Assembly (NCBI GenBank): GCA_035525285.1
Contig: DATLFB010000033.1
Coordinates: 4,365-68,364 of the forward strand
DNA: 64,000 bases
Reading direction: 5' to 3'
Source: Thermoanaerobaculia bacterium
Lineage (GTDB): Bacteria; Acidobacteriota; Thermoanaerobaculia; Gp7-AA8
Shown here: positions 1-64,000 of the stretch, one piece after another
How positions within the stretch are numbered: the first letter of the stretch is position 1
Layout of the letters: every line of letters starts with the position of its first letter
Program-made: the position numbers and the translations under genes
The notes under the pieces: model-generated
What the model saw: the letters and a program-made list of their open reading frames with translations, nothing else
What the model was told of the DNA's origin: nothing
The model's database searches: none

Positions 1-877
1 CGCTCGAGGCGGATCTGCGGGCGGTAGTCGACGCGCGCGGTGCCGACGAAGAAGCCGACCTGCTCGGGCTGCACGTTCGGGAAGCGGTGGCGCGTCGCGT
101 CGATCAGTTTCAGTCGAATATCGGCGGCGATCCGCTCCGACGCATTCTCGTCGGAGAGATCCTGCCCGCGCGTTTCGTAGAAGACGAGGAAGCTCGAGCC
201 GCCCGTGCGATGACAGGTGACGATCGCGTTGCGGAAGCGCTTCTTCGATTCGGCGGCGATGATCTGGCCGACGTTGCACAGCAGTTCGTCGAAGAACGCC
301 CAGCCGTATTCCGCTTCGATGGCCTCGATCTGTTCGATGTCGATGAAGACGATGCCGATCTCGCCCTGCTCGATGAGGATCTCTTTCACGCGGTCGAGGA
401 CGATGGGAAGCGTCGGGAGCGCTGTCGCGCGGTCGAGGAGCATCGACTCGAGTGCGGAACGCCCCGCGAGCTCCCCCTCGCCTGCTTCTTCGCGCGCTTT
501 CTTCAGCACCGCGCCGACGCGCTTGAGCACTTCGTTGCGGTCGAAGGGTTTGACGAGGTAGTCGTCTGCGCCGACCTGCAGGCCGGTGAGGCGGTCCTTC
601 ACGTCGCCGCGGCCGGTGATGAGGATGACGCCGATGTGCGCGGTACGCTGCATGGCCTTCAGCGCCTGGCAGACTTCCCACCCGCTGCGCTTGGGCATCA
701 TCACGTCGAGAAGGACGGCGTCCGGCAACCGCGCCTGCGCGACCGCGAGCGCGTCTTCGCCGTCGCGCGCGACGAGGATCTCGGCCTCGAGGGGACGAAG
801 ATACGTCCGCAACAGCGCTGCGACTTCTTCGTCGTCATCCGCGATCAGCACGACCGGCCGGGACATCTGGCGGGATG
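1..877 (-). CDS. Response regulator, REC domain fused to a degenerate GGDEF-like domain (C-terminus runs off the window)
   Basis: Minus-strand translation from ATG at 877: MSRPVVLIADDDEEVAALLRTYL...DAVLLDVMMPKRSGWEVC...GADDYLVKPF (CheY-like receiver), then ...RTGGSSFLVFYETR (GGDEF-like with a degenerate motif). Not in the ORF track because there is no in-window stop. Confidence 0.6.
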
Positions 878-895
878 ATTGCGGAAAACAGGCCA

Positions 896-1020
896 GGGGG
901 CAATGGGGGGCGGGGCCGGGGTTGCCCGGTTTCCCGGTTGCCCGGTGAGTGGATGCTCGTTCATCGCGTGCGCCTCGTCCACCGGGTAACCGGGCTACCG
1001 GGAAACCGGGCAACCGTTGT
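896..1020. repeat. Palindromic element, family I (GGTTGCCCGGTTTCCCGGT...ACCGGGAAACCGGGCAACC)
   Basis: Inverted-repeat arms built from CCCGGTT/AACCGGG units, between a divergent gene pair. The same element recurs at 2878, 9210, 26805, 38868 and 52718. Confidence 0.8.
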
Positions 1021-1060
1021 GCTAACGTTCCCTCCCCGCAGCGGAGAGGCGCAAAGCACC

Positions 1061-2467
1061 ATGATCAAATTCGGCACCTCGGGTTGGCGCGGCATCATCG
1101 GCGAGGATTTCACGTTCGAGAACGTGCGCGTCGCGACTCAGGGAATCGCGAATCACCTGAAGAAAACGAAGCAGCAGGGGTCGGGTGTGATCGTCGCGTA
1201 CGACACGCGATTCCTCTCCGAGAAGTTTGCCGCCGAGGCGGCGAAGATTTTTGCCTTCAACGACATCAAGGCGTTTCTCTGCACGCGGGACGTGCCGACG
1301 CCGTGCGTTGCGTTCGAGACGATCCGACGCAAGGCGATGGGTGCGGTCAACTTCACCGCGTCGCACAATCCGCCCGAGTACAACGGCCTGAAGTTCTCGA
1401 CCGCGAACGGCGCGCCCGCGCTGCCGGAAGTCACGAAGCAGATCGAGCGCGAGATCCACGCGGTGCAGCAGAAGAACGAGCGGCTCGACGTCTACGAGAA
1501 GACGGAGCTGATCGAGGAGATCGATCCGAAGGACCGTTACCTCACCGAGCTGCGGCAGAAGGTCGATGTCGACGTGATTCGCAAGAGCGGCCTGCGCATC
1601 GCGATCGATTCTCTCTTCGGCACGTCGCGCGACTACCTCGACTACTTCCTGCTCGAGGCGGGAGTCGAGGTGAAGATCATCCACAACTATCGCGACCCGT
1701 ACTTCGGCGGCTTCTCCCCAGAATGCAATGAGAAGAATCTCAGCGAGCTGCGCAAGGTGGTGACGGACGAGAAATTCGATCTCGGACTGGCGACCGACGG
1801 CGATGCCGACCGCTTCGGGATCATCGATGATCGCAATCGCTTCGTCGCGCCGAACACGATCCTGGCGCTGCTCTCGGTTTACCTGAAGCGCTTCCGCAAC
1901 ATCCCCGGCGGCCTGGCGCGCTCTGTGGCGACGACGCATCTGATGGACGCGATCGCGCGCAAGCTCGACGTGCCGCTGTACGAGACGCCGGTCGGTTTCA
2001 AGTACATCGGCGAGCTCATTCTCGCCGACAAGATCGCCCTCGGCGGCGAGGAGAGCGCCGGCATGTCGATGTACCGCCATCTGCCGGAGAAGGACGGCGT
2101 GCTCGCGTGCCTGCTCGTGGCGGAGATGGTCGCGCGCACCGGGAAGAAGATCGGACAGCTGGTCGAGGAGACGCACGCGGAGTTCGGCCCCTACTTCTCG
2201 AAGCGCATCGATCTGAAGCTCACCCCGCAGCTGAAGGAGTCGCTCGCGGCGAAGCTCGACGATCCGCCGAAGCAGATCGACGGCATGACCGTGCGCGACG
2301 TGAACACGACCGACGGCGTGAAGCTGATCTTCAACGATCAGACGTGGCTGCTGTTCCGGTTGTCCGGAACCGAGCCCGTCGCGCGCGTGTACGCGGAAGC
2401 GTGCAGCCCGAAGGATCTGAAGCACGTGCTCGACGCTGGCCGGAAGTTCGTAGCGCCGGGAGGATGA
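1061..2467 (+). CDS. Phosphoglucomutase/phosphomannomutase family protein (alpha-D-phosphohexomutase)
   Basis: MIKFGTSGWRG...TASHNPPEYNGLKF (active-site Ser motif)...GGEESAG. GGAGAGG ribosome-binding site upstream of ATG 1061. The ORF-track start at 875 is an upstream extension through the hairpin. Confidence 0.85.
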   Translation: MIKFGTSGWRGIIGEDFTFENVRVATQGIANHLKKTKQQGSGVIVAYDTRFLSEKFAAEAAKIFAFNDIKAFLCTRDVPTPCVAFETIRRKAMGAVNFTASHNPPEYNGLKFSTANGAPALPEVTKQIEREIHAVQQKNERLDVYEKTELIEEIDPKDRYLTELRQKVDVDVIRKSGLRIAIDSLFGTSRDYLDYFLLEAGVEVKIIHNYRDPYFGGFSPECNEKNLSELRKVVTDEKFDLGLATDGDADRFGIIDDRNRFVAPNTILALLSVYLKRFRNIPGGLARSVATTHLMDAIARKLDVPLYETPVGFKYIGELILADKIALGGEESAGMSMYRHLPEKDGVLACLLVAEMVARTGKKIGQLVEETHAEFGPYFSKRIDLKLTPQLKESLAAKLDDPPKQIDGMTVRDVNTTDGVKLIFNDQTWLLFRLSGTEPVARVYAEACSPKDLKHVLDAGRKFVAPGG

Positions 2468-2471
2468 GTCG

Positions 2472-2553
2472 GAATTGAGAATTGAAAATTGAAAATTGAA
2501 AAAACCGGAGAGTCGCTTTCATTTTTCAATTTTCAATTTTCAATTTTCAATTT
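2472..2553. repeat. Heptamer-tandem hairpin, family A: (AAATTGA)x4 - loop - (TCAATTT)x4
   Basis: gaattgagaattgaaaattgaaaattgaaaa...tttttcaattttcaattttcaattttcaattt. Sits in the gap between pgm and the ferredoxin gene. Likely an intrinsic-terminator-like hairpin. Confidence 0.85.
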
Positions 2554-2559
2554 GCACTC

Positions 2560-2877
2560 ATGAAATATCCCTTCGAAAAGCACTTCGTCATCTGCATCGG
2601 AAAGGACTGCAACCGTCTCGACCGCGGCATCGAGCGTGGCGCGTGCATCCAGGAAGAGCTGAAGGCGCACAACAAAGAGATCGGCCGGAAGCCGGCGATC
2701 CGCGTCTGCACGGTTTCGTGTCTCGACCTCTGCGACTACGGGCCGAACATGATCGTGTATCCCGAGGGGACCGTGTACGGACATCTGACCCGCGAGCTCG
2801 CGCGTAAGGTGTATGACGGGGAGACGGGGGATGGGCCGAAGCGGCCGGATCTGGAGTTGGAGTTGCCGAAGACCTAG
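2560..2877 (+). CDS. Thioredoxin-like [2Fe-2S] ferredoxin
   Basis: 105 aa; Cys pattern ICIGKDC ... CTVSCLDLCDYGP typical of the thioredoxin-like 2Fe-2S ferredoxin / NuoE-like fold. Confidence 0.65.
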   Translation: MKYPFEKHFVICIGKDCNRLDRGIERGACIQEELKAHNKEIGRKPAIRVCTVSCLDLCDYGPNMIVYPEGTVYGHLTRELARKVYDGETGDGPKRPDLELELPKT

Positions 2878-2950
2878 GTTGCCCGGTTACCCGGTTGCCC
2901 AGTTGCCCGGTGGGGTTCACTGGGAAACCGAGTGACCGGGCAACCGGGCA
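2878..2950. repeat. Palindromic element, family I
   Basis: ttgcccggttacccggttgcccagttgcccggtg...cactgggaaaccgagtgaccgggcaaccgggcaacc. Confidence 0.8.
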
Positions 2951-2998
2951 ACCCCATCGTGTACACTCCCCCGCAATCTGAAACGAAGAGGCCCCCGC

Positions 2999-3556
2999 AT
3001 GCTTCGCACCCTCGCGATTCTTCTGCTCGCAATCACCCCGCTCGCCCACGCGCAGCTCATCAACCGCGTCAACGTGTACGGCACGGCCGGGAAGAGCATG
3101 ACGAACTGGCATGGCCAGGCGGATCTCGCGACGGTGAATTTCGAATTCGATCACGCGATCTCGCCGCGGTGGGAGTTCGGCGTGGCGCTTGCGCCGATGA
3201 CGATCGAGCAGCCGCGCAGCTGGTTCGGGAATGAGTTCGGCGAGGGTAACGAGAAAGTGCAGGCGATCGGCACGGCGCTCATTGCGCGGCGCAACTTCTT
3301 TACCGATTCCGCGCGCGCGAGCATGTACGTCGAGATCTCCAGCGGTCCGATGTGGTCGGAGAAGCGCGTCCCCGCCTCGACCTCGCACTTCAACTTCCTT
3401 TCCTCGGGTGGCGTCGGCGTCGTGCTGCGTCCGCAACAGCGCTATCCGGTCATCGTCGGCGTCCGCTTCGGCCACATCTCGAACGGCGGGTACTCGGATC
3501 GCAACCCGGGGCTGAACATCTCGTCGCTGGTGATCGGCACCCGTTTCCGACGGTGA
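2999..3556 (+). CDS. PagL-like lipid A deacylase / acyloxyacyl hydrolase family outer-membrane protein
   Basis: Signal peptide MLRTLAILLLAITPLAHA. C-terminal ...VGVRFGHISNGG resembles the PagL His/Ser (HxSNG) catalytic motif. Confidence 0.5.
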   Translation: MLRTLAILLLAITPLAHAQLINRVNVYGTAGKSMTNWHGQADLATVNFEFDHAISPRWEFGVALAPMTIEQPRSWFGNEFGEGNEKVQAIGTALIARRNFFTDSARASMYVEISSGPMWSEKRVPASTSHFNFLSSGGVGVVLRPQQRYPVIVGVRFGHISNGGYSDRNPGLNISSLVIGTRFRR

Positions 3557-4125
3557 GACGACTTCTCCTTGCGCTGTTCGTCGCCGGTGCTGCGCTCGCG
3601 CAGGATCCGGAGTTCGTGCGGATGTGGGAGGAGGCGCAACAGCAGCGGCCTCGCTCGGTTGCCTCCGACGCGCGCATCGCTCCGCCGAACGAACCAGGCA
3701 CACCGCTCGTGGTTCATGGCCGCTTGTTTCAACGCAATGGCGCGACGCCGGTCGCGGGAGTGATCGTGTTCGCGTACCAGACGGATCGCACCGGCGTGTA
3801 CAACCGCAACAACGTGCGCGGATGGCGGCTGCGCGGCTGGGCGCGCACCGACGCCGAGGGACGCTTCACGTTCCGCACGATCCGTCCTGGAACATATCCG
3901 AATCGAAGCGCGCCCGCGCACATTCATCTCTCGATCCAGGGACCGGGCATGCCGCGGCGATGGACGAACGAAGTGCAGTTCGCGGATGACGCGCTGCACA
4001 CGCCGCGTGCGCGACGCGAGTCGGAAGCGGCGGGCGCGTTCGGATCGATCCGACCGGTGACGACGCGCGGGGGCGTGCAGCACGTCGAATTCCATTTGCG
4101 GCTCGAGGAAACGGGATTGTTTTGA
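3553..4125 (+). CDS. Secreted intradiol ring-cleavage dioxygenase-like protein
   Basis: GTG start overlaps the upstream stop (GTGA). Signal peptide, then ...TDAEGRFTFRTIRPGTYPNRSAPAHIHLSI, resembling the intradiol dioxygenase core (DxxGxYxFxTIxPGxYP...HIHF). Confidence 0.5.
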   Translation: MRRLLLALFVAGAALAQDPEFVRMWEEAQQQRPRSVASDARIAPPNEPGTPLVVHGRLFQRNGATPVAGVIVFAYQTDRTGVYNRNNVRGWRLRGWARTDAEGRFTFRTIRPGTYPNRSAPAHIHLSIQGPGMPRRWTNEVQFADDALHTPRARRESEAAGAFGSIRPVTTRGGVQHVEFHLRLEETGLF

Positions 4126-4177
4126 GGAGGGCGGACGTCCCGTCCGCCACTTCGGCGGACGGGACGTCCGCCCTCCT
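4126..4177. repeat. Palindrome family G (GGAGGGCGGACGTCCCGTCCGCC ... GGCGGACGGGACGTCCGCCCTCC)
   Basis: Sits between the convergent dioxygenase (+) and ftsY (-) genes. A bidirectional-terminator-like GC hairpin. Copies at 7407, 49305 and 58193. Confidence 0.8.
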
Positions 4178-5101
4178 TTACTCGAAGAGCGTGTCCACGT
4201 AGGTCTGCGGATCGAACGGGATCAGGTCATCCGCCCCCTCGCCCACCCCGACGAACTTCACCGGGATGTCGAACTGGCGCATGATCGAGAGGATCACGCC
4301 GCCTTTCGCGGTGCCGTCGAGCTTCGTGACGATCATGCCCGTCACCTTCGCCGCTTCGAGAAACGCGGCGGCCTGACTGACGCCGTTCTGGCCGGTCGTG
4401 CCGTCGAGCACGAGCAGCGTCTCGTGCGGCGCGCCGGGGAGCTCTTTGTCGATCACGCGATGGATCTTCGAAAGCTCCTGCATCAGATGCGATTTGTTGT
4501 GCAGGCGGCCGGCGGTGTCGATGAGCACGACGTCGGCATTGCGCGACTTCGCGGCGGAGACGGAGTCGTGCGCGACGGCAGCAGGATCCGAGCCGGCCTT
4601 GTGCTTCACGAGCGGTACGCCGATGCGATCTGCCCACATCTGCAGCTGCTCGATCGCGGCGGCGCGGAAGGTGTCGGCGGCGCCGAGGATCACGCTCTTC
4701 CCTTCGCTCTTCCAGCGTGAGGCGAGTTTGGCGATCGTCGTCGTCTTCCCGGTGCCGTTCACGCCGACGACGAGGATCACGAACGGCTTCGCGCGCGAGA
4801 GGTCGATCGTCTGCGCCGTGCGCTGCGGGATGAGCGCGCGCGTCTCGTGGCGGATCACTTCCGTGAGCCGCTCCATCTTCGTGATCTTCTCGTCGCGCAC
4901 GCGCTGCTCGACGCGCTCGACGAGCGAGGCCGTGAGCTCCGCGCCGACGTCGGCGCCGAGCAGGCCTTCCTCGAGGCCATCGATCGCGGATTGATCGATC
5001 GGAAGGTCGGGAGTCATCGACTCCTTCACCTTGTCGATGATCTCGGTGTGGGTCATGAAGAGCCCACGTTTGAGTTTGTCGAAGAGTGATTTTTCAGCCA
5101 T
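4178..5101 (-). CDS. ftsY: Signal recognition particle receptor FtsY
   Basis: LVVGVNGTGKTTTIAKLA...DTAGRLHNK...TKLDGTAKGG (SRP GTPase G1-G5 motifs). Confidence 0.9.
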   Translation of the reverse strand: MAEKSLFDKLKRGLFMTHTEIIDKVKESMTPDLPIDQSAIDGLEEGLLGADVGAELTASLVERVEQRVRDEKITKMERLTEVIRHETRALIPQRTAQTIDLSRAKPFVILVVGVNGTGKTTTIAKLASRWKSEGKSVILGAADTFRAAAIEQLQMWADRIGVPLVKHKAGSDPAAVAHDSVSAAKSRNADVVLIDTAGRLHNKSHLMQELSKIHRVIDKELPGAPHETLLVLDGTTGQNGVSQAAAFLEAAKVTGMIVTKLDGTAKGGVILSIMRQFDIPVKFVGVGEGADDLIPFDPQTYVDTLFE

Positions 5102-5111
5102 GCCTGTCTCG

Positions 5112-5210
5112 AGCGATGAGCGATGAACGATGAACGATGAACGATGAACGATGAACGATGAATCAGATCATCGATCATCGTTCATCGTTCATCGTTCATC
5201 GTTCATCGTT
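5112..5210. repeat. Heptamer-tandem hairpin, family D: (GATGAAC/CGATGAA)x5 - loop - (TTCATCG)x4
   Basis: gagcgatgaacgatgaacgatgaacgatgaacgatgaatcagatcatcgatcatcgttcatcgttcatcgttcatcgttcatcg. Confidence 0.85.
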
Positions 5211-6273
5211 TCGAGCTCCCGCTCTCCCTCGCCGCAATCGCCCTCTTCACCATCTCCTCATCGATCGTCAGCGCGCCGCTGCTGGTGGGCTCGAACTCCA
5301 GGTTCCGGATCACGCGCCGGTACGTCTCACGCAACGCTCGCGCGCCGAGGCGTTTCTGCCGCGAAGCGTCCCACGCGATGGCGATCAGCGCGCCGCGGGT
5401 GATCTGCAGATCGACGCCGAAGCGGCGGAAGTATTCGCGCGAGGTCCGAAAGATCGACGCCTCGGGCTCGACGAAGATGCGCGCGAGATCCGATTCGCCG
5501 AGGTCGTTGAGGACGATGATCGACTCGAAGCGCGAGATGAACTGCGGGGTCATGCCGTAGCGGAAGAGGTCGTCGTATTTGAGGTAGTCGCCGAGATGGA
5601 ACGGCAGCTCTTCGCGCACTTCCCCCGAGGCGGAGACGACGACGACCGGCTTCATCGCCACGACGTCCTGTCCGAGAGTGGCGCGGCGGAGCACGTTGTC
5701 GTAGAGCTCCTCGAACGCGCCGCCGGCGACGAAGAGGATGTGCGAGGAGTTGATGGCGAAGGTCATCCCGTCGGCTTCGAACTCGACGGTCTCGTTCTCC
5801 ATCAGCGTGAGCAGCGCTTCCTGCGCGACGATGCCGCGCACGTTCGGCGCGCCGCTGACATTCGCGCGGATCTTGTCGACTTCGTCGATGAAGACGATGC
5901 CGCGCTCGACGCCGCGGATGATCTGTTCGGGCGTCGCGCCCGCGCCGAGCATCTTCCGCGCATTCGCGTACAACCGCCCCAGGACGACTTTCCCATACCC
6001 CTGCCGCTCCTCGGCCAGCACATTCGCGTTGAGCCGCACGACGTTCGCGAACTGACGTAACGTCTCCGAGGCCACGAGATACTGCTCGACGGCGCGCATG
6101 AGCGTGGTCTTGCCGGAGCCGGAGTTCCCGATCAGCAGAATGTTCGGCGCGGGCTGGCCGACCAGATGCTTCACGAGCGCGACGGCGATCTCGCGGATCG
6201 CATCGTCCTGGCCGACGACCGAGATGCGCAACGCTTCGAAGATGTCTTTGGGTATCAGGGAAGAGTCAGACAT
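5203..6273 (-). CDS. AAA+ ATPase, ClpX/HslU-like (no N-terminal zinc-binding domain)
   Basis: VVGQDDAIREIAVAL...NILLIGNSGSGKTTLMRA (Walker A)...IVFIDEVDKI (Walker B)...ALLTLMEN. Confidence 0.6.
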   Translation of the reverse strand: MSDSSLIPKDIFEALRISVVGQDDAIREIAVALVKHLVGQPAPNILLIGNSGSGKTTLMRAVEQYLVASETLRQFANVVRLNANVLAEERQGYGKVVLGRLYANARKMLGAGATPEQIIRGVERGIVFIDEVDKIRANVSGAPNVRGIVAQEALLTLMENETVEFEADGMTFAINSSHILFVAGGAFEELYDNVLRRATLGQDVVAMKPVVVVSASGEVREELPFHLGDYLKYDDLFRYGMTPQFISRFESIIVLNDLGESDLARIFVEPEASIFRTSREYFRRFGVDLQITRGALIAIAWDASRQKRLGARALRETYRRVIRNLEFEPTSSGALTIDEEMVKRAIAARESGSSKR

Positions 6274-6299
6274 GCGCGGCGCGAATCGTAGCCGGACGG

Positions 6300-6430
6300 A
6301 GGGTAAAAGGTAAAAGGTAAAAGGTAGCCGGGGGAGGGTAAAAGGTAAAAGGTAAAAGGTAAAAGTGGCTCCGCCATTCGGCGCGCTTGCCGTTTTGCCT
6401 TTTACCTTTTTCCTTTTTCCTTTTACCTCT
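6300..6430. repeat. Heptamer-tandem hairpin, family B: (GGTAAAA)x3 + (GGTAAAA)x4 - loop - (TTTTNCC)x5
   Basis: gggtaaaaggtaaaaggtaaaaggtagccgggggagggtaaaaggtaaaaggtaaaaggtaaaag...ttttgccttttacctttttcctttttccttttacc. Confidence 0.85.
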
Positions 6431-6434
6431 CGGC

Positions 6435-7052
6435 CTAAGGCACAAAGGACGCAACGATCACGATCAACAACAACGCCGCAACGCCGGCCGCAATCCAGAG
6501 TGCCTGCACCGTCGGCTTGTGCATGTCCACCGTCTCGCGGCGTTCGCCGAGGAGGTACTGGAGATATTCGACGCGGGGCTTCATCACGCCGATTTTTTCC
6601 TCGACGTTGGGGTAGAGCACTTCGTTGATGCCGGGGACGATGACGACCGGGATCGAGGTCGCGCCGCCCTGGCGGTTGATGTAGTTGGCGAGCGGCACGT
6701 TATGCGGCGAGTCGGTGGAGACGACGAGGCAGTGATAGACGGTCGTCGGCTGCAGCACGGACAACACGGTCTGCACGATCGACTTCGCGCTGTACGTCTG
6801 CACGACCGACTCCGAGGTCTGGCGGAGGATGCGCTCGTTCAGCTCGGGGACCCGCGTGAAGATGAAGATCGTCTCGCCACGGGTCATCGGCAGCTTCTCT
6901 TCGCGGCGGTAAATCACCTCGCCGTACTCGTCCCACCACTCGGGACCCTGCTCGGTCGTGAATCCCTCTTCGCCGAGGCGGTCCATCAGACGAAGAACGG
7001 GATCGCTCCCTTCCGGCGACTCGATCGGCTTCTCAGCCTTGAGCTCTTGCAT
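6435..7052 (-). CDS. Hypothetical protein with a C-terminal transmembrane anchor, co-transcribed with a CheY-like receiver
   Basis: Start taken at MQELKAEKP (ATG 7052). C-terminal helix ALWIAAGVAALLLIVIVASFVP. No recognisable family. Confidence 0.4.
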   Translation of the reverse strand: MQELKAEKPIESPEGSDPVLRLMDRLGEEGFTTEQGPEWWDEYGEVIYRREEKLPMTRGETIFIFTRVPELNERILRQTSESVVQTYSAKSIVQTVLSVLQPTTVYHCLVVSTDSPHNVPLANYINRQGGATSIPVVIVPGINEVLYPNVEEKIGVMKPRVEYLQYLLGERRETVDMHKPTVQALWIAAGVAALLLIVIVASFVP

Positions 7053-7404
7053 ATTTATCGACGAGACGAATGAGATCCGCAAATTCAAAAGGCTTGCCCA
7101 TGTAGTCGTCCGCGCCGCAAACCCGCGCTTTCTCGGCGAGATCGAGGTCGCCGGAGAGGATGACGTACGGGATGTCGCGGGTCTCCGGCGTCGCCTTGAG
7201 CGTGCTGCAGAGCTGCTCGCCGCCCATCCCGCGAATCGTGAGGTCGGCGATGATCATCGCTGGCCTCGCCTCCTTCGCCCGCGCCAGCGCGCTGTTGCCG
7301 TCGGCGACGACGAGCGACTCGTGTCCGTGGCGCTGCAGCACGAGCGAGATCAGACGCGCGACCTGCGGATCGTCTTCGACCACGAGAATCAAAGTGCGCT
7401 CCAT
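7033..7404 (-). CDS. Single-domain response regulator (CheY-like receiver)
   Basis: MERTLILVVEDDPQVARL...MIIADLTIRGMGGEQL...GADDYMGKPF. Confidence 0.8.
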   Translation of the reverse strand: MERTLILVVEDDPQVARLISLVLQRHGHESLVVADGNSALARAKEARPAMIIADLTIRGMGGEQLCSTLKATPETRDIPYVILSGDLDLAEKARVCGADDYMGKPFEFADLIRLVDKYARAQG

Positions 7405-7406
7405 TG

Positions 7407-7463
7407 GAGGGCGGACGTCTCGTCCGCCCTGTTCACCAGGGGCGGACGGGACGTCCGCCCTCC
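7407..7463. repeat. Palindrome family G
   Basis: ggagggcggacgtctcgtccgccc...gggcggacgggacgtccgccctcc. Confidence 0.8.
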
Positions 7464-7939
7464 TAAATCGCGAATCGCACGCGAACGCTCTTGCGGGCGT
7501 GGCCGAGGGCCGCGCCGGCGAGAGCGCCGAAGGCGTTCGAGAGCGTGTCGTTGAGCGATGTGACGAGCGTCGGGAGCGACTGCTGCCAGAGATAGATCAT
7601 CGCCGCGAAGACCAGCGCGGCGAGAAATGTGATCGCGTACGTCCATTTGCGCGACCGCGAGGGCGCGTCGAGCGCGAGAAAGGCGAAGAAGCCCCACGGC
7701 ACGAACAGCAGCACGTTCGCGATCACCGGCATCAGAAACGCGAGCGCGGCGTGCCGCGAGAGAGGGCGATGGGAGCTGAGAAGGCGCGCCAGGAGCTCGC
7801 GGAACGGATGCGCGTCGGCGGCGTACGCTTTCCCGGAGAGAAAATAGATCAGCGCCGCCATCGCGGCGGTCGTCAGGAGCAGGAGCGCGATCGTGACCGG
7901 TTTGCGCACCGCCACGGTGTGAACCTGACGTTTTCCCAT
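7463..7939 (-). CDS. VanZ family membrane protein
   Basis: 158 aa, four predicted TM segments, ...LLFVPWGFFAFLAL... typical of VanZ-like proteins. Confidence 0.65.
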   Translation of the reverse strand: MGKRQVHTVAVRKPVTIALLLLTTAAMAALIYFLSGKAYAADAHPFRELLARLLSSHRPLSRHAALAFLMPVIANVLLFVPWGFFAFLALDAPSRSRKWTYAITFLAALVFAAMIYLWQQSLPTLVTSLNDTLSNAFGALAGAALGHARKSVRVRFAI

Positions 7940-8019
7940 GTCCGGTCATTATCGCGCGCATCGGCGAGGCTCAATTGCCAGTTTCATGCACAGCCGTACA
8001 CGGCTAAACTTTCAATCAC

Positions 8020-10845
8020 TTGACCCGCTCCCCCGCCGCCGTCCTCATCGCCCCCTACCGCGAGATTGCCGCCGCCGTCGCCGCCCGTCTCGCCGCCGCG
8101 CGCGAGGGCTCCGATCCGCTCGACGCGTGGGCCGAAGAGGTGATCGTACCGTCGCGGGGGATGGCGGAGGCAATCTCGAATGAGTTGCTCGTGCGGACGC
8201 CGCGCGGCGTCGCGGGGGTGCAGATCCGCTTTCTGGACGAGCTCGCGCGCGCTCTCGTGAACGATGCGGGCGCGTTTCCGCGCGCAGCGTCGGATGCGGA
8301 GCGCCGGCTGGCGATGCGGATGGCGGTGCGCACGGTGCAGCATCCGATGATGGAGGGCCGCGGCGTGGCGGCGATGCTCGAGCGCTCGTATCGTGATCTG
8401 CGCGACAGCGGTCTCACGCTCGACGGCCTCTCCACGCGCGGCCTGCGCAATCCGCAGCGCACGCAGGCGATCCTCCGCGCATTCGCGGAGTACGAGCGCC
8501 TCATCGCACAGCTCGGCGCGATCGATCCCGCGGATCTCCTCGCGCAGGCGGAGCGCGTCGCGGAACACGCTCGTCCGCAACTGCTCGCCGGCTTCTACGA
8601 CATGACCGGCGCGCAAATGCGCTTCGTTCAGTCGCTGATGCCCCGTATCGCCGCAGTCTGGATTCCCACTGACATGCCGTTCGCCCAGCCGTTCATCGAA
8701 CGTAGCGGCGGGCTTCAGCCCGCCGGAAGCCGGCCGGCTGAAGCCGGCCGCTACGTTTCAGATGCAATGTCCTACGACACGAATCACGCCGAGCTGCGCG
8801 AGGTGTGCGCGCACGTCGCGGAGCTGCTGGAAGGGGGCGAGCAAAGCATCGCCATCACCGCTCGTTCCCTCGACCCCTACGCCATCCATCTCCTCAACCG
8901 CTTCGCCGCCGAGCACGGCTTCGCGACGACGCTGCCCGACGAAATCCCGCTCGCGGCCCATCGCATCGGCCGCGGCGTGCTGACGCTGCTCCGTCTGCGC
9001 GATCGCGGCTTTCCGCGAGGCGAGGTGCTGGAACTGGTGCGCGACGGCCTGCTCGCGCGCACGCGCATCGACGTCGATCGCGCGGACTACGAGACGCGCC
9101 GCGCGCACATCGCCGGCGGCACGAGCGAGGAGCTGGCGCCGCTGCGCAATCGTTCGCGCGCGCTCGACGAGTACATCGCGCTGGTGGCCGAGCTGGAGGA
9201 GTTGACCTCAGGGCTGCCCAGCTACCCGGCTGCCCGGCTACCCAGCACTTCGCCGGGAAGCCGGGAAGCCGGGAAGCCGGGGAGCCCACCGGAGCTCAGC
9301 AGTCTGTTTCGTGTCGAGACCGAGCTCGATCTCGTCGCGGCGGCGAGGCTCGACGAGATCGCGGCGCTGTTCCGGCGGACCGGACAGGCGGGATCGCCTG
9401 TCCTCCACGACCTCATCGACGCGATCGAGCAGGTGTCGCTGACGCAACCGCCGAGCGCGGGACCGAAGGTGTGGGCGGGCGATGTGATGCGCTTTCGCGG
9501 GCGCTCGTTCGCGCACGTGTTCGTCGTGCGGATGCAGGACGATGTGTTCCCGCAGCGGCGCACCGAGGATCCGCTGTTTCCCGATTCCGACCGCCGCGTC
9601 CTCGGGATGCGCGAGATCGGCGACGGGCGGGCGGAGGAGGAGCTGCTGCTGCAGCTCGTGCGCGAGTCCGCGGCGCACGTGCACTTCTCGTTCGCAAGCG
9701 GCGACGGGTTCGGCAAGGTGCTGCGGCCGTCACGGTATCTCCGCGGGCTTGACGTAGCGACCGACTTCAGCCGGTCGAAGGGCGGGCTGAAGCCCGCCCC
9801 TACGTTGTTGCGTCCCCTACAACTGCTCGTGAGGTCGGGAACGCGGTCCGTGTTCGACAGCTACCTCCCGATGCTTGCGGAGACCTTCCGCGCGCGCGTG
9901 CAGTCGGTGACGCCGACGCAGCTCGAGGACTTCGGCGAGTGTCCGCAGAAGTTTTTCTTCAAGCATCTCCTCGGCGTGCAGGAAGTCGAGCATCCCGAGC
10001 GCGAGCTGCAGATCCATCATCGCGAGAAGGGCTCGATCGATCACAAAATCCTCGAGCGCTTCTATCGCGCGCTGTCGTCCGCCGAGCTCGCGAACGCCGC
10101 GGCCGCGCTGCCGCGACTCCCCGACGCGCTCGCCGCGCGGCTCGACACGATCATCGACGAGACCTTCGACGAGCACGAGCAGCAGTTCCCGCCGTTCAAC
10201 CGCACGGTGCGCGGGATCGAGCGGCGCGCGACGAAGCGCATCCTCCGCGAGTTCCTCGCGGGCGACATCGCGGAGCTCACCGCCAGCGAGCTCGAGCCGC
10301 GCCACTTCGAGTACCGCTTCGGCGTCTCGCGCCGCGGCGCGTCGGATCATCCGGAGCCGTTCATCGTCCACGCGGGCGGCGTGCCGGTGCGCGTCGAGGG
10401 GACGATCGATCGCATCGACTACGGCGGGGCCGGCCTGCGCATCGTCGACTACAAGTCGGGAAAAGCAATCCGGCACAACTATCTGCCCGAGAAGATCGAT
10501 CGCGGCGTGCGGCTGCAGCTCGCGCTGTATGCGATGGCCGCCGCGGAGTTCTTCGACAACGCCAACGTCAGCGGCACGATCAAGCCGATCGTGACGGGCG
10601 AGCAGAAATTCAAGTTCGCGTTCGTGCTCGAGGAAAAGCGCGCGACGCTGCTCGAGACGCTCGAGATCTTCCTGCGCGCGATCACCGGCGGCATCTTCCC
10701 CGCGTTCCCGAACGACGAAGACTTCAACTCCTGCAAGTACTGTCCGGTGAGCCACTCGTGCCGCACGCGGCACGATCAGGAGGAGCGCTACGCCGTGCAG
10801 CAGCACCGCGATCCGCGCACGCTCCTCGGCGGAGGCGCGCCGTGA
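8020..10845 (+). CDS. AddB-like PD-(D/E)XK nuclease subunit of a two-subunit helicase-nuclease
   Basis: 941 aa. C-terminal nuclease motif IDRIDYGG..RIVDYKSGKA and Cys staple FGECPQKFF...DFNSCKYCPVSHSC (AddB-type Fe-S). Carries three in-frame palindromic elements (8700-8756, 9210-9290, 9757-9810). Confidence 0.7.
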   Translation: MTRSPAAVLIAPYREIAAAVAARLAAAREGSDPLDAWAEEVIVPSRGMAEAISNELLVRTPRGVAGVQIRFLDELARALVNDAGAFPRAASDAERRLAMRMAVRTVQHPMMEGRGVAAMLERSYRDLRDSGLTLDGLSTRGLRNPQRTQAILRAFAEYERLIAQLGAIDPADLLAQAERVAEHARPQLLAGFYDMTGAQMRFVQSLMPRIAAVWIPTDMPFAQPFIERSGGLQPAGSRPAEAGRYVSDAMSYDTNHAELREVCAHVAELLEGGEQSIAITARSLDPYAIHLLNRFAAEHGFATTLPDEIPLAAHRIGRGVLTLLRLRDRGFPRGEVLELVRDGLLARTRIDVDRADYETRRAHIAGGTSEELAPLRNRSRALDEYIALVAELEELTSGLPSYPAARLPSTSPGSREAGKPGSPPELSSLFRVETELDLVAAARLDEIAALFRRTGQAGSPVLHDLIDAIEQVSLTQPPSAGPKVWAGDVMRFRGRSFAHVFVVRMQDDVFPQRRTEDPLFPDSDRRVLGMREIGDGRAEEELLLQLVRESAAHVHFSFASGDGFGKVLRPSRYLRGLDVATDFSRSKGGLKPAPTLLRPLQLLVRSGTRSVFDSYLPMLAETFRARVQSVTPTQLEDFGECPQKFFFKHLLGVQEVEHPERELQIHHREKGSIDHKILERFYRALSSAELANAAAALPRLPDALAARLDTIIDETFDEHEQQFPPFNRTVRGIERRATKRILREFLAGDIAELTASELEPRHFEYRFGVSRRGASDHPEPFIVHAGGVPVRVEGTIDRIDYGGAGLRIVDYKSGKAIRHNYLPEKIDRGVRLQLALYAMAAAEFFDNANVSGTIKPIVTGEQKFKFAFVLEEKRATLLETLEIFLRAITGGIFPAFPNDEDFNSCKYCPVSHSCRTRHDQEERYAVQQHRDPRTLLGGGAP
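8700..8756. repeat. Palindrome family J (CGTAGCGGCGGGCTTCAGCCCGCCG...CGGCCGGCTGAAGCCGGCCGCTACG), intragenic and in-frame
   Basis: Perfect inverted repeat inside the addB-like CDS (encodes RSGGLQPAGSRPAEAGRY). Copies at 9757 and 54664. Confidence 0.8.
9210..9290. repeat. Family I-like element inside the addB-like CDS, in-frame
   Basis: ctgcccagctacccggctgcccggctacccagcacttcgccgggaagccgggaagccgggaagccgggg encodes LPSYPAARLPSTSPGSREAGKPGSPP. Confidence 0.7.
9757..9810. repeat. Palindrome family J, intragenic
   Basis: gcgaccgacttcagccggtcgaagggcgggctgaagcccgcccctacg within the addB-like CDS. Confidence 0.7.
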
Positions 10846-13800
10846 TGCAGAAGGCATTCGAGTGGGGGACCGGCAAACCTGCCGGTCCGGACAGGCGAGA
10901 TCGCCTGTCCTCCACCTCGCGTCGCAACGTCGTCATCGAAGCGGGCGCGGGAACGGGAAAGACGACGGCGATCGTGGCCGAGGTGCTGAAGCTGATGCTC
11001 GAGCGCGCGGAGCTCGCGCCGGAGCGCATCGTGCTGATGACGTTCACGGAGAAGGCCGCGGGCGAGATCGCGGATCGGATCCGGACAGCGCTCGAGGAGC
11101 TCTCCCAGTCTCCGGCTCTCACCTGGCCCATCGACTCCGCGCATCCCCTCCTCACGATCGACGACCCCGACTCCGCGCGCCGCGCGATCGCGCATCATCT
11201 CGCCAACATCGACGCGCTGCGCTCGCAGACGATCCACTCGTTCTGCCAGTCGCTGCTGCGCACCTTCCCGATCGAGGCGGGGCTCGATCCGCAGTTCAAG
11301 ATCATCGAAGGCTTCGAGCGCTCGCTGCTCTACGGGCAGCTGTACGACGCGTGGATCGATCAGGAGACGCGCGTCCATCCGACGGAGGAGGGAGTGCGCG
11401 AGTGGGAGCTGCTCTTCGCGCACGCCGGCTATCTCTTCCAGATCCGCGATCTGATCCTCGGCATGATCGATCGCCGCGATCTGCTCGAGGAGACGGGCTA
11501 CGACTTCGGCACGCTCGAAGAAGTCGAAGAGAAGCTGATCGATGCACTCGTCGCGATCCGCCGCTGCGGCGATACGGTGGGCGACGAGCAGGCGCAGCGA
11601 ATCTTCGCGTACGTCCGCGAGACCGATCCGCCGGCGCCCGGCGACATCGATCGCTGGCTCGAGTATCTCCATCCGATCGCCGCTTCGATCCGCGATGCGA
11701 ATCTGCCGCGCCACGGAATCCTCAAGGAGGCGCTGAAGATCCTGCGCGGCAAGGAGTCGAAGGGGCGCTCGGTCTACGACTATCTCGTGCGCCACCGTGC
11801 GGCAATCGCGCTGCTCGCGCTGACGCGGCGTTTCCTCGCCTACCTCGACGAGGAAAAGCGCCGCCTCGGCGTCGTCGACTTCGACGATCTGCTGCTCCGC
11901 ACGCTCGCGCTGCTCGACGACGCGGGCGTGCTGGCCCGCGCGCGCGCGCAGTTCGATTTCATCTTCGTCGACGAGTTTCAGGACACCGACCGCACGCAGG
12001 CGCGAATCATCGACCGCCTCGCGCGCGACGCGTCGGGCACATACGTCGCGGGCAAGACGATCGTGGTCGGCGATCCGAAACAGTCGATCTACGGATTCCG
12101 CCGCGCCGATCCGGAGACGTATTACCGGATGACGGAAGGTCTCGTGGCCGGCGGAGCGGAGCGGCGCGTGATCGCGGATCAGTACCGCAGCGATCCGCCG
12201 CTGCTCGACGCCGTGAACGCGCTCTTCGCACGGCTTTTCCCCGACACGCTGCAACACGACCCGAACGTGTTCCGCCCGCGTTACACGCCGCTGCGCGCGG
12301 CGCGCGAGTCGTCGCGCCGCGAGCTCGATGCGCGGATCACGCTGCTGCACGCGCAGCACGACGACGCGGCGGATAAGTTCATCGTCGAGGCGGAGGCGAT
12401 CGCGAAGTGGATCAAGGCGCGCGCGGAAGGCGATCTGCGGCGCTTCGCGATCCTCTTCCGGCGCCTGACGAAGCTCGACGATTATCTCGACACGTTCGAT
12501 CGCCACGGCATCGACTACGTGCTCCCGCCGACGCGCATGTTTCTCGACCGCCGCGCGCCGGTCGATCTGCTGGCGGTACTGCGAGCGATCGCCTACCCGT
12601 TCGATCACGGCGCGCAGATCTCGGCGGCAAGGACGCCGTACTTTGCGCTGACGGATGAGGAGATCGCGGAAGGGGTGCTGCGTGCTGCGTGCAGCGTGCA
12701 GGAGGGCGACGTGACGCAGCACGCAGCACGCAGCACGCAGCACCCGTGGACGGCATTCGTCGCCGCCATCGCCCGCTTCCGCGACCACGCCCGCCATCTC
12801 ACCGCCTCCCAGCTCATCGACCTCGTCATCACCACGACCGGCATCGAGCGCGTGTACGACGCCGCGGCGGACGGCGTGCGCCATCTGCGGCATCTCGAGC
12901 ACGTGCGCGCGATCGCGTTCGAGTACGACCAGCGCACGGGCGGATCGGTCGGACAATTCGTCGGGGAGATCTCGCAGCGGCGCGGCGAGCCGGACGAGAT
13001 CGAGCCGAGCCTGATCGACGAGTCGAAGAACGCGGTGCGGATCATGTCCGTGCACGCGGCAAAGGGGCTCGAGTTCGAGACGGTCATCCTCCCCGACCTC
13101 GCCGTGCAGCCGCCGTCGAACGACACGCAACTCTTCACCGTCGAGGAGCCGCGCAGCCTCGTGCTCGCGGGGCGCGTGGAGTCGATCTCGGCGAACTTCC
13201 GCTTCGCGAACGGCGAGAAACTGAAGCGCATCAACGCGCGGCGCGAGGAGGCGGAGACGCGGCGGCTGTTCTACGTCGGCGTCACGCGCGCGAAGACGGA
13301 CGTCGTGTTCGTCTGCAATCTCGCCGAGGAGACGAAGAACGTTGGATTCCTGCGCTGCCTGTGCGAGGGGCTGGGGATCGAGAAGAACGCGCTCACGGGA
13401 ATGTTCGTCGATGGACGCACGGTCCATGCGACAGAGATTGGGGATGTTGCGTTCGAGCGGGTGTGGAGTGCGGCAACGCCAGTTGCCGCTGTCGTAGGAA
13501 AGCGGCGACTGGCGTCGCCGCACTCCACACTCGAAGCGGAGCTCGCGACAGGCGGGATCGTCCCGTGCGAGATCGCCGCGCCCTCCCCTGTCACCGCGCG
13601 TCTCGCGACGAGCGAAGTGGCCGCGCGCCGCGCCGGCTCCCGCAATCGCGCGGCGGGCATCCTCCTGCATCGCGTCCTCGAGCGCTGGGACGGACGTGCC
13701 GATACCGAGCCGCTGCTGAAGCAGCTCGCGGTCGAGACCGCGGCGGAGGAGGAGGCGGTCGCGCGCGTACGCCGGCGGCTGGCCACGGTCGCGCGCTCCG

Positions 13801-14102
13801 CGACCCTGCAGCGCATCGCGAGCGCGGAGACGATCGGCCGCGAGGTGCCGGTGCGTTTCGTCGAGGAAGGCGCACTCGTCGAGCGCCGCATCGATCGCCT
13901 GCTGCGCGAGAACGGCGCGGAGCTCGTCGTCGACTACAAGAGCGGCGCGGCCGAGGAGTCGCGCGTCGCGAAAGACCGCGAGCACGTCGAGCGGTACTGC
14001 CGCGCGATCTCCGGCATCACCGGCCGCCCGTGCAGCGGGCTCCTCTGGTACGTCGATGTGGAGAACGACGTCGTCGTGGAGGTGCTGCGTGCTGCGTGCT
14101 GA
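10845..14102 (+). CDS. AddA-like ATP-dependent helicase-nuclease (UvrD-type helicase with C-terminal PD-(D/E)XK nuclease)
   Basis: Start ATG overlaps the addB stop (TGATG). VVIEAGAGTGKTTAIV (Walker A)...FIFVDEFQDTD...VVGDPKQSIYGFRRAD...C-terminal ELVVDYKSG nuclease motif. The ORF-track start at 9939 is an antisense-style extension. Confidence 0.8.
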   Translation: MQKAFEWGTGKPAGPDRRDRLSSTSRRNVVIEAGAGTGKTTAIVAEVLKLMLERAELAPERIVLMTFTEKAAGEIADRIRTALEELSQSPALTWPIDSAHPLLTIDDPDSARRAIAHHLANIDALRSQTIHSFCQSLLRTFPIEAGLDPQFKIIEGFERSLLYGQLYDAWIDQETRVHPTEEGVREWELLFAHAGYLFQIRDLILGMIDRRDLLEETGYDFGTLEEVEEKLIDALVAIRRCGDTVGDEQAQRIFAYVRETDPPAPGDIDRWLEYLHPIAASIRDANLPRHGILKEALKILRGKESKGRSVYDYLVRHRAAIALLALTRRFLAYLDEEKRRLGVVDFDDLLLRTLALLDDAGVLARARAQFDFIFVDEFQDTDRTQARIIDRLARDASGTYVAGKTIVVGDPKQSIYGFRRADPETYYRMTEGLVAGGAERRVIADQYRSDPPLLDAVNALFARLFPDTLQHDPNVFRPRYTPLRAARESSRRELDARITLLHAQHDDAADKFIVEAEAIAKWIKARAEGDLRRFAILFRRLTKLDDYLDTFDRHGIDYVLPPTRMFLDRRAPVDLLAVLRAIAYPFDHGAQISAARTPYFALTDEEIAEGVLRAACSVQEGDVTQHAARSTQHPWTAFVAAIARFRDHARHLTASQLIDLVITTTGIERVYDAAADGVRHLRHLEHVRAIAFEYDQRTGGSVGQFVGEISQRRGEPDEIEPSLIDESKNAVRIMSVHAAKGLEFETVILPDLAVQPPSNDTQLFTVEEPRSLVLAGRVESISANFRFANGEKLKRINARREEAETRRLFYVGVTRAKTDVVFVCNLAEETKNVGFLRCLCEGLGIEKNALTGMFVDGRTVHATEIGDVAFERVWSAATPVAAVVGKRRLASPHSTLEAELATGGIVPCEIAAPSPVTARLATSEVAARRAGSRNRAAGILLHRVLERWDGRADTEPLLKQLAVETAAEEEAVARVRRRLATVARSATLQRIASAETIGREVPVRFVEEGALVERRIDRLLRENGAELVVDYKSGAAEESRVAKDREHVERYCRAISGITGRPCSGLLWYVDVENDVVVEVLRAAC
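12683..12742. repeat. Heptamer-tandem hairpin, family F: (GTGCTGC)x3 - loop - (CAGCACG)x4, inside the addA-like CDS and in-frame
   Basis: gtgctgcgtgctgcgtgcagcgtgcaggagggcgacgtgacgcagcacgcagcacgcagcacgcagcac encodes VLRAACSVQEGDVTQHAARSTQH. Confidence 0.8.
13448..13540. repeat. Unique palindromic hairpin inside the addA-like CDS
   Basis: gtggagtgcggcaacgccagttgccg...cggcgactggcgtcgccgcactccac (in-frame: VWSAATPVAAVVGKRRLASPHST). Confidence 0.6.
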
Positions 14103-14140
14103 GTGCTACGCGGCACGCGGCACGCGGCACGCAGCACTAC
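14085..14140. repeat. Heptamer-tandem hairpin, family F (GTGCTGC / GCACGCG arms)
   Basis: gtgctgcgtgctgcgtgctgagtgctacgcggcacgcggcacgcggcacgcagcac. Overlaps the addA stop, between addA and marC. Confidence 0.8.
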
Positions 14141-14150
14141 AATTCCCGCG

Positions 14151-14819
14151 ATGCCCCTCTCGGAGGTCCTGCTGCTCTCGTTCGTCACCCTCATCACGAT
14201 GGTGAATCCGCTCGCCGTGATTCCGTCGTTCGTGGCGCTGACGGACGGAGTCTCGCGCGCGGGGCGGGCGAAGGTCGCTCTCGTCGCGGCGATGGCGTGC
14301 GTGGTCGTCCTCGCGCTGTTCCTCGTCGCGGGAAACTGGGTCTTCCAGTTCTTCGGCATCACCGTGCCAGCGTTTCAGATCATGGGCGGCATCATCTTCT
14401 TCACCAACGCGCTGCGCACGCTCGTGGAACGGGACGAGCGGCGCACGCTGAACATCGGCGGCGAGAAGCGGATGGAGGACCGAGACGTGGAGCGCGCGGA
14501 GATCGATCCGTCATCGATCGCGGTGGTGCCGCTGGCCATTCCGATGCTCTCCGGCCCCGGCGCGATCACGTCGACGATGGTGCTGGTGAATCTCTATCCG
14601 CGCCTCGATCAGAAGCTGGCGGTGCTGCTCTCGATCGTCGGCGTAGGCGTCGTGTCGTACCTATTGCTGCTCGCGGCCGTCCCGCTCTCGCGCCTGATCG
14701 GCGACCGCGGCCGCGCCGTGTTCACGAAAGTCATGGCCCTCCTCCTCGGCGCGATCGGCATTCAGTTCATCATCAACGGCCTCAAGCCGGTGCTGACCGA
14801 GATCATCCGCAGTTCATGA
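14151..14819 (+). CDS. MarC family (UPF0056) integral membrane protein
   Basis: MPLSEVLLLSFVTLITMVNPLAVIPSFVALT... Multi-pass membrane protein with the MarC signature. Confidence 0.75.
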   Translation: MPLSEVLLLSFVTLITMVNPLAVIPSFVALTDGVSRAGRAKVALVAAMACVVVLALFLVAGNWVFQFFGITVPAFQIMGGIIFFTNALRTLVERDERRTLNIGGEKRMEDRDVERAEIDPSSIAVVPLAIPMLSGPGAITSTMVLVNLYPRLDQKLAVLLSIVGVGVVSYLLLLAAVPLSRLIGDRGRAVFTKVMALLLGAIGIQFIINGLKPVLTEIIRSS

Positions 14820-15694
14820 AGGCACTCTTCGTCGTCAACGAGCGCTCCGGCCCGCGTCGCGGCCGCGATGTGGCAGCCGCGATTCGACGCGCGGTTGCGT
14901 GCGAGTACGAGATCACGCCGTGTCCGCGGAAAGAGGATCTCGGCGCGATCGTCGATCGTGCGGAGCGCGAAGGCTTCGATGTCGTGTACGCGGTCGGCGG
15001 CGACGGCACGGTGCACGAGATGGCGAAACGGCTCATCGGACGCGCGCCGGCGCTCGGCGTCGTTCCGACGGGCTCCGGCAACGGCTTCGCGCGGCACATC
15101 GGGCTGCCGATGAATCCGGAGCGCGCGGTGCGGGCGTGCGCGGCGGGACGGATCGTCGCGATCGACACGGTCGAGGTGAACGGCGAGCCGTTCGTCGGCG
15201 TCATGGGCCTCGGCCTCGACGCCGCGATCGCGCATCGCTTCGCCCTGCGCAGCGAGCGCGGTGTGCGTACGTACTTTCGCGAGGGGCTCCGCGCGTTCAT
15301 GAGCTTTCGCGCCGAAGAGTACGAGATTGTCGTCGGGGAGCGAACGCTGCACAGCCGTGCGCTGGTCATCGCGGTCGCGAACTCGGCGCACTACGGCAAC
15401 AACGCGCGCATCGCGCCGCTGGCCTCTCTCCGCGATGGCTTGCTCGACATCGTGATCATCGAGGACGCATCCCTGATCCGCTCGATCCTGCTCATGAGGC
15501 GGCTCTTCTTCGGCACGATTCATCAGGCGCGCACCGTGAGGATGCTGCAAGCGCCCGAGGCGACGATCCGCCGCGCGAGCGCGGGACCGGCGCATCTCGA
15601 CGGCGAGCCGCGCGTTCTCAGCGCGGAGCTGCACATGCGCGTGAATCCGCTGTCGCTGAAGGTGCTCGTGGCCGGCGACGCGCGCGCGTTATAG
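14816..15694 (+). CDS. Lipid kinase, diacylglycerol-kinase catalytic-domain family (YegS-like)
   Basis: ATGA overlap with the marC stop. ...DVVYAVGGDGTVHEMA...GVVPTGSGNGFARH (DAGK_cat motifs). Confidence 0.75.
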   Translation: MKALFVVNERSGPRRGRDVAAAIRRAVACEYEITPCPRKEDLGAIVDRAEREGFDVVYAVGGDGTVHEMAKRLIGRAPALGVVPTGSGNGFARHIGLPMNPERAVRACAAGRIVAIDTVEVNGEPFVGVMGLGLDAAIAHRFALRSERGVRTYFREGLRAFMSFRAEEYEIVVGERTLHSRALVIAVANSAHYGNNARIAPLASLRDGLLDIVIIEDASLIRSILLMRRLFFGTIHQARTVRMLQAPEATIRRASAGPAHLDGEPRVLSAELHMRVNPLSLKVLVAGDARAL

Positions 15695-16105
15695 CGTCGC
15701 CATCAGCTCTTCGATGCGCCGCGCGAGCTCGTCGCGCGTGTGGATGAAGCGGCCGAAGCGCGTGTGCGGATCGTCGGGGCCGAACGAGGGATCCTCGATC
15801 GGCCAGTGCTCGATGCGCTTCGCGCCGGGCCACATCGGACAGTCCTGCGCCGCGGAGTCGCAGACGGTGACGACGATGTCGAAGGTCTGCTCCACGAACC
15901 TGTCGGCCGATTTCGACTCGGCATCCTGGATGTCGATGCCGAGGTCCGCGAGGGCCTGAATCGCGAGCGGATGCACCCAGCCCGCGGGGCGCGATCCGGC
16001 GGAGACGACGTCGACCCTGTCGCCATGAAACGCGCGCGCGAGGCCTTCCGCCATCTGCGAGCGCGCGGCGTTGCCGGTGCAGAGAAAAAGAATCTGCTTC
16101 TTCAT
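15689..16105 (-). CDS. arsC: Arsenate reductase, LMW-PTP family (thioredoxin-coupled ArsC)
   Basis: MKKQILFLCTGNAARSQMAEG (CX5R P-loop)...VVTVCDSAAQDCP. Confidence 0.8.
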   Translation of the reverse strand: MKKQILFLCTGNAARSQMAEGLARAFHGDRVDVVSAGSRPAGWVHPLAIQALADLGIDIQDAESKSADRFVEQTFDIVVTVCDSAAQDCPMWPGAKRIEHWPIEDPSFGPDDPHTRFGRFIHTRDELARRIEELMATL

Positions 16106-16458
16106 ACGCGCGTGGCCTCGTAGGTTCGCTCGTTGCGGACGTTGCCGGTGTTGAGCGTGCTCGCCGGCTCGAAGAGCAGCACGTGCGCCTCCTCGGCCGC
16201 GACCGGCCGATGCTCCACGCCGCGCGGGACGATGAAGAATTCGCCCTCGCCGAGGGGGATGTCGGCGTCGCGAAGCTGAATCGTCATCGCGCCTTTGAGC
16301 ACGAGAAAGAGCTCGTCTTCATGCTCGTGGTGATGCCACACGAACTCGCCCTGCAGCTTGACGACTTTGACGTGCTGGCCATTCAACTCGCCGACGACGC
16401 GCGGCTGCCACTGCTCGGTGAAGGAGGCGAGCTTTTCGGTGAGAGAGACTTTTTCCAT
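16102..16458 (-). CDS. Cupin domain protein
   Basis: ...VWHHHEHEDELFLVLKG...GEFFIVPRGVEHRP (cupin motifs G(X)5HXH(X)3-4E... and G(X)5PXG(X)2H). Confidence 0.7.
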   Translation of the reverse strand: MEKVSLTEKLASFTEQWQPRVVGELNGQHVKVVKLQGEFVWHHHEHEDELFLVLKGAMTIQLRDADIPLGEGEFFIVPRGVEHRPVAAEEAHVLLFEPASTLNTGNVRNERTYEATRV

Positions 16459-16504
16459 CGGAGAAGCGTACCGCGGAGCGGGCCATCCTGTACGCTAAGA
16501 CCGG

Positions 16505-16831
16505 ATGGACAAACCGCGAATCTTCCTGGGCTCGTCAGGAAAGCAGGAGAAACTGCTGCAGGCGCTGACACGCGGTCTCGAAGACGTCGCGCACGTAGAA
16601 GCGCCGCAACTGGACGGGACGGGAGAGATCCGAGTCGAATCCGCCGATCGCGCGGACGGGTACTTCACGACTCATTCGGACACTCACCCCAAAGTCAACA
16701 CAAGGACGTCCGGCGTCTATCTGCGCGCCGATCCGGAGGACTTGAACATCCTGGATGGACGCGGCAACCGGCAACGCGCGGAGTTGATTGCGGAGCGTCT
16801 GAGAGACTGGAAGTCGATCACGAACGTGTGA
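16505..16831 (+). CDS. Hypothetical protein
   Basis: 108-aa ORF with no recognisable motif. Lies at the edge of the lower-GC islet. Weak call. Confidence 0.25.
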   Translation: MDKPRIFLGSSGKQEKLLQALTRGLEDVAHVEAPQLDGTGEIRVESADRADGYFTTHSDTHPKVNTRTSGVYLRADPEDLNILDGRGNRQRAELIAERLRDWKSITNV

Positions 16832-16894
16832 GATCGGTTAGTGAGACGCCGCGCTTTCGGCGACGTTCTCGGCTCGTCGCGTTCGACTGCGACA

Positions 16895-17188
16895 CTAACG
16901 AGCCAGCTTGCGCCAATAACCAGGGCGCCTGCTTTCGTGCGCGACCGCGACGACGTTTACTGTGTTGCTCTCTACGAAATAGACAAGAGAGTATGGATAC
17001 GTCGGGAAAACGTACCGCTGCGTTCCGGCGATGTAGCGCGGCCACCGGTGCGGAGCCTCTACGATGAGATCAACGGCATGATCCAGCTCGCGTAGGAAGC
17101 CGGCTTCGGCCACTTCACTCTGATCCCGGTACCACTTGCGGGCCTCTTCGACTTCGTCGTCAGCCGCCTCGAAGAAATGTGGCTGCAT
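16895..17188 (-). CDS. Type II toxin, RelE/ParE family
   Basis: 97 aa; ...RWPRYIAGTQRYVFPTYPYSLVYFVESNTVNVVAVAHESRRPGYW, typical ParE/RelE C-terminus. ATGA overlap with the upstream antitoxin. Confidence 0.7.
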   Translation of the reverse strand: MQPHFFEAADDEVEEARKWYRDQSEVAEAGFLRELDHAVDLIVEAPHRWPRYIAGTQRYVFPTYPYSLVYFVESNTVNVVAVAHESRRPGYWRKLAR

Positions 17189-17418
17189 TAACGATCGAGG
17201 CGATGCAAACGAGCTCGGACTTCCGCCCAGGGAATGGTCTTTACTCTGCCCGCTCGGTAGTCTTCCATGCGTCGCTGAATTTCAGCGGCCCAAGCCTCCT
17301 CGACTCCTTCATCCCGCACCTCTTCGATGCTCTCGAGGAGGAGGCCTGCGAGCTCGGCACGCTCGCCGGGGGGTAGCTCTGCTGCCTTGGCGTAAAGTTC
17401 CTGGACGTCGCGCGTCAT
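17188..17418 (-). CDS. Antitoxin (putative addiction-module component, ParD-like)
   Basis: 76 aa acidic protein, ...ELPPGERAELAGLLLESIEE...AWAAEIQRRMEDYRAG, immediately upstream of and overlapping the ParE-like toxin. Confidence 0.6.
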   Translation of the reverse strand: MTRDVQELYAKAAELPPGERAELAGLLLESIEEVRDEGVEEAWAAEIQRRMEDYRAGRVKTIPWAEVRARLHRLDR

Positions 17419-17702
17419 GCGGCGATTCTAGCGCGAAACCGTTCGAGCGATCTCTGCGCATGCGTTGCCGAGGGTGCTCGTGGGCGCCGAGCTGCTGACA
17501 ATCAGGTCTCTGCGCTGCGGCGGGCGTCACGCGCGTGGAGCAATGCGGCGCGGCGGCTGCCGCGCCACGAATGCTTTTGACGGCGGCGCGATGTGCCGCC
17601 GACGTGCCGCCGTCCAGCTACGATGTTCCCGAGCCGGCTCGGCCGGCGGGCCGGACAGCAGCCCGCCCGTCGGCTCCTGTGTGGAGTTAAGCCGCGGCGG
17701 CC

Positions 17703-18407
17703 CTACACTGGTGATGAGAAGTGCTCGAGCAGGAAAGGCTCCAAAAAGCCGAGCAGACTCGAAACGTCCGCTTCCGCGATCCTTGACCAGTCCGCATGCA
17801 TCGCAGCATTCCTCAATTTGACGTAGGACGCAACAATTGGCCCCTGTGCGCCGCCTAAAATCCCCTTTGATTTGAGCGCGTTCATGACGGCGTCCAACGT
17901 CTTGTTGCCGACCGCCAGATCGAGTTCTAGCGCCTTGCGCTTTAGAGCGTCTTCTAGCGCCGCCGACGCTAATACCGCGGCCACATCCTTGTATCCGGCT
18001 TTCAACTGCGTCCTGGCAAGCGCCACAAGATCGCCAATAACTACACCAGCGGCTTCGGTCGCGATGCTGTTGATCAAACCCAGTTCAATTTCTTCGGCCG
18101 TATTGCGAAGCACCGCATCCAACGATTCCGCGAACGACTGTATGCGTTTGTTTGTATAACCTAAAGGTGTCGAGAGCTTATGCATCTCCATGAGTGCCTT
18201 GATCTGTGGCGACGTCGAGCCGTATAGACTAGTCGCGATATTCAGTGCCCCGGCGAAAACAGCGTCCACTTCGGTGCGCGCGTCTGCTCTCCCAAGCTCG
18301 TGCGGGTTTGCAACTCGGCTTCGCAATTTCTGGATGCGCGTGAGGTATGCCTCACGGCGCTGCGATACATTCATGGGCGGAGAATATAGCACTTCACTCC
18401 TGTCCAA
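17703..18407 (-). CDS. HEPN-like (DUF4145-type) protein
   Basis: 234 aa in a lower-GC stretch. C-terminal ...KLRNAAMHADW fits the HEPN Rx4-6H motif. Confidence 0.4.
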   Translation of the reverse strand: MDRSEVLYSPPMNVSQRREAYLTRIQKLRSRVANPHELGRADARTEVDAVFAGALNIATSLYGSTSPQIKALMEMHKLSTPLGYTNKRIQSFAESLDAVLRNTAEEIELGLINSIATEAAGVVIGDLVALARTQLKAGYKDVAAVLASAALEDALKRKALELDLAVGNKTLDAVMNALKSKGILGGAQGPIVASYVKLRNAAMHADWSRIAEADVSSLLGFLEPFLLEHFSSPV

Positions 18408-18992
18408 ATTAGCTTTTGAGAAACAGCGCTCAGATGGGCGTCGCCCGCAAGAGAACGTCGCTGAGTCTCGTTTCCGGCCACGAAACCAGCCATGGACGCC
18501 ACTTTCCGAGGCTCTATCAGGCAGGACGGACGCGGTCCAGCCGGGCTGGCAATTTGGACAGCAGCCAAGGAAGGAAGGGGTCTCATCTCGCGAACGTTAC
18601 CGGAGCGTCGTGTTTTCAATAAGTTAGGAGCGCGATTTTGTCGATTCACAGCTAATTTGGACAGCAGTGATAGCACTTACGTCGGCCGACAAGGCCATTG
18701 GAGGTATAAATGAAACAGCCGACCAGACGGCTCAAAACTCGTCGGCCCAACAGCTTTTTCGTTCCACATCCCCATCCACCCTCGTAATCGGCAGATATTT
18801 TCTGTATAGGAGGCGCATGTGCCGCGCCACCCGGCCGTGTGATCGCCGGACGTCTTCTGTGGCTTGTGTCGACAGAGTATTTACGTTCTCGACCCGTCGG
18901 ACATGCGCGTCGGATTTGCGGCCGCCGCAGCGCTTCCGCGAGCGAACGACAATCATTTTTCGGCGCCGTCTGAAGCGCAAAACCGCGCGCGC

Positions 18993-19247
18993 CTACGGCG
19001 AGAGCCGCTCGATGATCCAATCCTTCGGCTCGCGCAATCGATACACGATGCGGTCGTGCAGGCGATCGGCTCTCCCCTGCCAGAACTCGACCGGGATCAC
19101 GCGGTAGCCACCCCAGTGCGGGGGGCGTGGGATCTGGCGGTCGCGGTACGTCGCTTCGAGCTCCGCGAAGCGGAGCTCGAGATCGACGCGGCCGTGGATG
19201 ACCGCGCTCTGGTTCGAGGCCCAGGCATTATCGGAGTCGTGTTTCAA
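18993..19247 (-). pseudogene. Duplicated 3' fragment of pdxH (last ~84 codons)
   Basis: Translation [77 protein letters not shown] is ~95% identical to the C-terminus of intact pdxH (19711..19960). The DNA forms a direct repeat of about 250 bp. Confidence 0.75.
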
Positions 19248-19429
19248 GGCTCTGGAATTGAAAGTGCGCGACAGATCCTGCGAGCGAGATGGTTCGGAGT
19301 TTCCTGGTGCCGCGGTACGGCTTCGATATGACCGGTCTGCGGATTACACCACAGTTCGTGCTCTTTCCCCTGGCGCTTGAGATAGCAGCCGTGCCGCCGC
19401 AGATGACGAAGGAGCTCGCGTTGTTTCAC
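19244..19429 (-). CDS. hicA: HicA family toxin (YcfA-like mRNA interferase)
   Basis: 61 aa; [41 protein letters not shown]. Confidence 0.75.
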
Positions 19430-19641
19430 TCAACAACAACCGTCTCGCAAATCGCCGTTTCGGGAACACCACGAAGCGCGTCTTCGCGCCGGTCTTCAAG
19501 AATCAGCGCAATCGCTTCGGCAAGATTGGCGCGCGCTTCGCCGGTCGTTCGACCCTGCCCATTCGCGCCCGGGATCTCCGGGGAATAGGCGATGAACCAG
19601 TCTTCGTCGCGCTCGATGATTGCAGTGAATTCGTTGTGCAT
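19426..19641 (-). CDS. hicB: HicB family antitoxin (UPF0150)
   Basis: 71 aa; MHNEFTAIIERDEDWFIAYSPEIPGANGQGRTTGEARANLAEAIALILE. Overlaps hicA by 4 nt. Confidence 0.7.
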   Translation of the reverse strand: MHNEFTAIIERDEDWFIAYSPEIPGANGQGRTTGEARANLAEAIALILEDRREDALRGVPETAICETVVVE

Positions 19642-19710
19642 GGAGCTTCGATTCTACTCCGACTTCGAGGGTGACGATCGGCGACGGTAGCGCGGCGCGT
19701 CGCGCCGCCC

Positions 19711-20322
19711 TTACGGCGAAAGCCGCTCGATGATCCAGTCCTTCGGCTCGCGCAGGCGATACACGATGCGATCGTGCAGGCGATCGGCTCTCCCCTGCCA
19801 GAACTCGAACTCGACCGGGATCACGCGGTAGCCGCCCCAGTGCGGGGGGCGTGGGATCTGGCGGTCGCGGTACGTCGCTTCGAGCTCCGCGAAGCGGAGC
19901 TCGAGGTCGCCGCGGCCGTGGATGACCGCGCTCTGGTTCGAGGCCCAGGCGCCGAGCTGGCTGCCGCGCGGGCGGGTGGCGAAGTAGGCGTCGGATTCCT
20001 GTTCGGTCGTCTTCACCACCGCGCCTTCGATGCGCACCTGGCGGTCGAGGACCGGCCAGAAGAAACAGAGCGACAGGCGGGGGTTCTCGGTGATCTGCAC
20101 GCCCTTGGGGCTGTGATAGTTCGTGTAGAAGACGAATCCGTGCTCGTCGAAGTCCTTGAGCAGGCAGACGCGCGAGCGGACGATGCCGTCGGCGCCGCAC
20201 GTGGAGACCGTCATCGCTTCCGGCAGCTCGCGGATCTTCTGTCTGGCTTCCTCGAACCAGTGCGCGAACTGCGCGAACGGGCTTTTCTCGAGATCGCTCT
20301 CGAGCAACGCGGTTGTATTCAC
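19711..20322 (-). CDS. pdxH: Pyridoxamine 5'-phosphate oxidase
   Basis: ...VSTCGADGIVRSRVCLLKDFDEHGFVFYTNYHSPKG...RIEG...[15 protein letters not shown]... Confidence 0.85.
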   Translation of the reverse strand: MNTTALLESDLEKSPFAQFAHWFEEARQKIRELPEAMTVSTCGADGIVRSRVCLLKDFDEHGFVFYTNYHSPKGVQITENPRLSLCFFWPVLDRQVRIEGAVVKTTEQESDAYFATRPRGSQLGAWASNQSAVIHGRGDLELRFAELEATYRDRQIPRPPHWGGYRVIPVEFEFWQGRADRLHDRIVYRLREPKDWIIERLSP

Positions 20323-21002
20323 GAAACACTCCTCTCACGCAGCAGGCGCTCGATCTTGCGGAGGACACGCAGCGACTCGGCGTGCGGCATGAGCGCGGCC
20401 GCCGGGTCGAGCGCGACCCAGGCGAGCTCGTTCGACTCGCCGCGGTCGATGGTGATGGCATCGGGGCTCGACGTGCGTGCGAGATATCGCACGTCGAAGT
20501 GATCGTGGTCCGGCTCATGGCGCGCCGCGGGGATTTTGTGGATGTCGAGATCGAAGATGGCCGTGGCGCTGGCGCGGATTGAGGATTGAGGATTGAGGAT
20601 GGCGCTGGCGCGGATTGAGGATTGAGGATTGAGGATAGCGCTGGCGCGGATTGAGGATTGAGGATTGAGGATTGAGGAAGGAGGGAGCAGCTCGAGATCG
20701 GTGAGGCCCGACTCCTCGGCGCCCTCGCGGAGCGCGGCGGCATCGGGCGTTTCATCGCCTTCGACGTGCCCGCCCATCTGCAGCCAGCGATCGAGGCGGC
20801 GGTGATGATGGAGGAGCAGGCGGCCGCCGTCATCGATGATGAAGCAGCTCGCGGTGACGTGTCCCGGCGCGAAGTGCGCGCGCGAGAAGGGCTCGGCGGC
20901 GTCGCGCACGAGATCGAGCATCGCATGGCGATGCCCCGCCTCGAGCTCGTCGGCGGGCTCGTAGGCTCGGAGCTCTTCGAATAGTCGCGCGGCGCGGGAC
21001 AT
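20319..21002 (-). CDS. NUDIX hydrolase with an internal 3 x 13-aa tandem repeat
   Basis: Start at MSRAARLFEEL (ATG 21002). Nudix box GGHVEGDETPDAAALREGAEESGL. The ORF-track extension to 22256 is antisense to the kinase gene. Confidence 0.8.
   Translation of the reverse strand: MSRAARLFEELRAYEPADELEAGHRHAMLDLVRDAAEPFSRAHFAPGHVTASCFIIDDGGRLLLHHHRRLDRWLQMGGHVEGDETPDAAALREGAEESGLTDLELLPPSSILNPQSSIRASAILNPQSSIRASAILNPQSSIRASATAIFDLDIHKIPAARHEPDHDHFDVRYLARTSSPDAITIDRGESNELAWVALDPAAALMPHAESLRVLRKIERLLRERSVS
20571..20690. repeat. Direct tandem repeat, 3 x 39 bp (ggcgctggcgcggattgaggattgaggattgaggat), inside the NUDIX CDS
   Basis: In-frame. Encodes (ILNPQSSIRASA)x3 between the Nudix box and the C-terminal region. 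The unit itself contains (GATTGAG)x3. Confidence 0.85.
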
Positions 21003-21436
21003 CACTTCGATGGGAACCAATGATAGAGGAAGAAGTACACCAGCACGCCGGTGATCGAAACGTACATCCAGAGCGGGAAGGTCCAGCGCGCGACGCGGCG
21101 GTGCTGCGGGACGCGCATCTTCAGGCCGTTCCAGACGCTGAGGATGGCCAGCGGAACGATGATCACGGCGAGGATCGTGTGCGAGGTGAGGATGGTCAGG
21201 TAGAGCGTGCGCATCGCACCCGTTCCCGCGAAGCGCGTGACCACGCCGCCCTTGAGGTAGTGGTAGGTGACGTAGCACGCGAGGAACGCGAGCGATGTGA
21301 AGCAGGCCGCGAGCATGAAGCGGCGGTGTGCCTGAATGCGTTTCTTTCGAATCAACACGTACGCGGTCAGCAGCCAGACGCCGCTGAGGGCGTTGAGCGA
21401 GGCGTTGAGCGGGGGGAAGAGGTCGAGCAGGTGCAT
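21002..21436 (-). CDS. DUF420 family membrane protein
   Basis: 144 aa, 4 TM; ...HRRFMLAACFTSLAFLACYVTYHY... Stop overlaps the NUDIX start. Confidence 0.6.
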   Translation of the reverse strand: MHLLDLFPPLNASLNALSGVWLLTAYVLIRKKRIQAHRRFMLAACFTSLAFLACYVTYHYLKGGVVTRFAGTGAMRTLYLTILTSHTILAVIIVPLAILSVWNGLKMRVPQHRRVARWTFPLWMYVSITGVLVYFFLYHWFPSK

Positions 21437-21467
21437 GAAAATGACGCGCTATCATACGCGGACGCGG

Positions 21468-23129
21468 ATGAAATGCCCCGATTGCGGAGTCGAGCTCGAG
21501 GACGGCTCGCTCGTCTGCCCTCAGTGCGCCACGCAGGTCGCGACCGAGCCGCGGACGCTGCGCACGCCCTCTCCATCGAACGAGCCCTCCGCCGTTCCCT
21601 CGCTTCCCGGCTACGACATCGAGTCGGTCCTCGGCGAGGGCGGAATGGGCGTGGTCGTTCTCGCACGCGAGCGCGCGCTCGACCGGCGCGTAGCGATCAA
21701 GTTCATGGCCACACGCGAGCACGATGCCGGTGCGGTCGAGCGCTTCCTGCGCGAGGCACGCGTCGCGGCGACGATCGAGCATCCACACGTCGTGCGCATC
21801 TACAGCTACGGAGAGAGCTCGGGACGGCCGTACATCGTGATGCAGTACGTGGAGGGAGAGACGCTCGCACGGCGCATCCGGCGCCGGGGAGCGCTTCCGA
21901 TCGATCAGGCGTTGCGCATCACGCGGCAAACGGCCGAGGCGCTGCGCGCGGCCTGGGAGAAGAACGTCGTCCATCGTGACGTGAAGCCGTCGAACATCCT
22001 GCTCGACGCACGCGGACAAGCACACGTGGCCGACTTCGGACTGGCCAAGCCGCTCGAGGCCGGCGACAGCAGCCTGACCGTGAGCGGCTCCTTCGTCGGG
22101 ACGCCGTACTACATCTCGCCGGAACAGGCCGAAGGGAAGTCTCTCGATTTTCGCGCCGACCTCTACTCCCTCGGCATCATCCTGTACGAGATGCTCACCG
22201 GCGAGCGGCCGTTCGACGGGAGCACGCCCGTCGCGATCGTCGCGAAGCATCTGCACGAACCGTTTCCCGAGGTGCGGCGATTGCGGTCCGACCTTCCGCG
22301 CGAGGTCGAGATGCTACTCGCGTCGATGACCGCGAAGTCGCCCGACGCGCGTCCGTATTCGCACGGCGCGCTTCTCAAGATGCTCGACGATGCGGCGCGA
22401 GCTCGCGCGTTGCGTAGCAGGTACCGATTCCGCGCCGGAGCCGCGGCAGCGGTTGCAATCTGTGTGTTGCTCGCCGGCGCCGCGTTTGTTTTCCGCGCGA
22501 CGAGGCCCGCGCCGCCGGCCGCGGAGCCGAGGCCAACGATCGCGGCAATCCCGGCAAGCACCGTGGACGTGATCGAGGTTGCACCGACGACCACTCCTCT
22601 CCCGTCACCGCCGCGTCTTCTGTGGCCGGCGGACATCGGCATGGTCGATCCGCCGAATCTCAATCTCGACTGGGCGCTGCTTCGCGATGCCGCCGCATAC
22701 CGCGTGCAGGTTGCGGGCGACGGCGCGTTCCAGGAGATCATCGCCGATGTTCGTCCGGGAGTGCCGCCCGCCGTCATTCCGGTGAAAGGAGGGCGTGTCT
22801 ATCACTGGCGCGTCGCGTCGATCGATTCAGCGGGACGGCAGGGGGAGTATTCGCCGTCGCGCCGCGCCGTGGTCACTGCCGCGGCGCCGATTCTGCTCAC
22901 GCCGGACGGTGCCGTGTTTCGCGAGACTGTGACTCTCGAATGGGAGCCGGTGCCGGAGGCCGTGGCATACGTGGTGCGCGTCGACGACGGATTCGAGCGG
23001 CGGACGATGGATACGCGTCTGAAAGCCGCAGTGACCGGGGGCGGCGTCCACCGCTGGCAGGTCGCTTCGGTCGATCGGCGGGACATCGTCGGCACGTTCT
23101 CCAGGCGCCGCCGGTTCGAGATCAAGTGA
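21468..23129 (+). CDS. Ser/Thr protein kinase with N-terminal zinc ribbon, one TM helix and an extracytoplasmic repeat domain
   Basis: MKCPDCGVELEDGSLVCPQCAT; kinase motifs VAIKFM...HRDVKPSNILLD...DFGLAK...GTPYYISPE; TM AAAAVAICVLLAGAAFVF; C-terminal ~200 aa with repeated W..V..D-type beta-rich segments. Confidence 0.8.
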   Translation: MKCPDCGVELEDGSLVCPQCATQVATEPRTLRTPSPSNEPSAVPSLPGYDIESVLGEGGMGVVVLARERALDRRVAIKFMATREHDAGAVERFLREARVAATIEHPHVVRIYSYGESSGRPYIVMQYVEGETLARRIRRRGALPIDQALRITRQTAEALRAAWEKNVVHRDVKPSNILLDARGQAHVADFGLAKPLEAGDSSLTVSGSFVGTPYYISPEQAEGKSLDFRADLYSLGIILYEMLTGERPFDGSTPVAIVAKHLHEPFPEVRRLRSDLPREVEMLLASMTAKSPDARPYSHGALLKMLDDAARARALRSRYRFRAGAAAAVAICVLLAGAAFVFRATRPAPPAAEPRPTIAAIPASTVDVIEVAPTTTPLPSPPRLLWPADIGMVDPPNLNLDWALLRDAAAYRVQVAGDGAFQEIIADVRPGVPPAVIPVKGGRVYHWRVASIDSAGRQGEYSPSRRAVVTAAAPILLTPDGAVFRETVTLEWEPVPEAVAYVVRVDDGFERRTMDTRLKAAVTGGGVHRWQVASVDRRDIVGTFSRRRRFEIK

Positions 23130-23136
23130 AGCGCGG

Positions 23137-23772
23137 CTATTCGCGCACCAATGCCACGACGACCTTCGCGACTTCGTCCGTCACCGAGCCGTCGGTCGCG
23201 TCGTAGTATCCGCGGATCACGCCGTCCTTGTCCGCGACCGCGAATTTCGAGCTGTGCAGGAGCGGATCGCCCCCTGGGCCGGGATCGCCGGCGGAAAGCT
23301 TGAAGCCTTCGACGGAGAGTCTGACGATGTCGTCGCGGCTGCCGGTGAGGAACGTCCAGCGGTCATCGTTGCGGACGCGTTTCGCGTACGCGGCGAGGAC
23401 CGCGGGCGTGTCGCGCGACGGGTCGATGCTGATCGAGACGAAGCGCACCGCGGCGTCCTTGTCGATCTTCGCCGTGAGCGCGCGCATGTTGTTCGTCATG
23501 ATCGGACACGTGCCCTGGCAGTTCGTGAAGATGAAGTCGTAGACCGCGACGCTGCCTTTCATCGATGCGAGATCGACCGTCTTCCCGCGTTCGTCGACGA
23601 GCTTCATCTCCGGAACGGGATAGAGCCTCGGAAGATCGATCTTCGGCTGACAGGCGACCGCGACGAGGATGAGAATGAGTGTCAGCCCGAGCGTGAGCGA
23701 GGCACGCGCATGCCGCCCCGCCCGCCCAGGTCCCTCGCTGCGCTCGGGATGACAACACTTATGGACGGGCAT
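23137..23772 (-). CDS. SCO1/SenC family copper chaperone (thioredoxin fold)
   Basis: Signal/lipobox ...LILVAVAC; CxxxC motif FIFTNCQGTCP; last gene of the oxidase operon. Confidence 0.75.
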   Translation of the reverse strand: MPVHKCCHPERSEGPGRAGRHARASLTLGLTLILILVAVACQPKIDLPRLYPVPEMKLVDERGKTVDLASMKGSVAVYDFIFTNCQGTCPIMTNNMRALTAKIDKDAAVRFVSISIDPSRDTPAVLAAYAKRVRNDDRWTFLTGSRDDIVRLSVEGFKLSAGDPGPGGDPLLHSSKFAVADKDGVIRGYYDATDGSVTDEVAKVVVALVRE

Positions 23773-24688
23773 TGATCACGAGCAGCAGCATCACCGTGAG
23801 GAGATAGAGGTTCGAGACCATGAACACGGTGCGCGCGTTGCGCACGCTGCGGTCGAAGAAGAAGCGGATCGTGGTCGCGAGGAGCACGGCGCCGGCGGCG
23901 AGCGCGCCGATGAGATAGACGGCGCCGGTCATGCCGAGGAGCGAGGGAGCGGCGCTGATCGGAATCAGGGCGAGCGTGTAGAGGATCGCCTGGCGCGCCA
24001 CGGCGGTGCCGTTCGCGTCGCGCACGGCGAGCATCGCAAATCCGCCGCGCGCGTAGTCGGCGCGGTACATCCAGCTGATGGCCATAAAGTGCGGGAGCTG
24101 CCAGAGGAAGAGGATGCCGAAGATGATCCATCCTCCGATGGCCAGCTCGTTCGTCGCCGCCGTCCAGCCCATGAGCGGCGGGATCGCGCCGGGGATCGCG
24201 CCGATGAGCGTGCAGATCGTGTGCACGCGCTTGAGCGGCGTGTAGACGAAGATGTAGCTCGTGAGCGTGAACGCGCCGAGGGCGGCGGTGAGCCAGTTCA
24301 CGGCGAAGGCGAGATAGAGCGTGCCGAGGATGGCGATCGCGGTGGAGAAGACGAGCGCGGCGCGCGGGGTGATGCGGCCCGCTGGAAGGGGGCGCGTCCG
24401 CGTGCGATGCATCTTCGCGTCGAGCTCGCGCTCGACGTATTGATTGAGCGCGTTCGTGCCGGCGGCGACGAGGGCGGTGCCCACGAGCGTGTGCAGCAGG
24501 AGGAGCGGATCGACGTGCGGCGCGGCGAAGAGGTAGCCGGCGGCGGTCGTGATCAGGACCATGAGGACGATGCGGGATTTGGAGAGCTCGAGGTAGGCCC
24601 TCACCCGCCGCGGAGCCTGCCCTGAGCCGGGCCGAAGGGCGCCACCCTCTCCCGCAAGCGGGAGAGGGGACTGGAAGGCGACGCTCAT
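23759..24688 (-). CDS. ctaB: Protoheme IX farnesyltransferase (heme O synthase)
   Basis: Start at MSVAFQ (ATG 24688). ...NQYVERELDAKMHRTRTRPLPAG...YTPLKR... UbiA-family motifs. The ORF-track extension to 25762 is a fusion artefact. Confidence 0.85.
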   Translation of the reverse strand: MSVAFQSPLPLAGEGGALRPGSGQAPRRVRAYLELSKSRIVLMVLITTAAGYLFAAPHVDPLLLLHTLVGTALVAAGTNALNQYVERELDAKMHRTRTRPLPAGRITPRAALVFSTAIAILGTLYLAFAVNWLTAALGAFTLTSYIFVYTPLKRVHTICTLIGAIPGAIPPLMGWTAATNELAIGGWIIFGILFLWQLPHFMAISWMYRADYARGGFAMLAVRDANGTAVARQAILYTLALIPISAAPSLLGMTGAVYLIGALAAGAVLLATTIRFFFDRSVRNARTVFMVSNLYLLTVMLLLVINARP

Positions 24689-25659
24689 GCGGGCACCTCG
24701 ATGAGAGCGGGCGTCGGCGCCGTCTTTCGCCAGGCCAGCGTGCGCGTGGTGAGGGTCAGGATCAAAGACAGGGCGAGTGTCGACGCACCGAGCATCACGT
24801 GGAGGCTGGTGATGTGCGGCTGGCGGCCGCTCCAGATCACGTAGCCGCCGAGGAGGATCTGCGCGCTCACGACGATCACCAGCAGATGAGAGAGAAAGCG
24901 CAGCGGATGCTCGCGGTCGTAGCGAAAGAGGCGGACCGCCATCGCGATCACCGCGAGGGCGACCACGAGTCCGCCCACGCGATGCACGTACGCGGCGACG
25001 ATCTGGTGGTTCGCGAGCTCGGGGATCCAGCGGCCGAAGGAGCGCGGGAAGTCGGGAATCGCGAGTCCGGCCTCGAAGTGGCGCATCACCGCGCCGGCGA
25101 GAATCTGCGCGTACACGATGGCCGTGAGTCCCGTCGCCATCGCGACCGGCGCGTCGCCCTTTTCCATCTTCCGCAGCTCGCCGTAGCCGCGCGAGGTGAA
25201 AAACGCGATGGCGATGTTGAGGCAGAAGAAGATCTCGGCGAGCGCGGCGTGCGAGATGGAGATCGCTTTCGGCAGCAGGAAGATCACGGTCAGTCCGCCG
25301 AGAAGTCCCTGCACGACGACGGCAGCGAGGGAGAGCCAGCCGAGGATGCGCACGAAGCGCTTCGGCTCGCGGCGCTGCAGCCAGAGCGCCTGGATGATGC
25401 AGAGGAAGCCGACGGTCGAGGCGATGAGGCGATGGCCGTGCTCGTAGAAGATCCCGCCGACCATCTTGCTCAGCGGGAACGAGAACATGAACCAGCCGTA
25501 GGTGTTGGGCCAGTCGGGCACGGCGAGGCCGGAGCCGGTCGAGGTGACCATCGCGCCGGCGAAGATCAGAAAGAGCGTCGACGCAGCCACGAGTTTGGTG
25601 AAGCGGCGCAGCCAGCGCGGCGTTTGTTCGTCGTAGGGGTGGATTCGGATTTCTTTCAT
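24685..25659 (-). CDS. ctaA: Heme A synthase (COX15/CtaA)
   Basis: Start at MKEIRIHPY (ATG 25659). ...FYEHGHRLIAS...multiple TM with conserved His pairs. The N-terminal 32 aa in the ORF track come from hairpin 25678-25775. Confidence 0.8.
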   Translation of the reverse strand: MKEIRIHPYDEQTPRWLRRFTKLVAASTLFLIFAGAMVTSTGSGLAVPDWPNTYGWFMFSFPLSKMVGGIFYEHGHRLIASTVGFLCIIQALWLQRREPKRFVRILGWLSLAAVVVQGLLGGLTVIFLLPKAISISHAALAEIFFCLNIAIAFFTSRGYGELRKMEKGDAPVAMATGLTAIVYAQILAGAVMRHFEAGLAIPDFPRSFGRWIPELANHQIVAAYVHRVGGLVVALAVIAMAVRLFRYDREHPLRFLSHLLVIVVSAQILLGGYVIWSGRQPHITSLHVMLGASTLALSLILTLTTRTLAWRKTAPTPALIEVPA

Positions 25660-25677
25660 GGAGGTATGAGGTGAATC

Positions 25678-25775
25678 GAGTTGAGAAAATTGAAAATTGA
25701 AAATTGAAAATTGAAAAAAGAGCGAACGGGCCCGTGCTGCGGCCTCCTTTTTCAATTTTCAATTTTCAATTTCAC
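25678..25775. repeat. Heptamer-tandem hairpin, family A (AAATTGA)x4 ... (TCAATTT)x3
   Basis: gagaaaattgaaaattgaaaattgaaaattgaaaaaagagcgaacgggcccgtgctgcggcctcctttttcaattttcaattttcaatttcac. Between coxB and ctaA inside the operon. Confidence 0.85.
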
Positions 25776-25782
25776 ATTGGCG

Positions 25783-26553
25783 CTATCCCGAGATACTCGC
25801 AACCACCGGCGTCTGCCCCGCCATCCACTTGTCGAAGTCCGCTTTCGGCTGCACGTGATAGCGGCCCCGCATGCGGTAGTGGCCGAGGCCGCAGAGTTGC
25901 GCGCAGGCGATCTCCCAGACGTCGCTTTCGGCGCTCGCCTTGACGGGCGTGAAGTGTACCGGAACTTCCATGCCCGGTGTCGCGTCCTGCTTCACGCGCA
26001 TGTACGGGAGGCCGAAGCTGTGGATGACGTCCTTCGAGCTGATGCGCACGATGACCGGACGGTTGAGCTGGAGGCGCAGATCGTTGATCGTGGCGATGTC
26101 GTCCTTCGCGTGCGGATCGCTCGGATCGATGCCGAGCGGATTCGACGTCGTCACGAACTTCACGCTGGTCCTGCCGAAAATGTTGTCGGGGCCGGGATAG
26201 TGGACGTTCCACGCGAACTGCTCGGCCACGACGCGCACGACGAGCGGGTTCTTCGCCGGATCGGGCGGCTTGGTCCACTGGTACCACAGCGGAATCGAGA
26301 AGCCGACCAGGAGGATGACTTCGACGACCGCGATCCCCGCCTCGGCATACGTCGAGATGTGCGAGTGCGTACCGTGATAGATCGCCTTCGGATGCTTCGA
26401 CGCGCGGAAGCGGACGATCATGTAGAGGAACAGCAGCATCCAGGCGACGAACAGAAACAGCATCAGCCAGTGCACGTTGGCGTTCAGGCGATCGAGAGCC
26501 GCGCCGTGCTCGGAGTAGTCCGGAGGCATGTAGCGGGCGAGGTAATCCCTCAT
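25783..26553 (-). CDS. coxB: Cytochrome c oxidase subunit II (CuA)
   Basis: ...DVIHSFGLPYMRVKQD...EIACAQLCGLGHYRMRG (CuA Cx3CGx2Hx2M). Confidence 0.85.
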   Translation of the reverse strand: MRDYLARYMPPDYSEHGAALDRLNANVHWLMLFLFVAWMLLFLYMIVRFRASKHPKAIYHGTHSHISTYAEAGIAVVEVILLVGFSIPLWYQWTKPPDPAKNPLVVRVVAEQFAWNVHYPGPDNIFGRTSVKFVTTSNPLGIDPSDPHAKDDIATINDLRLQLNRPVIVRISSKDVIHSFGLPYMRVKQDATPGMEVPVHFTPVKASAESDVWEIACAQLCGLGHYRMRGRYHVQPKADFDKWMAGQTPVVASISG

Positions 26554-26771
26554 GAATGCGGTCCCCCTTCAATCACATGGAACTGGTCGCGAAAACGCTT
26601 CTGGTCGCGCGCGCGCCGCCAGAAGCTCCAGAACATCGCCACGAATCCGATCTGCACGAAGCCGATGATGCCGAGCAGAACCCAGACGCCGTTGTTCGTG
26701 CCCTTGACCATCGGGTCATTGGGATCGCCGTAGCAGACGGGGCAGGCCGACGCTGCTTGTGCCACGAGCAT
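26550..26771 (-). CDS. Small membrane protein with CPVCYG motif in the oxidase operon
   Basis: 73 aa from MLVAQAASACPVCYGDPNDP..., one TM. Start uncertain. Confidence 0.3.
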   Translation of the reverse strand: MLVAQAASACPVCYGDPNDPMVKGTNNGVWVLLGIIGFVQIGFVAMFWSFWRRARDQKRFRDQFHVIEGGPHS

Positions 26772-26804
26772 CGTTACGACGGCCAGACCGACGATGCGCA
26801 GGAT

Positions 26805-26935
26805 TCGATGGTTACCCGGCTGCCCGGTTGCCCGGCGGCGCAGTGCGGGTGCCTGCGCCTTTGCGTGATGTGGCGCCGCCCCCCGGACGGCGCCGCCGGG
26901 AAACCGGGAAACCGGGAAACCGCCCCCCGTCACGG
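26805..26935. repeat. Palindromic element, family I (longest copy)
   Basis: ggttacccggctgcccggttgcccgg...ccgggaaaccgggaaaccgggaaaccgcc, between two small ORFs of the oxidase operon. Confidence 0.8.
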
Positions 26936-27130
26936 CAACTCCCTCAACTTCCGAAACACCTTCTTCCCGTACACGATCAGAGCACCGGCGGTTGCGAGGA
27001 AGATCAATCCGAGGGCGAGGGCGGGCATGTCGCGGCGGAGTGCGAACTCGCGGATGCCCCACAGCGCGACGTACAGTGACAGCACGACGGTCACGATGAC
27101 GAACACGATGTGGAAGGCGCGGAGTGACAT
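26930..27130 (-). CDS. Small two-TM membrane protein (oxidase operon)
   Basis: 66 aa; MSLRAFHIVFVIVTVVLSLYVALWG...LALGLIFLATAGALIVYG. Confidence 0.4.
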   Translation of the reverse strand: MSLRAFHIVFVIVTVVLSLYVALWGIREFALRRDMPALALGLIFLATAGALIVYGKKVFRKLRELP

Positions 27131-27134
27131 GCGA

Positions 27135-27599
27135 TCAGTGTCCTGAGCCGTGCTGGCCCGCGGGCGGTGCGGGCTGGCTCGCGTTGGTGGCGTCGTAGCC
27201 GGGCCAGACGTCCCTGGCGTTGTTGCGGTGGTGCCATGGTCCCCAGATCATCAAGCCGAAGAAGAACACCGTGAGTACGAGCACGGCGTAGATCAGTCTC
27301 CGCTCGGAGATCAGATGCATGAAGAACGCCGCGACCAGCGAGCCTTTCACCAGCGCCACGACCAGCGCGAGCGTGACGCCGAGCCACGTCGGGAAATGGA
27401 ACGTGCTGATCCACACCGTGACGCCGGTGAGAAACGCGAGCGAGTAGAAAACGTACAGGTACTTCCGAATCTCTTTCTTCACCGCCTCGGGGCTGTTGTC
27501 GTGGTGATGCTCGCCGTGCGCCGCGAGCGGCTCGCTCGGCGGTCCGCCCGCGTGCTGATCGGGTCCCATGTGGGCAGGTGGATGCGTCGCTTCAGTCAT
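27135..27599 (-). CDS. Cytochrome c oxidase subunit IV family protein (prokaryotic CoxD-like) with His-rich N-terminus
   Basis: 154 aa, three TM; ...YLYVFYSLAFLTGVTVWISTF... Position between coxC and coxB. Confidence 0.55.
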   Translation of the reverse strand: MTEATHPPAHMGPDQHAGGPPSEPLAAHGEHHHDNSPEAVKKEIRKYLYVFYSLAFLTGVTVWISTFHFPTWLGVTLALVVALVKGSLVAAFFMHLISERRLIYAVLVLTVFFFGLMIWGPWHHRNNARDVWPGYDATNASQPAPPAGQHGSGH

Positions 27600-27608
27600 C
27601 TCGAGTCC

Positions 27609-28259
27609 TCACAGGAGATACAGAGTCGGGAAGAGAAAGATCCAGACCAGATCGACGAAGTGCCAGTACAGCCCCGTCACTTCGACGCGGTTCGTGTACT
27701 GATCGCGATTCTTGTCCCACAGCTTCGCGCCCGGTCCGATGAGATAGCCGAACACGATCATGCCGCCGAGCACGTGCAGTCCGTGCAGGCCGGTCATGAC
27801 GAAGTACGTCGCGTAGAAGTTGTCGGTGTGCGGGCCGATGCCGTGACTGAACTTCGAGCCGTACTCGTAGGCCTTGATGAGCATGAAGATCAGGCCGCAG
27901 AGCAGCGTCAAAAGGAGGTAGAACTTCCCCTTCTTCAGATTGCCGAGGCGCAGATGTGCCCACGCGAGGACGACGGTGACCGACGACGCGATGAGCACGA
28001 ACGTGTTCGCCGTCGCCCACCAGATCTTCAGCAGCGCCCATCCGTGCGGCCACGACGGCGCGCTCGTGCGCAGCAGAATCAGCGTCGAGAAGAGCGCGCC
28101 GAAGAGCATCACCTCGGACGCGAGAAAGAGCCAGATGCCGAGTTTTCCGTTGTAGAGGCCCGTGTCGGGGCGCGCGTGAACGGTGTACGGGATCTCGATC
28201 TCGTGATCGCCGTGCGCGTCGTGGCCGGGCAGTGCGTGCAGGTCAGCGTGCGCGGTCAT
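27609..28259 (-). CDS. coxC: Cytochrome c oxidase subunit III
   Basis: ...KLGIWLFLASEVMLFGALF...GLYWHFVDLVWIFLFPTLYL. Confidence 0.85.
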   Translation of the reverse strand: MTAHADLHALPGHDAHGDHEIEIPYTVHARPDTGLYNGKLGIWLFLASEVMLFGALFSTLILLRTSAPSWPHGWALLKIWWATANTFVLIASSVTVVLAWAHLRLGNLKKGKFYLLLTLLCGLIFMLIKAYEYGSKFSHGIGPHTDNFYATYFVMTGLHGLHVLGGMIVFGYLIGPGAKLWDKNRDQYTNRVEVTGLYWHFVDLVWIFLFPTLYLL

Positions 28260-28260
28260 G

Positions 28261-30162
28261 TCAGCTCTCCCTCTGCGCGACGGCGCCGGCGGGCAGCATG
28301 CCTCCGCCCGTCACGGGCGGCGGCGCGGCTTCATCGGGCTCGTTCTGCGGAACGTAATCGGACGCCTCATGTCCCGGCACGCTGTACTCGTACGGTCCGC
28401 GATACACGACCGGCGCGACGGCGAAGTTGCCGTGCGCGAGCGGAGGAGCGGTCGCGGCGGCCCATTCGAGAGTCGTGGCCTGCCAGTGATTCGCCCCCAC
28501 GCGCTTTCCTTTGAACATGCTGTAGAAGAAGTTCCAGATGAACGGCACCTGCGACAGCATCAGCAGCCACGCCGAGTACGAGATCCACACGTTCGTGTGC
28601 AGGACCGGCTTCGCGTGCGCGTACTGCGCGCCGCCGTCGTACAGGCGGCGCGACACGCCCATCAGTCCCTGCAGGAACATCGGGGCGAAGACGCCGTTGA
28701 TGAAGATCAGCGAGAGCCAGAAGTGGATCCTGCCGAGCTTCTCGTTCATCTGCCGGCCGGTCGCTTTCGGGAACCAGTAGTAGATGCCGGCGAACATCGC
28801 GAAGATCGTTCCGGGCGCGACGACGTAGTGGAAGTGCCCGATGACGTAGTACGTGTCGTGCAGGTGAATGTCCGCCGCGGCGAGGCCGAGAGGGAGTCCG
28901 GTGAGCCCGCCGATGCCGAACATCGGGAGGAACGCGAGGGCGAACAGCATCGGCACGGTGAAGCGGATCGATGCGCCCCACAACGAGATGATCAGAGCGG
29001 TCAGGATGATGACCGACGGAATCGAGATGATCATCGTCGTGGTCTGGAAGAAGGCGCTGATGACCGTGCCCATGCCGGTCATGAACATGTGATGCGCCCA
29101 GACCACGAAGGACATGAATCCGAGGAACACGCCGGCGCCGACGAGCGACTTGTAGCCCCACAGCGGCTTGCGCGTGTTGTTCGCGATGACTTCCGCGATG
29201 ATGCCCATCCCGGGCAGGATCAGCACGTACACCTCGGGATGCGCAAGGAACCAGAAGAGGTGCTGCCACAGCAGCGGATTGCCGCCGCCCGCGATCTCCA
29301 GCGGCGTGCCGCTGATCACGAGACCGCTCGGCATGAAGAAGCTCGTGCCGGCGACGCGATCCATCAGCTGCAGAATCGCCGCGGCCTCGAGCGGCGGGAA
29401 CGCGAGGAGCAGCAGGAACGAGGTGACCAGCTGCGCCCAGACGAAGAACGGCAGGCGCATGAACGTCAGCCCCTTCGCGCGCAGCTGGAAGATGGTGACG
29501 ATGAAGTTCACGGATCCCAGGAGCGATGAGGTGATCAGCAGCACCATGCCCAGGATCCAGATCGTTTGTCCGTGTGTGGCGATGATCGACAAGGGCGGAT
29601 ACGAGGTCCAGCCGGAGTTCGCCGCGCCGCCGGGGATGAAGAAGCTCGAGAGCATGAGCAGGCCGCCCGGCAGGTAGCACCAGTAGCTCGCCATGTTGAG
29701 CTTGGGGAAGGCCATGTCGGGCGCGCCGATCTGCAGCGGCACGACGTAGTTGCCGAAGGCGCCGACGGCGAGCGGGACGATGGCGAGGAAGACCATGACC
29801 GTGCCGTGCATCGCGCCGAGCTGGTTGTAGAACTCGGGGAGCATCACGCCGCCGGGGGCGTTCGCCTGTCCGAGAAACTTCGCGATGAGCTCATGGAACG
29901 GCCTGCCGGGGTACGCGAGCTGCCAGCGCATGAGCAGCATCATCGAGAAGCCGATGAAGAGGAACGTCAGCGCGGTGATCGCGTACTGGATGCCGATCCA
30001 CTTGTGATCGGTGGAGAACACGTACTTGCGGAGGAACGGGACGTGATGCCCATGCTCGCGCTGCTCGGTTTCGGCGACGCGCATCGCCTCCTCGAGCGCA
30101 CGCTGCGCATCGCGCGCGTACATCCATTGCGAGCCCACGCGGATCTGTCGTTTTGGTGGCAT
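28261..30162 (-). CDS. coxA: Cytochrome c oxidase subunit I (heme-copper oxidase catalytic subunit)
   Basis: ...WLFSTDHKWIGIQY...FWFLAHPEVYVLILPGMG...HHMF... Canonical HCO subunit I motifs. Confidence 0.9.
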   Translation of the reverse strand: MPPKRQIRVGSQWMYARDAQRALEEAMRVAETEQREHGHHVPFLRKYVFSTDHKWIGIQYAITALTFLFIGFSMMLLMRWQLAYPGRPFHELIAKFLGQANAPGGVMLPEFYNQLGAMHGTVMVFLAIVPLAVGAFGNYVVPLQIGAPDMAFPKLNMASYWCYLPGGLLMLSSFFIPGGAANSGWTSYPPLSIIATHGQTIWILGMVLLITSSLLGSVNFIVTIFQLRAKGLTFMRLPFFVWAQLVTSFLLLLAFPPLEAAAILQLMDRVAGTSFFMPSGLVISGTPLEIAGGGNPLLWQHLFWFLAHPEVYVLILPGMGIIAEVIANNTRKPLWGYKSLVGAGVFLGFMSFVVWAHHMFMTGMGTVISAFFQTTTMIISIPSVIILTALIISLWGASIRFTVPMLFALAFLPMFGIGGLTGLPLGLAAADIHLHDTYYVIGHFHYVVAPGTIFAMFAGIYYWFPKATGRQMNEKLGRIHFWLSLIFINGVFAPMFLQGLMGVSRRLYDGGAQYAHAKPVLHTNVWISYSAWLLMLSQVPFIWNFFYSMFKGKRVGANHWQATTLEWAAATAPPLAHGNFAVAPVVYRGPYEYSVPGHEASDYVPQNEPDEAAPPPVTGGGMLPAGAVAQRES

Positions 30163-30271
30163 CCATCCTCCTCAGTCCCCTCTCCCCCCGGGAGAGGGTT
30201 AGGGTGAGGGGCGTCCCCTCATCCGGCCTCCGGCCACCTTCTCCCCGCAAGCGGGGAGAAGGGACTGCTTG

Positions 30272-31087
30272 TTACCCCTTGAACGTAAAGCTCACCTGCT
30301 TCGACTCTTTCGGTCCCACCGTCACGGCCTGCTCCTGCTGGCCGTACTTCTCGTGCCATGCGACGAGCGTGTAGTTGCCCGGCGGGAGGTTGGCGATCGA
30401 GAACGTGCCGTTCATCTGCGAGACGCTGTGATACGAGTGCGGCAGCACGACCATGTAGGACTTCATCCAGCCGTGCACGTCGCACTTGATGCGGAACGGC
30501 GTCATCTCGACCTTGTCGAACTTCTGATCCGACACCATTCCCTGCACCGGCTGTCCCACGTTGAACGCGCGGTTGACCTCCGGCATCGCGTGGACGTTGT
30601 GCAGCGTGGCGTCGCTGTTCCTGATCTGGATCTTCTGGCCCGCCTGCACCGCGCTGACGTGCGGGATGTACTTGCAGCCTTGCTGATCGAGCAGAGCGGG
30701 CGTCGACGGCGCCGGCGTCGCGGGCGCGTTTTTCACGTAGACGATGACGTTCGCGAGCTCGCCTGCGGGACCGACGACGACTTCTTCGTCGAGCGCGGGC
30801 GTCGGATGCTGCGAGGCGCAATACGGATCGGCGCCCATCTGCAGCGCCGGCATCTTCGGCGGCGCTGCGGCTTCGAACTTCACGAGACCGTTGAGCGTCG
30901 CGGCATCGGCAACGACCGCGGTTGCGGCGGCGGCGGGTGCTGCGGTATCGCCCGCGGCGGTTTCGGTGGCCTTCGGCGCGCCGTCATCTTCGCCGAGGTC
31001 GGCTTCGTCGACGACTTCCTTGCCGCCGCCGCAGGCGACTGCGAGGAGGAGCGCGAAGAGCAGAGCGAGATACTTCCTGTGGGGCAT
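30272..31087 (-). CDS. Cupredoxin-like (type-1 copper) lipoprotein between the bc-type complex and the oxidase
   Basis: Start at MPHRKYLALLFALLLAVAC (lipobox). Candidate copper ligands ...ATLHNVHAMPE... and ...KCDVHGWMKSYM (Cx2Hx2M). The N-terminal 25 aa of the ORF-track call come from palindrome H. Confidence 0.45.
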   Translation of the reverse strand: MPHRKYLALLFALLLAVACGGGKEVVDEADLGEDDGAPKATETAAGDTAAPAAAATAVVADAATLNGLVKFEAAAPPKMPALQMGADPYCASQHPTPALDEEVVVGPAGELANVIVYVKNAPATPAPSTPALLDQQGCKYIPHVSAVQAGQKIQIRNSDATLHNVHAMPEVNRAFNVGQPVQGMVSDQKFDKVEMTPFRIKCDVHGWMKSYMVVLPHSYHSVSQMNGTFSIANLPPGNYTLVAWHEKYGQQEQAVTVGPKESKQVSFTFKG

Positions 31088-31097
31088 TGAATCTCCT

Positions 31098-34000
31098 TTA
31101 TTTGTGGAGGACAGGCAATCCTGCCTGTCGCGCTGGGACAGGCAGGATTGCCTGTCCTCCACGGTCGCCGGTTTGCACCGCCGGCGCGGGTGGTTGTCGA
31201 GGTGCGGGAACGGGCGCTGGACCCTCGGAGCCCGGACGCGCGGCGCGCATCTGATCGAGTCCGATGCTCCAGATGTAATCGCGGAGATAGTTCGTGAGCG
31301 CGACGGCGTCGGCCATCGTCTTGCGCAGCGCTTCGTCGCTCTCGAAGTACGGCCGCAGCACGGCGCGGTGGCCGGCGAACTGCGGCGTGTCGATCGCGTT
31401 CGCCAGCGGCGACTGGAAGCCGCCCGTCTGCGGATCGCGCGGGAAGTTCGCGGGCATGCGCGTGTCCGGGACCATCTCGCCCGGACGTCGGATCCAGTCG
31501 GCGATCCAGTCGTGGCGCAGGCGCAGTTTCGAGAGCGTGAGGTTCGGCGCGAGCGACGTGGTGTCGGCGACGTTGGGCACGGGCGGATTCGCGGGATCGA
31601 CCGGCGCCGTGGAGTGGCACTGCGCGCAGCGCAGCATCGTGTAGACCTCGCGGCCGATGGCGACGTTCTGCTGCGAGGGCGTCGCGAAGCGATGCGTGTC
31701 GAACTGCGGCTCGTCGCCTTCCGCGGCGAATCCGGCCACGAGCGTGGCCGCTTCCTGGTCGGTGAAGCCGAACGTCGGCATGCGCACGCTCAGCCACGGG
31801 CGGATCTTCATCACCGTCGGATCCTTCAGGAAGTTGAAGAGCCACGGCGACTGCGAGCGCTCGCCCTGCGGCGTCAGATCGGGCGGGAGAAAGTTCGTGT
31901 CGGTGATGAGGGCCGCGATCGCGCGGCCGTTGCGATTGACGACGTGGCATCCGCGGCAGTTGCGCTGCGAAATGATCTTGCGTCCTTCCTCCACCGCGCG
32001 CATGCCCGGATCGCGCGCGGCGAGACGGTTCTCCGCGACCTTCTCCTTCGTCAACCCGAGGATGACCGAGGAGACGAGCTGCGCTTCATCGGGCGACAGG
32101 TTGAAGTTCGGCATCTTCAGCTTGTCGTTGTAGGGCTTGGTACGGCGGTCGTCGTACACGCGCGGGCTGCGGACCTTGTTGTAGATCCACGACGGGACGT
32201 TGTGGAGGACGTACTCCTTCTTCCCGTCCTCGTGCTTGTAGTCGTGCGTGTGTGTGGATGTGCCGAAGAAGCCGAAGTCGAAGAGGTGCAGCGTCTTCGA
32301 GCCTTCGGTGGTGAGCTCGGTGCCGATCGGCTTGAGGCCGTCGAAGCCTTTGATGTCGTGGCAGGAGTAGCAGCCGTACTTTTCGATGGACCGCTGCCCG
32401 AGGTAGACGAGCTGCTCGCGATCGCTCATCGCTTTCAGCTTCGCGTCCGCGTCCACATCGGACATCGTGTTGATGAGGTAGCCCTTCGCCAGATCGTGCA
32501 CGGCCTTCCGCAAGGGCGGACGAATCGGCTCCTGCATGAAGCGCTGCTTCTGCAGCGACATCAGGTAGGCGGTGATGTCGGATGCCTCCTGATCGCTGAG
32601 GCGGAGGCTCGGCATCGGCGCGAACGGATCGTAGGCCTTCGGATTCTTCACCCAGTTGAAGATCCAGTTCGGATTCGTCTTCGAGCCGACGCCGGTGAGG
32701 TTGAATCCGAAGTGGCGCTCGAGCGGGAAGTCGTCGCGCTTCGCGACACGCACGGCGCCGGTCTTCGCGTCTTTGATCGTGTCCTGCGCAATGTGGCAGC
32801 CCATGCAGCCGATCGTATCGACGAGCTGCTTGCCGCGCGCCGCGTCACCGCCCGACGCCGGGGCGGACCAGTTGCGATGCGTGGATTTGTCAAAGAGGTA
32901 CGCGACGATCGAGTGGACCTCGGCATCCTGATACCGGACGTTCTGCGCGCGCTCGGCCTCCGGTACCGCCGGTCCGGTCATGTTGCGCTGGTAGAAGAAC
33001 GACGGCATGCGCGTGGTCGGACGGAAGTGCGTGGGGTTCGCGATCCAGCGGAAGGTCCAGGCGGGATTCGTTTTCTCGGCGATGCCTTCGAGCGAGGGGC
33101 CGGGCTTCTGCAGGTCGGTGAAGCGCCAGTTGTCGATCTTGTGGCAGGCATGGCAGCCGTACAACTCGACCATGTGCGCGGCTTTGTTGATCCGCTCGCC
33201 GTCGCGCACTTCCATCTGCGTCGCATGGCACTTCAGACATCCCGCCTCGAAATGCTGCCGCGGATACATCGGCGTCTCGAGGAACGGATTGACCTGATAG
33301 CCCCAGTTGCGCTTTTCGTAGTCGCCTTTCGTCGGGAAGAACGGCGAGGTCTTCTCCCAGCGCATCTCCATGCGCCGGCTCATCGGCGTGTGGCCCGCGC
33401 GTCCGAACTCGGTCGCGCGATCCTGCCCGCGGTGGCAAACCGTGCAGCCGTACTCGAGCAGCGGATGCGGCGAGGAGGAGCCGACGAAGACGTCGAGCTT
33501 CGGATGGGTACGGAAGGGATTCATCAATTCCGTCTTCGCGTCGACGATGCGCCTGAGCTCCGCGACGCGCTCCTCGGTCTCCGCCCGCCGCGCGGGAAGG
33601 ACGAGATTCCTGTCGAGCTGCGTCTGCAGTTGCTCCGCGAGCCGCTCCGCTTCCCGCTTCGACTCGAAGCCGGGGCGATCGATCGCGCGATGACAGGTCA
33701 TGCAGCGGTCGACGCGGGGCACCGACATGTAGTTCATGTCGATGAAGAGATCGCTGAGGACGACCTGATCGATTTTCAGGGTCGGGTTGATGAAGTCGAG
33801 CATCGGCGCGTTGAGCAGCAGGTTCGGCACGGATGCGACGGCGACGTTGCGCAGCTGCTTGTTCAGCAGATCGCTGCCGGCGGTGAGCTCTTTCCTGCGG
33901 TTCTCCAGTTCCTTGATGCGGGTGAGGAACTCGTCGACGCGCGCGCGGGCGGCGTCGCGACTGCGCGTGACGTCCTGCAGGACGAGATTGAGGCGGCCCA

Positions 34001-34463
34001 CCTTCGCGGTGTGCTCGTTGTACTCGTGCTCCTTTTCACGCAGGTCGCGGCGATGCTGCACCATCGCGGCCTCGAACTCGTAGCGCTTCGCATCGAGCAC
34101 CGCTTTCGCGAAGCGATAGTCCTGGTCCGCCGCGTAGTGTCTCCCCTCCCACTTGTCGAGGTCCCTCTGCGCTTCGATGTAGGCCTCGCGGTTGCGCGCG
34201 ATCTCGACCTGTCCTTCGCGCATTTCCCTGTCGAGCTCGGCGAGGCGCTTGCGCATCTCGGCGTCGTTCTTCGCCGTCAGCTCCTGCTCGATGCGCTCCT
34301 GCTGGATGCGATTGAACTCGCGCTGGAACCACTTCCATCCGCGCACGTAGTCGTACATCACCATCACGAGCGTGCCGGCGAGCAGACCGACACTCGTCCA
34401 GAGGAAGATGCCGTTCAGCGTCTTCATCGAGTAGTTGTGCGGAATGGGCTCCTGGGGTTTCAC
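31098..34463 (-). CDS. Octahaem c-type cytochrome with N-terminal TM helix and ~220-aa coiled coil (cytochrome c subunit of the Rieske/cyt b complex)
   Basis: Eight CxxCH motifs: CMTCH, CTVCH, CLKCH, CHACH, CMGCH, CYSCH, CRGCH, CAQCH. N-terminal TM LNGIFLWTSVGLLAGTLVMVMY, followed by a charged heptad-rich segment (QREFNRIQQERIEQELTAKNDAEMRKRLAELDREMREGQVEIARNREAYIEAQRDL...). Confidence 0.8.
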   Translation of the reverse strand: MKPQEPIPHNYSMKTLNGIFLWTSVGLLAGTLVMVMYDYVRGWKWFQREFNRIQQERIEQELTAKNDAEMRKRLAELDREMREGQVEIARNREAYIEAQRDLDKWEGRHYAADQDYRFAKAVLDAKRYEFEAAMVQHRRDLREKEHEYNEHTAKVGRLNLVLQDVTRSRDAARARVDEFLTRIKELENRRKELTAGSDLLNKQLRNVAVASVPNLLLNAPMLDFINPTLKIDQVVLSDLFIDMNYMSVPRVDRCMTCHRAIDRPGFESKREAERLAEQLQTQLDRNLVLPARRAETEERVAELRRIVDAKTELMNPFRTHPKLDVFVGSSSPHPLLEYGCTVCHRGQDRATEFGRAGHTPMSRRMEMRWEKTSPFFPTKGDYEKRNWGYQVNPFLETPMYPRQHFEAGCLKCHATQMEVRDGERINKAAHMVELYGCHACHKIDNWRFTDLQKPGPSLEGIAEKTNPAWTFRWIANPTHFRPTTRMPSFFYQRNMTGPAVPEAERAQNVRYQDAEVHSIVAYLFDKSTHRNWSAPASGGDAARGKQLVDTIGCMGCHIAQDTIKDAKTGAVRVAKRDDFPLERHFGFNLTGVGSKTNPNWIFNWVKNPKAYDPFAPMPSLRLSDQEASDITAYLMSLQKQRFMQEPIRPPLRKAVHDLAKGYLINTMSDVDADAKLKAMSDREQLVYLGQRSIEKYGCYSCHDIKGFDGLKPIGTELTTEGSKTLHLFDFGFFGTSTHTHDYKHEDGKKEYVLHNVPSWIYNKVRSPRVYDDRRTKPYNDKLKMPNFNLSPDEAQLVSSVILGLTKEKVAENRLAARDPGMRAVEEGRKIISQRNCRGCHVVNRNGRAIAALITDTNFLPPDLTPQGERSQSPWLFNFLKDPTVMKIRPWLSVRMPTFGFTDQEAATLVAGFAAEGDEPQFDTHRFATPSQQNVAIGREVYTMLRCAQCHSTAPVDPANPPVPNVADTTSLAPNLTLSKLRLRHDWIADWIRRPGEMVPDTRMPANFPRDPQTGGFQSPLANAIDTPQFAGHRAVLRPYFESDEALRKTMADAVALTNYLRDYIWSIGLDQMRAARPGSEGPAPVPAPRQPPAPAVQTGDRGGQAILPVPARQAGLPVLHK
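31104..31162. repeat. Palindrome family H (GTGGAGGACAGGCAATCCTGCCTGTC ... GACAGGCAGGATTGCCTGTCCTCCAC)
   Basis: Perfect 26-nt inverted repeat. Forms the last 20 codons of the octahaem cytochrome gene. Copies at 40206, 50886 and 55963; half-copies at 9378 and 10880. Confidence 0.85.
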
Positions 34464-34487
34464 TCTGCGGTAGCCTCACGGGTGGTG

Positions 34488-34593
34488 ATAAAGGCAGAAG
34501 GCAGAAGGCAGAAGGCAGAAGTGAGAACCGTGACACGGCGCGTGACGCGTGCCTTTCTTACTTCTGCCTTCTGCCTTCTGCCTTCTGCCTTCA
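34488..34593. repeat. Heptamer-tandem hairpin, family C: (GAAGGCA)x4 - loop - (TGCCTTC)x4
   Basis: aaaggcagaaggcagaaggcagaaggcagaagtgagaaccgtgacacggcgcgtgacgcgtgcctttcttacttctgccttctgccttctgccttca. Confidence 0.85.
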
Positions 34594-35814
34594 TATGTTG
34601 AAGAAAATCTCCTGGATGTGAACGATGTACTTCAGATTGAACAACCACCGCAGCACCATCTTGATCGGCAGCGAAAGCATGGTCAGGAACAGGTAGGCGC
34701 CGACGTAGTAACGCGGCGCGCCCATCTTCAGATAGAAGCGGCGGAACGGGCCTTTCGTGAGAACGAGTGGCAGGCCGAGGTACAGGAGCACGAGCACGAT
34801 GCCGAATGCCTCGCGGATGATCCAGAGTTTCGGCAGCGGCATCGCCAGGCCCTTGACCCAGATCAGTTCCGAGAGATCGATGTTGACGAGCGGCTCGAGC
34901 TTGTTCGGATCCCAGTACTCGTAGGGTCCGAAGAAGTTCCAGTTCGGACCGCGCAGGAAGGTTCCGGTGATGATCAGGAACGACCAGAGCACGAGGAAGC
35001 CGTAGAGGAAAACGCCGATCTCCCACTTGCGCTCTCTGAACGAGTAGTAGCCGCTGCCGCGTGGATTCGTGTCGATGTAGGGAATGGCCATGAGGCCGAC
35101 GATGATCAGCGTCGGCAGCACGACTCCGGCGAGCCAGGGATCGAAGTAGACGAGCATCTCCTGGAGGCCGAGGAAGTACCACGGCGCTTTCGCGGGATTC
35201 GGCGACGACGTCGGATTCGCCGCTTCTTCCAGCGGCGCGCGCAGTCCGACCGACCAGACGATCATCACGATCGTCAGCGCGATCATGCAGAGCATCTCGG
35301 TGTAGACGAGGTCGGGCCAGGTGAAGAGCTTCTCGTCCGATTCCGTTTTCTCGAACGGGATACCTCCCCTGTCCATCTGCTTGTCGTTGAGGTACGCCTT
35401 CCGGAGCGCGATCCAGGTGAAGATGCCGAGGAGGAAGATCATCGCCGCGATGGGCACGTTGTCCGGCTTCGCTGCGATCTTGAAGAAGTTCTCATCGAGC
35501 AGCGAAGCGCCGAAGGCGATCCCGCCGATGATCAGACCCCAGAGGCCGACCTTCGCATCCCACAGTCGCGGACCGAGGGTCGCCAGTCCCCACAGCGAGA
35601 TGAAGTAGGCGACGGCGCAATAGAGCAGCGGCGTGATGAAGAGTCCCGCCACCGCGAGCACAAAGCCGAAGACGATGAAGCCGATGCCGGCCTTCGACTT
35701 CACGCGGCCGTCCAGCAGGTTGAAGTAGACGATGAAGGCGAAGATCGCCGAAAGGAGAATGAACGAGATCGATGCGACGGACAGTACGTTGATGAAATTC
35801 TTGATGAACGTCAT
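34591..35814 (-). CDS. Cytochrome b C-terminal domain protein (subunit IV-like, extended)
   Basis: 407 aa multi-TM; ...PAKAPWYFLGLQEMLVYFDPWLAGVVLPTLIIVGLMAIPYID, matching the PEWY-region of cytochrome b / PetD. Confidence 0.7.
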   Translation of the reverse strand: MTFIKNFINVLSVASISFILLSAIFAFIVYFNLLDGRVKSKAGIGFIVFGFVLAVAGLFITPLLYCAVAYFISLWGLATLGPRLWDAKVGLWGLIIGGIAFGASLLDENFFKIAAKPDNVPIAAMIFLLGIFTWIALRKAYLNDKQMDRGGIPFEKTESDEKLFTWPDLVYTEMLCMIALTIVMIVWSVGLRAPLEEAANPTSSPNPAKAPWYFLGLQEMLVYFDPWLAGVVLPTLIIVGLMAIPYIDTNPRGSGYYSFRERKWEIGVFLYGFLVLWSFLIITGTFLRGPNWNFFGPYEYWDPNKLEPLVNIDLSELIWVKGLAMPLPKLWIIREAFGIVLVLLYLGLPLVLTKGPFRRFYLKMGAPRYYVGAYLFLTMLSLPIKMVLRWLFNLKYIVHIQEIFFNI

Positions 35815-35835
35815 CGCCTGTTCCTCGCCTCGGCC

Positions 35836-36618
35836 CTACAGCGGGCCGGAGATCCCTCCGTCCTTGCGGACGCGCCAGAAGTGAATGGCCATCAGGAATC
35901 CGGCGGCCAGCGGAATCACCATGCAGTGCAGCACGTAGAAGCGCAGCAGCGTGGCCGCGCCGATCGAGCGGCCCGCGATCAACCCAAAGCGTGCGTCATC
36001 GCCCGCATGGATCAGCGGGACATCACCCAATGTGATGAGACTACTCATGGGCCCTTCAGTGCCCGCGCCCGGTGTCGCCCGGGCCATGTTCGATCCGACC
36101 GTGATGGCCCAGATCGCGAGCTGATCCCACGGCAGGAGATAGCCGGTGAACGAGAGCAGCAGCGTGAGCACGAGCAGAATCACGCCGACGTTCCAGTTGA
36201 ACTCGCGGGGCGGCTTGTACGAGCCGGTCATGAAGACGCGGAACATGTGCAGCCAGACCGCGATGACCATCGCGTGCGCACCCCAGCGGTGCATCTCGCG
36301 CATGATCCCGAAGGGCGCCTGCTCGCGCAGATCCATGATGTCGGTAAAGGCGTACTCGATCGTCGGGCGGTAGTAGAACATCAGCAGCAAGCCGGTCACC
36401 GTCTCGACGAGAAAGAGAAAGAACGAGGTGCCGCCCATGCACCACGTGTAGCTCATGCGCACACCCGAGCGGCGCACTTTGACCGGGTGGAGATGGAGGA
36501 TGAGGGAGCCGAGAACCGCCAGGACACGCTTGCGGTTGGTGTTGGGGACGCCGACCCGGAAGACCGACTTCCAGACCTGCGAGTTGACGATGCCTTCCTG
36601 AACTTGCTTCAGCGTCAT
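35836..36618 (-). CDS. Cytochrome b6-like (N-terminal cytochrome b domain, haem bL/bH ligands)
   Basis: ...MREMHRWGAHAMVIAVWLHMFRVFMTGSYKPPREFNWNVGVILLVLTLLLSFTGYLLPWDQ... Confidence 0.8.
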   Translation of the reverse strand: MTLKQVQEGIVNSQVWKSVFRVGVPNTNRKRVLAVLGSLILHLHPVKVRRSGVRMSYTWCMGGTSFFLFLVETVTGLLLMFYYRPTIEYAFTDIMDLREQAPFGIMREMHRWGAHAMVIAVWLHMFRVFMTGSYKPPREFNWNVGVILLVLTLLLSFTGYLLPWDQLAIWAITVGSNMARATPGAGTEGPMSSLITLGDVPLIHAGDDARFGLIAGRSIGAATLLRFYVLHCMVIPLAAGFLMAIHFWRVRKDGGISGPL

Positions 36619-36643
36619 CCAGCCCCCAACGAGTTGTCACGAA

Positions 36644-36726
36644 GCTCTTAGCTCTTAGCTGTTAGCTCTTAGGACATCGCCGTCGCCGGCCTTTCCTAAG
36701 AGCTAAGAGCTAAGAGCTAAGAGCTC
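36644..36726. repeat. Heptamer-tandem hairpin, family E: (GCTCTTA)x4 - loop - (TAAGAGC)x4
   Basis: aagctcttagctcttagctgttagctcttaggacatcgccgtcgccggcctttcctaagagctaagagctaagagctaagagctc. Confidence 0.85.
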
Positions 36727-37318
36727 ATACCTTCAAAAACGACTCGGGATTCACCCACTCACCGCGTTCCTGGTGGAACTGCACCGACTTGTCGACGACG
36801 ATCTGGCCGTCGGCGGTGTCGATGAAAACCCTGGCGCGTTCCAGAGGGCGCGGGGCCGGGCCTTCGAAGTTGATGCCGGTCCGGTAGAAACCGCTGCCGT
36901 GGCACGGGCACTTGAACTTGTTCTGCGAAGGAAGCCAGTTCGGCTGGCAGCCGAGATGCGTGCAGGTGGTGATGAGGGCGTACATCATCTCCTCGTTGCG
37001 CACGACCCAGATGCCGTACTTCTCTTTCCACCGCTCGTCGACTTCGCCGACGGTGTAGTCCGACGGAAAGCCGGCCTTGAACTTCTGCACCGGCTCGAAG
37101 AGAACGTTGGGAAACATGAAGCGGCCGAGGACGCTGGCGAGACCGCCGAGCGCGGCCGCGAGGGCGCCCCAGGCGAGCGTGAGAACGACGGGGAACCTGC
37201 GGCGGGTGATCTCCCCCTGCTCGCGGATGTCGGCCGCGGCACTCCCCGCGAGGGGTGTCTTCGGATTCACCTGATATGGCGTGATTTGTTCAGACATGGA
37301 TGCGTCGAAACGCGGCAA
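36725..37318 (-). CDS. Rieske [2Fe-2S] iron-sulfur protein
   Basis: ...ITTCTHLGCQP...KFKCPCHGSGFY (Rieske boxes CxH...CxCH). Confidence 0.85.
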   Translation of the reverse strand: MPRFDASMSEQITPYQVNPKTPLAGSAAADIREQGEITRRRFPVVLTLAWGALAAALGGLASVLGRFMFPNVLFEPVQKFKAGFPSDYTVGEVDERWKEKYGIWVVRNEEMMYALITTCTHLGCQPNWLPSQNKFKCPCHGSGFYRTGINFEGPAPRPLERARVFIDTADGQIVVDKSVQFHQERGEWVNPESFLKV

Positions 37319-37349
37319 CTATCGGTGAAAACGGGAAGGTAGTCAAGCC

Positions 37350-37436
37350 GAACGATGAACGATGAACGATGAGCGATGAACGATGGTTCAACGCTCTGTT
37401 TCATCGCTCATCGTTCATCGTTCATCGTTCATCGTT
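37350..37436. repeat. Heptamer-tandem hairpin, family D (GATGAAC)
   Basis: gaacgatgaacgatgaacgatgagcgatgaacgatggttcaacgctctgtttcatcgctcatcgttcatcgttcatcgttcatcg. Confidence 0.85.
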
Positions 37437-38262
37437 TGAGCGCTTCTTTCGCAGCCGATCGCACCTGCAATGAGGGATCAGACTGCGAGATCGGCGTGAG
37501 GATCTTTCCCGCTTCCTCGGGCGCAATCTTCATCAGCGCGGGGATCGCGGCGAGCATCGTCGCGTCCTTCTGGTCGGGGCGCATGCCGGGGACGCGGTCG
37601 AGGCGCGAGCGGTCGAGCATCTCGCGGACCACGCCGATGGCGCCGGTGTCACCGAAGCGCGCGAGGGCGATCGCGGCGTTGTAGCGGACGTCGGGAGTCT
37701 CGTCGCTCAGCGCCTGCACGAGCGCGGGAACGGCGCGCGGGTCGCCGATCTCGCCGAGAGCGTACGCGGCGGCTTTCCGGACATCGCGCTCATCCTTCGC
37801 GAAGGACGAGAGCAGCGGCGGAACGGCGGCGGGATCGCGGAGGCGTCCGAGGGCCAGGGCTGCGTAGATGCGCGTCTCGGGCGAGCGGTCCTGCAGCGCG
37901 TCGATGAGCAGTGGCGTCGCCCGGCGGTCGCCGAGATTGCCGAGGACCATGCTCAGGTACTGGCGGATGCGGGGATCGTCGTTCTTCGCGTCGCGAAAGA
38001 CGCGCGCCACGTCGTCGACGAGATTCGGATACTTCTTCGCCTCCCCCGCGTTGATCAGCTGCGAGAGCTGATACGCGGCCTGCCACCGCTCGCGCCGCCC
38101 GCCGGAGCGGACTTCGTTCAGATAGTCGGGAACGGTCTGCTCGTCACTCGCCAGTTTTCCGAAGAGAAAGAAGATGCCGACGGCAACGGCGACGACGCCG
38201 AGGGGGAAGAGCACGAATTGGAAGAGGATCGTGCGGGGGGACTCTTTGGGGACGTCGCTCAT
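37429..38262 (-). CDS. HEAT-repeat (PBS-lyase-like) protein with N-terminal membrane anchor
   Basis: Start at MSDVPKESP (ATG 38262). Repeated ...PLLIDALQDRSPETRIYAALALGRL / PALVQALSDETPDVRYNAAIALARFGD units. Confidence 0.65.
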   Translation of the reverse strand: MSDVPKESPRTILFQFVLFPLGVVAVAVGIFFLFGKLASDEQTVPDYLNEVRSGGRRERWQAAYQLSQLINAGEAKKYPNLVDDVARVFRDAKNDDPRIRQYLSMVLGNLGDRRATPLLIDALQDRSPETRIYAALALGRLRDPAAVPPLLSSFAKDERDVRKAAAYALGEIGDPRAVPALVQALSDETPDVRYNAAIALARFGDTGAIGVVREMLDRSRLDRVPGMRPDQKDATMLAAIPALMKIAPEEAGKILTPISQSDPSLQVRSAAKEALKR

Positions 38263-38268
38263 GCGTTG

Positions 38269-38348
38269 GAATTGAAAATTGAAAATTGAAAATTGAAAAA
38301 CACGGAAGCACGATCCTTTTTCAATTTTCAATTTTCAATTTTCAATTT
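38269..38348. repeat. Heptamer-tandem hairpin, family A (AAATTGA)
   Basis: ggaattgaaaattgaaaattgaaaattgaaaaacacggaagcacgatcctttttcaattttcaattttcaattttcaattt. Confidence 0.85.
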
Positions 38349-38358
38349 GCCTCCGCAC

Positions 38359-38832
38359 TCACCGTCCCGTCCCTGCCACAACAAAATCCGGCAGATACGT
38401 CTTCAGCTGCGTCGGCGCATCCGGCACCACGATCGCGTCCTTGTCGCACACGCTCTCGCACAGGCGGCACGCGACGCATTTGTTCTTCTCGACGAAGGCG
38501 ATCTTGTAGTGGTTGGCGATCGTCTCGTCCTCGGCATCGATCATCCTGATGCACTCGAACGGACAGATGTCGACGCAGAACTCGCAGCCGGTGCAGAGAT
38601 CCTTGATGACCTCGGCTTTCGGGATGTCCTTCGGCTTGATGCGGGGGATGAAGTCGCCGTGCTGGTTCTGGATCGCGTCGACCGGGCAGTAGATGCCGCA
38701 GACCGAGCAGTCGATGCAGCGCTCGGGGTGGATGTAGTACTGGCCCTTGGCTTCGCCCCAGATCGTGTTCGTCGGACACTTGATCTCGCAGACCGAGCAG
38801 CCGATGCACTTGTCGGTGATGAAGTGGGGCAT
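38359..38832 (-). CDS. 4Fe-4S ferredoxin-type protein with four Cx2Cx2Cx3C(P) clusters
   Basis: CIGCSVCEIKCP, CIDCSVCGIYCP, CTGCEFCVDICP, CVACRLCESVCD. Confidence 0.75.
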   Translation of the reverse strand: MPHFITDKCIGCSVCEIKCPTNTIWGEAKGQYYIHPERCIDCSVCGIYCPVDAIQNQHGDFIPRIKPKDIPKAEVIKDLCTGCEFCVDICPFECIRMIDAEDETIANHYKIAFVEKNKCVACRLCESVCDKDAIVVPDAPTQLKTYLPDFVVAGTGR

Positions 38833-38867
38833 GGTTGGCGGTCAGTTTAACGTGGGCGTCAAGAGGG

Positions 38868-38962
38868 GAATTGCGGTTGCCCGGTTGCCCTGTTTCCCGG
38901 TTGCCCGGTGCTGTGGGTGGGCGGGACCGGGAAACCGGGCAACTGGGAAACCGGGCAACCCT
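38868..38962. repeat. Palindromic element, family I
   Basis: gcggttgcccggttgccctgtttcccggttgcccggtg...gggaccgggaaaccgggcaactgggaaaccgggcaacc. Confidence 0.8.
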
Positions 38963-39344
38963 AAACCGACAACAACTCCGAAATCGTCTTGATCAGATGC
39001 GAGCTCTGAATCGGCTTCGAGATGTACGCATTCGCCCCCAGCGCCAGCCCGCGCTCCCGATCCTCTTCCGCACCTTCGGTGGTGATGATGATGATCGGGA
39101 TGCTCCTGAGCTGGGCGTTCTGGCGGACGAGCGAGACGAGCTTGAGTCCGTCCATGACCGGCATGTTGATGTCGGTGAGGATCAGGTCGATCTTGTCCGG
39201 ACCGGAGAGTTTCTTGAGCGCGTCGACGCCGTCGACCGCTTCGATGATCTTCGCGTTCTTGAATCGCTTCAGCGAAAACGAGATCAGTTGTCGCATGGTC
39301 GGCGAGTCTTCGACGACCAGAAAGTTCGCGTTCTCCATCCCCAC
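38961..39344 (-). CDS. CheY-like single-domain response regulator
   Basis: ...NFLVVEDSPTMRQL...LILTDINMPVMDGL...GANAYISKPI. Confidence 0.8.
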   Translation of the reverse strand: MGMENANFLVVEDSPTMRQLISFSLKRFKNAKIIEAVDGVDALKKLSGPDKIDLILTDINMPVMDGLKLVSLVRQNAQLRSIPIIIITTEGAEEDRERGLALGANAYISKPIQSSHLIKTISELLSV

Positions 39345-39361
39345 GAGTTCTGCCTCTCCCC

Positions 39362-40168
39362 CTAACTGGTGGTGGTGAGCAGGTCGAGGAAGCTCTGGAT
39401 CGTGTTCAGCTTCCGCTCGGACTGCGAGTAGAGTTTCGATGAGAAGATCGCCGTCGCGGCGTGCGCGGCGAGCAATGAGAAGAGCTCGTAATCGACGGCC
39501 GAAAACGCGTCCTTCTGCTGCAGGAGCTTGTAGATCACGATCAGCCCGATCACATGCTCCTTGATCTTGAGCGGCACGGCGGCGAGCGGCTTCTCGATGC
39601 TGATCGCGCTGCCCTCGATGTCCTGATTGATGTAGTAGCTCTCCCCCGTTCTTGCCACGTTGCCGAGCACGCCCTCGCCGAGGCGCGTGGAGATCTGGTC
39701 GACGCCGGGCATCACGTCGTCGCCCTCGTAGGCGATCGTCTTCAGCTCGTTGGTCTTCTCGTCCAGCAGCAGGATCGCGAACGCCTCGGCGCCGACGAGA
39801 TTGATGATGATCTCCTGGACGATCTGGATGACCTCGCGGAAGTCCAGCGTCGAGTGGAGCTGGTAGCTCGCGACGTAGAGATTCGCGAGATTGTTGTTCT
39901 GCTCTTCGATCTCGATGTAGCGAACGGCGAAGTCCTTGTTCTCTTCCTCGACTTCGCGGAAGCGCTGCTGGATGCGCCGGTTCTCTTCGGCGAGCTGGTT
40001 CACCTGATCGCGCAGGCGCTGGATCTCGTCCGGCGTGCGACCCTCGGTCTCGAGCGCCGCCATGCGGAAGCGCAGCCGCTGGTTCTCGCGCAGGAGCTCT
40101 TCGGTGAACTCCTTGCCCTTGTTGAACAGTTCGAGGAACTTCTCAGCTCTCTGGTGTTCGTCACTCAT
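39362..40168 (-). CDS. Coiled-coil plus GAF domain protein
   Basis: N-terminal heptad-rich 100 aa (ELLRENQRLRFRMAALETE...QLAEENRRIQQRFREVEEEN), then a GAF-like region ...GEGVLGNVARTGESYYIN... Confidence 0.55.
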   Translation of the reverse strand: MSDEHQRAEKFLELFNKGKEFTEELLRENQRLRFRMAALETEGRTPDEIQRLRDQVNQLAEENRRIQQRFREVEEENKDFAVRYIEIEEQNNNLANLYVASYQLHSTLDFREVIQIVQEIIINLVGAEAFAILLLDEKTNELKTIAYEGDDVMPGVDQISTRLGEGVLGNVARTGESYYINQDIEGSAISIEKPLAAVPLKIKEHVIGLIVIYKLLQQKDAFSAVDYELFSLLAAHAATAIFSSKLYSQSERKLNTIQSFLDLLTTTS

Positions 40169-40205
40169 GGTTGCGGACCCGGAAGATGCCGTGAATGTAG
40201 CACAA

Positions 40206-40270
40206 GTGGAGGACAGGCAATCCTGCCTGTCTCATGAAACGCGGACAGGCAGGATTGCCTGTCCTCCACT
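40206..40270. repeat. Palindrome family H
   Basis: gtggaggacaggcaatcctgcctgtctcatgaaacgcggacaggcaggattgcctgtcctccac. Confidence 0.85.
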
Positions 40271-40271
40271 T

Positions 40272-41342
40272 TCACGTGCCGATGCAAAGCTTGCGGATGG
40301 CATTCGGGATCAGCGGCAGCGCCAGCACTTCTTCGATCGCGCCGGTCTTGATCGCCTCGGCGGGCATGCCGAAGATGATCGCGGTCTCCGACGACTCGGC
40401 GATCGTTTTCCCGCCGCGCTCGCGCACCTCGCGAATGGCCTCGGAACCGTCGTCGCCCATGCCCGTCATGATCACCGCAACCATCCGCTCCCTGCACGCA
40501 TCGCTCGCGGTCCTGAACAGACGATCGACGGACGGCGCGTACAGATCGCTCGATCCCGCGGGGAACACGCGCACCTGCAACCCCTCGGCAATCCGGCGCA
40601 CTTCGCTCTGCATCCCGCCGGGCGCGATGTAGACATAGCCGGGGACAAGGATCTCGCCGTCGCGCGCTTCCTTCACCTCGTACGCGCTGAGCTTGTTCAC
40701 GCGATCGGCGAAGAGACGCGTGAACGTCGGCGGCATGTGCTGCGCGACGACGAACGGAACGGGCAGCAGCGGCAGCGACTGAAAGAGATGCTGCAGCGCG
40801 GGCGGACCGCCGGTGGAGCAGCCGATGGCCACGAGCTCGATGCCCTGCGGACACGACTCCGGTACGGGAGTGCCCTCGTCCGCGGGCTCGGCTTCCTCCT
40901 GCACGCGGCGGCGGAGGTTCTCCATCCGCAGCTCGCCGATCTGCAGCACTTTCCCGACGAGATCTTTCTGGATCTCTTCGAGCCGCGGCGAGACGCGCCC
41001 GCCGGGCTTCGCGATGAAGTCGAGCGCGCCGAGCTCGAGGGCCTTGAAGACACTCTTGTCGCTCGAGCGCGAAGAGACGGCGATGACGGCGGTCGGCAGA
41101 TTGACCATCACCCAGCGCAGGAACGCGAAGCCGTCCATGATCGGCATTTCGAGATCGAGCGTGATGACGTCCGGACGATGCTTCATCACCTGCTTGATCC
41201 CGTCCTCGCCGTTGACCGCGGTGCCGACGACTTTGATGCGCGGATCGGTCTCGAGCATGCGCGTGAGCGTCACGCGGTTGTACGCGGAGTCGTCGATGAC
41301 GAGCGCGCGGATGGCGGGAGTTGCGGACGACACCGCGCGCAA
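40272..41342 (-). CDS. cheB: Chemotaxis response regulator protein-glutamate methylesterase
   Basis: N-terminal REC (ALVIDDSAYNR...VITLDLEMPIMDG), C-terminal CheB methylesterase (...IGCSTGGPPAL...HMPPTFT...MTGMGDDG). Confidence 0.85.
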   Translation of the reverse strand: MRAVSSATPAIRALVIDDSAYNRVTLTRMLETDPRIKVVGTAVNGEDGIKQVMKHRPDVITLDLEMPIMDGFAFLRWVMVNLPTAVIAVSSRSSDKSVFKALELGALDFIAKPGGRVSPRLEEIQKDLVGKVLQIGELRMENLRRRVQEEAEPADEGTPVPESCPQGIELVAIGCSTGGPPALQHLFQSLPLLPVPFVVAQHMPPTFTRLFADRVNKLSAYEVKEARDGEILVPGYVYIAPGGMQSEVRRIAEGLQVRVFPAGSSDLYAPSVDRLFRTASDACRERMVAVIMTGMGDDGSEAIREVRERGGKTIAESSETAIIFGMPAEAIKTGAIEEVLALPLIPNAIRKLCIGT

Positions 41343-41414
41343 TTCTACTTCCGACAGTCAGGGATGCCCCTCACCCTGCCCCTCTCCCCGCTCGCGGGGA
41401 GAGGGGACTGATGC

Positions 41415-42266
41415 CTACTTCTGATACACCATGTCGTGCTTCAGATGCCGCAGCTTGAACTGCGTCGAGAGCGAGATCAGCGACTCGGAGTGGCCGAGGA
41501 GGAGGTAGCCGCCGTCGATGAGGCGGTTGTAGAAGTTGTTCACCACGACCTTCTTCGACGAGTCGTCGAAGTAGATGATCACGTTGCGGCAGAAGACGAC
41601 GTCGAGATGGCCGAGGAGCGAGACGCGGGCCTCGTCGTAGAGATTGAGGCGGCCGAAGGAGATCCGGTTGCGGATCTCGTCGATCACGCGCCACGAGCCG
41701 TCGGCTTCGCGCGTGAAGTAGGTGTCGCGCAGGCGCGCGTCCGTCGCGCGGAATGCATTCTCGCGATACGTGCCCTTGCGCGCTTTCGACAGGACCTGCT
41801 GATTGATATCGCTGGCGAAGATCTCGAACGCCGCGCGCTGGTACCACCCCGCGTCCTGCAGCAGCATCGCGAGCGAGTACGGCTCCTCGCCCGATGAGCA
41901 TCCCGCCGACCAGATGCGGATCTTCTTGATCGGCTTCCGCCCCAGCAGCTCCGGCACGATCTCGTCGGTGAAGGCCTGGAGCTGCGCGGGCTCGCGGAAG
42001 AAGTAGGTCTCGTTCGTCGTGACGAGATCGAAGATCTGATCGAACTCCGCGTCCGCGCGCGGATCGTACTGAAGGAAGTAGAAGTATTTCTGGAACGAGT
42101 CGAAACTCAGCTCGCGCGCGCGGGGCGAGAGGCGCTTCTGCAGGAGGTACTTCGACGAGTCGGCGAACCACATGCCGGAGCGTTTGTAGATCTGGTCCCG
42201 CAGCAGCCTGAAGACGTCGTCAGGCAGCTCCATGTGATGGTTCAACGAAAACCCGAACGTGGTCAT
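41415..42266 (-). CDS. cheR: Chemotaxis protein methyltransferase
   Basis: ...ETYFFREP...IRIWSAGCSSGEEPYSLAMLL...VFCRNVIIYFD (SAM-dependent CheR motifs). Start ATG 42266; the ORF-track N-terminal 19 aa derive from hairpin D. Confidence 0.85.
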   Translation of the reverse strand: MTTFGFSLNHHMELPDDVFRLLRDQIYKRSGMWFADSSKYLLQKRLSPRARELSFDSFQKYFYFLQYDPRADAEFDQIFDLVTTNETYFFREPAQLQAFTDEIVPELLGRKPIKKIRIWSAGCSSGEEPYSLAMLLQDAGWYQRAAFEIFASDINQQVLSKARKGTYRENAFRATDARLRDTYFTREADGSWRVIDEIRNRISFGRLNLYDEARVSLLGHLDVVFCRNVIIYFDDSSKKVVVNNFYNRLIDGGYLLLGHSESLISLSTQFKLRHLKHDMVYQK

Positions 42267-42278
42267 AGAACAAAGCCA

Positions 42279-42367
42279 GCGATGAACGATGAACGATGAC
42301 GATGAACGATGAACGGCCGCCACGCCTGCTCATCGTTCATCGTTCATCGATCATCGTTCATCGTTCG
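42279..42367. repeat. Heptamer-tandem hairpin, family D (GATGAAC)
   Basis: gatgaacgatgaacgatgacgatgaacgatgaacggccgccacgcctgctcatcgttcatcgttcatcgatcatcgttcatcgttcg. Confidence 0.85.
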
Positions 42368-44595
42368 GTCCCACTCTTCTCTCGCATTGCCGCCAGAATC
42401 GCGGCAATCACCACCTCGCGCCGGCTGTCCGCCGTCCGCCACGCCTCTTCCAGCTGGTCGCGATACAGCTCCTTGTGTCGAACGAAGGTTTCCGAGACAT
42501 CGTCGAGAATGGCCGCGTTCTCGAGCGCTTTGAACAGAAACGGGAACGACGAGGGGTCGGCGACTTTGTCGAGCGCCTGCACCGCGGACTGCTGCACGTA
42601 CGTATCGGGATCGTCGAGCGCGCGGTGCAGCGCGGAGAGCGCGGTGCGGTCGCCGCGCACGCCGAGGGCGGTCGCCGCGGCGGCACGGATGCGCCAGTCG
42701 TCGTGCGAGAGCGCCGCGAGGAGGCGATCGAATACGTCGCGGCCCGGAATGCGCGCGAGCGCGAGCATCGCCGCGCGCTGGATCTCCGGATCGGCCTCGT
42801 CGAGACACTGGAAGAGCACGTCTTTCACGCTCGCGTTTTCCGACTTGCCGAGCGCTTCGATGACCGCGATGCGCACCGGCGGCGGGTCGTGCGTGAGATG
42901 GCGCATCAGCGGCTCGATCGAATCGGGATGGCGATACTCGCCGAGCGCCTGCGCGGCCGCGGTGCGGATCCAGATGTCGTTGTCGTCGAGTGAGCTGATC
43001 AGCGGCTCGAGCCCGGTCTCCGGACGCAACCGCACGATCGCGTTGATCGCCGCGAGCCGCACCGAGGTCGCTTCATCGGCGAGCGAGAGCACCAGCTGAT
43101 CGGCGAAGCGTTCTTCGCCGAACTTGCCCATGAGCGAGACCGCTTTCTGCCGGATCGTCGGATCGCTGTCCTTCGACGCGAGCAGCAGCTCGTCGTGATA
43201 GCCCTCGCCCTGAATGTTCACGAAAACCGAGAGAGAGTTGAGCTTGATCGGGACCGAGGAGGACTGAAGGAGCCTGCGGATTTTCGTCATCACCTCGCCC
43301 TCGAACTCCGGGAAGGCGGTGACGAGCGCGGAGATCGAGTTGACCGCGGCCTGCTGCGAGGCGACGTCGTAGTCGTCGAGCTTCGCGAGGAGATAGTCGA
43401 TCGACGCGGGATCCGGAATCTCGCCGATGGTCTCGATGGCCAGGCGCCGGATCATCGGATTGTCGTGATCGAGGAAGGGCAGGATGCTCGGGATGCTCTC
43501 CCGGCCGCCGACGACATTCACGACGCGCAGGAGCAGTCCGACGATCTCGTCCTCCTCGGCGTTGCGCAGCGCCTCGAGAATGCTCGGCACGGCGGCGGCA
43601 CCGAAGTCGATGAGCGCTTGCGCGACGATCTCGGCGGTGTCGGGATGTTCGAGATACGCGATCAGGACCGGCAGCGCGCTCGCGTCCGAGGACCAGCCGA
43701 GAAACTTGAGGATGAACGCCTTCACCTCGCGCTTCGGCGTGCTGTGCAGATGCTCGACGAGCGGGACGATCTTTTCGCGCGGGAACGACTCGCGGAAGCG
43801 GTTCTGGATCAGTTGCCGCTCCGCCTGTTCGACGATGCGCGGCTTGCTCGCCTCGGCGATGCGCACGAGTGCGCGCAGCGCGGTGAGGTTGAGCTTTTCT
43901 TCGTCGGCGATGACTCGCAGCAGGAAGTTGACCGTGCCGACGTCGGCGATCTTGCCGATCGCCTCGAGCACCGGCTTGCGCAGCGACTTCTCCGCGAAGA
44001 GCGGAAGGATCGCGGGGAGCGCGGCGCGGTCGCCGATCTCGCCGACCGCTTCGATGACGTGAAACTTCAGCCAGAGATCCTCACGCTCGTGAAGGACGCG
44101 CATGAGATGCGGCAGCGCAGCGGCGTCGCGATATTTTCCGAGCGAAGAGACGACCGAGGAGGCGACGTTGATGTCGTGGTCCTTTGCCAGCAATTCGAGG
44201 AGGATGTCGAATCCGTCGCGGCTGCGGAGATCGCCGAGGAGATTGACCAGCGAGAGGCGGACGTCGACGTCCTGCTCGCGCCGCAGCCGCGCGACGATCG
44301 GCTCGATCGCCGGCGTCCCGATGCGCATCAGCGCCTCGGTCGAGGAGTTGCGCTTGCCGGCGTTCTCCGCGTCGGAGAGCGCGTCGAGGAGGCCATCGAC
44401 GATCTCCGGCCGCGCGTCACGCACGAGCCCGTCGACGATGGTCTTGCGCACGCGCCAGTCCTTGTCGCCGAGGAGCTCGAACATGAGCGGCAGATTGCGG
44501 TCGTCCGCCGAATGGGCGACGAGGTAGGCCGCTTTCTGGCGCGCGTCGGGGTCGGACGAGCGCGCTTGTTCGATGATTTGAGGGTCGGCTGTCAT
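42358..44595 (-). CDS. Large HEAT-repeat (PBS-lyase-like) protein, ~745 aa
   Basis: Around 20 tandem HEAT-like units (e.g. ...DALSDAENAGKRNSSTEALMRIG..., ...LISSLDDNDIWIRTAAAQALGEY...). Start at MTADPQ (ATG 44595), outside hairpin F. Confidence 0.7.
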   Translation of the reverse strand: MTADPQIIEQARSSDPDARQKAAYLVAHSADDRNLPLMFELLGDKDWRVRKTIVDGLVRDARPEIVDGLLDALSDAENAGKRNSSTEALMRIGTPAIEPIVARLRREQDVDVRLSLVNLLGDLRSRDGFDILLELLAKDHDINVASSVVSSLGKYRDAAALPHLMRVLHEREDLWLKFHVIEAVGEIGDRAALPAILPLFAEKSLRKPVLEAIGKIADVGTVNFLLRVIADEEKLNLTALRALVRIAEASKPRIVEQAERQLIQNRFRESFPREKIVPLVEHLHSTPKREVKAFILKFLGWSSDASALPVLIAYLEHPDTAEIVAQALIDFGAAAVPSILEALRNAEEDEIVGLLLRVVNVVGGRESIPSILPFLDHDNPMIRRLAIETIGEIPDPASIDYLLAKLDDYDVASQQAAVNSISALVTAFPEFEGEVMTKIRRLLQSSSVPIKLNSLSVFVNIQGEGYHDELLLASKDSDPTIRQKAVSLMGKFGEERFADQLVLSLADEATSVRLAAINAIVRLRPETGLEPLISSLDDNDIWIRTAAAQALGEYRHPDSIEPLMRHLTHDPPPVRIAVIEALGKSENASVKDVLFQCLDEADPEIQRAAMLALARIPGRDVFDRLLAALSHDDWRIRAAAATALGVRGDRTALSALHRALDDPDTYVQQSAVQALDKVADPSSFPFLFKALENAAILDDVSETFVRHKELYRDQLEEAWRTADSRREVVIAAILAAMREKSGTER

Positions 44596-44597
44596 AC

Positions 44598-44672
44598 GTG
44601 CCACGTGCTGCGTGCTGGGTGCTGCGTGCCGCCGCTGCCTTTACGCAGCACGCAGCACGTAGCACGCAGCAC
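44598..44672. repeat. Heptamer-tandem hairpin, family F (GTGCTGC)
   Basis: gtgccacgtgctgcgtgctgggtgctgcgtgccgccgctgcctttacgcagcacgcagcacgtagcacgcagcac. Confidence 0.85.
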
Positions 44673-44674
44673 CT

Positions 44675-45535
44675 CTATCGCGTCCCCGTCCTCACCTTCT
44701 CGATCTCTTCCCTCTTCATCTGCACGAACTGCTGCAGGGTCTCCGTGTAGATCTCCGTGTCGCGGCGCACGCGCAGCGGGACGCGTGAGTCGTAATACTG
44801 GCGGCCTTCCTCGACCTCGTCGTGGAGGATCTCGAAGAAGTTGTTGTTGCGGATCCCCTGCTCCACTTTCCCCGCGTGATAAATGATGATGTCAGAGAGG
44901 ATCAGACGCGCGAGGCGTCGTGCTTCATCGTACTCGCGCGGCTCGATCGGCACTTCCCTGGTGTCGCCCAATTCGGGAAACAGCTTGCGCAGGATCTGCC
45001 GGAACTCCTTCTCGGGGATCAGCTCCTCGATGTACTCGTCGGCGCCGTACAGGTTCGTCGGATTCGCGCGGAAGCGGTTCGCGCGGAAGAGTGCGCCGAT
45101 GAGGATGACGCGCGTGTGCTCGAGTCCGGGATCGGCCTTGATGTCCTCGGAGACTTCGACGCCGAGCTTACCCTTCAGATAGACGTTGACGATGACGAGA
45201 TCGGCGCGCGCGCGGCGCACGTACTCGAGCGTCGGATCGCCGGTCTCGAAGTACTGCACCTCGAAGCCGAGGCGGCGGAGATGCTCGCCGAGGAAGCGGC
45301 GGAACGGGCGGGGCTCGTCGGCGATGGCGGCGGTGCGGCGGCGCGGCATCGGAGTCGGAGGCGGCGGCTCGTCGTCGAGATCGGGATGTGCGACGGGATG
45401 CATGCCGCTCGCGCTGCGCGGCTTGAGCACCATCTGATACTCGCAGCGCGGACAGGCCACGCGCACCGGTGAGCTCAGCGGCAGGTTCACGACGGCCCGA
45501 AAGGTCGAGCCGCATTTTTTGCACGTCAGTTCCAT
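44675..45535 (-). CDS. Zinc-ribbon (MJ0042-type) plus receiver-like domain protein
   Basis: MELTCKKCGSTFRA...VACPRCEY, then ...ADLVIVNVYLKGKLG...RVILIGALF (REC-like). Confidence 0.5.
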   Translation of the reverse strand: MELTCKKCGSTFRAVVNLPLSSPVRVACPRCEYQMVLKPRSASGMHPVAHPDLDDEPPPPTPMPRRRTAAIADEPRPFRRFLGEHLRRLGFEVQYFETGDPTLEYVRRARADLVIVNVYLKGKLGVEVSEDIKADPGLEHTRVILIGALFRANRFRANPTNLYGADEYIEELIPEKEFRQILRKLFPELGDTREVPIEPREYDEARRLARLILSDIIIYHAGKVEQGIRNNNFFEILHDEVEEGRQYYDSRVPLRVRRDTEIYTETLQQFVQMKREEIEKVRTGTR

Positions 45536-45557
45536 CGATGAAGTCCGGTGGCCGGGA

Positions 45558-46280
45558 TCACGCCGTGCTTGCCGCGAGTGCCCTGCTGTCCAACAGCTTG
45601 TCCAAATCGAGGAGGATCGTCAACGCGTCCGAGACGCGGAAGACGCCGCGAATCGACTCGTCGAGCTCCGTCGAGTGCACCACGGGGGGCGGCTCGATCG
45701 TTTCCGCCCCCGTTTTCACGACGCGCAGGACGCGGTCGACGACGAAGCCGATCATCTCGTTGCGCTGGTCGATGACGACGATCCGCGTGTCGGCCGTGTC
45801 CTCCCCCGCCGGCGGATGGCCGAGTTTTTTGCGCACGTCGACGAGGGTCACGATCGTGCCGCGGAGGGAGATGATGCCGACGACCGACGCGTCGGCGTTG
45901 GGGATGCGCGTGAGCGGCCGCGGCGTGACGATCTCCACGATGCGCTCGATGTCGACCGCGTACTGCTCGCGCGCGATGACGAAGGTGAGGAGCTCGAGCT
46001 GCGACTCGGGCGCCGTTTCCTCCTCGGCGATCTTTCCCGCCTCGGCCTCGCGACGCTTGCCGGCTTGTTCCTTGAAGCGATCGAGCTTGGAGGACGTCGG
46101 CATGTCATCCCGAGCGGAGCCAGGGACCTGGGGCTCGGGTGGCGGCGCGATCTGCGATGTTTCGGGCGCGGATGGCGCCGCCTCCCGCCCGGGTCCCTCG
46201 CTCTCGCTCGGGATGACATCAGAACGCGCCTCTTCTTTACCTTTCTTTGCCTTCTTGCGGATCTTGACCAGATCAACCAT
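45558..46280 (-). CDS. cheW: Chemotaxis coupling protein CheW (with low-complexity N-terminal extension)
   Basis: ...LLTFVIAREQYAVDIERIVEIV...VGIISLRGTIVTLVDVRKKLG...IVVIDQRNEMIGFVVDRV. Confidence 0.8.
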   Translation of the reverse strand: MVDLVKIRKKAKKGKEEARSDVIPSESEGPGREAAPSAPETSQIAPPPEPQVPGSARDDMPTSSKLDRFKEQAGKRREAEAGKIAEEETAPESQLELLTFVIAREQYAVDIERIVEIVTPRPLTRIPNADASVVGIISLRGTIVTLVDVRKKLGHPPAGEDTADTRIVVIDQRNEMIGFVVDRVLRVVKTGAETIEPPPVVHSTELDESIRGVFRVSDALTILLDLDKLLDSRALAASTA

Positions 46281-47085
46281 GCGCGCTCTCCATGTGGTGC
46301 TCGCGGGCGGCGGCGGCGACGCGCGACGGGTCGATCGTCTCCGCGTCTTCGCCGAACGCGTCGAGGAGCGCGGTCGTGGCGAGGGTGTTGATCAGGCGGG
46401 GGATGCCGCCGCTGACGGCGTGGATCTCTTCCATGGCTCTTCGGTCGAACGGATTGCGCGTGCCGCCGGCGACGCGAATGCGATGTTCGATGTAGGCAAT
46501 CGTCTCGTCGAGCGACAGCGGACCGAGAGAGTACCGCATGCCGATGCGCTGCCGAAGCGGCGCGTACGCATCGCGCTCGAGGCGCCGCTCGAGCTCGGGC
46601 TGGCCGATGAGAATCACCGAGAGGAGGTTCTGATCGTCGAGCTGAAAGTTCGTCAGCAGGCGGATCTCGTCGAAGGTCGCCTTCGTCGGAATCAGCTGCG
46701 CCTCGTCGATCATCAGCACCGGCTCGCGCTTCTCTTCGTACAGCTCGTAGAGGCGCGTGTGGATCTGATCGAGGATGTCGTTCCGAAACCGCGCCGGCTC
46801 GACGCCCATCCCGCGCGCGATCTGCTTCAAAAGCTGCGTCGGCGTGAGCCGCGGATTGATCAGCAGAACCACCGGCCGCTCCTCGCCGATGCGATCGATC
46901 AGCGCGCGGCTGAGCGTCGTCTTCCCCGACCCGATGTCGCCCACGAGCAGCGCGAGCTCCTTTTCCTCGACCGCGTATTCGAGGCGGGCGAGTGCCTCTT
47001 TGTGCTGAGGGGACTCGTAGAGGAATCCTGGATCCGGCGTCCTGCCGAAGGGTTTGGTGGCGAGGCCGAAGAATTCTTCGAACAT
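46273..47085 (-). CDS. ExeA-like AAA ATPase
   Basis: ...LALLVGDIGSGKTTLSRALI (Walker A)...VLMIDEAQLI (Walker B)... Confidence 0.65.
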   Translation of the reverse strand: MFEEFFGLATKPFGRTPDPGFLYESPQHKEALARLEYAVEEKELALLVGDIGSGKTTLSRALIDRIGEERPVVLLINPRLTPTQLLKQIARGMGVEPARFRNDILDQIHTRLYELYEEKREPVLMIDEAQLIPTKATFDEIRLLTNFQLDDQNLLSVILIGQPELERRLERDAYAPLRQRIGMRYSLGPLSLDETIAYIEHRIRVAGGTRNPFDRRAMEEIHAVSGGIPRLINTLATTALLDAFGEDAETIDPSRVAAAAREHHMESAHG

Positions 47086-47094
47086 GGATCAAAT

Positions 47095-47180
47095 GAAGGC
47101 AGAAGGCAGAAGGCAGAAGGCAGAACTGAGAAGTTCCACGTTTCTGCCTTCTGCCTTCTGCCTTCTGCCTTCTGCCTTCA
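47095..47180. repeat. Heptamer-tandem hairpin, family C (GAAGGCA)
   Basis: tgaaggcagaaggcagaaggcagaaggcagaactgagaagttccacgtttctgccttctgccttctgccttctgccttca. Confidence 0.85.
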
Positions 47181-49232
47181 TCAATGCACCAGCGCCCCCG
47201 CCCTCACATCGCGGGCACGCCCCCCAAAATGATCGATCAGCGATCCCACATCGACGACGAGAATGATGTCGCTCTCCCCGATTTCCGTCGCCCCCGCGAT
47301 CCCGGGAATCGTCTTCAGCCTCTCGCCGATCGACTTGATCACTACTTCCTGCTGGCGCACGAGCGCGTCGACGAGAATGCCGATCGTCTTTTCGCCGGCG
47401 CGCGTGACGACGATGAACCACTTCGTGTCGGGGCCGTGGTCGTGGTTGTCCTCGAGGCTGAACGCATCGGCGAGCCGCAACAGCGGCAGCGTGAAGTCGC
47501 GCAGCGTGAAGACTTCCTTCCGCTCGACTGTGCGGATGTCGCGCGAGTAGATGCGCAGCGACTCTTCGACGGACGTGAGCGGAATGGCGAACTTCTCGCC
47601 GCTGGCCTCGACGATCAATGCCTGGATGATCGCCAGCGTGATCGGCAGGGAGATGCGGAACGTCGTTCCTTCGCCGAGGCGCGTGACGACGTCGATCGTG
47701 CCCTTGAGCTCCTGGATGTTCTTCTTGACCACGTCGAGGCCGACGCCGCGCCCGGAGATCTCGCTCACGGCGGCAGCGGTGGAGAAGCCGGGCGTGAACA
47801 TCAGCTCGTATGCGCGCTGCTGATCGACCGCGTCCTTCTCGCCGATCAGTCCGCGGTGCACCGCGACGCGGCGGATGTTCTCCGGATCGATCCCGCGCCC
47901 GTCGTCGGTCACATCGAGCACGACCGAGTTCCCCTGCTGATACGCGTTCAGCGTCACGCGTCCCACGGGATTCTTTCCCGCCGCTCGCCGCTCCTCCGAG
48001 GGCTCGATGCCGTGATCGATGGCGTTGCGGATGATGTGCATCAGGGGATCGGTCAGCTCCTCGACCATCATCTTGTCGAGCTCCGTGTCCTCGCCGCGCA
48101 GGATGAGCTCGATCTCTTTGGTCAGCTCGCGCGCGACCTTGCGAACGGTTCGCGATAGTTTCGAGTAGATCTGTCCGACCGGGACCATGCGGATCTCGAT
48201 GACCGACTTCTGCAGCTCGTTGAGCTTGCGGTCGAGATTGCGCGAGATCTTTCCCAGCTCGTGCGAGGCCATGCGCGCCTGCTGCGCGTGCGTGCCCTGG
48301 CCGAGGGCTCTCGCCAGGGTTTCGAGCTGCGTCTTCTCGATGATCAGCTCGCCAACGATGTTCATCACGTGATCGAGCTTCGCGATGTCGACGCGCACGG
48401 TCTGCGAGAGCGATCGCAGCGACAGCTCTTCTTCCGCCGCCGCCTCGATCGGCGCGACGGTGACGCCGGCCGGACCGGCCACGGCCGGCGAGACCGCTTT
48501 TCGCAGCGAGGTCACCACCGCTTCCGGCGCGATCGCCTGCACGGCCGCGTCGTTGAGCATCGATCCGTACAGCAGGCGGAAGGCGATGCCGTTCACGTTG
48601 CCCGTCGGAATCGCGGGCAGCGTCGAGATCACTTCGCCCGCCTCGCTGAGGTTCGCGGTGATCGCGCGCAGCCGCTCGTCGAAGTCGGCGAAATCGAACG
48701 TCACTTCGAGCGAGAGGATGTGCTTGCCGGAGCGCACGTTCTCCATCAGGCGATGCTCTTCGTATTCGGTGAGCGACTTCTTCGTCTGCTCGTCGAGGGT
48801 CAGCGCCGCGAACGGATCTTCATGTTTCTGCTGCGGCTGGCTGGTGACGATCTGGTGGATGCGGCGCGTGAGGCCGGTCATGTCGACGAGACCGCCGACG
48901 GACGAGTCGTTGATGGCGATGACGAGGCGATTGAGGCTGTCGACGGAGTCGTAGAGCAGATCGATCAGCTCGCGCGAGAACTCGATCTTCCCCATGCGCA
49001 GGCGGTCGAGCATGTCCTCGAGGCTGTGCGAGAGCTCGGAGATCTCGGTGAAGCCGAGCATGCCCGCGAGGCCCTTGAGCGAGTGCACCTCGCGGAAGAT
49101 CTTGTTGACCAGCTCGGGGCGGACATTCTTTCCCTGCTGTTCGAAGTCGACGAGATCGCGCGAGAGTGTGTCGAGAAGCTCTTCCGCCTCGCTGGTGAAC
49201 TCTTCCCGTGCGCGATCGTCTTCGCGTGCCAT
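47181..49232 (-). CDS. cheA: Chemotaxis histidine kinase CheA
   Basis: Hpt (...FREVHSLKGLAGMLGF), dimerisation, HATPase (...HIIRNAIDHGIE...DDGRGID...GRGVGLDVV), C-terminal CheW-like domain. Confidence 0.9.
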   Translation of the reverse strand: MAREDDRAREEFTSEAEELLDTLSRDLVDFEQQGKNVRPELVNKIFREVHSLKGLAGMLGFTEISELSHSLEDMLDRLRMGKIEFSRELIDLLYDSVDSLNRLVIAINDSSVGGLVDMTGLTRRIHQIVTSQPQQKHEDPFAALTLDEQTKKSLTEYEEHRLMENVRSGKHILSLEVTFDFADFDERLRAITANLSEAGEVISTLPAIPTGNVNGIAFRLLYGSMLNDAAVQAIAPEAVVTSLRKAVSPAVAGPAGVTVAPIEAAAEEELSLRSLSQTVRVDIAKLDHVMNIVGELIIEKTQLETLARALGQGTHAQQARMASHELGKISRNLDRKLNELQKSVIEIRMVPVGQIYSKLSRTVRKVARELTKEIELILRGEDTELDKMMVEELTDPLMHIIRNAIDHGIEPSEERRAAGKNPVGRVTLNAYQQGNSVVLDVTDDGRGIDPENIRRVAVHRGLIGEKDAVDQQRAYELMFTPGFSTAAAVSEISGRGVGLDVVKKNIQELKGTIDVVTRLGEGTTFRISLPITLAIIQALIVEASGEKFAIPLTSVEESLRIYSRDIRTVERKEVFTLRDFTLPLLRLADAFSLEDNHDHGPDTKWFIVVTRAGEKTIGILVDALVRQQEVVIKSIGERLKTIPGIAGATEIGESDIILVVDVGSLIDHFGGRARDVRAGALVH

Positions 49233-49304
49233 GGACCGCGCTCATGGTAGCGCATCGCCAGTCCCCTCTCCCGGCCAGGAGTCTGCGCGGCAGGAAGCGA
49301 TCGT

Positions 49305-49362
49305 GGAGGGCGGACGTCTCGTCCGCCCAGCGGACGGGAGGCGGACGAGACGTCCGCCCTCC
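49305..49362. repeat. Palindrome family G
   Basis: ggagggcggacgtctcgtccgcccagcggacgggaggcggacgagacgtccgccctcc. Confidence 0.8.
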
Positions 49363-49427
49363 ATGCCACGCGGGAGAGGATTCTCCAGGCCGGCCGTGAG
49401 TGCCAGGGTGTGGGGCCCTTCATCCGG

Positions 49428-49805
49428 CTACGCGACTTTCAAAAGTCTGCGTAGTTTCTCGACGAGCTCCCCCGCCTGGAACGGCTTGACCAGGTACTCC
49501 TCCGCGCCGAGCGCCGCGGCGCGGCGGCGGTCCTCTTCGGTCGACTCGGTGGAGATGACCATGATCGGGATGGCGCGGTAGACGGGATGGTTCTTGAGGA
49601 AGCTCACCAGCTCGAGGCCGTTGATGTCGGGCATGTTGATGTCGGTGAGGATGGCGTCGAACTTGTGATGAGGAAGCGTCTTCAGCGCTTCGAAGCCGCT
49701 CGCGGCCTCGACGATCTCGAGGTCGTAGCTCTCGGTGCCGCTTTCGATGATCGTCGTCAGGTAGGCGCGCATCGACGACGAGTCTTCCACTACCAGAATC
49801 TTCAT
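49428..49805 (-). CDS. cheY: Chemotaxis response regulator CheY
   Basis: MKILVVEDSSSMRAYL...AILTDINMPDINGLEL...GAEEYLVKPF. Start at MKILVV. Confidence 0.85.
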   Translation of the reverse strand: MKILVVEDSSSMRAYLTTIIESGTESYDLEIVEAASGFEALKTLPHHKFDAILTDINMPDINGLELVSFLKNHPVYRAIPIMVISTESTEEDRRRAAALGAEEYLVKPFQAGELVEKLRRLLKVA

Positions 49806-49809
49806 ACCC

Positions 49810-51675
49810 TCACCGCCGCCCCGCCCTCTCGGAAGCAAACACCGCGTTGCCGAATGCGTATCCGGCCTGCGACAGGAAAATCTCGAGACCCGTCATGCTG
49901 TCGATCGGCGCACGATGCTCGGCGTTGTCGCCGTACAGAATACCAATCGCGCGATGCTCGTGCATGATCGGAAGGGCAACGACTTCCGTCGGCAGCAATC
50001 CGCCGAGGCCGTCGATGAGCTCGACATTCGCAGGCGTGCGCCGCATTTTCCCGTGATGGGCCTGCCCGCTTTGCGCGACGTCGGCGAGTACTGACGTCTG
50101 ATCGCGCGCGATGCGAAGCCTGCGCACGCGCGCGTCCGCCTCATCGCCCGCGGCGCCGGTGACGCCGAATCCGCCCAGGCCGACGAACTCTTTTTCGTTC
50201 GCCATGAAGAGCGCGCCGCGGTCGAGGTATTCGGCGGACAACCGGAGAATCGTCGCGGAAACCTGTCCGATGTCGTTCGGATTCGAGAGCTCGTTGATGA
50301 GCTGCCGCAGCAGATGGAACGAGCGATCGATGGTGTCCTTCGTGGCCATCTCGTAGAACTTCCTGCCGGCGTCGGGGCCGAGGCCGCGCGTGGTCTGCTC
50401 CCAATGCTCGAAGGCTCGCTCGGCGAAGAGCACGAGCTCGTCGGCGAAGAGCGAGAGCTCTTCTTCGGCGAGCCCCGGCTGCAGTCGCGCGGGAGACGGC
50501 TTGGTGAGATAGAGATCGGCGCCCGCGCGCAGGAGGTTGTGGCGGCGGCGCAGATCGGCTTCGATGTCGATGAGGACGATCGGCAGCCGCGGGTTCTTGC
50601 GCTTGACCTGCTGCATCAACCGGACGGAGGCCTCGTCTTCGGTCAGCTCGAGGAAGGTGACGAAGAAACTGTTCGCGCGGAAGAGCTCCGTCATCGCGGC
50701 GCGTACGTCTTCGAGTGTGCCGTACTGGAAAATCTTCGCGCCTTCGCGTGTGAACGCGCGCCGCGCGGCGACACGCACGAGCGGGTTGCGCTCGAACAAC
50801 ACGACATTCCGAAACGCCGCCTCCGGGGACTCGACTTCGAACAACCCGCCGGCGACTTTGAACTGGCCGCTGCCCGCGGGCGGCTGGCGCGTGGAGGACA
50901 GGCGATCCCGCCTGTCGTCTTCCGGGACAGGCAGGATTGCCTGTCCTCCACTGACGGTGTCCGGCAACTCTTCCACGGGTGTGAACGGCTTCTCGGCCGG
51001 CGCAGGGAACGTCAGGATGTTGTCGGTCGCCGTTTCCGCGGTGCCGGGAAGTTTCGGCACGGGCGGAGGACCGAGCGGCTGTCCGAGTCCGAGGTTGAGC
51101 GATGCGGGCGTGGCCTCGGCGGGAGCGGATCCGCGCAGCAATGCTTTCCCCACTTTCAGCGACTCCTCGAGTCCTTTCAGCGGCTTGATCTTCTCGCCGT
51201 CCGCGGCGCCGACGATCCTGTTCGGCGCGAACCCGCCTTCCTTGAAGAGTTGATCGGGCTCGTACTCGACGTCGAGCGGCGTCATCGTCTCGCTGAGGAT
51301 GAAGTTGAACTCCCCTTCCTTGCTCTGCAGCAGTGGCGTGACGACGGTCTGCACGCGCTCGCGAATCGCGTTCGCCAGATCGTCTTGCGAGAGGAGATTG
51401 AGCTCGAGGACGGCGGTGCCGTTCGGAATCCCCTGCTCCTCCATCTTCCGCACGACCTTCGCGCTCTCCTCGGGAATCAGCCCCGCGTTGAGGAGGTACG
51501 CGACGAGGTCATGATCCTCGGGGGATGAGGCATTGACCACGAGCCCGCCGCGAAACATCACCGTGTGCCGTCCGCTCGAGTTGATGATCTCGAGCACTCC
51601 CGTGCGACGGGAGAGATAGACGATCTGGACGATGTCGGTGAGGGAGAGATCCTCTAAACGCCCAAGGAGGCTCAT
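49810..51675 (-). CDS. DUF4388 + receiver-like + GAF domain protein, carrying an in-frame palindrome H insertion
   Basis: Start at MSLLGRLEDLSLTDIVQIVYLSRRTGVLEI (DUF4388-like). ...LPIVLIDIEADL... (REC-like). C-terminal GAF-like ...RGALFMANEKEFVGLGG.... Segment ...DTVSGGQAILPVPEDDRRDRLSSTRQPPAG is encoded by palindrome 50886-50951. Confidence 0.55.
   Translation of the reverse strand: MSLLGRLEDLSLTDIVQIVYLSRRTGVLEIINSSGRHTVMFRGGLVVNASSPEDHDLVAYLLNAGLIPEESAKVVRKMEEQGIPNGTAVLELNLLSQDDLANAIRERVQTVVTPLLQSKEGEFNFILSETMTPLDVEYEPDQLFKEGGFAPNRIVGAADGEKIKPLKGLEESLKVGKALLRGSAPAEATPASLNLGLGQPLGPPPVPKLPGTAETATDNILTFPAPAEKPFTPVEELPDTVSGGQAILPVPEDDRRDRLSSTRQPPAGSGQFKVAGGLFEVESPEAAFRNVVLFERNPLVRVAARRAFTREGAKIFQYGTLEDVRAAMTELFRANSFFVTFLELTEDEASVRLMQQVKRKNPRLPIVLIDIEADLRRRHNLLRAGADLYLTKPSPARLQPGLAEEELSLFADELVLFAERAFEHWEQTTRGLGPDAGRKFYEMATKDTIDRSFHLLRQLINELSNPNDIGQVSATILRLSAEYLDRGALFMANEKEFVGLGGFGVTGAAGDEADARVRRLRIARDQTSVLADVAQSGQAHHGKMRRTPANVELIDGLGGLLPTEVVALPIMHEHRAIGILYGDNAEHRAPIDSMTGLEIFLSQAGYAFGNAVFASERAGRR
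50886..50951. repeat. Palindrome family H, intragenic and in-frame
   Basis: gtggaggacaggcgatcccgcctgtcgtcttccgggacaggcaggattgcctgtcctccac. Confidence 0.85.
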
Positions 51676-51694
51676 CGCGGCACGCGTGTCCGGC

Positions 51695-51788
51695 GAAGGC
51701 AGAAGGCAGAAGGCAGAAGGCAGAAGTGAGAAAACGACGTGGCGTTGTTTCTTCCTTCTGCCTTCTGCCTTCTGCCTTCTGCCTTCAT
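51695..51788. repeat. Heptamer-tandem hairpin, family C (GAAGGCA)
   Basis: gaaggcagaaggcagaaggcagaaggcagaagtgagaaaacgacgtggcgttgtttcttccttctgccttctgccttctgccttctgccttca. Confidence 0.85.
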
Positions 51789-52204
51789 CCGGTTCCCGCG
51801 AGATTGTACCGTTTGAGTATCCCGTCAAGTATCCCGTTGATGAATTGACTCGACTTCTGGGTTCCGAACTTCTTCGCGATCTCGATCGCTTCATCGATGA
51901 TGACGAGCTTCGGCGTGTCGCTTTCGTGCATGAATTCGTAGATGGACATGCGGATGATGTTGCGGTCGACGGCGGCCATGCGCGAGAGGCGCCAGTTCTC
52001 GGCCTGGTTCTGGATCATCTCGTCGATCTCGGCGATGTGATCGACCGTGCCCCGGAAGATCCGGGTCGCGAACTCGCGCGTGTTCGGCTTCGACTTCTGC
52101 AGTTCCTCGAACGTCTCGATGATCTGATCCGGCGGATTGCCGGCCAGGTCGTGCTGAAAGAGCATCTGCAGTGCGAGCTCGCGTGCTTTGCGGCGGGCGC
52201 CCAT
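51785..52204 (-). CDS. nusB: Transcription antitermination factor NusB
   Basis: MGARRKARELALQMLFQHDL...RNIIRMSIYEF... Confidence 0.85.
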   Translation of the reverse strand: MGARRKARELALQMLFQHDLAGNPPDQIIETFEELQKSKPNTREFATRIFRGTVDHIAEIDEMIQNQAENWRLSRMAAVDRNIIRMSIYEFMHESDTPKLVIIDEAIEIAKKFGTQKSSQFINGILDGILKRYNLAGTG

Positions 52205-52699
52205 CTAGATCCCTCCGGTGCGAAGCGCGCGCCATAGGTTCGCCATCTCGATCGCGGCGAGCGCCGCCTCCCATCCCTTGTTCGATGTGCCTTCCGAGGA
52301 GCGCTCGACCGCCTGCTCACGCGTGTTGCAGGTGATCACGCCGAAGGCGATCGGAAAGCGCGCCTCGCAGGAGACGCGCGAGAGCTCGCTCGTCACCTGC
52401 GCGGAGATGAAATCGAAGTGCGGCGTGTCGCCGCGCAGGAGGCATCCGAGCGCGATGATCGCGTCGCGCGGCGCATCGCCGCTGATTGCGTCACCGGCGA
52501 GCTTCGCGGCGAGCGTGGGGATCTCGAACGCACCGGGAACGCGGTAGAGCGCGATGTCCTCGTCGTCCGCGCCGTGGCGCGCGAGACACATGAGCGCGCC
52601 GTCGAGCAGGCCGGAGACGATGTCATCGTTGAAGCGCGCGGCGACGATCGCGAATCTCGAGCCTTGCGCGGCGAGGTCGCCTTCGAAAGAGCGGGGCAT
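52205..52699 (-). CDS. ribH: 6,7-dimethyl-8-ribityllumazine synthase
   Basis: ...FAIVAARFNDDIVSGLLDGA...YRVPGAFEIP...IIALGCLLRGDTPHFDFI... Confidence 0.9.
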   Translation of the reverse strand: MPRSFEGDLAAQGSRFAIVAARFNDDIVSGLLDGALMCLARHGADDEDIALYRVPGAFEIPTLAAKLAGDAISGDAPRDAIIALGCLLRGDTPHFDFISAQVTSELSRVSCEARFPIAFGVITCNTREQAVERSSEGTSNKGWEAALAAIEMANLWRALRTGGI

Positions 52700-52717
52700 T
52701 CGGGGCGGATTATAGGT

Positions 52718-52812
52718 TGCCCGGTTGCCCGGTTTCCCAGTTGCCCGGTGTCAAGGCGCCGGCACCCGCACGGCGCCACCGGGCGACCGGGAAGCCGGGA
52801 AACCGTTCATCG
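52718..52812. repeat. Palindromic element, family I
   Basis: ggttgcccggttgcccggtttcccagttgcccggtg...caccgggcgaccgggaagccgggaaaccg. Confidence 0.8.
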
Positions 52813-54699
52813 CGCCCCACTCGCCACCACAGCGGGCCTCGTCTCCTGCGTCTCGTAAAAGTCAACGAGCCCCTGGTAGATCGCCTCCGCGAGCTGCTGC
52901 CGGTACTTCTTCGTCGTCAGCAGCTGGCGGTCCTTCCGGTTGCCGAGGTTGCAGACCTCGAGGAGCATGCGCGTGGGGACCTGGTTGTGACGGATCACGG
53001 CGGGGACCCATTCGCGGCCGCTGCGCACCACGTTGTCGCGCACGGGCGCGAACGGATGCACTTTCAGGCCGGTGCGGCGGAACGAGGCGATCACCGACTC
53101 CGCGAAATCGCGCGAGAGGCCTTCGGCGGCGAGGGCATCGTCGCGCGACTGCGTCACCGCCGGCTGCTCGCGCACTTCCGCGCGCGCGAGATAGATGTCG
53201 CCCTTCTTCCGATACGTGCCGGTCACGAGTCCTGCGCCGGGGATGTAGGCCATCGCGCCGCGCAGCGACGGATGCAGCGAGTCGGCATGAATGGAGAGGA
53301 AGACCACCTTCTCGCGCGGCACGCCGCTCTTCATCGTTCGGCGGAACATCGAGTTCGCCAGATACCAGCGGAGGTTCACGCCGACGATGGCGTCGTCGAG
53401 CAGATACGTCGGCGTGGTCTGGACGAAGTGATCCTTCGGCGCCTCGAGCACGTTCTTCTCCGGAATGCGGAAGCCGTTGCTCTTCGACTTCGTGGTCATC
53501 GACACCTTCGCCGCGCTCTGCTTTTCGAGGATGCGCTTGAGACGGCAGGCGACGTCGTAGACGTACGTCGACTCCCACACGTCGTCGTGCTCGGTGCCGA
53601 CGTCGCGGCCGCCGTGTCCCGCATCGAGAATCACGTGCACGCCGGCGAGACCGGCAGCGCGCGTGCGGCGTTTCGCCTGCACGCTCGCGCGCCGCGTCGC
53701 CTCGGCGGCGACGCGCGTCGGATCGTCCTGCGGCAGCCACTCCGGCAGCAGCAGATCCATCGGGATCTTCACCGCATAGCCGACCGGCAGCTTCGCGACG
53801 TCCTCGATCTCGTTGAACTTCACGACGCGATCGAGCACGTCGTAGACGTCCTTCGCGTAGACGCGGCCCGTGAAGCGGATCGCGACCGAGGAATAGAGCG
53901 CCTCCCCTTTTTGCAGCTTGTAGACGGCAAACGGTTCGGCAGGCCCGCGCTCGTAGCTCAGTGCGGCAGGTCCCGTTGAGACCACATCCGCAGACGCCTC
54001 CGGAACGTCTTCATCCGCTGAAATGCGTTGAGCCGGACCGTCCTGTGGCTTCCGAACCTCCGCTGCCGTCTTCGGTGCATTCTCTTCCTCCGAGCTCCCG
54101 CCGAAAGCGGCGGAGAGCAACCGTTTGGGAATGAGGATCACGTCACCTTTGCGCGTCGAGAGACCCTGAGTCGGATTAGCTTTGCGAATGAGGCTGTAGT
54201 TGGCGCCGTGGCCGGTGAACCACTCGGCGAGCTTCCAGAGCGACTCCCCTTCGACGCCGCGCGAGCCGACGACCACGTGCCGCCAGCCGTCGGGCTTTGC
54301 GCGATCGAGGGGGAAGAGCGTGGCGATGATGTCGCGCTGCAGACTGGGACGCAGCAGCGCGAACGGAACGCGCACCTGCTGTTCGTTTTTCAGGTTCTCA
54401 TCGGCCTGATTGAGCGCGGCGATCTCTTCCCACGCCGCGGCGTCGCCGGTGACGCGCCTGGCGAGACGCGTCCAGGCGTCGCCGCGATGCGCGGTCACCG
54501 TCACCTCGATCTCGTATTCGCGCGTGAGAACGGCACGCATCGCGGGCGAGATCTGGGCGAGGGCGATGGGAGTCTGCGTCGCGGAGGAGGCGGCGGAGAG
54601 AGGAATAGCCGCGAGGTTGAGGAACAACCACACCCACCACTTACGCACGGCGAAATTGTACACCCTGATTGACGTAGGGACCGGCTTCAGCCGGTCCAC
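52807..54699 (-). CDS. N-acetylmuramoyl-L-alanine amidase (Amidase_3, AmiC-like) with long N-terminal region
   Basis: Signal peptide WWVWLFLNLAAIPLSAA; catalytic domain ...VHVILDAGHGGRDVG...VVFLSIHADS... The N-terminal ~300 aa are presumably a peptidoglycan-binding or targeting region. Confidence 0.75.
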   Translation of the reverse strand: MDRLKPVPTSIRVYNFAVRKWWVWLFLNLAAIPLSAASSATQTPIALAQISPAMRAVLTREYEIEVTVTAHRGDAWTRLARRVTGDAAAWEEIAALNQADENLKNEQQVRVPFALLRPSLQRDIIATLFPLDRAKPDGWRHVVVGSRGVEGESLWKLAEWFTGHGANYSLIRKANPTQGLSTRKGDVILIPKRLLSAAFGGSSEEENAPKTAAEVRKPQDGPAQRISADEDVPEASADVVSTGPAALSYERGPAEPFAVYKLQKGEALYSSVAIRFTGRVYAKDVYDVLDRVVKFNEIEDVAKLPVGYAVKIPMDLLLPEWLPQDDPTRVAAEATRRASVQAKRRTRAAGLAGVHVILDAGHGGRDVGTEHDDVWESTYVYDVACRLKRILEKQSAAKVSMTTKSKSNGFRIPEKNVLEAPKDHFVQTTPTYLLDDAIVGVNLRWYLANSMFRRTMKSGVPREKVVFLSIHADSLHPSLRGAMAYIPGAGLVTGTYRKKGDIYLARAEVREQPAVTQSRDDALAAEGLSRDFAESVIASFRRTGLKVHPFAPVRDNVVRSGREWVPAVIRHNQVPTRMLLEVCNLGNRKDRQLLTTKKYRQQLAEAIYQGLVDFYETQETRPAVVASGAR

Positions 54700-54721
54700 G
54701 CCCGGCTGTAGCCGGGCGCTA
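54664..54721. repeat. Palindrome family J
   Basis: cgtagggaccggcttcagccggtccacgcccggctgtagccgggcgctacg, between the gatA stop and the amidase start. Confidence 0.7.
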
Positions 54722-56146
54722 CGTCACCAACAGCGGCTTGCGCTTCCAGTATCCCGTCTCGCTCTCGAAGAACTCCGCCGCGCGGAAGAGAGCGCGCTCC
54801 GCAAAGTGCGGCGCCATCAGCTGCAGCGAGAGCGGCAATCCATCCGCGCTGAATCCGGACGGCACGGCGATGCCGGGCACGCCGACGAGATTCGCGGGAG
54901 CGGTGAAGATATCGCTCAGATACATCGATAGCGGATCATCGGTCTTCGCGCCGAGCGTGAACGCCGGCTCGGGAGTGGTCGGCGTGATGAGGTAGTCGAA
55001 CGCGCGGAACGCCTCCGCGAACTCGTGGCGCAGCTTGGCGCGCACGCGCTGCGCGCGGCCGTAGTACGCATCGTAGTAGCCGGCGGAGAGCGCGAAGGTG
55101 CCGAGCATGATGCGGCGCTTCACTTCCTCGCCGAACCCTTCGCCCCGCGAGTCGAAGTACACATCCTCGAGCGTGCGCGCGCGCGCACTGCGATGGCCGT
55201 AGCGGATCCCGTCGAAGCGCGACAGATTCGCGCTCGCCTCCGCGTTCGCGACGATGTAGTAGATCGCGATCGCGTACCCGATCGTCGGAATGCTCGCCTC
55301 TTCGACGATCGCTCCGCCACGGCGAAGCACCTCCGCCGCCGCTTCGAAATTCGCGCGCACTTCGCCGGTCAGCTGTTCGACCGCTTCGCGCACGATTCCG
55401 AAGCGAAGACCGTTCACGCCCGCGCCGAGCTCCGAGGTGTAGTCGTCGACGGGCTGCGTGCTCGACGTGGAGTCGAGCGGATCGTGACCGGCGATCACGC
55501 GCAGCACTTCCGCGCAGTCGCGCACCGTCTTCGTCACGATGCCGATCTGATCGAGTCCCGATGCAAAGGCGACGAGTCCGGAGCGGCTCACGCGTCCGTA
55601 GGTCGGCTTCAATCCGACGACGCCGCAGAACGCGGCCGGCTGCCGCACCGAGCCGCCGGTTTCCGATCCGAGAGCCGCGGGCACCATGCGCGCGGCCACC
55701 GCCGCGGCGGAGCCGCCGGACGAGCCTCCCGGCACGCGCGTGAGATCCCACGGATTGCGCACCGGGCCGAACGCGGAGTGCTCGGTCGACGAGCCCATCG
55801 CGAACTCGTCGAGATTCGTCTTGCCGATGATCGATGCGCCGGACGCGCGCAGCCTCGCGACCGCGGTGGCGTCGAACGGCGAGACGAAGTCGCGCAGGAT
55901 CCGCGATCCGCAGGTCGTGGGCATGTCCGTCGTGACGATGTTGTCTTTGATCGCGATCGGCAGCGTACTGTGGAGGACAGGCAATCCTGCCTGTCCGGAC
56001 AGGCAGGATTGCCTGTCCCCCACGTGCAGGAAGGCGTGCACGTCTTTGTCATGCGCATCGATCGCACGAAGGCACGCGTCGACGTACTCGCGCGGCGAGA
56101 CGCGATCGCGTGCCTCCGTCCACGGCAGCGAAAGCAGTTCACTCAC
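54719..56146 (-). CDS. gatA: Glutamyl-tRNA(Gln) amidotransferase subunit A, with an in-frame palindrome H insertion near the N-terminus
   Basis: GTG start 56146 overlapping the gatC stop. Amidase signature ...GGSSGGSAAAVAA...; segment ...HVGDRQSCLSGQAGLPVLHS... is encoded by palindrome 55963-56026. Confidence 0.9.
   Translation of the reverse strand: MSELLSLPWTEARDRVSPREYVDACLRAIDAHDKDVHAFLHVGDRQSCLSGQAGLPVLHSTLPIAIKDNIVTTDMPTTCGSRILRDFVSPFDATAVARLRASGASIIGKTNLDEFAMGSSTEHSAFGPVRNPWDLTRVPGGSSGGSAAAVAARMVPAALGSETGGSVRQPAAFCGVVGLKPTYGRVSRSGLVAFASGLDQIGIVTKTVRDCAEVLRVIAGHDPLDSTSSTQPVDDYTSELGAGVNGLRFGIVREAVEQLTGEVRANFEAAAEVLRRGGAIVEEASIPTIGYAIAIYYIVANAEASANLSRFDGIRYGHRSARARTLEDVYFDSRGEGFGEEVKRRIMLGTFALSAGYYDAYYGRAQRVRAKLRHEFAEAFRAFDYLITPTTPEPAFTLGAKTDDPLSMYLSDIFTAPANLVGVPGIAVPSGFSADGLPLSLQLMAPHFAERALFRAAEFFESETGYWKRKPLLVT
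55963..56026. repeat. Palindrome family H inside gatA, in-frame
   Basis: gtggaggacaggcaatcctgcctgtccggacaggcaggattgcctgtcccccac. Confidence 0.85.
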
Positions 56147-56423
56147 CGCCGATGACCTTCGGGACGACGAAGAATCCGTCGCGCCACGCCGGCGCGTTCT
56201 GCGCGACGAGCTCGCGGTCGAGTGACGCCCGATGCTCGTCGGCGCGCAACGGCGTGACAGTCGCGTCGCGCTCTTCGAATCCCTCGACATCGACCTCGCG
56301 CAGCTGATCGATGTAGGTCAGGATCTTCGTCATCTCCAACGCCATGCGCTCGAGGCCGGCGTCATCGAATTCCAGATGCGCCAGATCCGCGACCCGGCGG
56401 GCCTCCACGGCATCGATCTTCAT
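56139..56423 (-). CDS. gatC: Glutamyl-tRNA(Gln) amidotransferase subunit C
   Basis: 94 aa; MKIDAVEARRVADLAHLEFDDAGLERMALEMTKILTYIDQL... Confidence 0.85.
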   Translation of the reverse strand: MKIDAVEARRVADLAHLEFDDAGLERMALEMTKILTYIDQLREVDVEGFEERDATVTPLRADEHRASLDRELVAQNAPAWRDGFFVVPKVIGGE

Positions 56424-56445
56424 CGGCCGCGGAGTGTATCAAGGC

Positions 56446-58173
56446 TCACGCGTTCATCGACGCGTTGACGAAATCCGCGAAGCGGCTCGCCATCTCGGCG
56501 TCGAACTGCGTGCCCGCGGCCCGCGCGATCGTCGCCAGCGCGTTGGTCGGCGACTCGGCGGGCTGGTAGCTGTCGGGATCCGTCATGGCCTGATACGCGT
56601 CGCAGATCGCCACCAGCCGCGAGAGCGCGGGGATCTCTTCGCCGTGCAGCTCGTTCGGATAGCCGCGGCCGTCCGGTCGTTCGTGATGACAGAGCACCGC
56701 CCGCGCGAGCTCGGGGCCGAGGAGCGGCTCGACGATCGCGGCGCTGACGGCGGGATGCTCGCGCAGAAATCCGAGCTCCTCCTGCGTCAGATCCTTTTTC
56801 CGAAAGAGGCGCTCGTACTCGAGCAGGCGCATGCCCGCGTCGTGCACGAGTCCGACGATGCGCGCGTTCTCGACTTCCGCGGGCGGGAGCGCGAGGAAGC
56901 GCGCGAAGCTCTCGGCGAGCTTCGAGGTCCGTTCCGAATGACGCTTCAGCTCCGGATACTTCGTGAAGTCGGGCTCGACGAGCTTCTCCGCGACGCGCTG
57001 GCGCATCGCCGACATCGCGCCGCGTTGCATCGACTGCTCGATGACGAGCTGCAGATGCGTGTGCAGCGCGGCGAGCAGTTCGTGCGCGCCGCGATCGGGC
57101 GTGCCGCTGAACGCGACGGTGAGATAGAGGCCGCGCATCGAGCCCGCGATGATCGGCGCGGTGAAGACCTTCTGCAGCTCGTTCGCACCGATCGCCGGAC
57201 CGGAGGTCCCGAACGGCGTCGACACGGACGCGCGTGCATAGCCGCCCCCGCTGCCACGCTTCGCGAGCCAGAGGTTCAGCTTCGACTGCAGAAAGTTCTT
57301 CGCCTCCTCGGAAAGCGTGTTGCGCGCGACGATCTCCTGCACGCCGCCGAGGTGGCCGTAGGCGGAGAGCGAGACGGCGACGGCGCCGGGAATGAGGAGC
57401 ATGTTGCGCAACGCGTCGCGCGCGGCGGCGAGATCGGCTTCCGAGAGCGACTCCGGCGGCGGTGCGACGATGCGCCCGGCGGCGGTGCGCGCTTCGAGGA
57501 CGAGCGTCGCCAGTCGCGGCACGTGCACGCGCGCGGCCTCGCCGGAGGCAGCGGGCTGCGGTGCGGCAGCGGCGGGTTTCGGCGGAGCGGGCGGCGGAGG
57601 CGGAGGCGGAGGCGTCGCATACGGCTTCTCGCGCACGGGCGCCTCGCCGCTGATGGCCGGCTCCTTCGCGGTTTCATCTTTCGGAACCGCGGAGTGCTCG
57701 CCGCTCATGTTCGAGAGGGCGATGTAGCGGAGGCCGAACACGTTCGTGTTCGCGAAGAGCGCAACGATGCGCTCGGCGATCTCCTGGGCGCGCTCGGCAT
57801 CCGCTTTCTCGAACGGCAGGCGTCCGGCCTTGTCGCGCATGTCGATGACGCCCACCAGTTTCCCGCGCGTGTAGAGCGGCGCGGCGAGGAGGCGGTCGGT
57901 CGACGACTCGAACAGCAGCTCGGAGAAGCGCGGCTCGACGGCGACTCCATTGACGTAGAAAGCCGTGCGGCCGCGGCCGCAGCGGTCGATCAGCGGATCG
58001 TTCGTGTCCGCCGACGTGCGGGCCGTGCCGCGGAAGCCGTACTCGGTGACGAGCTCGAACCGGTTGCTGCCGTCGAAGAGGTAGAGCGCGGCCTTGGTCG
58101 CGCGGATCTCCACCGCGCAGTCGTAGAGAATCTCCTTCAGTTTCGGCCGAAGCTCCTCGACCTCAGGATGCAC
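56446..58173 (-). CDS. GAF domain plus HD-GYP domain protein (putative c-di-GMP phosphodiesterase/signal transducer)
   Basis: N-terminal GAF-like (LKEILYDCAVEIRATKAALYLFD...), Pro-rich linker (PPPPPPPPAPPKP), C-terminal HD-GYP (...IVGLVHDAGM...AVLCHHERPDGRGYP...). Start uncertain (candidate GTG 58173). The ORF-track start 58251 lies in palindrome G and overlaps the selW-like gene. Confidence 0.7.
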   Translation of the reverse strand: MHPEVEELRPKLKEILYDCAVEIRATKAALYLFDGSNRFELVTEYGFRGTARTSADTNDPLIDRCGRGRTAFYVNGVAVEPRFSELLFESSTDRLLAAPLYTRGKLVGVIDMRDKAGRLPFEKADAERAQEIAERIVALFANTNVFGLRYIALSNMSGEHSAVPKDETAKEPAISGEAPVREKPYATPPPPPPPPAPPKPAAAAPQPAASGEAARVHVPRLATLVLEARTAAGRIVAPPPESLSEADLAAARDALRNMLLIPGAVAVSLSAYGHLGGVQEIVARNTLSEEAKNFLQSKLNLWLAKRGSGGGYARASVSTPFGTSGPAIGANELQKVFTAPIIAGSMRGLYLTVAFSGTPDRGAHELLAALHTHLQLVIEQSMQRGAMSAMRQRVAEKLVEPDFTKYPELKRHSERTSKLAESFARFLALPPAEVENARIVGLVHDAGMRLLEYERLFRKKDLTQEELGFLREHPAVSAAIVEPLLGPELARAVLCHHERPDGRGYPNELHGEEIPALSRLVAICDAYQAMTDPDSYQPAESPTNALATIARAAGTQFDAEMASRFADFVNASMNA

Positions 58174-58192
58174 GGGCGAGATTGTAAGCGAG

Positions 58193-58247
58193 GAGGGCGG
58201 ACCTCCCGTCCGCCGGTCGGAATGGCGGACGAGACGTCCGCCCTCCT
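58193..58247. repeat. Palindrome family G, immediately downstream of the selW-like stop
   Basis: ggagggcggacctcccgtccgccggtcggaatggcggacgagacgtccgccctcc. Confidence 0.8.
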
Positions 58248-58475
58248 TCAACTGCTCAGCGAGCGCAGCTTCTCGACGATCTCGCTCTCGGTCGGGAAGC
58301 GCCCTTCGCTGCGCTTCGAGAAGATCACGCGATTGTCGACGGAGACGTCGAAGATGCCGCCGCTGCCGCGCACGAGCTCACTCTCGATGCCGAGGCTCTT
58401 CCGGATCTCGGCCGCCAGACTGGAGGCCCGGGGAAGGTAGTTTCAAACGCCGCAGTAGTCGATTCGAACGCTCAC
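58248..58475 (-). CDS. SelW/Rdx-family selenoprotein (75 aa) with selenocysteine encoded by in-frame TGA (CxxU)
   Basis: Minus-strand translation from GTG 58475 (GTGA overlap with the PP2C stop): MSVRIDYCGV-U-NYLPRASSLAAEIRKSLGIESELVRGSGGIFDVSVDNRVIFSKRSEGRFPTESEIVEKLRSLSS. TGA at 58443-58445 falls exactly at the CxxU redox position. Downstream ...GGIFDV.V....I.SK...GRFP... matches SelW-like proteins (compare human SelW YCGAU...[21 protein letters not shown]). Missed by ORF calling because of the internal TGA. Confidence 0.6.
58405..58442 (-). promoter_or_regulatory. Candidate SECIS-like stem-loop downstream of the UGA (Sec) codon
   Basis: mRNA after UGA: AACUACCUUCCCCGG-GCCUCCA[GUC]UGGCGGC-CGAG. 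Imperfect GC stem with a G/U-containing apical loop beginning ~15 nt after UGA. Not folded computationally. Confidence 0.25.
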
Positions 58476-59242
58476 GTCGACACGGTCCTCACGAGCACGG
58501 CAGTGACGTTATCGAGTCCGCCGCGCTCGTTCGCGGCATCGATGAGCTGCTGACACGCCTTCTGCAGGTTCTGGTCGTTCTCCGTCACCACGCGCAGGAT
58601 CTCGTTCTCCGGAACCATGCCCGTCAGTCCATCGGAACAGAGCAGATAGACATCGCCCGCCTGGGCGGCGATCTCCGAGGCGTCGGGCGTGACCTGCAGC
58701 GCGCCGCCGAGGGCGCGCGTGATCACGTTGCGCAACGGATGCTTCTCCGCCTCCGCCTCGGTGAGCATGCCCGCCTGCACCTGCTCGAAGACCCACGAGT
58801 GATCGTTCGTGATGCGCGAGAGCTGCCCTTCGCGGACGAGATACGCGCGCGAGTCTCCCACGTGCGCGACGGAGACCTTTTCCTCGTCGGCCATGCAGGC
58901 AACGATCGTCGTGCCCATGCCGCGCAGGCGGGCGTCTTTGCGCATGGCCTCGAGCACGCGCGTGTTGGCGAGGCGCACCGCGGCCATGAGGCGGTTCGTC
59001 GTGCGCGAGTAGTGCTCGTCGTACGCGTGTGGCCAGGTGCCGTCGTCTTCTTTGGTGTGGAGGATGAACTCGGAGATCGAGTCGACGGCGATGCGTGAGG
59101 CGATCTCGCCCGCGGCGTGCCCGCCCATTCCGTCCGCCACCAGGAAGAGCTTCGCGTCGCTCTCGACGAGGAACGCGTCCTCGTTGTGCTGCCGCTGGCG
59201 GCCGACATGGGTGAGACCGTAGGCGCTGATTTCCATCTGCAT
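58472..59242 (-). CDS. PP2C-family Ser/Thr protein phosphatase
   Basis: Start ATG 59242 (ATGA overlap with upstream stop). ...HVGRQRQHNEDAF...LVADGMGGHAAGEIAS...GTTIVAC...VGDSRAY...CSDGLT...GGLDNVT. Confidence 0.85.
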   Translation of the reverse strand: MQMEISAYGLTHVGRQRQHNEDAFLVESDAKLFLVADGMGGHAAGEIASRIAVDSISEFILHTKEDDGTWPHAYDEHYSRTTNRLMAAVRLANTRVLEAMRKDARLRGMGTTIVACMADEEKVSVAHVGDSRAYLVREGQLSRITNDHSWVFEQVQAGMLTEAEAEKHPLRNVITRALGGALQVTPDASEIAAQAGDVYLLCSDGLTGMVPENEILRVVTENDQNLQKACQQLIDAANERGGLDNVTAVLVRTVST

Positions 59243-59886
59243 CAGCGTTTCCCGAAGATCGAGAAGCCGCCCTTCGCCTCCCTGGTCTGCCGCAGCTCGG
59301 CCAGCGCTGCCTGGATGTCGGCGTTGGAGGCGTCCCACTTCAGGGCCTCCTCGAGGTACCGCTCCGCTTTTGCCACCAGTCCTGCCTGACGGCAGATCAG
59401 ACCGGCGTCCTTCAGGAACAACGGATTCAGCGGCTCGCGCTGCAGGGCGCCTTCGATGGCCTGCACCGCCTGGCGGGTGTACGAAGGAATGCGGGCGGCC
59501 GCGAGGGCGAGGTAGTGAAACGCCTTCGCGTCCTGAGGATTGTGCTTCACGGCCATGTCGAAGTTTTCGTACGCCGCGCTCGCGTCGTTTTCCTTGAACG
59601 CCTTCACGCCCTTGGCCAGATACGCCTTCGCGACCTGCGCGAAATCGGCAGGCCCCCGCCCGCCGCCGCTCACGAGCTCGGAATCGTGCTGCTTGCGCCT
59701 GGCCGCGTTCGTCAGCACGTTGACCGCCTCGGTGAGGGTCTGGAACTTCCGCTCCGCCTCGGCCTTGTCCGAGCCGCGATAGCGGTCAGGATGGTTCTCC
59801 CGCGCGAGCTTGCGAAAGCGATCGCGGATCTCCTCATCGCTGGCTGACCGATCGACCCCGAGGATCTCGTAGTAGTTGACCTTCAT
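59242..59886 (-). CDS. DnaJ (J-domain) plus TPR-repeat protein
   Basis: MKVNYYEILGVDRSASDEEIRDRFRKLARENHPD (J domain with HPD), followed by TPR-like helices. Confidence 0.7.
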   Translation of the reverse strand: MKVNYYEILGVDRSASDEEIRDRFRKLARENHPDRYRGSDKAEAERKFQTLTEAVNVLTNAARRKQHDSELVSGGGRGPADFAQVAKAYLAKGVKAFKENDASAAYENFDMAVKHNPQDAKAFHYLALAAARIPSYTRQAVQAIEGALQREPLNPLFLKDAGLICRQAGLVAKAERYLEEALKWDASNADIQAALAELRQTREAKGGFSIFGKR

Positions 59887-60986
59887 CCGGTTTTCTGGGT
59901 ACGGGACAGATAGAGTTTCTTGGCCATCTCGCGGACGACCTGCTGGACGCCCTTGTCGTCCTTCAACCCTTTCAGATCTCGTAAGATTAGTCGATTGATG
60001 AATGGCAGGACAACCCCCACAGGCGTCTTCGGATTCTTGCAGAGGATGAGCATGATGTTGTACTTGCCCGACCAGTCCTTCTTCGCTCCGATGAGGCGGA
60101 GGACTTCCGGCTCCACGTTGCGCATGCCGGCGATGCTCTCGATCTCCGTTTCGGTGATGCGGGGGTTGCGCATGACCGCGGTGCAGATCAACCTGTTGCG
60201 GTCGCGGACGAGAAGCATGCGCAGCATGCGGTCCCCTTTGAACGAGAGCTGCACTTTCTCGGACACGGAGAGGTACTGCAGCTTCGCCCAGATCGCGAAC
60301 TTCCGGGTGTCCTTCTTTTCGCCTTCGAGGAGCGAGAGCGTCTGCTCCGCCGCTTCGGGCGGAGGCTCGGCCGCGGCGCGCTCGAGCAGATCGGCGATCG
60401 GTTCGAGAGGGATGTCGGCGAGCTCCTCTTCGAGCTCCGCGACCACGGCTTCCATCGGCTGCATGCGCGCGCGCTTGTCGAAGAATTCTTCGCGCGTCTC
60501 GAGCGCGCGGCGCTTTGCATCGGCTGAGAGCGCTGGATTCTCGAGCAACGCATCGAGGATCTGCGGCGCGCGAAGAATGCGCGCCTGATTGATGACGATG
60601 ACTTCCTGCAGCCTCCCTTCCGCGCGCCGGGCGAGCTCGGTGACCGCGGAGTCGGGAACGGTGCGATTGCGAATCAGGAGCTCGAGCACGGGACTGTCGC
60701 TGGTCGCGTTCATCAGATCGACGAGGCGCTCGACGGGAATGCCTTCGTTCGCCGCGTAGTCCAGCACGACGCGCGTCGGGATCTCGCCGAGTGCCGTGCG
60801 CGCGAGCGCGCCCACTTCGCGGTCGTTCGACGCGCTGAGATACGCGAGCACGCTGATCAGCTCCTCCTGCGGCAGCGGGAGATATCCCTGAGCGATCGTC
60901 ATCACCACGTCGCGCGGGTACGTGCCCGCCTCGATCAGCGGAATCACCGCCGCGGCGGTCGGCTCCGTGAAAGGTGCGGTGCTCAT
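59883..60986 (-). CDS. Hypothetical alpha-helical protein
   Basis: 367-aa ORF translationally coupled (ATGA) with flanking genes. No clear motif. Confidence 0.4.
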   Translation of the reverse strand: MSTAPFTEPTAAAVIPLIEAGTYPRDVVMTIAQGYLPLPQEELISVLAYLSASNDREVGALARTALGEIPTRVVLDYAANEGIPVERLVDLMNATSDSPVLELLIRNRTVPDSAVTELARRAEGRLQEVIVINQARILRAPQILDALLENPALSADAKRRALETREEFFDKRARMQPMEAVVAELEEELADIPLEPIADLLERAAAEPPPEAAEQTLSLLEGEKKDTRKFAIWAKLQYLSVSEKVQLSFKGDRMLRMLLVRDRNRLICTAVMRNPRITETEIESIAGMRNVEPEVLRLIGAKKDWSGKYNIMLILCKNPKTPVGVVLPFINRLILRDLKGLKDDKGVQQVVREMAKKLYLSRTQKTG

Positions 60987-61855
60987 GGCTGAGGTTCCTT
61001 GTACTCCTCGACGCGCAGGCTTTCCAGTGACTGGCGATCGAACACTCGATTCTTCACCACTTCGCCCTCCCCGCCGAGAGGAGGGATTTCGATGTCGTTG
61101 AGCCGCAGCGCGATGCCCGCGGCGTTGCCGATCGTGCGGAAGCGAAACTGCTCGGCCGCCTCGACGCTTCGCCGCTCGCCGCGCACCATCTCCGTGTTGA
61201 TCACGGTCTTCCCGTCCGCTTCGAGCGTGACCCAGGAGTTGTCCGTGACCTCGACGGTGAGCCGCAGCATCGAGTCATCCGCCGGCTGTTTCGGCGCGGG
61301 GACGGTCACCGCCCCCGGCACGGCAGTTGCCGCGACGGCGATCGACGTGTCCGCCGCGGCATCGTGCTCGCGGCGCTTCTGCTGAATCGCCCACCACGCC
61401 ACGGCAGCGAGCGCGCCCGCGATGAGCGCGAGCACGACGAGATTGCGATCGATGCGCGCGTAGACCGGAGGGATGCCCCGCTTCGGTTTCGGCTTCGGGG
61501 CGATGTCGCGCACGGGCGTCTGCGGATACTTCTCGATCTGGGGCGGCTTCTCGATGCGGTCATCGAGCGACGAGGCGTAGTTGTAGCGATTGACCATCTC
61601 CTCGGCGTTCAAGCCGACGTAGCGCGCGTACTCGCGCACGAATCCGCGCGTGAAGACGGGAGCGGGAAGGGTCTTGTGATCGTTGCGCTCGAGGGCCTCG
61701 AGAAACCGCCTGCTGATCTTGGTCGCGTCGGAGATCTCCTTGAGGGAGATGCCGCGGATCTCGCGCTCGCGCCGGAGGTCCTCGCCGAAGGCGGCGAGCT
61801 CCGTGGGGCGGCCGCCCAGCGGCTGCGGGTCCTGATCAGGCATCCGGCCGGCCAT
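60983..61855 (-). CDS. RodZ-like cytoskeleton protein (XRE-type HTH, TM helix, C-terminal DUF4115-like domain)
   Basis: ...LRREREIRGISLKEISDATKISRRFLEALE (HTH)...TM VVLALIAGALAAVAWWAI...C-terminal ...LTVEVTDNSWVTLEADGKTVINTEM... Confidence 0.6.
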   Translation of the reverse strand: MAGRMPDQDPQPLGGRPTELAAFGEDLRREREIRGISLKEISDATKISRRFLEALERNDHKTLPAPVFTRGFVREYARYVGLNAEEMVNRYNYASSLDDRIEKPPQIEKYPQTPVRDIAPKPKPKRGIPPVYARIDRNLVVLALIAGALAAVAWWAIQQKRREHDAAADTSIAVAATAVPGAVTVPAPKQPADDSMLRLTVEVTDNSWVTLEADGKTVINTEMVRGERRSVEAAEQFRFRTIGNAAGIALRLNDIEIPPLGGEGEVVKNRVFDRQSLESLRVEEYKEPQP

Positions 61856-61861
61856 TGTAGG

Positions 61862-62611
61862 TCAATCGGCGGTTGCCGAAGAATCGTCGCGGCGCAGGCG
61901 CTCGATGCATCGGCGAAGGTAGACCGAGGTGTGCGGACTGGCGTGAATCTGGACGAGATCGCGGCGCGAGAGATAGCGCAACTGCGAGGCCGCTGCGGCA
62001 CGCGGCGTGAGCGGATTCATGACCAGCGCCTTGCGGATCTCGTATCGATACGACCACTTCGCGTCCCCCGCGATCATGCGCAGCTGATCGACGGTCGCCC
62101 GGCCGGAGTTGACGAGCGCGACGAGGTCTTCCTGGCGCAGGCGCTTGTTCACGAGCAGCGCCTCGAAGATCTTCGGATGCGGATCGGAGAGGAAGACGGT
62201 GATGAGCGCGGGACTGCAGCGCCGTGCGGAAACGACGCGCTCGCCGATGGTGAGCTTCCCGAGGCGCTGCAGAAGCTGGGTGTCGATGGCCCGGCGGATC
62301 GGCGCGGGAACGGTGACGTCGACCGAGAGCCGCAGCAGGTCGAACCAGTAGAGATAGTGAACGAGCCTCGCCGCGTGGGCCTGGGGCGTCTGCCGGTGGG
62401 CGACGAGCTCGAGCCGCACCGAATAGAAGGCCGCGAGCCGCTGCGTCTGGGCGATCTTCGCGAGGATCTGCGGCGTGACGAAGGGGTTGTCGAGAATCGC
62501 CAGCGCTTCCCCTTCGAGAAGGGACGGACCGTGCTCGCCGACGACCAGCGCCAACTGCTCCGCGCTGAATTGCTTCAGCGCACGTTCTTGTATACTCCGA
62601 CCTCTGTCCAT
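61862..62611 (-). CDS. Hypothetical protein
   Basis: 249-aa ORF with plausible coding bias. No recognisable motif. Confidence 0.35.
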   Translation of the reverse strand: MDRGRSIQERALKQFSAEQLALVVGEHGPSLLEGEALAILDNPFVTPQILAKIAQTQRLAAFYSVRLELVAHRQTPQAHAARLVHYLYWFDLLRLSVDVTVPAPIRRAIDTQLLQRLGKLTIGERVVSARRCSPALITVFLSDPHPKIFEALLVNKRLRQEDLVALVNSGRATVDQLRMIAGDAKWSYRYEIRKALVMNPLTPRAAAASQLRYLSRRDLVQIHASPHTSVYLRRCIERLRRDDSSATAD

Positions 62612-62739
62612 CGCTCCGGAGGTAATCGCTGCCCGTGCCCCCTAGCCGTGCGTCCCTCAGCGCCGAGAACAGGATCGTACCCCCCGCGAATCCCACGGAG
62701 CGTCAAAGCGCGGCGCTGGAATCCGTCAATGATCCGGTC

Positions 62740-64000
62740 GTGACCCGCGGCGAGCGCGCGCTCGCGATCCTGACGGTGGCCGGGCTCGTGATCGTACCGA
62801 TGATCTTCCTCACGGGCGTCTACGACTACTTCCGTGTGATCAAGGAGGTGGCGTTCCGCGCGGAGGCGATTCTCGCGGTCTTCCTCCTCGGCGTCGCGGT
62901 CGCGGCCGGCGGTACGGGTCGGCTGCGCGAGCTGCTGCGCGATCGCGCGGTCATGGCCGTCGTGGCTGGCGCATTCCTCTGGAGCGTGATCACGGCGACG
63001 CTCTCGACGAACAAGGTCCAGAGCGCTGAGAGCATGATCACGGTGGCCTGTTCCATCGCGCTGTTCATCGGCGTCTGGTTCGCGTCGAGGAGTATGCCGG
63101 TCGCGGTGCTGCTCGTCCTCGCGCCGGTCGCTCTGGTGAACGCGGTGCTCGTCGCGCTGCAGGAGTACGGAGTGTGGAACCCGTTCCACTTCACGCTCAA
63201 CGAGGCCTCGCGGCACCTGACGGCGACCGGATTCCTCGGCAACCCGAACGACGTCGGCGCGTACTTCGCGCTCAGCATGGTGATGCTGCTGGCCGTCGCG
63301 CCGCATCTCGGCGGATGGCAGCGGTGGGTTGCGTTCGCCGGATCGGCTGCTGCGCTCGCGGGCGTGCTCGTGTCCCAGTCCCGAACCGCAGTGATCGCCG
63401 CCGGCGTGGCGCTCTTCATCTTCGCCATGCGTAAGTCGCTCAAGGCAGGCCTGGCGATTCTCGTTCTCATTTTCGCCGGGCTGATCGCGGCCTCGTTCTT
63501 CCATATCCCGGCGATCACGCGTTTCATCGAGCTGCCGCAGCATGCGGCGCGCGGGGACTGGAATCGCCTGACTTCGCACCGTCTCGTGCCGTTCATCGTG
63601 GCCGTCGAGATGTTTCGCGAGCGTCCGCTCGCCGGATGGGGGCCGGGCACGTTCAAAACGCACTACATGCATCAGCGCCTGGCCGTGGCGGAGAAGTATC
63701 CCGCCGCGTTCCAGCAAGGCGCGACGACGATGTTCGGCGAAACACACAATGATCATCTGCAGCTGCTGGCGGAAGCGGGCATTCCTGCCTGCGCACTGTT
63801 TCTCGCCGCGCTCATCGTGATCGGACACACGCGGCGAAGCGCACGATCGGACGGCGTTCGTGCGATCGCCGGAAATGCTCTCGGCCTGCCGCTCGCGGCG
63901 GCAGTCTTCGTGATTGCCCTGGCGTTTTTCCCTCTTCAGATCGCGTTGACGAGACACCTCCTGCTGACCGCCGCGGCACTGATCGTCGGATGGAGAGCAT
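62740..64000 (+). CDS. O-antigen ligase (Wzy_C) family membrane protein (3' end beyond window)
   Basis: Frame-1 translation: ...LVSQSRTAVIAAGVALFIF...GWGPGTFKTHYMHQR...MFGETHNDHLQLLAEAGIPACALFLAALIV (O-antigen ligase signature H-N-x-Y/H-L-Q...E-x-G). Alternative GTG start at 62635. Not in the ORF track because there is no in-window stop. Confidence 0.6.
   Translation, partial: MTRGERALAILTVAGLVIVPMIFLTGVYDYFRVIKEVAFRAEAILAVFLLGVAVAAGGTGRLRELLRDRAVMAVVAGAFLWSVITATLSTNKVQSAESMITVACSIALFIGVWFASRSMPVAVLLVLAPVALVNAVLVALQEYGVWNPFHFTLNEASRHLTATGFLGNPNDVGAYFALSMVMLLAVAPHLGGWQRWVAFAGSAAALAGVLVSQSRTAVIAAGVALFIFAMRKSLKAGLAILVLIFAGLIAASFFHIPAITRFIELPQHAARGDWNRLTSHRLVPFIVAVEMFRERPLAGWGPGTFKTHYMHQRLAVAEKYPAAFQQGATTMFGETHNDHLQLLAEAGIPACALFLAALIVIGHTRRSARSDGVRAIAGNALGLPLAAAVFVIALAFFPLQIALTRHLLLTAAALIVGWRA

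Follow-up and report, generated by a model that had tools for sequence, protein, structure and literature searches.

What does a chemosensory gene cluster control, and how does it receive its signals, when no gene for a methyl-accepting chemotaxis protein (MCP) lies among its members? This question is raised by a stretch of DNA from a Thermoanaerobaculia bacterium (GCA_035525285.1, contig DATLFB010000033.1, positions 4,365-68,364 of the forward strand), analysed as a window of 64,000 nucleotides. A first-pass annotation had recognised here an MCP-less, Che7-like pathway with an alternative cellular function, possibly redox-linked via a ferredoxin. We consider it rather likely that the locus encodes a non-flagellar chemosensory pathway of the recognised type whose clusters lack an mcp gene (group beta/Che8), served by a remote MCP, equipped with adaptor-like accessory proteins and directed at a non-flagellar output.

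Gene content of the cluster

Genes were called by a GC3-based procedure and domains assigned by Pfam scans. Every gene named in the first-pass annotation was recovered, on the minus strand and at the coordinates it had given (Table 1). The che cluster itself extends from 38961 to 51675, minus strand throughout, and reads, from 5' to 3', PATAN/pseudo-receiver/GAF protein, CheY_a, CheA, ExeA-like AAA+ ATPase, CheW, Zn-ribbon pseudo-receiver protein (ZnREC), HEAT745, CheR, CheB, coiled-coil/GAF protein and CheY_b, the che genes being interspersed with five conserved non-che genes. It is a single co-directional, probably co-transcribed unit; the ATPase stop and the cheW start overlap by 8 bases.

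Table 1. Features of the che cluster and of the two genes beyond its 3' end (window coordinates)
Feature	Coordinates	Strand	Evidence
PATAN (PatA_N/DUF4388) protein, 621 aa	49810..51675	-	Pfam PF14332, E = 2.5e-19; weak REC match
CheY_a, canonical single-domain receiver, 125 aa	49428..49805	-	Pfam REC, E = 3e-28
CheA histidine kinase, 683 aa	47181..49232	-	Pfam: P1 Hpt, P3, P4, P5; C-terminal receiver absent
ExeA/GspA-like AAA+ ATPase (AAA_22), 270 aa	46273..47085	-	Pfam AAA_22, E = 2.9e-22
CheW with ~90-aa low-complexity N-terminal extension	45558..46280	-	Pfam CheW, E = 2e-33
Zn-ribbon + pseudo-receiver protein (ZnREC)	44675..45535	-	Gene call, Pfam, alignment
HEAT/PBS-lyase-like repeat protein HEAT745, 745 aa	42358..44595	-	Pfam HEAT_2, E = 3.9e-83
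CheR methyltransferase, CheR_N + SAM domain	41415..42269	-	Pfam, E = 2.3e-60
CheB methylesterase, canonical receiver	40272..41342	-	Pfam, E = 9.5e-58
Coiled-coil (about residues 1-100) + GAF protein, 268 aa	39362..40168	-	Pfam GAF_2, E = 5.5e-15
CheY_b, canonical receiver	38961..39338	-	Pfam, E = 2e-26
4x[4Fe-4S] ferredoxin (Fer4), four CxxCxxCxxxC motifs; first gene of the respiratory block	38359..38832	-	Pfam Fer4
277-aa HEAT_PBS protein, N-terminal hydrophobic helix	37429..38262	-	Pfam, sequence inspection

Alignments showed the catalytic and phospho-acceptor residues of the cluster's enzymes and receivers to be intact, save in two degenerate receivers. The phosphorylatable His of CheA is present in 115 of 116 sequences (the remaining one being an alignment gap), the Asp57 equivalent of CheY_a in all 97 and the phospho-Asp of CheB in all 79, while equivalents of Glu38 and Arg62 of E. 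coli CheW occur in 101/101 sequences. CheY_b, with an invariant phospho-Asp, is the most highly conserved protein of the cluster (median identity 97 % across relatives), and medians of 93 % and 84 % were obtained for CheY_a and CheR, respectively.

The two degenerate receivers belong to accessory proteins. In the PATAN protein, which consists of the PATAN domain, a disordered linker, the receiver, a helical linker and a C-terminal GAF fold, alignment to CheY places a Glu at the phospho-site instead of Asp; this Glu is found in 69 of 74 orthologues, and Asp occurs in an Acidobacteria MAG (locus L164) and in Candidatus Fischerbacteria. The GAF fold was missed by Pfam and came to light through an AlphaFold model (pLDDT 76) searched with Foldseek, which returned GAF domains at target TM-scores of 0.67-0.76, with REC-GAF kinases as best matches. 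ZnREC carries Asn for Asp57 (147/150 sequences) and Glu for Lys109, and ends in a conserved helical domain of ~85 aa without a Pfam model; its AlphaFold model (pLDDT 86) matched receivers in Foldseek, the FrzS pseudo-receiver among them, and its family comprises 419 representatives at E<=1e-10. The ATPase is closest, among NCBIfam models, to TIGR03015 (XrtA/PEP-CTERM-associated ATPase; 226 bits over the full length, under the model cutoff) and retains the Walker A Lys and Walker B Glu in 125/125 sequences. The HEAT745 gene, directly upstream of cheR, has full-length orthologues in every cluster variant, and in one contig family only (L172), HEAT and CheR are fused into a single protein of 665 aa. 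Homologues of the coiled-coil/GAF protein occupy the equivalent 3' position in L164, L170, L171 (55 % identity) and L172.

The ferredoxin and the small HEAT gene

The first-pass annotation had drawn the cluster from 37429 to 51675, thereby including the ferredoxin and the 277-aa HEAT protein. Both genes are there, Fer4 128 bp past cheY_b and the small HEAT gene 27 bp further; comparative evidence, however, places them outside the cluster. In relatives, Fer4 always precedes the small HEAT gene, followed by Rieske/cytochrome b, and variable inserts of 0.9-4.4 kb, containing, for example, a membrane protein of 390-455 aa or an opposite-strand gene of 1170 aa, lie between cheY_b and this pair. In 21 of the 28 related loci showing both genes, unrelated DNA of 0.9 kb or more fills the gap. 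In L164 and L062, Fer4, the small HEAT gene and the bc/oxidase block are all missing and ctaA comes next after cheY_b; the clusters of bacterium HR11, Fischerbacteria, a 1.9-Mb contig (L169) and a Geobacteraceae MAG likewise lack Fer4 and the small HEAT gene. Judged by this gene neighbourhood, the ferredoxin and the 277-aa HEAT protein are probably members of the adjacent Rieske/cytochrome b/oxidase block.

These observations bear directly on the proposal of a Che7-like pathway with redox-linked input or output via the ferredoxin and with both HEAT proteins as CheY partners. The tight spacing in the window, the location of the region upstream of the Rieske/cytochrome b/oxidase block in many Thermoanaerobaculia and the binding of CheY7 by the HEAT protein of Che7, Cpc7 (PMC11514114), all speak in its favor. 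Since the ferredoxin and the small HEAT protein go with the respiratory block, though, the redox link falls, and the acidobacterial cluster moreover lacks both the MCP and the desaturase of Che7; we thus regard this proposal as very improbable.

Relatives in Geobacter and Myxococcus

The order of genes seen in the window's cluster, in no case accompanied by an MCP gene, was found in the roughly 130 loci that were long enough among 160 fetched Thermoanaerobaculia-type loci (80 GTDB species genomes of Thermoanaerobaculia and 80 metagenome loci). It recurs in the Acidobacteria MAG (L164), Candidatus Fischerbacteria (L161), the 1.9-Mb contig, L172, bacterium HR11 and a hot-spring contig (L162, L165), as well as in the Geobacteraceae MAG (L170), whose proteins share identity with those of the window (CheA 46 %, ATPase 52 %, CheR 48 %, CheB 46 %, CheY_a 60 %, GAF 50 %). 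L170 is termed group beta rather than group alpha, as inferred from the absent HD-domain gene and the wide distribution.

The Geobacter group beta cluster is MCP-less, is conserved in Geobacter, M. xanthus, Stigmatella, Anaeromyxobacter and Plesiocystis, and alters the extracellular matrix upon knockout (PMC2577667). In G. sulfurreducens, GSU2222 (CheA), GSU2221 (ATPase) and GSU2220 (CheW) are each required for growth on electrodes (PMC5585712), and the CheA-ATPase-CheW order of the window equals that of GSU2222-GSU2221-GSU2220 (esnC/esnB). Che8 of Myxococcus (MXAN_4751-4759) encodes CheY8a, CheB8, CheR8, two unnamed proteins, CheW8a, CheW8b, CheA8 and CheY8b; an Mcp8 does not exist, and Che-protein phylogeny groups Che8 with Che7 and Dif (PMC3945109). 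The likeness to Che8 lies in the published gene order and in the lack of an MCP gene in both. The closest known relatives are the Geobacter group beta/esnB-ATPase-esnC region and Myxococcus Che8, not Che7, with the match to GSU2212-2224 and MXAN_4751-4759 drawn from the Geobacteraceae MAG, published gene orders and annotations.

The Che7 likeness noted in the first-pass annotation is nonetheless sensible, because a large HEAT gene lies directly upstream of cheR and Che7 and Che8 cluster in phylogeny; what does not hold is Che7 as nearest kin. Che7 carries mcp7 and a desaturase, with MXAN_6961, an unnamed non-che gene, directly upstream of cheR (PMC3945109). The acidobacterial cluster differs in having neither of the former, but holds its large HEAT gene at the position of MXAN_6961. 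We take MXAN_6961 to be the HEAT protein gene cpc7.

Receptor, output and alternative readings

In agreement with the first-pass annotation, the window contains no chemoreceptor gene: Pfam detected no MCPsignal domain in any called gene, and two probes for the MCP signalling domain gave no match in a six-frame tblastn search. As a positive control, both probes detected the true MCP of locus L171 (E = 9e-24 and 3e-35). Nor was an mcp gene found in or near the cluster in 171 of 172 fetched loci (2.35 Mb in total). The exception, L171, encodes CheA, CheW, a substrate-binding protein, an MCP, HEAT787, CheR, CheB, PATAN and GAF proteins, with the MCP gene directly upstream of HEAT-CheR-CheB. One might therefore envisage a receptor-independent pathway, in which HEAT, ZnREC and the ATPase organise and control CheA and CheW in place of an MCP, and CheR/CheB act on something other than an MCP, either a response regulator or a protein of the cluster itself. 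In its favor, the position held by mcp7 in Che7 is taken here by the genes for HEAT and ZnREC, and the abstract of PMC8546571 describes a non-MCP substrate of CheR, PhoP of Salmonella. Yet the homologous Geobacter cluster works with EsnA, an orphan GAF-MCP that interacts with the CheW and CheA of that cluster, EsnB and EsnC, in two-hybrid assays (PMC5585712); the MCP of L171 adjoins the HEAT gene, and HEAT is therefore found alongside a receptor, not in its stead; CheW keeps residues conserved in receptor-coupled CheW proteins; and the MCP methylation consensus occurs in no cluster protein, HEAT745 showing only a half-motif that is not kept in distant orthologues. This makes receptor independence quite improbable. 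"MCP-less" thus describes the cluster, but probably not the pathway, which is most likely fed by one or several MCPs encoded elsewhere in the genome, a step that we infer purely from homology. In the HR11-type clusters (L162, L165), cheW is missing as a gene of its own. This is unusual in a pathway coupled to receptors, and it counts against our preferred explanation as well as for a receptor-independent one.

With regard to output, flanking MCP or flagellar genes, named in the first-pass annotation as contrary evidence, were looked for and not found: the DNA is free of flagellar genes for 37 kb downstream and 12 kb upstream of the cluster, and neither these nor cheC, cheD, cheV, cheX or cheZ occur in the window or the flanks seen. 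Although CheA, CheW, CheY, CheR and CheB are all present and intact, an ordinary flagellar chemotaxis operon with receptors and flagellar genes located elsewhere is hardly credible, given also the interruption by five conserved non-che genes and the non-motility traits controlled by the characterised homologues (PMC2577667, PMC9040617, PMC5585712); the assignment to an alternative cellular function is accordingly upheld. Another scenario is control of type IV pili, with the PATAN-receiver and CheY pair directing a pilus motor like cyanobacterial PixG/PixH or PilG/PilH and the ExeA/MshM-like ATPase tied to pilus or secretin biogenesis. [quoted passage not shown] We still deem this scenario unlikely: CheA differs from Tfp-class kinases (PMC10782961) in that it carries a single Hpt and lacks a receiver, neither pil genes nor a PilJ-type MCP were found in the window or any flank, the phospho-site residue renders the Thermoanaerobaculia PATAN receiver non-phosphorylatable, and the Geobacter phenotype was read as c-di-GMP and biofilm formation, not twitching (PMC5585712).

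For the preferred pathway of the group beta/Che8 type, most of the mechanism is modelled on homologues; this holds for the remote MCP, for what the accessory proteins do and for the output. Remote MCPs, comparable to the cytoplasm-sensing EsnA, would couple to CheA via CheW and be methylated by CheR and demethylated by CheB. Phosphorylated CheA would pass its phosphoryl group to CheY_a, CheY_b and the receiver of CheB; orphan receivers such as REC-GGDEF proteins, of which EsnD is an example (PMC5585712), might also be targets. The large HEAT protein may partner adaptation and output enzymes, as the CheR fusion in one relative and the Cpc7-CheY7 binding suggest, while the PATAN protein, ZnREC and the ATPase may serve as non-phosphorylatable adaptors or scaffolds. 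The outputs of the homologous systems differ between Geobacter, with electrode colonisation and matrix production, and Myxococcus, where pull-down and deletion mutants implicate CheA8 and CheA7 in phosphorylating the orphan regulator MXAN_4468 (PMC9040617); here, the output would be a non-flagellar switch of surface, matrix or stress-related traits.

New here are the MCP-containing relative (L171), the HEAT-CheR fusion (L172) and the two degenerate receivers. The cluster type as such has already been described in Geobacter and Myxococcus, and the window represents its acidobacterial counterpart in the class Thermoanaerobaculia.

Gene content and limits of the cluster

Genes were called in the window (G+C about 64 %) by third-position G+C, and the called genes were then scanned against Pfam (see the table). 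All genes from 52204 down to 24685 lie on the minus strand, with the chemosensory cluster attached to ribH-nusB and the gene for the large HEAT/PBS-lyase-like protein (HEAT745) placed upstream of cheR. According to Pfam, CheA has a single Hpt domain and no receiver (REC) domain. The intergenic gaps of the che part range from -8 to 195 bp, the negative value reflecting an overlap of the ATPase gene and cheW by 8 bases, and hold no terminator-like sites. A promoter and terminator scan of the region returned nothing beyond chance, and an Rfam search of the window gave no matches.

Genes of the chemosensory cluster and its neighbors in the window, and positions of the membrane-protein gene that follows the terminal cheY in three relatives
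Feature	Position	Strand	Remark
ribH	52205-52699	minus	
nusB	51785-52204	minus	
PATAN (PF14332)/REC protein	49810-51675	minus	Pfam
CheY_a	49428-49805	minus	Pfam
CheA	47181-49232	minus	Pfam
AAA_22 ATPase	46273-47085	minus	Pfam; between cheA and cheW
CheW	45558-46280	minus	Pfam
Zn-ribbon/REC protein (ZnREC)	44675-45535	minus	Pfam
745-aa HEAT protein (HEAT745)	42358-44595	minus	Pfam
CheR	41415-42269	minus	Pfam
CheB	40272-41342	minus	Pfam
Coiled-coil/GAF protein, 268 aa	39362-40168	minus	Pfam
CheY_b	38961-39338	minus	Pfam
Ferredoxin, four [4Fe-4S] motifs	38359-38832	minus	
277-aa HEAT_PBS protein, N-terminal hydrophobic helix	37429-38262	minus	
Polytopic membrane protein after cheY_b, L090	15155-16324		
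Polytopic membrane protein after cheY_b, L134	16732-17967		
Polytopic membrane protein after cheY_b, L005	20106-21473		

The protein at the head of the cluster combines a PATAN (PatA_N/DUF4388) domain with a receiver, and the first-pass annotation had additionally placed a GAF domain at its C-terminus, to which Pfam is blind. An HMM search of PDB sequences with this C-terminus retrieved only the GAF domain of a Geobacter methyl-accepting chemotaxis protein (MCP) at E = 0.15, and hhalign yielded no significant alignment with the GAF domain of the coiled-coil/GAF protein (268 aa). Since these profile comparisons fell short of significance, the matter was settled by structure prediction and Foldseek: the AlphaFold model (pLDDT 76) found its best matches among REC-GAF sensor kinases and isolated GAF domains (target TM-scores of 0.67-0.76), confirming the domain.

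At the downstream end, the ferredoxin gene and the gene of the 277-aa HEAT protein (small HEAT) had initially been counted as members of the cluster, an assignment that did not hold in related loci among the 172 fetched for comparison (numbered with an L). In the window, the spacing between cheY_b and the ferredoxin gene is just 128 bp; in most relatives that have both genes, 0.9-4.4 kb lie between them, taken up by the gene for a polytopic membrane protein of 390-455 aa or by a 1170-aa gene on the opposite strand. Wherever the sequence continues (L090, L134, L140, L144, and L151), the small HEAT gene comes next after the ferredoxin gene, ahead of those for the Rieske protein and cytochrome b. 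In L164 and L062, on the other hand, the bc/oxidase block is missing, ctaA stands directly after cheY_b, and the ferredoxin and small HEAT genes are missing as well; moreover, neither gene occurs in any of the distant versions of the cluster. Based on these variable inserts, the joint absence, and the distant versions, both genes are assigned to the respiratory block, and the che cluster ends at 38961.

The respiratory block itself (24685-37318, minus strand) follows the small HEAT gene and encodes a Rieske protein, a cytochrome b split over two genes, a 1121-aa multihaem cytochrome c, a protein with a CarboxypepD_reg domain, the cytochrome oxidase subunits COX1, COX3, COX4, and COX2 as well as CtaA, with SCO1 and DUF420 further on (21002-23772). 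The ferredoxin is 89-96 % identical across relatives and forms a conserved pair with the small HEAT protein (37429-38832), which lies directly upstream of the Rieske/split cytochrome b/multihaem cytochrome c genes and comes and goes with them; it looks like an undescribed accessory pair of a bc-type complex. The polytopic membrane protein of the relatives, for which the window lacks a gene, starts at the cheY_b stop in most cases (overlapping ATGA/GTGA) and has no Pfam match. A stretch of lower G+C (0.60-0.62) with small gene pairs was furthermore noted at 16800-20322. By eye, two putative toxin-antitoxin pairs were recognized there, one ParE/RelE-like (16895-17188, with its partner at 17188-17418) and one HicA/HicB-like (19244-19641), alongside an unassigned 234-aa gene and an 84-aa duplicate of the pdxH 3' end (18993-19247), almost the same as the terminal part of intact pdxH (19711-20322). 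The stretch resembles an island that was inserted where pdxH ends; just beyond this gene lies a 36-bp tandem repeat (20564-20672; three copies, 98 % matches) with GGATTGA heptamers.

The upstream end of the cluster is variable in a subset of Thermoanaerobaculia relatives (L041, L044, L045, L050, and others), in which a cheA-led block follows unrelated genes (folD, a methyltransferase, Usp, or radical SAM) and nusB, the PATAN gene, and cheY_a are absent. Because the cheA-to-cheY_b block is found apart from them, the PATAN protein and CheY_a represent a separable module. Synteny is lost within the 195 bp that precede cheA, a gap that probably holds a promoter.

Distribution, conservation, and variants

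Eighty GTDB species genomes encode relatives of the window CheA at 64-87 % identity. With one exception, a 3.3-kb contig labeled Candidatus Dormibacteria, they are labeled Acidobacteriota and mostly belong to the class Thermoanaerobaculia. ZnREC has a counterpart of 100 % identity that is likewise annotated as Thermoanaerobaculia. The order from ribH-nusB to cheY_b is the same in essentially every sufficiently long locus of these genomes, and 80 further metagenome loci show it too. Distant versions were sought by profile searches from ZnREC and the PATAN protein, followed by context look-ups. A metagenome scan with a distant-ZnREC profile returned almost only Thermoanaerobaculia-type loci and is thus informative on the downstream boundary rather than on distant variants. 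The cluster is present in an Acidobacteria MAG (L164), including the GAF protein and cheY_b, in Candidatus Fischerbacteria (L161; ranked by the NCBI taxonomy as a candidate phylum of its own), on a 1.9-Mb contig (L169), and in L172. In L162 and L165, which stem from bacterium HR11 and a hot-spring contig, it ends at cheB, has no separate cheW between the ATPase and Zn-ribbon genes, and encodes a PATAN protein with no receiver match, and this HR11 type is a stripped-down version of the cluster. In a Geobacteraceae MAG (L170; GCA_054813885.1), the order reads PATAN/REC, CheY, CheA, AAA_22, CheW, CheW, ZnREC, HEAT673, CheR, CheB, GAF; the eleven genes are arranged as in the window, with the second cheW as the only addition, and tblastn identities to the window proteins amount to 24-60 % (E down to 2e-172). 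Overall, the cluster is a deeply conserved, single-copy-looking trait of Thermoanaerobaculia, the HR11 lineage, and Candidatus Fischerbacteria.

Residues expected of a working phosphorelay were checked in 79-125 orthologues per position and are kept in essentially all of them: the phospho-histidine of CheA, the phospho-aspartates of CheY_a, CheY_b, and the CheB receiver, the Walker A lysine and Walker B glutamate of the ATPase, and the CheW equivalents of E. coli Glu38 and Arg62. Across Thermoanaerobaculia, median identity is highest for the CheYs (93 % for CheY_a and 97 % for CheY_b), followed by CheA (80 %) and CheW (55 %). The two multidomain receivers are degenerate. For ZnREC, 147 of 150 sequences have Asn at the phospho-site, with Glu appearing in the HR11 type, and Lys109 is replaced by Glu in all 150. 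In the PATAN protein, this site carries Glu in Thermoanaerobaculia (69 of 74 orthologues); a normal Asp is found in L164 and Fischerbacteria.

ZnREC additionally ends in a conserved helical domain of about 85 aa (44675-44960; consensus ARRLARIILSDIxLYN...) that matches no Pfam model and occurs in several copies in proteins of 760-970 aa (P0126, P0127, and P0131). In Nitrospirota (L163 and L166), a Zn-ribbon/REC gene with this domain directly follows a rhomboid protease gene; a che linkage considered for this lineage was rejected, as the gene stands alone there.

Two variants are particularly informative on the large HEAT protein. In L171, the order is CheA, CheW, a substrate-binding protein, MCP, HEAT787, CheR, CheB, PATAN/REC, GAF270; the MCP has 768 aa with HAMP and MCPsignal domains, HEAT787 aligns with the full length of HEAT745 (28 % identity, E = 4e-57), and the GAF protein is 55 % identical to that of the window. 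L172, in turn, has a fusion protein of 665 aa: its N-terminal ~375 residues are homologous to HEAT745, and the remainder is a complete CheR (40 % identity over the full CheR length). Both arrangements, the MCP gene next to that for HEAT in L171 and the joining of HEAT to CheR in L172, provide testable hypotheses on the role of the HEAT protein.

Relationship to known chemosensory systems

The closest counterparts are the 'group beta' che clusters of Geobacter, defined by Tran et al. in 2008, for which preliminary knockouts altered the extracellular matrix and whose conservation extends over Geobacter, M. xanthus, Stigmatella, Anaeromyxobacter, and Plesiocystis (PMC2577667). As in that definition, cheA, cheW, cheR, and cheB are clustered without an mcp gene (PMC2577667), and the order CheA-ATPase-CheW equals GSU2222-GSU2221-GSU2220, that is, esnC (CheA), the ATPase gene, and esnB (CheW) of Chan et al. 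2017 (PMC5585712). Each of these three is required for electrode growth but dispensable on Fe(III) oxide, and the same holds for EsnA (GSU1704), an orphan GAF-containing MCP of class 40H that contacts EsnB and EsnC in two-hybrid assays; the proposed output is EsnD, an orphan REC-GGDEF protein (PMC5585712). Geobacter phenotypes within the cluster type concern only CheA, CheW, the ATPase, and the orphan MCP, and the electrode phenotype is Geobacter-specific. The window cluster differs in its phylum (Acidobacteriota), in having one cheW instead of two, in its attachment to ribH-nusB, and in its degenerate PATAN receiver. For the Geobacteraceae locus L170, the lack of an HD-domain gene leads us to infer membership in group 'beta' rather than 'alpha'. 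As to further genes of the window, a partial REC-GGDEF gene lies at its left edge (1-1013), and a GAF/HD-GYP-type (HD_5) protein is encoded 4.5 kb upstream of the cluster (56446-58251), where it is syntenic in many relatives (L014, L046, L057-L061, and L069). By analogy, these two genes would fit an EsnD-like cyclic-dinucleotide output.

Judging by published gene order, the same type is represented in M. xanthus by Che8 (MXAN_4751-4759), which consists of CheY8a, CheB8, CheR8, two unnamed proteins, CheW8a, CheW8b, CheA8, and CheY8b, lacks an Mcp8, and was grouped with Che7 and Dif; the orphan receptors McpB and McpJ were suggested for Che7 and Che8 (Moine et al. 2014, PMC3945109). A 2022 paper describes the function of Che8 as still unidentified and implicates CheA8 and CheA7 in phosphorylating the orphan regulator MXAN_4468 (PMC9040617). 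Compared by published locus-tag tables, Che8 and the window cluster share the absence of an MCP, a CheA without receiver domain, and the gene order CheY, CheA, CheW(s), two non-che genes, CheR, CheB, and CheY; however, CheA8 has 862 aa as compared to 683 aa in the window, and, going by locus-tag numbering, no ATPase gene lies between cheA8 and cheW8b.

The cluster had been described as Che7-like, a likeness that stands in part. CheA7 also has 683 aa with the same domain order, and the non-che gene MXAN_6961 is located just upstream of cheR7, as is HEAT745 in the window. We take MXAN_6961 to be cpc7, encoding a HEAT protein, and des7, for a fatty-acid desaturase, to be part of the Che7 cluster; unlike there, Pfam finds no desaturase domain in any gene of the region. 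Cpc7 binds CheY7 (Darnell et al. 2014, as related in PMC11514114). Che7 belongs to the same phylogenetic group as Che8. It differs from the window cluster in having a desaturase and the cytoplasmic receptor Mcp7, as the window lacks an MCP signaling domain, and Che7 has no counterpart of the AAA+ ATPase, ZnREC, the PATAN protein, or the GAF protein. What the window has in common with the beta/Che8 type is the layout without an MCP, the ATPase, and a second CheY at the flank, which places the window cluster closer to that type; L171 is closer to Che7 than the window cluster is.

Similarities also exist to the cyanobacterial Tax/Pix and the Pil-Chp systems of the Tfp class, in which the operon likewise starts with a PATAN-receiver protein and then a single-domain CheY. 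By analogy, this operon head recalls type IV pilus regulators (bioRxiv 10.1101/2021.06.11.447907). These systems, however, have an in-operon MCP (PixJ or PilJ) and hybrid CheAs with a receiver and often several Hpt domains, and the PATAN protein of the window has a degenerate receiver and an extra GAF domain. Tfp-class systems are characterized by several Hpt domains and/or a C-terminal receiver in CheA, a PilJ-type MCP, and nearby pil genes (PMC10782961); with its single-Hpt CheA without REC and with neither a PilJ-type MCP nor pil genes in the window, the cluster shows none of these features. The supplement of PMC10782961 assigns to the ACF class two acidobacterial CheAs (667 and 674 aa) that share the four-domain architecture of the window CheA, which makes ACF a candidate class for the latter. 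Helical repeats next to CheR also have precedents, as FrzF, CheR3, CheR4, and CheR6 of M. xanthus carry fused TPR repeats (PMC3945109). Here too, a helical-repeat module is encoded beside CheR or, in L172, fused to it; in contrast, the repeat is of the HEAT kind and resides on a separate 745-aa protein in the window. The HEAT module may have a role in CheR substrate choice.

Receptor and significance

The MCP-less gene set recognized in the first-pass annotation was borne out. No called gene of the window has an MCP signaling domain in Pfam, and six-frame tblastn searches of the window with probes from E. coli Tsr and from a Geobacter MCP found nothing, while both probes pick up the real MCP in L171 (E = 9e-24 and 3e-35). 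MCP genes are likewise missing from the clusters of L161, L162, L164, L165, L169, L170, and L172, and flagellar genes, CheC, CheD, CheV, CheX, and CheZ are found neither in the window nor in the flanks of the 172 loci. The coiled-coil/GAF protein was considered as a hidden MCP and rejected, as it has no MCPsignal match and is missing from the HR11, Fischerbacteria, and L169 clusters. HEAT745 and the other cluster proteins were also dismissed as methyl-acceptors, with zero matches to the MCP methylation consensus ([ASTG][ASTG]xx[EQ][EQ]xx[ASTG][ASTG]) in any of them; the sole half-motif in HEAT745 (EQARSS, residues 9-14) is not kept in the HR11 or Fischerbacteria orthologues.

Conceivably, the pathway could be MCP-free in Acidobacteriota, at least in the HR11 type, with a sensory scaffold of the large HEAT protein, ZnREC, and the AAA+ ATPase controlling CheA, and CheR/CheB reversibly methylating a non-receptor protein. 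This would be the first chemosensory system without a receptor, and the concomitant absence of cheW from the HR11-type lineage speaks in its favor. However, EsnA serves as receptor in Geobacter, an MCP adjoins the HEAT gene in L171, the CheW residues are conserved, and the cluster proteins lack a methylation motif, which together make a receptor-free pathway very improbable. The window cluster is a member of the Esn/group beta/Che8 type and most likely constitutes a non-flagellar chemosensory phosphorelay with a receptor encoded elsewhere, in which the large HEAT protein may act with CheR and/or phosphorylated CheY and the two pseudo-receivers and the ATPase may serve as adaptors. As to the output, the Geobacter data may point, by analogy, to surface colonization and cyclic-di-GMP.

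This kind of cluster is already known and partly characterized; although described since 2008, it is still among the least understood chemosensory pathways. New here are its occurrence in Acidobacteriota-related lineages, where it is strictly conserved, the recognition of the accessory genes as a conserved set comprising five 'non-che' genes (the PATAN regulator, AAA+ ATPase, ZnREC, large HEAT, and coiled-coil/GAF genes), and also the two degenerate receivers, the HEAT-CheR fusion, and the MCP-containing variant. Current understanding is not overturned; these findings mainly offer studies of Geobacter or Myxococcus a context and a set of targets, and they show that the cluster type is not restricted to the former Deltaproteobacteria but extends to Thermoanaerobaculia, which are abundant soil Acidobacteriota.

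Follow-up and report, generated by a model that had tools for sequence, protein, structure and literature searches.

In-frame insertion of a REP-type palindrome into gatA of a Thermoanaerobaculia bacterium

Palindromic repeats inside bacterial genes

Palindromic elements that reside in frame within ORFs are said to have been described by Ogata et al. in 2000 for Rickettsia, where these elements (RPEs) reportedly occur even in housekeeping genes and leave ORFs that are apparently functional. The length of RPE-1 is about 100-150 bp. The repeat studied here, REP-H, resembles the RPEs in that palindromic repeats are present in frame in host ORFs that remain intact, and a sequence-only reading of this DNA had likened the palindrome in gatA to the Rickettsia elements. 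This likeness holds as far as a stop-free palindromic repeat within ORFs is concerned; the element itself, however, appears to be a dimer of GTGG-headed REPs and not an RPE, because both the head (GTGG, no CGTC tag) and the size (a unit of 27 nt, a dimer of 54 nt) differ. Thus, the two kinds of elements are set apart by their descriptions, and the hosts differ as well: RPEs are found in a reduced, A+T-rich intracellular alphaproteobacterium, whereas the host of REP-H is a free-living soil acidobacterium with 65% G+C.

In-frame REPs have already been described, and REP-H in gatA is a new example of this known phenomenon: REPs tagged with GTAG or CGTC are present in frame in ORFs notably of Opitutus terrae and Rickettsia conorii, and the short Rickettsia elements RPE-4 and RPE-6 are themselves REPs of the CGTC class (PMC3733652). 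In O. terrae, GTAG-17 to GTAG-20 are intragenic REPs that carry the GTAG tag or a variant of it, with GTGG predominating in GTAG-20; a sizeable number of the REPs of this organism lie wholly within ORFs, and dimers encode about 20-30 residues (PMC3733652). The GTAG-type REPs have stems of 6-9 bp, form compensatory sub-families, and the spacers of their dimers can be as short as 0-2 bp; the hosts of intragenic REPs include dnaE, genes of the uvrD/recB type and genes for tRNA-related enzymes (PMC3733652). REP-H shares with the GTAG-type REPs of O. terrae the GTGG variant of the head, the compensatory stems, the dimers with short spacers, the copies within ORFs and even dnaE as a host, but it belongs to a different sequence family and to a different phylum. 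Neither the peptides encoded by REP-H nor gatA or another amidotransferase gene as the host appear in the lists of that study (PMC3733652), and our literature search found no paper that contains the REP-H sequence or deals with such repeats in Thermoanaerobaculia. The present case is a well-documented addition to the few bacteria with palindromic repeats in essential genes, and it comes from a phylum that has hardly been studied.

A second group of related systems are the REPIN-RAYT systems, in which a pair of REPs in inverted orientation folds into a single long hairpin, and the classical REPINs are almost exclusively extragenic (Bertels & Rainey 2011, PMC3116915). REP-H resembles these systems in its inverted pairs, its high copy number and its dominant 'master' sequence, and the sharing of REP-H among related species suggests vertical inheritance, as in REPIN-RAYT systems. 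In contrast to the classical REPINs, many copies of REP-H are intragenic, and no cognate RAYT was found in about 800 kb.

The filled and the empty site in gatA

The window, i. e. the whole stretch of 64,000 nt that was analysed, contains the gatA gene with the palindrome and several further copies of REP-H (Table 1). The true start of gatA is the GTG codon at 56146-56144. The encoded protein is an exact match to a database record for the GatA protein of a Thermoanaerobaculia MAG, and it has the features that define GatA: the PF01425 domain, catalytic motifs (Lys / cis-Ser / Ser) that can be aligned, and gatC directly upstream. In the comparison with Aquifex GatA, the structure of which has been solved (3H0L), the catalytic motifs were aligned at an E value of 2e-143.

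Table 1. gatA, gatC and the REP-H elements of the window
Feature	Coordinates	Strand	Remarks
gatA, 475 aa	54719..56146	-	amidase signature; catalytic Lys67 in LPIAIKDNI, GGSSGGS and GSETGGSVRQPA intact
gatC, 94 aa	56139..56423	-	stop overlaps the GTG start of gatA (GTGA)
REP-H dimer, 54-nt palindrome	55970..56023		heads outward, no spacer; corresponds to GatA residues 42-59 (minus strand)
Left REP unit	55970..55996	+	GTGGA head, stem GGACAGGCA, loop ATCC, stem TGCCTGTCC
Right REP unit, inverted copy	55997..56023	-	minus-strand head GTGGG, the single mismatch of the palindrome
Second in-frame REP-H dimer, 7-nt spacer	50891..50951		in 49810..51894(-), between DUF4388 and response-regulator receiver domains
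Single REP-H unit, in frame	9382..9408	+	encodes TGQAGSPVLH; in AddB-like nuclease gene 8020..10845(+)
REP-H dimer	31104..31162		last ~20 codons (GGQAILPVPARQAGLPVLHK*) of multihaem cytochrome ORF 31098..34463(-)
Degenerate REP-H dimer, no spacer	10862..10915		between the AddB-like stop and a UvrD/AddA-like helicase domain
Intergenic REP-H dimer, 10-nt spacer	40206..40269		between a cheB-like gene and a GAF-domain gene

The inverted repeat in gatA consists of two arms of 27 nt each with a spacer of 0 nt. It had been regarded as a perfect palindrome of 54 nt; the length is correct, but the arms are complementary at only 26 of 27 positions (96%), as the plus strand starts with GTGGA and ends with CCCAC. 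The 22-nt core, GGACAGGCAGGATTGCCTGTCC, forms a hairpin by itself, with a stem of 9 bp and a GGAT loop. As had been proposed, the palindrome lies in frame near the N-terminus of gatA and within the interval first delimited for it: it makes up codons 42-59 of the 475-aa ORF, encodes VGDRQSCLSGQAGLPVLH, and leaves the frame open throughout. The element is free of stop codons in all six frames, and due to its palindromy the two strands read alike. We considered the lack of stop codons as a sign of selection and rejected this idea: by our own estimate, about one quarter of random 54-nt palindromes are stop-free at 65% G+C, and this property is thus not statistically unusual at this base composition, but permissive.

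To judge whether the segment is ancestral or derived, the sequence-only reading had called for an alignment with orthologues, and this alignment revealed the expected indel. The N-termini of the 120 closest orthologues of GatA, with identities of 77-92%, were aligned; the palindrome-encoded segment is missing from 118 of them, and a short loop (HV-NxxAxxGx-LPIA) is present instead. The typical loop between the conserved HV and LP(I/V)A motifs is NRDAPAGT, i. e. it comprises eight residues; a few loops reach about 25 residues, and none of the longer loops among these 118 proteins bears any resemblance to the palindrome-encoded segment. Moreover, the segment is absent from all solved GatA structures. 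Since it left no trace in these orthologues and structures, the segment is a derived in-frame insertion and not an ancestral part of the protein. [quoted passage not shown] The insertion arose once, in a common ancestor of the window MAG and this one relative. When metagenomes were scanned for the junction of gatA and REP, TTYCTNCAYGTGGRGGACAGGC, there were three matches, none of them in gatA, and thus no further carriers there.

The boundaries of the insertion were determined by aligning the DNA of the two filled sites, in the window and at L001, with that of an empty site (L002). The empty site reads CAC GTG / AAC GCC GAG GCG GAA GCA / GGC GCG CTG CCG, and the filled site CAC GTG / GGG GAC ... 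CTC CAC / AGT ACG CTG CCG. Accordingly, 18 native nucleotides have been replaced by 51 nt, which corresponds to a net increase of 33 nt or 11 residues. The palindrome had been thought to add about 18 residues to GatA. It does span 18 codons, yet the net gain relative to the nearest orthologues without the element is only 11 residues, because the first GTG of the element corresponds to the native valine codon and the element has taken the place of six native residues.

The loop that harbours the insert varies in length among GatA proteins: most relatives have a loop of eight residues, whereas that of T. maritima comprises 14 residues and that of S. aureus, a helix-loop structure, about 27. It precedes the strand that bears the catalytic lysine, and the end of the insert is separated from Lys67 by eight residues. 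An AF2 model of GatA that was built on 38 orthologues reached a moderate mean pLDDT of 70.7 and matched 3H0L with a TM score of 0.84 in Foldseek. Most of the insert is modelled as coil, the exception being a short helix predicted for residues 45-49, and residues 52-59 have pLDDT values below 50. Since conserved stretches of the model have low scores as well, the low confidence in the insert is weak evidence, and the natural length variation of the loop is the stronger sign of tolerance. The two observations lend only indirect support to the idea that the insert might be located in a surface loop and be exposed. The comparison of gatA of the window with gatA of L001 gave a dN/dS ratio of 0.11 at a dS of 0.53, and we can therefore conclude that purifying selection has acted on gatA ever since the element was inserted. 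Together with the intact catalytic motifs and the match of the predicted structure to 3H0L, this argues for a functional gatA gene.

REP-H copies within and outside of genes

The core of the gatA palindrome has 11 matches at six sites in the window if up to three mismatches are allowed, and none in 100 shuffled sequences. Every full copy in the window is built alike: GTGGA, a hairpin, a spacer, the inverted hairpin, and TCCAC. The unit of REP-H has 27 nt and consists of the 5-nt head GTGGA, a G+C-rich stem of 9 bp and a loop of 4 nt. With one genome scanned per species, we found REP-H in at least 103 stretches in MAGs of about 20 species. Among the matches listed, the hosts are mostly Thermoanaerobaculia or unclassified Acidobacteriota, and a few matches come from MAGs with the label Terriglobia, Bryobacterales, Armatimonadota or Actinoplanes. 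TCCAC follows 182 of 364 unit matches (both orientations counted), and about half of the evaluable elements (63 of 126) are inverted dimers of two units. In the 66 dimers, the heads point outward, and the GTGGA/TCCAC tags are nearly invariant; their spacers vary between 0 and 38 nt, the commonest class being the 0-nt spacer (16/66) that is also the form present in gatA. The dominant unit sequence is represented by 131 exact copies per orientation among the units collected. Stem variants include 39 compensatory pairs vs 41 one-sided breaks, and the variants GGACAGACA..TGTCTGTCC and GGACAGGCG..CGCCTGTCC are recurrent. REP-H thus has the characteristics of a REP family of the GTAG class: a stem-loop unit, a GTGG end tag, many dispersed copies, occurrence in related species, and stem sub-families. 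Judging from this architecture, the gatA palindrome can be regarded as a REPIN-like, tail-to-tail dimer of a GTGG-headed REP-type repeat. Several other palindrome families are also present in the window.

To estimate how many of the copies reside in genes, REP-H elements were located by an exhaustive Hamming scan, and coding regions were evaluated with a codon log-odds model trained on 212 long ORFs with high GC3. An element was counted as intragenic if it was part of a continuous ORF with a positive coding signal in the same frame on both sides. Of the 126 evaluable elements, 29 are intragenic according to this test; the share of 23% depends on the procedure that we devised, so that a direct comparison with the figures for O. 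terrae in PMC3733652 is not possible. The test is conservative, since both gatA copies fail it due to the short N-terminal part of gatA. Random positions that were subjected to the same test were intragenic in 62% and not intragenic in 38% of the cases, as compared to the 77% of the REP-H elements that are not in ORFs. REP-H is therefore depleted from genes about 2.7-fold, yet about a quarter or more of the copies lie inside them.

The behaviour seen in gatA is common to the whole family and not unique to this gene. The element is flanked by Pfam domains in a hybrid histidine kinase, a P-type ATPase and an FAD protein; it is located between the HHH_6 and OB domains in DnaE and between the two domains of MurG, and inside the adenylation domain in the case of an NRPS. 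The comparison of MurG and DnaE with solved structures revealed that the REP stretch fills an existing variable linker with a net gain of only six and two residues, respectively. It seems that in gatA, as in MurG and DnaE, the element substitutes for residues of the loop to a greater extent than it lengthens the loop. Among AddB orthologues, REP-H peptides are present at differing positions, which suggests that REP-H was inserted several times independently. A search of a database of 5.8 billion proteins with the three peptides encoded by REP combined into one query returned 12 candidates, none of them usable, as the word index is ill-suited to short queries.

Probable origin and translation and possible constraint of the gatA element

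The data fit best to a scenario in which REP-H is a dispersed REP-type repeat family that would have spread within this lineage. A dimer without spacer would have been inserted into the short loop of gatA, which is variable in length, in the common ancestor of the two lineages, and the reading frame could survive since 51 and 18 nt are both multiples of three and the element is free of stop codons. The segment is then most likely simply translated, giving a loop of 17-18 residues (GDRQSCLSGQAGLPVLH) that GatA tolerates. We regard such a REP/REPIN-type insertion, with the frame kept and the product tolerated as a translated loop, as probable. The mobility of REP-H is documented by the filled and empty sites in gatA and by the AddB orthologues with their differing REP-H positions. 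The mobilisation would be expected to be brought about by a HUH tyrosine transposase of the RAYT type that acts on the hairpin. A motif scan (HUH/Y) of about 800 kb detected neither a RAYT nor another Y1 transposase, and in a tblastn search of the same DNA with E. coli TnpA-REP (identical to PDB 4ER8), the best E value was 0.43. Similarly, no RAYT was seen among the ORFs between neighbouring REPs in these 800 kb. The RAYT is thus a putative mobilising enzyme; these negative results cover about 800 kb and are uninformative about whole genomes.

One property of the gatA element deserves attention: neutral tolerance alone leaves its low divergence unexplained. If the window is compared with L001, the element shows differences at 2 of its 54 nt, as compared to 14.4% for the rest of gatA, and at third codon positions 1 of 18 differs in the element vs 33% elsewhere in the gene (binomial P = 0.007). 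Both changes belong to a single compensatory exchange of an A-T for a G-C pair in the stem of the right-hand unit, and this variant was found nowhere else in the REP-H sequences collected. The hairpin might be kept by selection as a nucleic acid structure in addition to encoding the loop, be it as a site for RNase III or for translational pausing that tunes the expression of gatCAB, or as a REPIN copy maintained for the transposase. In agreement with this idea, the region is predicted to form a very stable mRNA hairpin of 25 bp (-62 kcal/mol overall, z = -7.9 vs shuffles) at a distance of 123 nt from the start codon. However, the idea rests on one pair of sequences, and the same pattern could result without any selection: template switching can produce both changes of a compensatory pair at once in a quasi-palindrome, and gene conversion can homogenise repeat copies. 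The hairpin lacks a 3' T-run and is therefore not an intrinsic terminator, and in Rfam the region matched only generic hairpins, far below the gathering scores, with 31.9 bits vs a gathering score of 268 for the best hit. Moreover, the many unrelated host genes of REP-H speak against a gene-specific role. All in all, we consider it unlikely that the REP-H hairpin in gatA, and perhaps in other in-frame copies, is dual-coded, i. e. that it serves both as a protein loop and as a functional DNA or RNA hairpin. If this were true, Rickettsia would have a free-living, G+C-rich counterpart in this lineage, with several palindrome families that routinely build parts of essential proteins.

Two further explanations have a much lower probability than such a dual use. 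Ribosomes are known to bypass segments of an mRNA, as in T4 gene 60 and in the mitochondrial 'byp' elements. In gatA, a CAC codon directly precedes the element and an identical one forms its end, 54 nt apart and with a strong hairpin between them, and ribosomes might take off at the CAC codon for His41 and land at the CAC that ends the element. The segment would then remain untranslated, and the product would carry the junction AFLH-STLPIAIK, whereas translation of the segment would give rise to the tryptic peptide QSCLSGQAGLPVLHSTLPIAIK. We think that bypassing is very improbable: the take-off codon is not followed by a stop codon, all frames of the element are open, and REP-H copies within genes always maintain the frame of the flanking sequence. 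Other in-frame copies lack matching flanking codons, as exemplified by L026 with a glutamate before the element and a histidine at its end, and the loop resulting from a bypass would be seven residues shorter than in any orthologue aligned. Even less credible is the possibility that the insertion is an artefact of the assembly or that gatA is a decaying pseudogene. It is true that the sequence stems from a short-read metagenome assembly, in which repeats can be misjoined, but with its 54 nt the repeat does not reach the length of the assembler k-mer that contig names with 'k141' imply, and its flanks are unique. [quoted passage not shown] As for a pseudogene, this does not agree with the intact ORF, the presence of the catalytic motifs and the low dN/dS ratio.

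gatA offers a case with both filled and empty sites, in which the insertion has been inherited over a synonymous divergence of about 0.5 while the host gene was under purifying selection. This provides a system to ask how proteins absorb 'selfish' peptide segments, with native loop residues being apparently replaced, and whether translated REP hairpins stay constrained. A constraint at the nucleotide level, if upheld in more alleles, would add to the interest of the gatA element. Finally, REP-H is relevant for genome annotation: it explains odd low-complexity loops such as GQAGLPVLH, GGQAILPV and TGRIACPP in the proteins of Thermoanaerobaculia.

REP-H in conserved genes

The zero-spacer REP-H dimer within gatA is far more conserved between two lineages than the gene around it: Only 2 of its 54 nt differ between the window (55970-56023) and L001, the independent assembly of a relative (1089-1142), whereas the surrounding gene differs by 14.4%. 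The sole two changes form a compensatory pair in the stem of one unit. REP-H dimers are also present in two essential genes of other genomes, those encoding MurG (L026) and DnaE (L085), and in both cases they are located in inter-domain linkers. The net change in length relative to solved homologues is only +6 residues for MurG and +2 for DnaE, which suggests that REP-H replaces native loop residues rather than being simply added.

In L001, which has the gatA insertion as well, a second zero-spacer REP-H dimer (2403-2456) lies 13 nt past the gatA stop codon, and the gene order downstream of gatA is unlike that of the window. In L040, another Thermoanaerobaculia MAG, dimers at 5017-5086 and 6029-6100 lie one on each side of a gene whose product, judged by eye, looks like EF-Ts (tsf).

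Palindromic elements in the AddAB-like gene pair

In the window, the AddAB-like gene pair contains six or more palindromic elements, which fall into four kinds. The 8-mer-arm palindrome at 9212-9286 is in frame within the AddB-like gene and codes for GLPSYPAARLPSTSPGSREAGKPGSP; therefore, this repeat class also enters ORFs. Among the matches listed, no AddB-like orthologue spans the full encoded segment, and the closest ones have about 22 residues fewer at this spot. A second REP family, with the canonical GTAG head, has two units within the AddB-like ORF. Peptides related to it (GGLKPA, GGLQ) occupy the same hypervariable spot in some orthologues, and at other loci they were found in genes for Rho and for an NRPS.

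Palindromic features of the window
Element	Positions	Location
Second REP family, GTAG head (GTAGGGGCGGGCTTCAGCCCGCCC)	8702-8725 (+), 9780-9803 (-)	both within AddB-like ORF
Third REP-like dimer, GTGGA-headed, different stem (GTGGAGTGCGGCAACGCCAGTTGCCGC)	13458-13533	within AddA/UvrD-like ORF 9939..14102
Tandem 7-mer-arm hairpins	2473-2553, 5114-5210, 6302-6428, 12675-12743, 14082-14137, 25685-25772, 34491-34592, 36643-36725, 37350-37436, 38270-38348, 42280-42366, 44604-44672, 47095-47179, 51695-51786	
Tandem 8-mer-arm hairpins	920-1016, 9212-9286, 26810-26922, 38874-38968	

Hairpins with tandem-repeat arms

About 18 loci in the window form hairpins in which one arm is a tandem array of a 7-mer or 8-mer and the other is built from its reverse complement; each arm holds four to seven repeat copies, and the spacer is 6-30 nt long. 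Hairpins of this design occur with at least six distinct repeat units (AATTGAA, CGATGAA, GGTAAAA, GTGCTGC, GAAGGCA, AGCTCTT and GGTTGCCC), and some of them are A+T-rich in a genome of 65% G+C. We know of no described family that is built in this way. The loci look mostly intergenic.

What the first reader, a model, noticed from the sequence alone, without database searches (positions are those of the whole stretch)
58248..58475. Unannotated SelW-like selenoprotein gene with in-frame UGA (CxxU) overlapping the PP2C stop codon
The six-frame track shows nothing between the PP2C gene (58472..) and palindrome G (58193-58247). Reading through a single TGA at 58443-58445 gives a 75-aa protein MSVRIDYCGV[U]NYLPRASSLAAEIRKSLGIESELVRGSGGIFDVSVDNRVIFSKRSEGRFPTESEIVEKLRSLSS. 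The TGA sits exactly at the Sec position of the SelW/Rdx CxxU redox motif, and the downstream sequence shows the family hallmarks (GGxFxVxV...SK...G.FP). A 10-codon ORF ending at that TGA makes no sense; an in-frame Sec codon does. The gene is translationally coupled to the PP2C gene (GTGA) and ends right before a palindromic terminator. If correct, this organism has a Sec-insertion system (selA/B/C/D elsewhere).
Basis: partly seen in the sequence, partly recalled or inferred. Interest (0 to 1): 0.85.

Follow-up and report, generated by a model that had tools for sequence, protein, structure and literature searches.

The report
Mis-annotated SelW-like selenoprotein gene
This is a real but ordinary small redox-protein gene of the known SelW/Rdx family, in which one TGA "stop" codon most likely encodes selenocysteine with the help of a conserved RNA hairpin; standard gene finders truncate or mistranslate it, here and in all its relatives.

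Summary
Window 58475..58248 (minus strand) encodes a 75-residue protein interrupted only by TGA at 58445-58443, inside a C-G-V-U motif. With U read as C, it passes the curated cut-offs of Pfam Rdx (66.6 bits) and NCBIfam SelT/W/H models. It also matches eight solved Rdx-fold structures, with U aligned to the second Cys of their CxxC.

All 80 species representatives retrieved (Thermoanaerobaculia/Acidobacteriota MAGs) keep TGA at this codon, invariant RIDYCGV-U-NYLPRA around it, and a start codon at one fixed position. Cys-form siblings (CxxC) exist.

A hairpin 18-36 nt after the UGA meets all four published bacterial SECIS criteria. Its synonymous sites are nearly frozen, and its closing pair, made of two codon wobble positions, co-varies (A-U 37, G-C 27, C-G 2).

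The "palindromic terminator" is really one of four copies of a REP-like repeat and has no U-tract.

selA, selB, selD and tRNA-Sec are not in the 64-kb window, and I could not check them genome-wide.

Bacterial SelW-like selenoproteins have been known since about 2004-2006. This is a new member of a known kind: a good annotation catch of low novelty. The only mildly new points are class-wide Sec retention and a conserved PP2C-Rdx operon.

The parts
58248..58475 (-). SelW-like / Rdx-family selenoprotein gene: 75 codons plus stop. GTG start at 58475-58473, TGA stop at 58250-58248.
   Evidence: Translation. Pfam PF10262 66.6 bits. NCBIfam NF041051 89.1 bits (cut-off 88) and TIGR02174 56.4 bits (cut-off 34.2). 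PDB Rdx-fold matches. Full-length conservation in 80 of 80 species.
58452..58454 (-). Cys8 codon (TGC), the first residue of the CxxU redox motif.
   Evidence: TGC or TGT in 81 of 81 unique sequences. It aligns to the first Cys of CxxC in Atu0228, SAV_2001 and MIEN1.
58443..58445 (-). In-frame TGA, the inferred selenocysteine codon (residue 11).
   Evidence: TGA in 84 of 85 related loci, including 80 of 80 GTDB species representatives, and in the distant L087, L088 and L089. It aligns to the second Cys of CxxC in Cys-form homologues.
58410..58428 (-). bSECIS-type hairpin, nt +18..+36 counted from the U of UGA. It has a 4-bp lower stem, a U22/C32 mismatch and a 3-bp upper stem closed by A-U. 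The apical loop is G26-U27-C28 (window 58420-58418).
   Evidence: MFE/centroid fold. 98.1% of cells are paired versus 16-45% in slid controls, and pair 18-36 is AU 37 / GC 27 / CG 2. Synonymous entropy is 0.09 versus 0.56, with at least 8 AU/GC switches on a tree. 79 of 81 sequences reach -7.5 kcal/mol or lower. It meets the published bSECIS constraints (PMC13188914).
58486..58490 (-). GAGGA, a possible Shine-Dalgarno sequence 10 nt upstream of the GTG start, lying inside the end of the PP2C gene.
   Evidence: Read directly from the sequence. Not tested further.
58472..59242 (-). PP2C-family Ser/Thr phosphatase gene, immediately upstream. Its TGA stop overlaps the Rdx GTG start (GTGA).
   Evidence: Pfam PP2C_2 68.6 bits and PP2C 58.6 bits. 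A PP2C homologue lies directly upstream in 78 of 81 loci, mostly with a gap of 30 nt or less or a 1-4 nt overlap.
58192..58246 (.). REP-like nested palindrome in the 74-nt spacer after the Rdx stop. It is context only, not a gene-specific terminator.
   Evidence: Fold of -53.1 kcal/mol. The same 23-nt unit occurs as inverted pairs at 4126-4176, 7406-7463, 49305-49362 and 58192-58246, with 0 expected by chance. It has no T-run and is not called as a terminator. It is absent from all 88 related loci.
56446..58173 (-). Downstream GAF + HD (HD_5 / HD-GYP-type) signalling protein gene. The probable start is GTG 58173, by homology to L005 (MHPE...).
   Evidence: Pfam HD_5 89.5, HD 46.5 and GAF 28.7 bits. 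The synteny is conserved.

Best explanation
Window 58475-58248 (minus strand) is a functional gene for a 75-residue thioredoxin-fold redox protein of the SelW/Rdx family. Its active site is Cys8-Gly-Val-Sec11.

Mechanism (inferred). During translation, the UGA at 58445-58443 is not read as stop. The hairpin 18-36 nt downstream has an unpaired U, a 3-bp stem closed by A-U, and a G-U-C loop. It acts as a bacterial SECIS element: it binds SelB-GTP carrying Sec-tRNA(Sec) and delivers it to the UGA, so selenocysteine is inserted.

Operon. The gene is transcribed and translationally coupled with the upstream PP2C phosphatase gene (GTGA overlap). This operon is conserved throughout the class Thermoanaerobaculia (phylum Acidobacteriota).

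Protein function (inferred from the family). The protein probably cycles between a selenolate/thiol state and a Cys8-Sec11 selenenylsulfide, acting as a thiol-dependent oxidoreductase on an unknown partner.

Shown here: family membership, conservation of the UGA, Sec/Cys pairing with homologues, and RNA-level selection and covariation on the hairpin. Inferred: that SelB and tRNA-Sec are the decoding agents, and the redox chemistry and target.
For: - Sequence and family: the readthrough product matches Pfam Rdx (66.6 bits, cut-off 22.6), NCBIfam NF041051 (89.1, cut-off 88) and TIGR02174 CXXU_selWTH (56.4, cut-off 34.2). It also matches eight solved Rdx-fold proteins, including mouse SelW, with CGVU aligned to their CxxC.
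- Conservation: TGA is at the same codon in 80 of 80 GTDB species representatives, with invariant RIDYCGV/NYLPRA flanks. All 82 non-duplicate sequences (window + 81 loci) have ATG, GTG or TTG at one fixed start position. Protein-level purifying selection acts upstream of the TGA, shown by synonymous variation at Gly9, Asp6 and Tyr7.
- Beyond the class: TGA is also present in an Eisenbacteria MAG and two metagenome contigs with different gene contexts.
- Sec/Cys pair: 15 of the 150 nearest cluster representatives carry CxxC. One (L090) was confirmed at DNA level.
- Hairpin conservation: codons 17-21 have normalised synonymous entropy 0.09 versus 0.56 elsewhere. Ser19 is AGT in 81 of 81 in a 65% GC genome.
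- Hairpin covariation: the closing pair 18-36 joins two wobble positions and co-varies, with AU 37, GC 27, CG 2, GU/UG 2 and 8 unpaired. No shuffle out of 500 reached this, and there are at least 8 switches on a tree. Pair 21-33 is U-A in L088.
- bSECIS criteria (PMC13188914): all four are met. The loop is 3 nt and the stem 7 bp. The loop motif is A-G-U-C-U. The UGA-to-loop spacing is 22 nt. The energy is -11.1 kcal/mol.
- Comparison with a proven SECIS: the layout matches the verified E. coli fdhF SECIS.
- UGA is not reassigned: it is the main ordinary stop in the window (22 of 30 ORFs), including this gene's own stop.
- Literature: SelW-like bacterial selenoproteins and Sec use in Acidobacteria are documented (PMC1794560; PMC12013277).
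Against: - No selA, selB, selD or tRNA-Sec was found in the 64-kb window or in about 1.3 Mb of syntenic loci from relatives. The ORF survey covered only the larger, high-GC3 ORFs of the window, not every stretch. I could not examine the rest of any of these genomes, so the Sec machinery is inferred, not shown.
- The hairpin is not more stable than dinucleotide shuffles (z = -0.2 to +0.7). Thermodynamics alone gives no support, though the same holds for the proven fdhF SECIS (z = -0.9).
- Only one pair shows two-sided covariation among the 76 aligned sequences. The others are invariant, and the region also encodes a conserved peptide.
- No Rfam family matches the hairpin.
- One relative, a 1.3-kb contig (L005), has AGA (Arg) instead of TGA.
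- There is no experimental evidence of selenium incorporation.
Confidence: 0.93

Rival explanations
1. The UGA is decoded, but not as selenocysteine. An opal-suppressor tRNA inserts Cys, Ser or another residue. Candidates are the tRNA-Sec-like allo-tRNAs reported from Acidobacteria or a selC*-type tRNA-Cys. On this reading the conserved hairpin serves another purpose, such as slowing the ribosome.
For: Mukai et al. (PMC5389517) report allo-tRNAs in Acidobacteria that may act as nonsense suppressors, and selC* tRNA-Cys that may act as an opal suppressor in other phyla. No Sec machinery could be shown for this lineage.
Against: - UGA is the normal and most frequent stop in this genome, including this gene's own stop 64 codons later. 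General suppression would therefore be harmful.
- The hairpin satisfies every bSECIS criterion and mirrors the fdhF SECIS layout, which is what a SelB-dependent mechanism needs.
- The recoded position is exactly the Sec position of a family defined by CxxU (TIGR02174).
- Acidobacteria are documented Sec users.
Confidence: 0.04
2. The TGA is an ordinary stop. The locus is a 10-codon leader peptide followed by a separately initiated shorter Rdx-like ORF, as public annotations have it (41-64 aa), or it is a decaying pseudogene.
For: Gene callers annotate only the post-TGA part in nearly all relatives. The mechanical ORF list in the window gives a 41-aa ORF.
Against: - There is no conserved start after the TGA. 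The first canonical in-frame start is scattered from codon 14 to codon 73 and is absent in 14 of 82 sequences. Codon 14 is CTC or CTT in most.
- A truncated product would lack the CxxU active site that defines the family.
- The ten upstream codons are under strong protein-level selection, in the same frame, in 80 of 80 species.
- A pseudogene would not keep TGA, its flanks and the hairpin across a whole class and into other phyla.
Confidence: 0.02
3. The hairpin is a by-product of coding for the conserved peptide RASSLAAE plus GC-rich composition, not a functional RNA element.
For: The region encodes a conserved helix. Folding energy is no better than shuffled sequence. Six of seven pairs are invariant or vary on one side only.
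Against: - Synonymous sites are frozen only here (entropy 0.09 versus 0.56). This includes the rare AGT Ser codon in 81 of 81 and TCC in 76 of 76, whereas Ser32 and Ser53 use four or more codons.
- The two wobble positions 18 and 36 have no protein-level link, yet they co-vary (Fisher p = 9e-15, at least 8 independent switches).
- Compensatory U-A at pair 21-33 occurs in L088.
- Slid-register controls fall to 16-45% paired.
Confidence: 0.01

Closest known systems
Bacterial SelW-like selenoproteins (Rdx family; Pfam PF10262; NCBIfam TIGR02174 CXXU_selWTH and NF041051)
   Same: - The size is similar (about 75 aa), and the CxxU motif lies right after the first beta-strand.
- The downstream GG.F.V...SK..G.FP signature is present.
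- It passes all three curated profile cut-offs.
- Sec is strongly preferred over Cys among close relatives, as noted for this family in PMC1794560.
   Different: This lineage (Thermoanaerobaculia) has not been described as carrying one: no papers were found. Here the gene sits in a class-wide conserved operon behind a PP2C phosphatase, a context not seen in the out-of-class homologues L087 and L088.
Cys-containing Rdx proteins with solved structures (Atu0228 2FA8, SAV_2001 3DEX, 2OJL, 2OKA, 2P0G, 2OBK) and mammalian SelW (2NPB) / MIEN1 (2LJK)
   Same: Homology is detectable over residues 3-73 (E = 4e-10 to 2.5e-3). The redox motif is aligned, for example IRYCTQCNWLLRA versus IDYCGVUNYLPRA.
   Different: The bacterial structures are CxxC forms of about 105 residues, whereas this protein is a 75-residue CxxU form. 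The fold was not modelled here. The biochemical function of the bacterial members is unknown.
E. coli fdhF SECIS element (the paradigm bacterial SECIS)
   Same: Both are stem-loops inside the coding region just after the UGA. Each has an unpaired U on the 5' side and then a 3-bp stem closed by A-U. Each ends in a small loop containing G-U: fdhF has U18 / G19-C20-A21 / GGUC, and here it is U22 / C23-C24-A25 / GUC.
   Different: - The loop is 3 nt instead of 4.
- The unpaired U faces a C (a 1x1 mismatch) rather than being a pure bulge.
- The element sits about one codon further from the UGA.
- There is no sequence similarity and no Rfam model.
- SelB binding is untested.
REP (repetitive extragenic palindromic) elements
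   Same: The palindrome after the gene is an intergenic, highly stable, nested inverted repeat present in at least four copies in 64 kb.
   Different: The sequence is unrelated to enterobacterial REPs. It is specific to this genome among those examined. No associated transposase (RAYT) was sought.

Membership tests
Rdx / SelW-SelT-SelH family (Pfam PF10262, TIGR02174) | Profile match above the curated gathering score | tested here: met
   PF10262 scores 66.6 bits against a cut-off of 22.6 and covers profile positions 2-73 of 74. TIGR02174 scores 56.4 against 34.2, and NF041051 scores 89.1 against 88.
Rdx / SelW-SelT-SelH family (Pfam PF10262, TIGR02174) | CxxC or CxxU redox motif near the N-terminus, after the first beta-strand | tested here: met
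   C8-G-V-U11 aligns column for column with CTQC of Atu0228 and SAV_2001 and CEPC of MIEN1. The motif is invariant in 80 species.
Rdx / SelW-SelT-SelH family (Pfam PF10262, TIGR02174) | Thioredoxin-like fold | not tested
   No structure was predicted here. The fold is inferred only from sequence homology to eight solved Rdx-fold chains.
Bacterial selenoprotein (Sec encoded by UGA) | In-frame UGA with conserved coding sequence on both sides, in the same frame | tested here: met
   80 of 80 species representatives and three out-of-class homologues show this. Synonymous variation with fixed amino acids occurs upstream of the UGA.
Bacterial selenoprotein (Sec encoded by UGA) | Homologues with Cys at the position of the UGA (Sec/Cys pair) | tested here: met
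   15 CxxC forms are among the 150 nearest cluster representatives. L090 CVPC was confirmed on DNA. PDB homologues are CxxC.
Bacterial selenoprotein (Sec encoded by UGA) | bSECIS element meeting the four published criteria: (1) 3-9 nt loop on a 4-16 bp stem; (2) G in the first two loop positions; (3) 16-37 nt between UGA and loop; (4) MFE of -7.5 kcal/mol or lower (criteria from PMC13188914) | tested here: met
   The loop is GUC, in the motif A-G-U-C-U. The stem has 7 bp and the spacing is 22 nt. The energy is -11.1 kcal/mol in the window, and 79 of 81 relatives reach -7.5 or lower. Covariation supports it.
Bacterial selenoprotein (Sec encoded by UGA) | The genome encodes SelA, SelB, SelD and tRNA-Sec | not testable with these tools
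   Only 64 kb of the genome is available. None of these genes is in the window or in 88 related loci. The attempt to reach lineage SelA sequences returned only Enterobacterales. Support is at phylum level and from the literature only.
Bacterial selenoprotein (Sec encoded by UGA) | Selenium actually incorporated (75Se labelling or mass spectrometry) | not testable with these tools
   This needs an experiment.
Rho-independent (intrinsic) terminator, as claimed for the palindrome at 58192-58246 | GC-rich stem-loop followed directly by a U-tract | tested here: not met
   The stem-loop is present, but the tail is CGCTTACAATCTCG with no T-run. The terminator scan does not call it.
REP-like repeated palindromic element | The same imperfect palindrome recurs at several intergenic sites of the genome | tested here: met
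   Four sites in the window each hold an inverted pair of the 23-nt unit, with 0-0.8 expected by chance.

The most novel reading that the evidence does not exclude
The Sec-containing Rdx protein may be a dedicated redox partner of the signalling proteins it is co-transcribed with: the PP2C phosphatase upstream and the GAF-HD(-GYP) protein downstream. That would form a selenium-dependent redox switch on Ser/Thr-phosphorylation or cyclic-nucleotide signalling, conserved across the class Thermoanaerobaculia. It would also give the first physiological role for a bacterial SelW-like protein. The evidence does not exclude this: PP2C sits directly upstream in 78 of 81 loci, often with overlapping stop and start codons. 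But the linkage is absent outside the class and may be mere conserved gene order.
Probability: 0.1. Interest if true: 0.5.

Novelty: new member of a known kind. Interest (0 to 1): 0.25.

Why it matters
The practical value is in annotation. This gene is wrongly modelled in essentially every public record examined. It appears truncated to 41-64 aa without its active site, or translated with the wrong genetic code so that Sec appears as Trp. The sole full-length 75-aa model, P0001 (L005), shows Arg at the Sec position because that contig reads AGA there. It is therefore a clean test case for selenoprotein-aware gene callers.

It also implies that Thermoanaerobaculia use selenocysteine. This is a widespread, mostly uncultured soil and sediment class of Acidobacteriota, and at least 514 species-level genomes carry a relative. 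In all 80 species examined the residue has never been replaced by Cys.

The covarying hairpin adds a well-supported example to the poorly modelled bacterial SECIS repertoire; Rfam has no match for it.

None of this changes current understanding of Sec decoding or of the Rdx family.

Tried and rejected
1. Sec machinery in the held DNA. ARAGORN found no tRNA in the window or in the 86 loci held at that point (L001-L086); the later loci L087-L090 were not scanned. An NCBIfam survey of 30 larger window ORFs found no SelA, SelB or SelD. tblastn with E. coli SelA/B/D probes, written from memory, found nothing in about 1.3 Mb. The SelA probe was later shown to be 99-100% correct. This is uninformative rather than negative, because all the loci are the same syntenic neighbourhood.

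2. Linking Sec machinery to the lineage. A SelA homology search listed only Enterobacterales (best 120 of 8000). This was a dead end.

3. Identifying the source genome. The exact PP2C ORF was not on record. The exact DnaJ protein was found only on a 1.8-kb Logan contig from SRR8556377. The nearest species representative is only 82% identical.

4. Rfam. Nothing matched the hairpin; only sub-threshold miRNA-precursor hits fell on the palindrome.

5. Thermodynamic excess of the hairpin. There is none (z about 0), so I rejected it as evidence.

6. A longer SECIS lower stem. RNAalifold proposes nt -16..-5 pairing with nt 76..86, but all its variation is C/U opposite G with no compensatory change. 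I do not count it as supported.

7. Other genes in the window with the same apical motif CCAGTYTGG. There are none.

8. Intrinsic-terminator reading of the palindrome. Rejected.

9. Structure prediction. Not run, because sequence matches to eight solved Rdx structures made it unnecessary.

Full report
**1. Observation**

The minus strand of window 58475-58248 reads VSVRIDYCGV*NYLPRASSLAAEIRKSLGIESELVRGSGGIFDVSVDNRVIFSKRSEGRFPTESEIVEKLRSLSS*.
- The start is GTG at 58475-58473. It shares the tetranucleotide GTGA with the TGA stop (58474-58472) of the upstream ORF.
- The internal TGA is at 58445-58443.
- The terminal TGA is at 58250-58248.
- A purely mechanical ORF list shows only a 41-aa fragment here.

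**2. Family**

With U replaced by C, the 75-residue product matches three curated models above their cut-offs:
- Pfam Rdx (PF10262): 66.6 bits against 22.6, covering the whole profile.
- NCBIfam NF041051, SelT/SelW/SelH family (seleno)protein: 89.1 against 88.
- TIGR02174 CXXU_selWTH: 56.4 against 34.2.

Against the PDB it matches eight Rdx-fold chains: Atu0228, SAV_2001, MIEN1, four further bacterial SelW-related proteins, and mouse selenoprotein W. In these alignments C8-G-V-U11 lies on their CxxC motif.

**3. Comparative test of the TGA**

A first homology search returned 42 proteins. Almost all were 41-64 aa and began at "MPRASS", the residues just after the window's TGA. The DNA of two such loci showed an in-frame TGA preceded by VRIDYCGV.

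A scan of one genome per GTDB species found at least 514 relatives. The best 80 are all MAGs of Thermoanaerobaculia/Acidobacteriota.
- In 80 of 80, the codon is TGA and RIDYCGV-U-NYLPRA is invariant.
- All 82 non-duplicate sequences (window + 81 loci) have ATG (56), GTG (18) or TTG (8) at the same start position.
- Gly9, Asp6 and Tyr7, upstream of the TGA, vary synonymously while the amino acids stay fixed. The ten upstream codons are therefore translated in this frame.
- No alternative start is conserved after the TGA. The first canonical in-frame start is scattered from codon 14 to codon 73 and is absent in 14 of 82 sequences.
- TGA is nevertheless the commonest ordinary stop in the window (22 of 30 ORFs) and ends this very gene. 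The genetic code is therefore not globally reassigned.

More distant homologues also have TGA at this codon. They are an Eisenbacteria MAG and two metagenome contigs with unrelated neighbours.

**4. Sec/Cys pair**

I ran an exhaustive search of 1.84 billion cluster representatives with the post-TGA part of the protein. It gave 546 hits at E of 0.001 or lower. The best 150 divide as follows:

| Class | Count |
|---|---|
| Truncated just after the motif | 92 |
| "CxxW" | 27 |
| CxxC | 15 |
| CxxS | 1 |
| Unclear | 15 |

I checked one "CxxW" entry at DNA level. The W is a TGA, and the caller also read through the true TGA stop. So these are Sec forms translated with the wrong code. A close sibling from a TARA ocean contig is a genuine CVPC form. 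This is the classical Sec/Cys signature of a selenoprotein family.

**5. The RNA element**

Positions are counted from the U of UGA as 1.

Structure:
- Nucleotides 18-21 pair with 33-36.
- U22 faces C32.
- Nucleotides 23-25 pair with 29-31.
- G26-U27-C28 form the loop.
- In window coordinates the hairpin is 58428-58410.

Evidence that selection acts on the RNA:
- Normalised synonymous entropy is 0.09 in codons 17-21, against 0.56 in 32 other conserved codons. Ser18 is always TCC and Ser19 always AGT, in a 65% GC genome, whereas Ser32 and Ser53 use four or more codons.
- The closing pair joins the wobble base of Arg16 to the wobble base of Ala22. It is A-U in 37 distinct sequences, G-C in 27, C-G in 2, G-U or U-G in 2, and unpaired in 8.
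- Overall 98.1% of cells are paired, against 16-45% when the 3' strand is slid by one to three columns. No shuffle out of 500 reached the observed covariation.
- On a neighbour-joining tree built without the hairpin, A-U and G-C interchange at least 8 times. The gene is short, so that tree is rough.
- In the lower-GC homologue L088, pair 21-33 is U-A instead of C-G.

Comparison with known elements:
- The element meets all four constraints of the published bSECIS consensus (PMC13188914). The loop is 3 nt on a 7-bp stem. The loop context is A-G-U-C-U. The UGA-to-loop spacing is 22 nt. The energy is -11.1 kcal/mol, and 79 of 81 relatives reach -7.5 or lower.
- I recalled the E. coli fdhF SECIS from memory and verified it: 100% identity, annotated fdhF.
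- That element folds to the same layout of unpaired U, 3-bp stem closed by A-U, and GU-containing loop.

Caveats:
- Folding energy is no better than shuffled sequence for either hairpin.
- Only one pair shows two-sided change within the class.
- The region also encodes a conserved helix.
- Rfam has no matching family.

**6. Context**

Pfam on the window's own neighbours gives this gene order:
- a RodZ-like HTH protein;
- a 367-aa protein with no family match;
- DnaJ+TPR;
- PP2C (58472-59242);
- the Rdx gene;
- a GAF+HD_5 protein (56446-58173);
- then GatC and GatA.

The same order holds in relatives. A PP2C homologue lies directly upstream in 78 of 81 loci, mostly with a gap of 30 nt or less or a 1-4 nt overlap. 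It is absent from the out-of-class homologues.

**7. The "terminator"**

The palindrome at 58192-58246 folds very stably (-53 kcal/mol, z = -5.8). But it lacks a U-tract and is not called as a terminator.

It is one of four copies in the window of an inverted pair of the unit GGAGGGCGGAC-N5-GTCCGCC. The copies lie at about 4.1, 7.4, 49.3 and 58.2 kb, with 0 expected by chance. The unit occurs in none of the 88 related loci. It is a REP-like repeat of this genome. It may still stabilise or end transcripts, but it is not part of the selenoprotein gene.

**8. What could not be shown**

- selA, selB, selD and tRNA-Sec are not in the window or in the related loci.
- The rest of the genome is unavailable, and my attempt to reach this lineage's SelA failed.
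- Support for Sec use is therefore indirect. It rests on the evolutionary pattern above and on literature showing selenoproteins in Acidobacteria/Acidobacteriota (PMC1794560; PMC12013277; PMC13582414).
- Opal-suppressor allo-tRNAs reported from Acidobacteria (PMC5389517) are the only serious rival for how the UGA is read. The SECIS-type hairpin and the normal use of UGA as stop argue against them.

**9. Verdict**

The kind is long known. SelW-like proteins are one of the bacterial selenoprotein families catalogued in 2006, and that paper already noted that they rarely have Cys forms in Sec-using organisms. So this is a new member of a known kind.

The modestly new points are these:
- Sec is retained in every species representative examined of an uncultured acidobacterial class.
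- The hairpin is a SECIS supported by covariation.
- The PP2C-Rdx operon is conserved across the class.
- Public gene models of this gene are systematically wrong.

Interest is about 0.25.

Noticed in passing
window 4126-4176, 7406-7463, 49305-49362, 58192-58246: A REP-like repeat family. Each site is an inverted pair of the 23-nt unit GGAGGGCGGAC-GTCYC-GTCCGCC, and each unit is itself a 7-bp hairpin. All sites are intergenic, with 0 expected by chance. The unit is absent from all 88 loci of related genomes. Its function is unknown, and no RAYT-type transposase was sought.
   Followed up: partly
L005 1105-1107 (ENA contig k141_1580709, 1364 bp): This is the only homologue with AGA (Arg) instead of TGA at the Sec codon. 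It has an intact hairpin, and its nearest relatives (L016 and L035, about 85% DNA identity) have TGA. It is either a sequencing or assembly error or a recent inactivation. It is also why the protein database holds one 'full-length' 75-aa model (P0001).
   Followed up: partly
public protein databases; L089 133-384: 27 of the 150 nearest cluster representatives show 'CxxW' at the redox motif. The one checked at DNA level has TGA there, and the caller also read through the true TGA stop. These are selenoprotein genes mistranslated with genetic code 4 by metagenome gene callers.
   Followed up: yes
window 58464-58466 (Arg4 CGA) and 58446-58448 (Val10 GTT): Rare codons are conserved upstream of the Sec codon across 82 sequences (CGA 65 of 82, GTT 69 of 82). 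The base before UGA is U in 84%, and the base after it is always A. This may be a codon-context effect on Sec insertion versus RF2 termination. It remains unexplained.
   Followed up: no
window 58449-58460 with 58360-58370 (nt -16..-5 and 76..86 relative to UGA): RNAalifold proposes a long-range helix enclosing the UGA and the hairpin. It is 86-100% paired, but all variation is C/U opposite G with no compensatory change, so it is not supported.
   Followed up: partly
window 31098-36636 (minus strand): This is a cluster of cytochrome genes. Their best NCBIfam matches are components of the selenite/tellurite-reduction operon: ExtP 264.8 bits (cut-off 290), plus weaker ExtQ and ExtS hits. There is also a SoxX-like domain. 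All the Ext matches are below cut-off, so this is probably a generic cytochrome b/c complex next to the aa3 oxidase genes. It is still worth a look given the selenium theme.
   Followed up: no
window 59883-60986 (minus strand): A 367-aa protein with no Pfam match is conserved in the same operon position, between the RodZ-like and DnaJ-TPR genes, in 68 of 81 related loci. Its stop and start overlap its neighbours.
   Followed up: no
L001 10237-10530; L004 10252-11055: In relatives, extra genes sit between the Rdx gene and the GAF-HD gene: a Spore_YtfJ-like gene in L001 and an unannotated 267-aa gene in L004. In the window this position holds only the 74-nt spacer with the REP-like palindrome.
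   Followed up: no
L087 5946-6162 (Candidatus Eisenbacteria MAG GCA_020847735.1): A homologue from a different phylum and gene context carries a 20-nt hairpin identical to the window's (GGGCCUCCAGUCUGGCGGCC), along with the same LPRASSLAAEI peptide. This suggests either very strong dual constraint or horizontal transfer of the gene together with its SECIS.
   Followed up: no
window 39362-49241 (minus strand): A chemotaxis-type cluster (CheA, CheW, CheR, CheB, response regulators) is interleaved with large HEAT-repeat proteins and an XrtA/PEP-CTERM-associated ATPase homologue (below cut-off).
   Followed up: no
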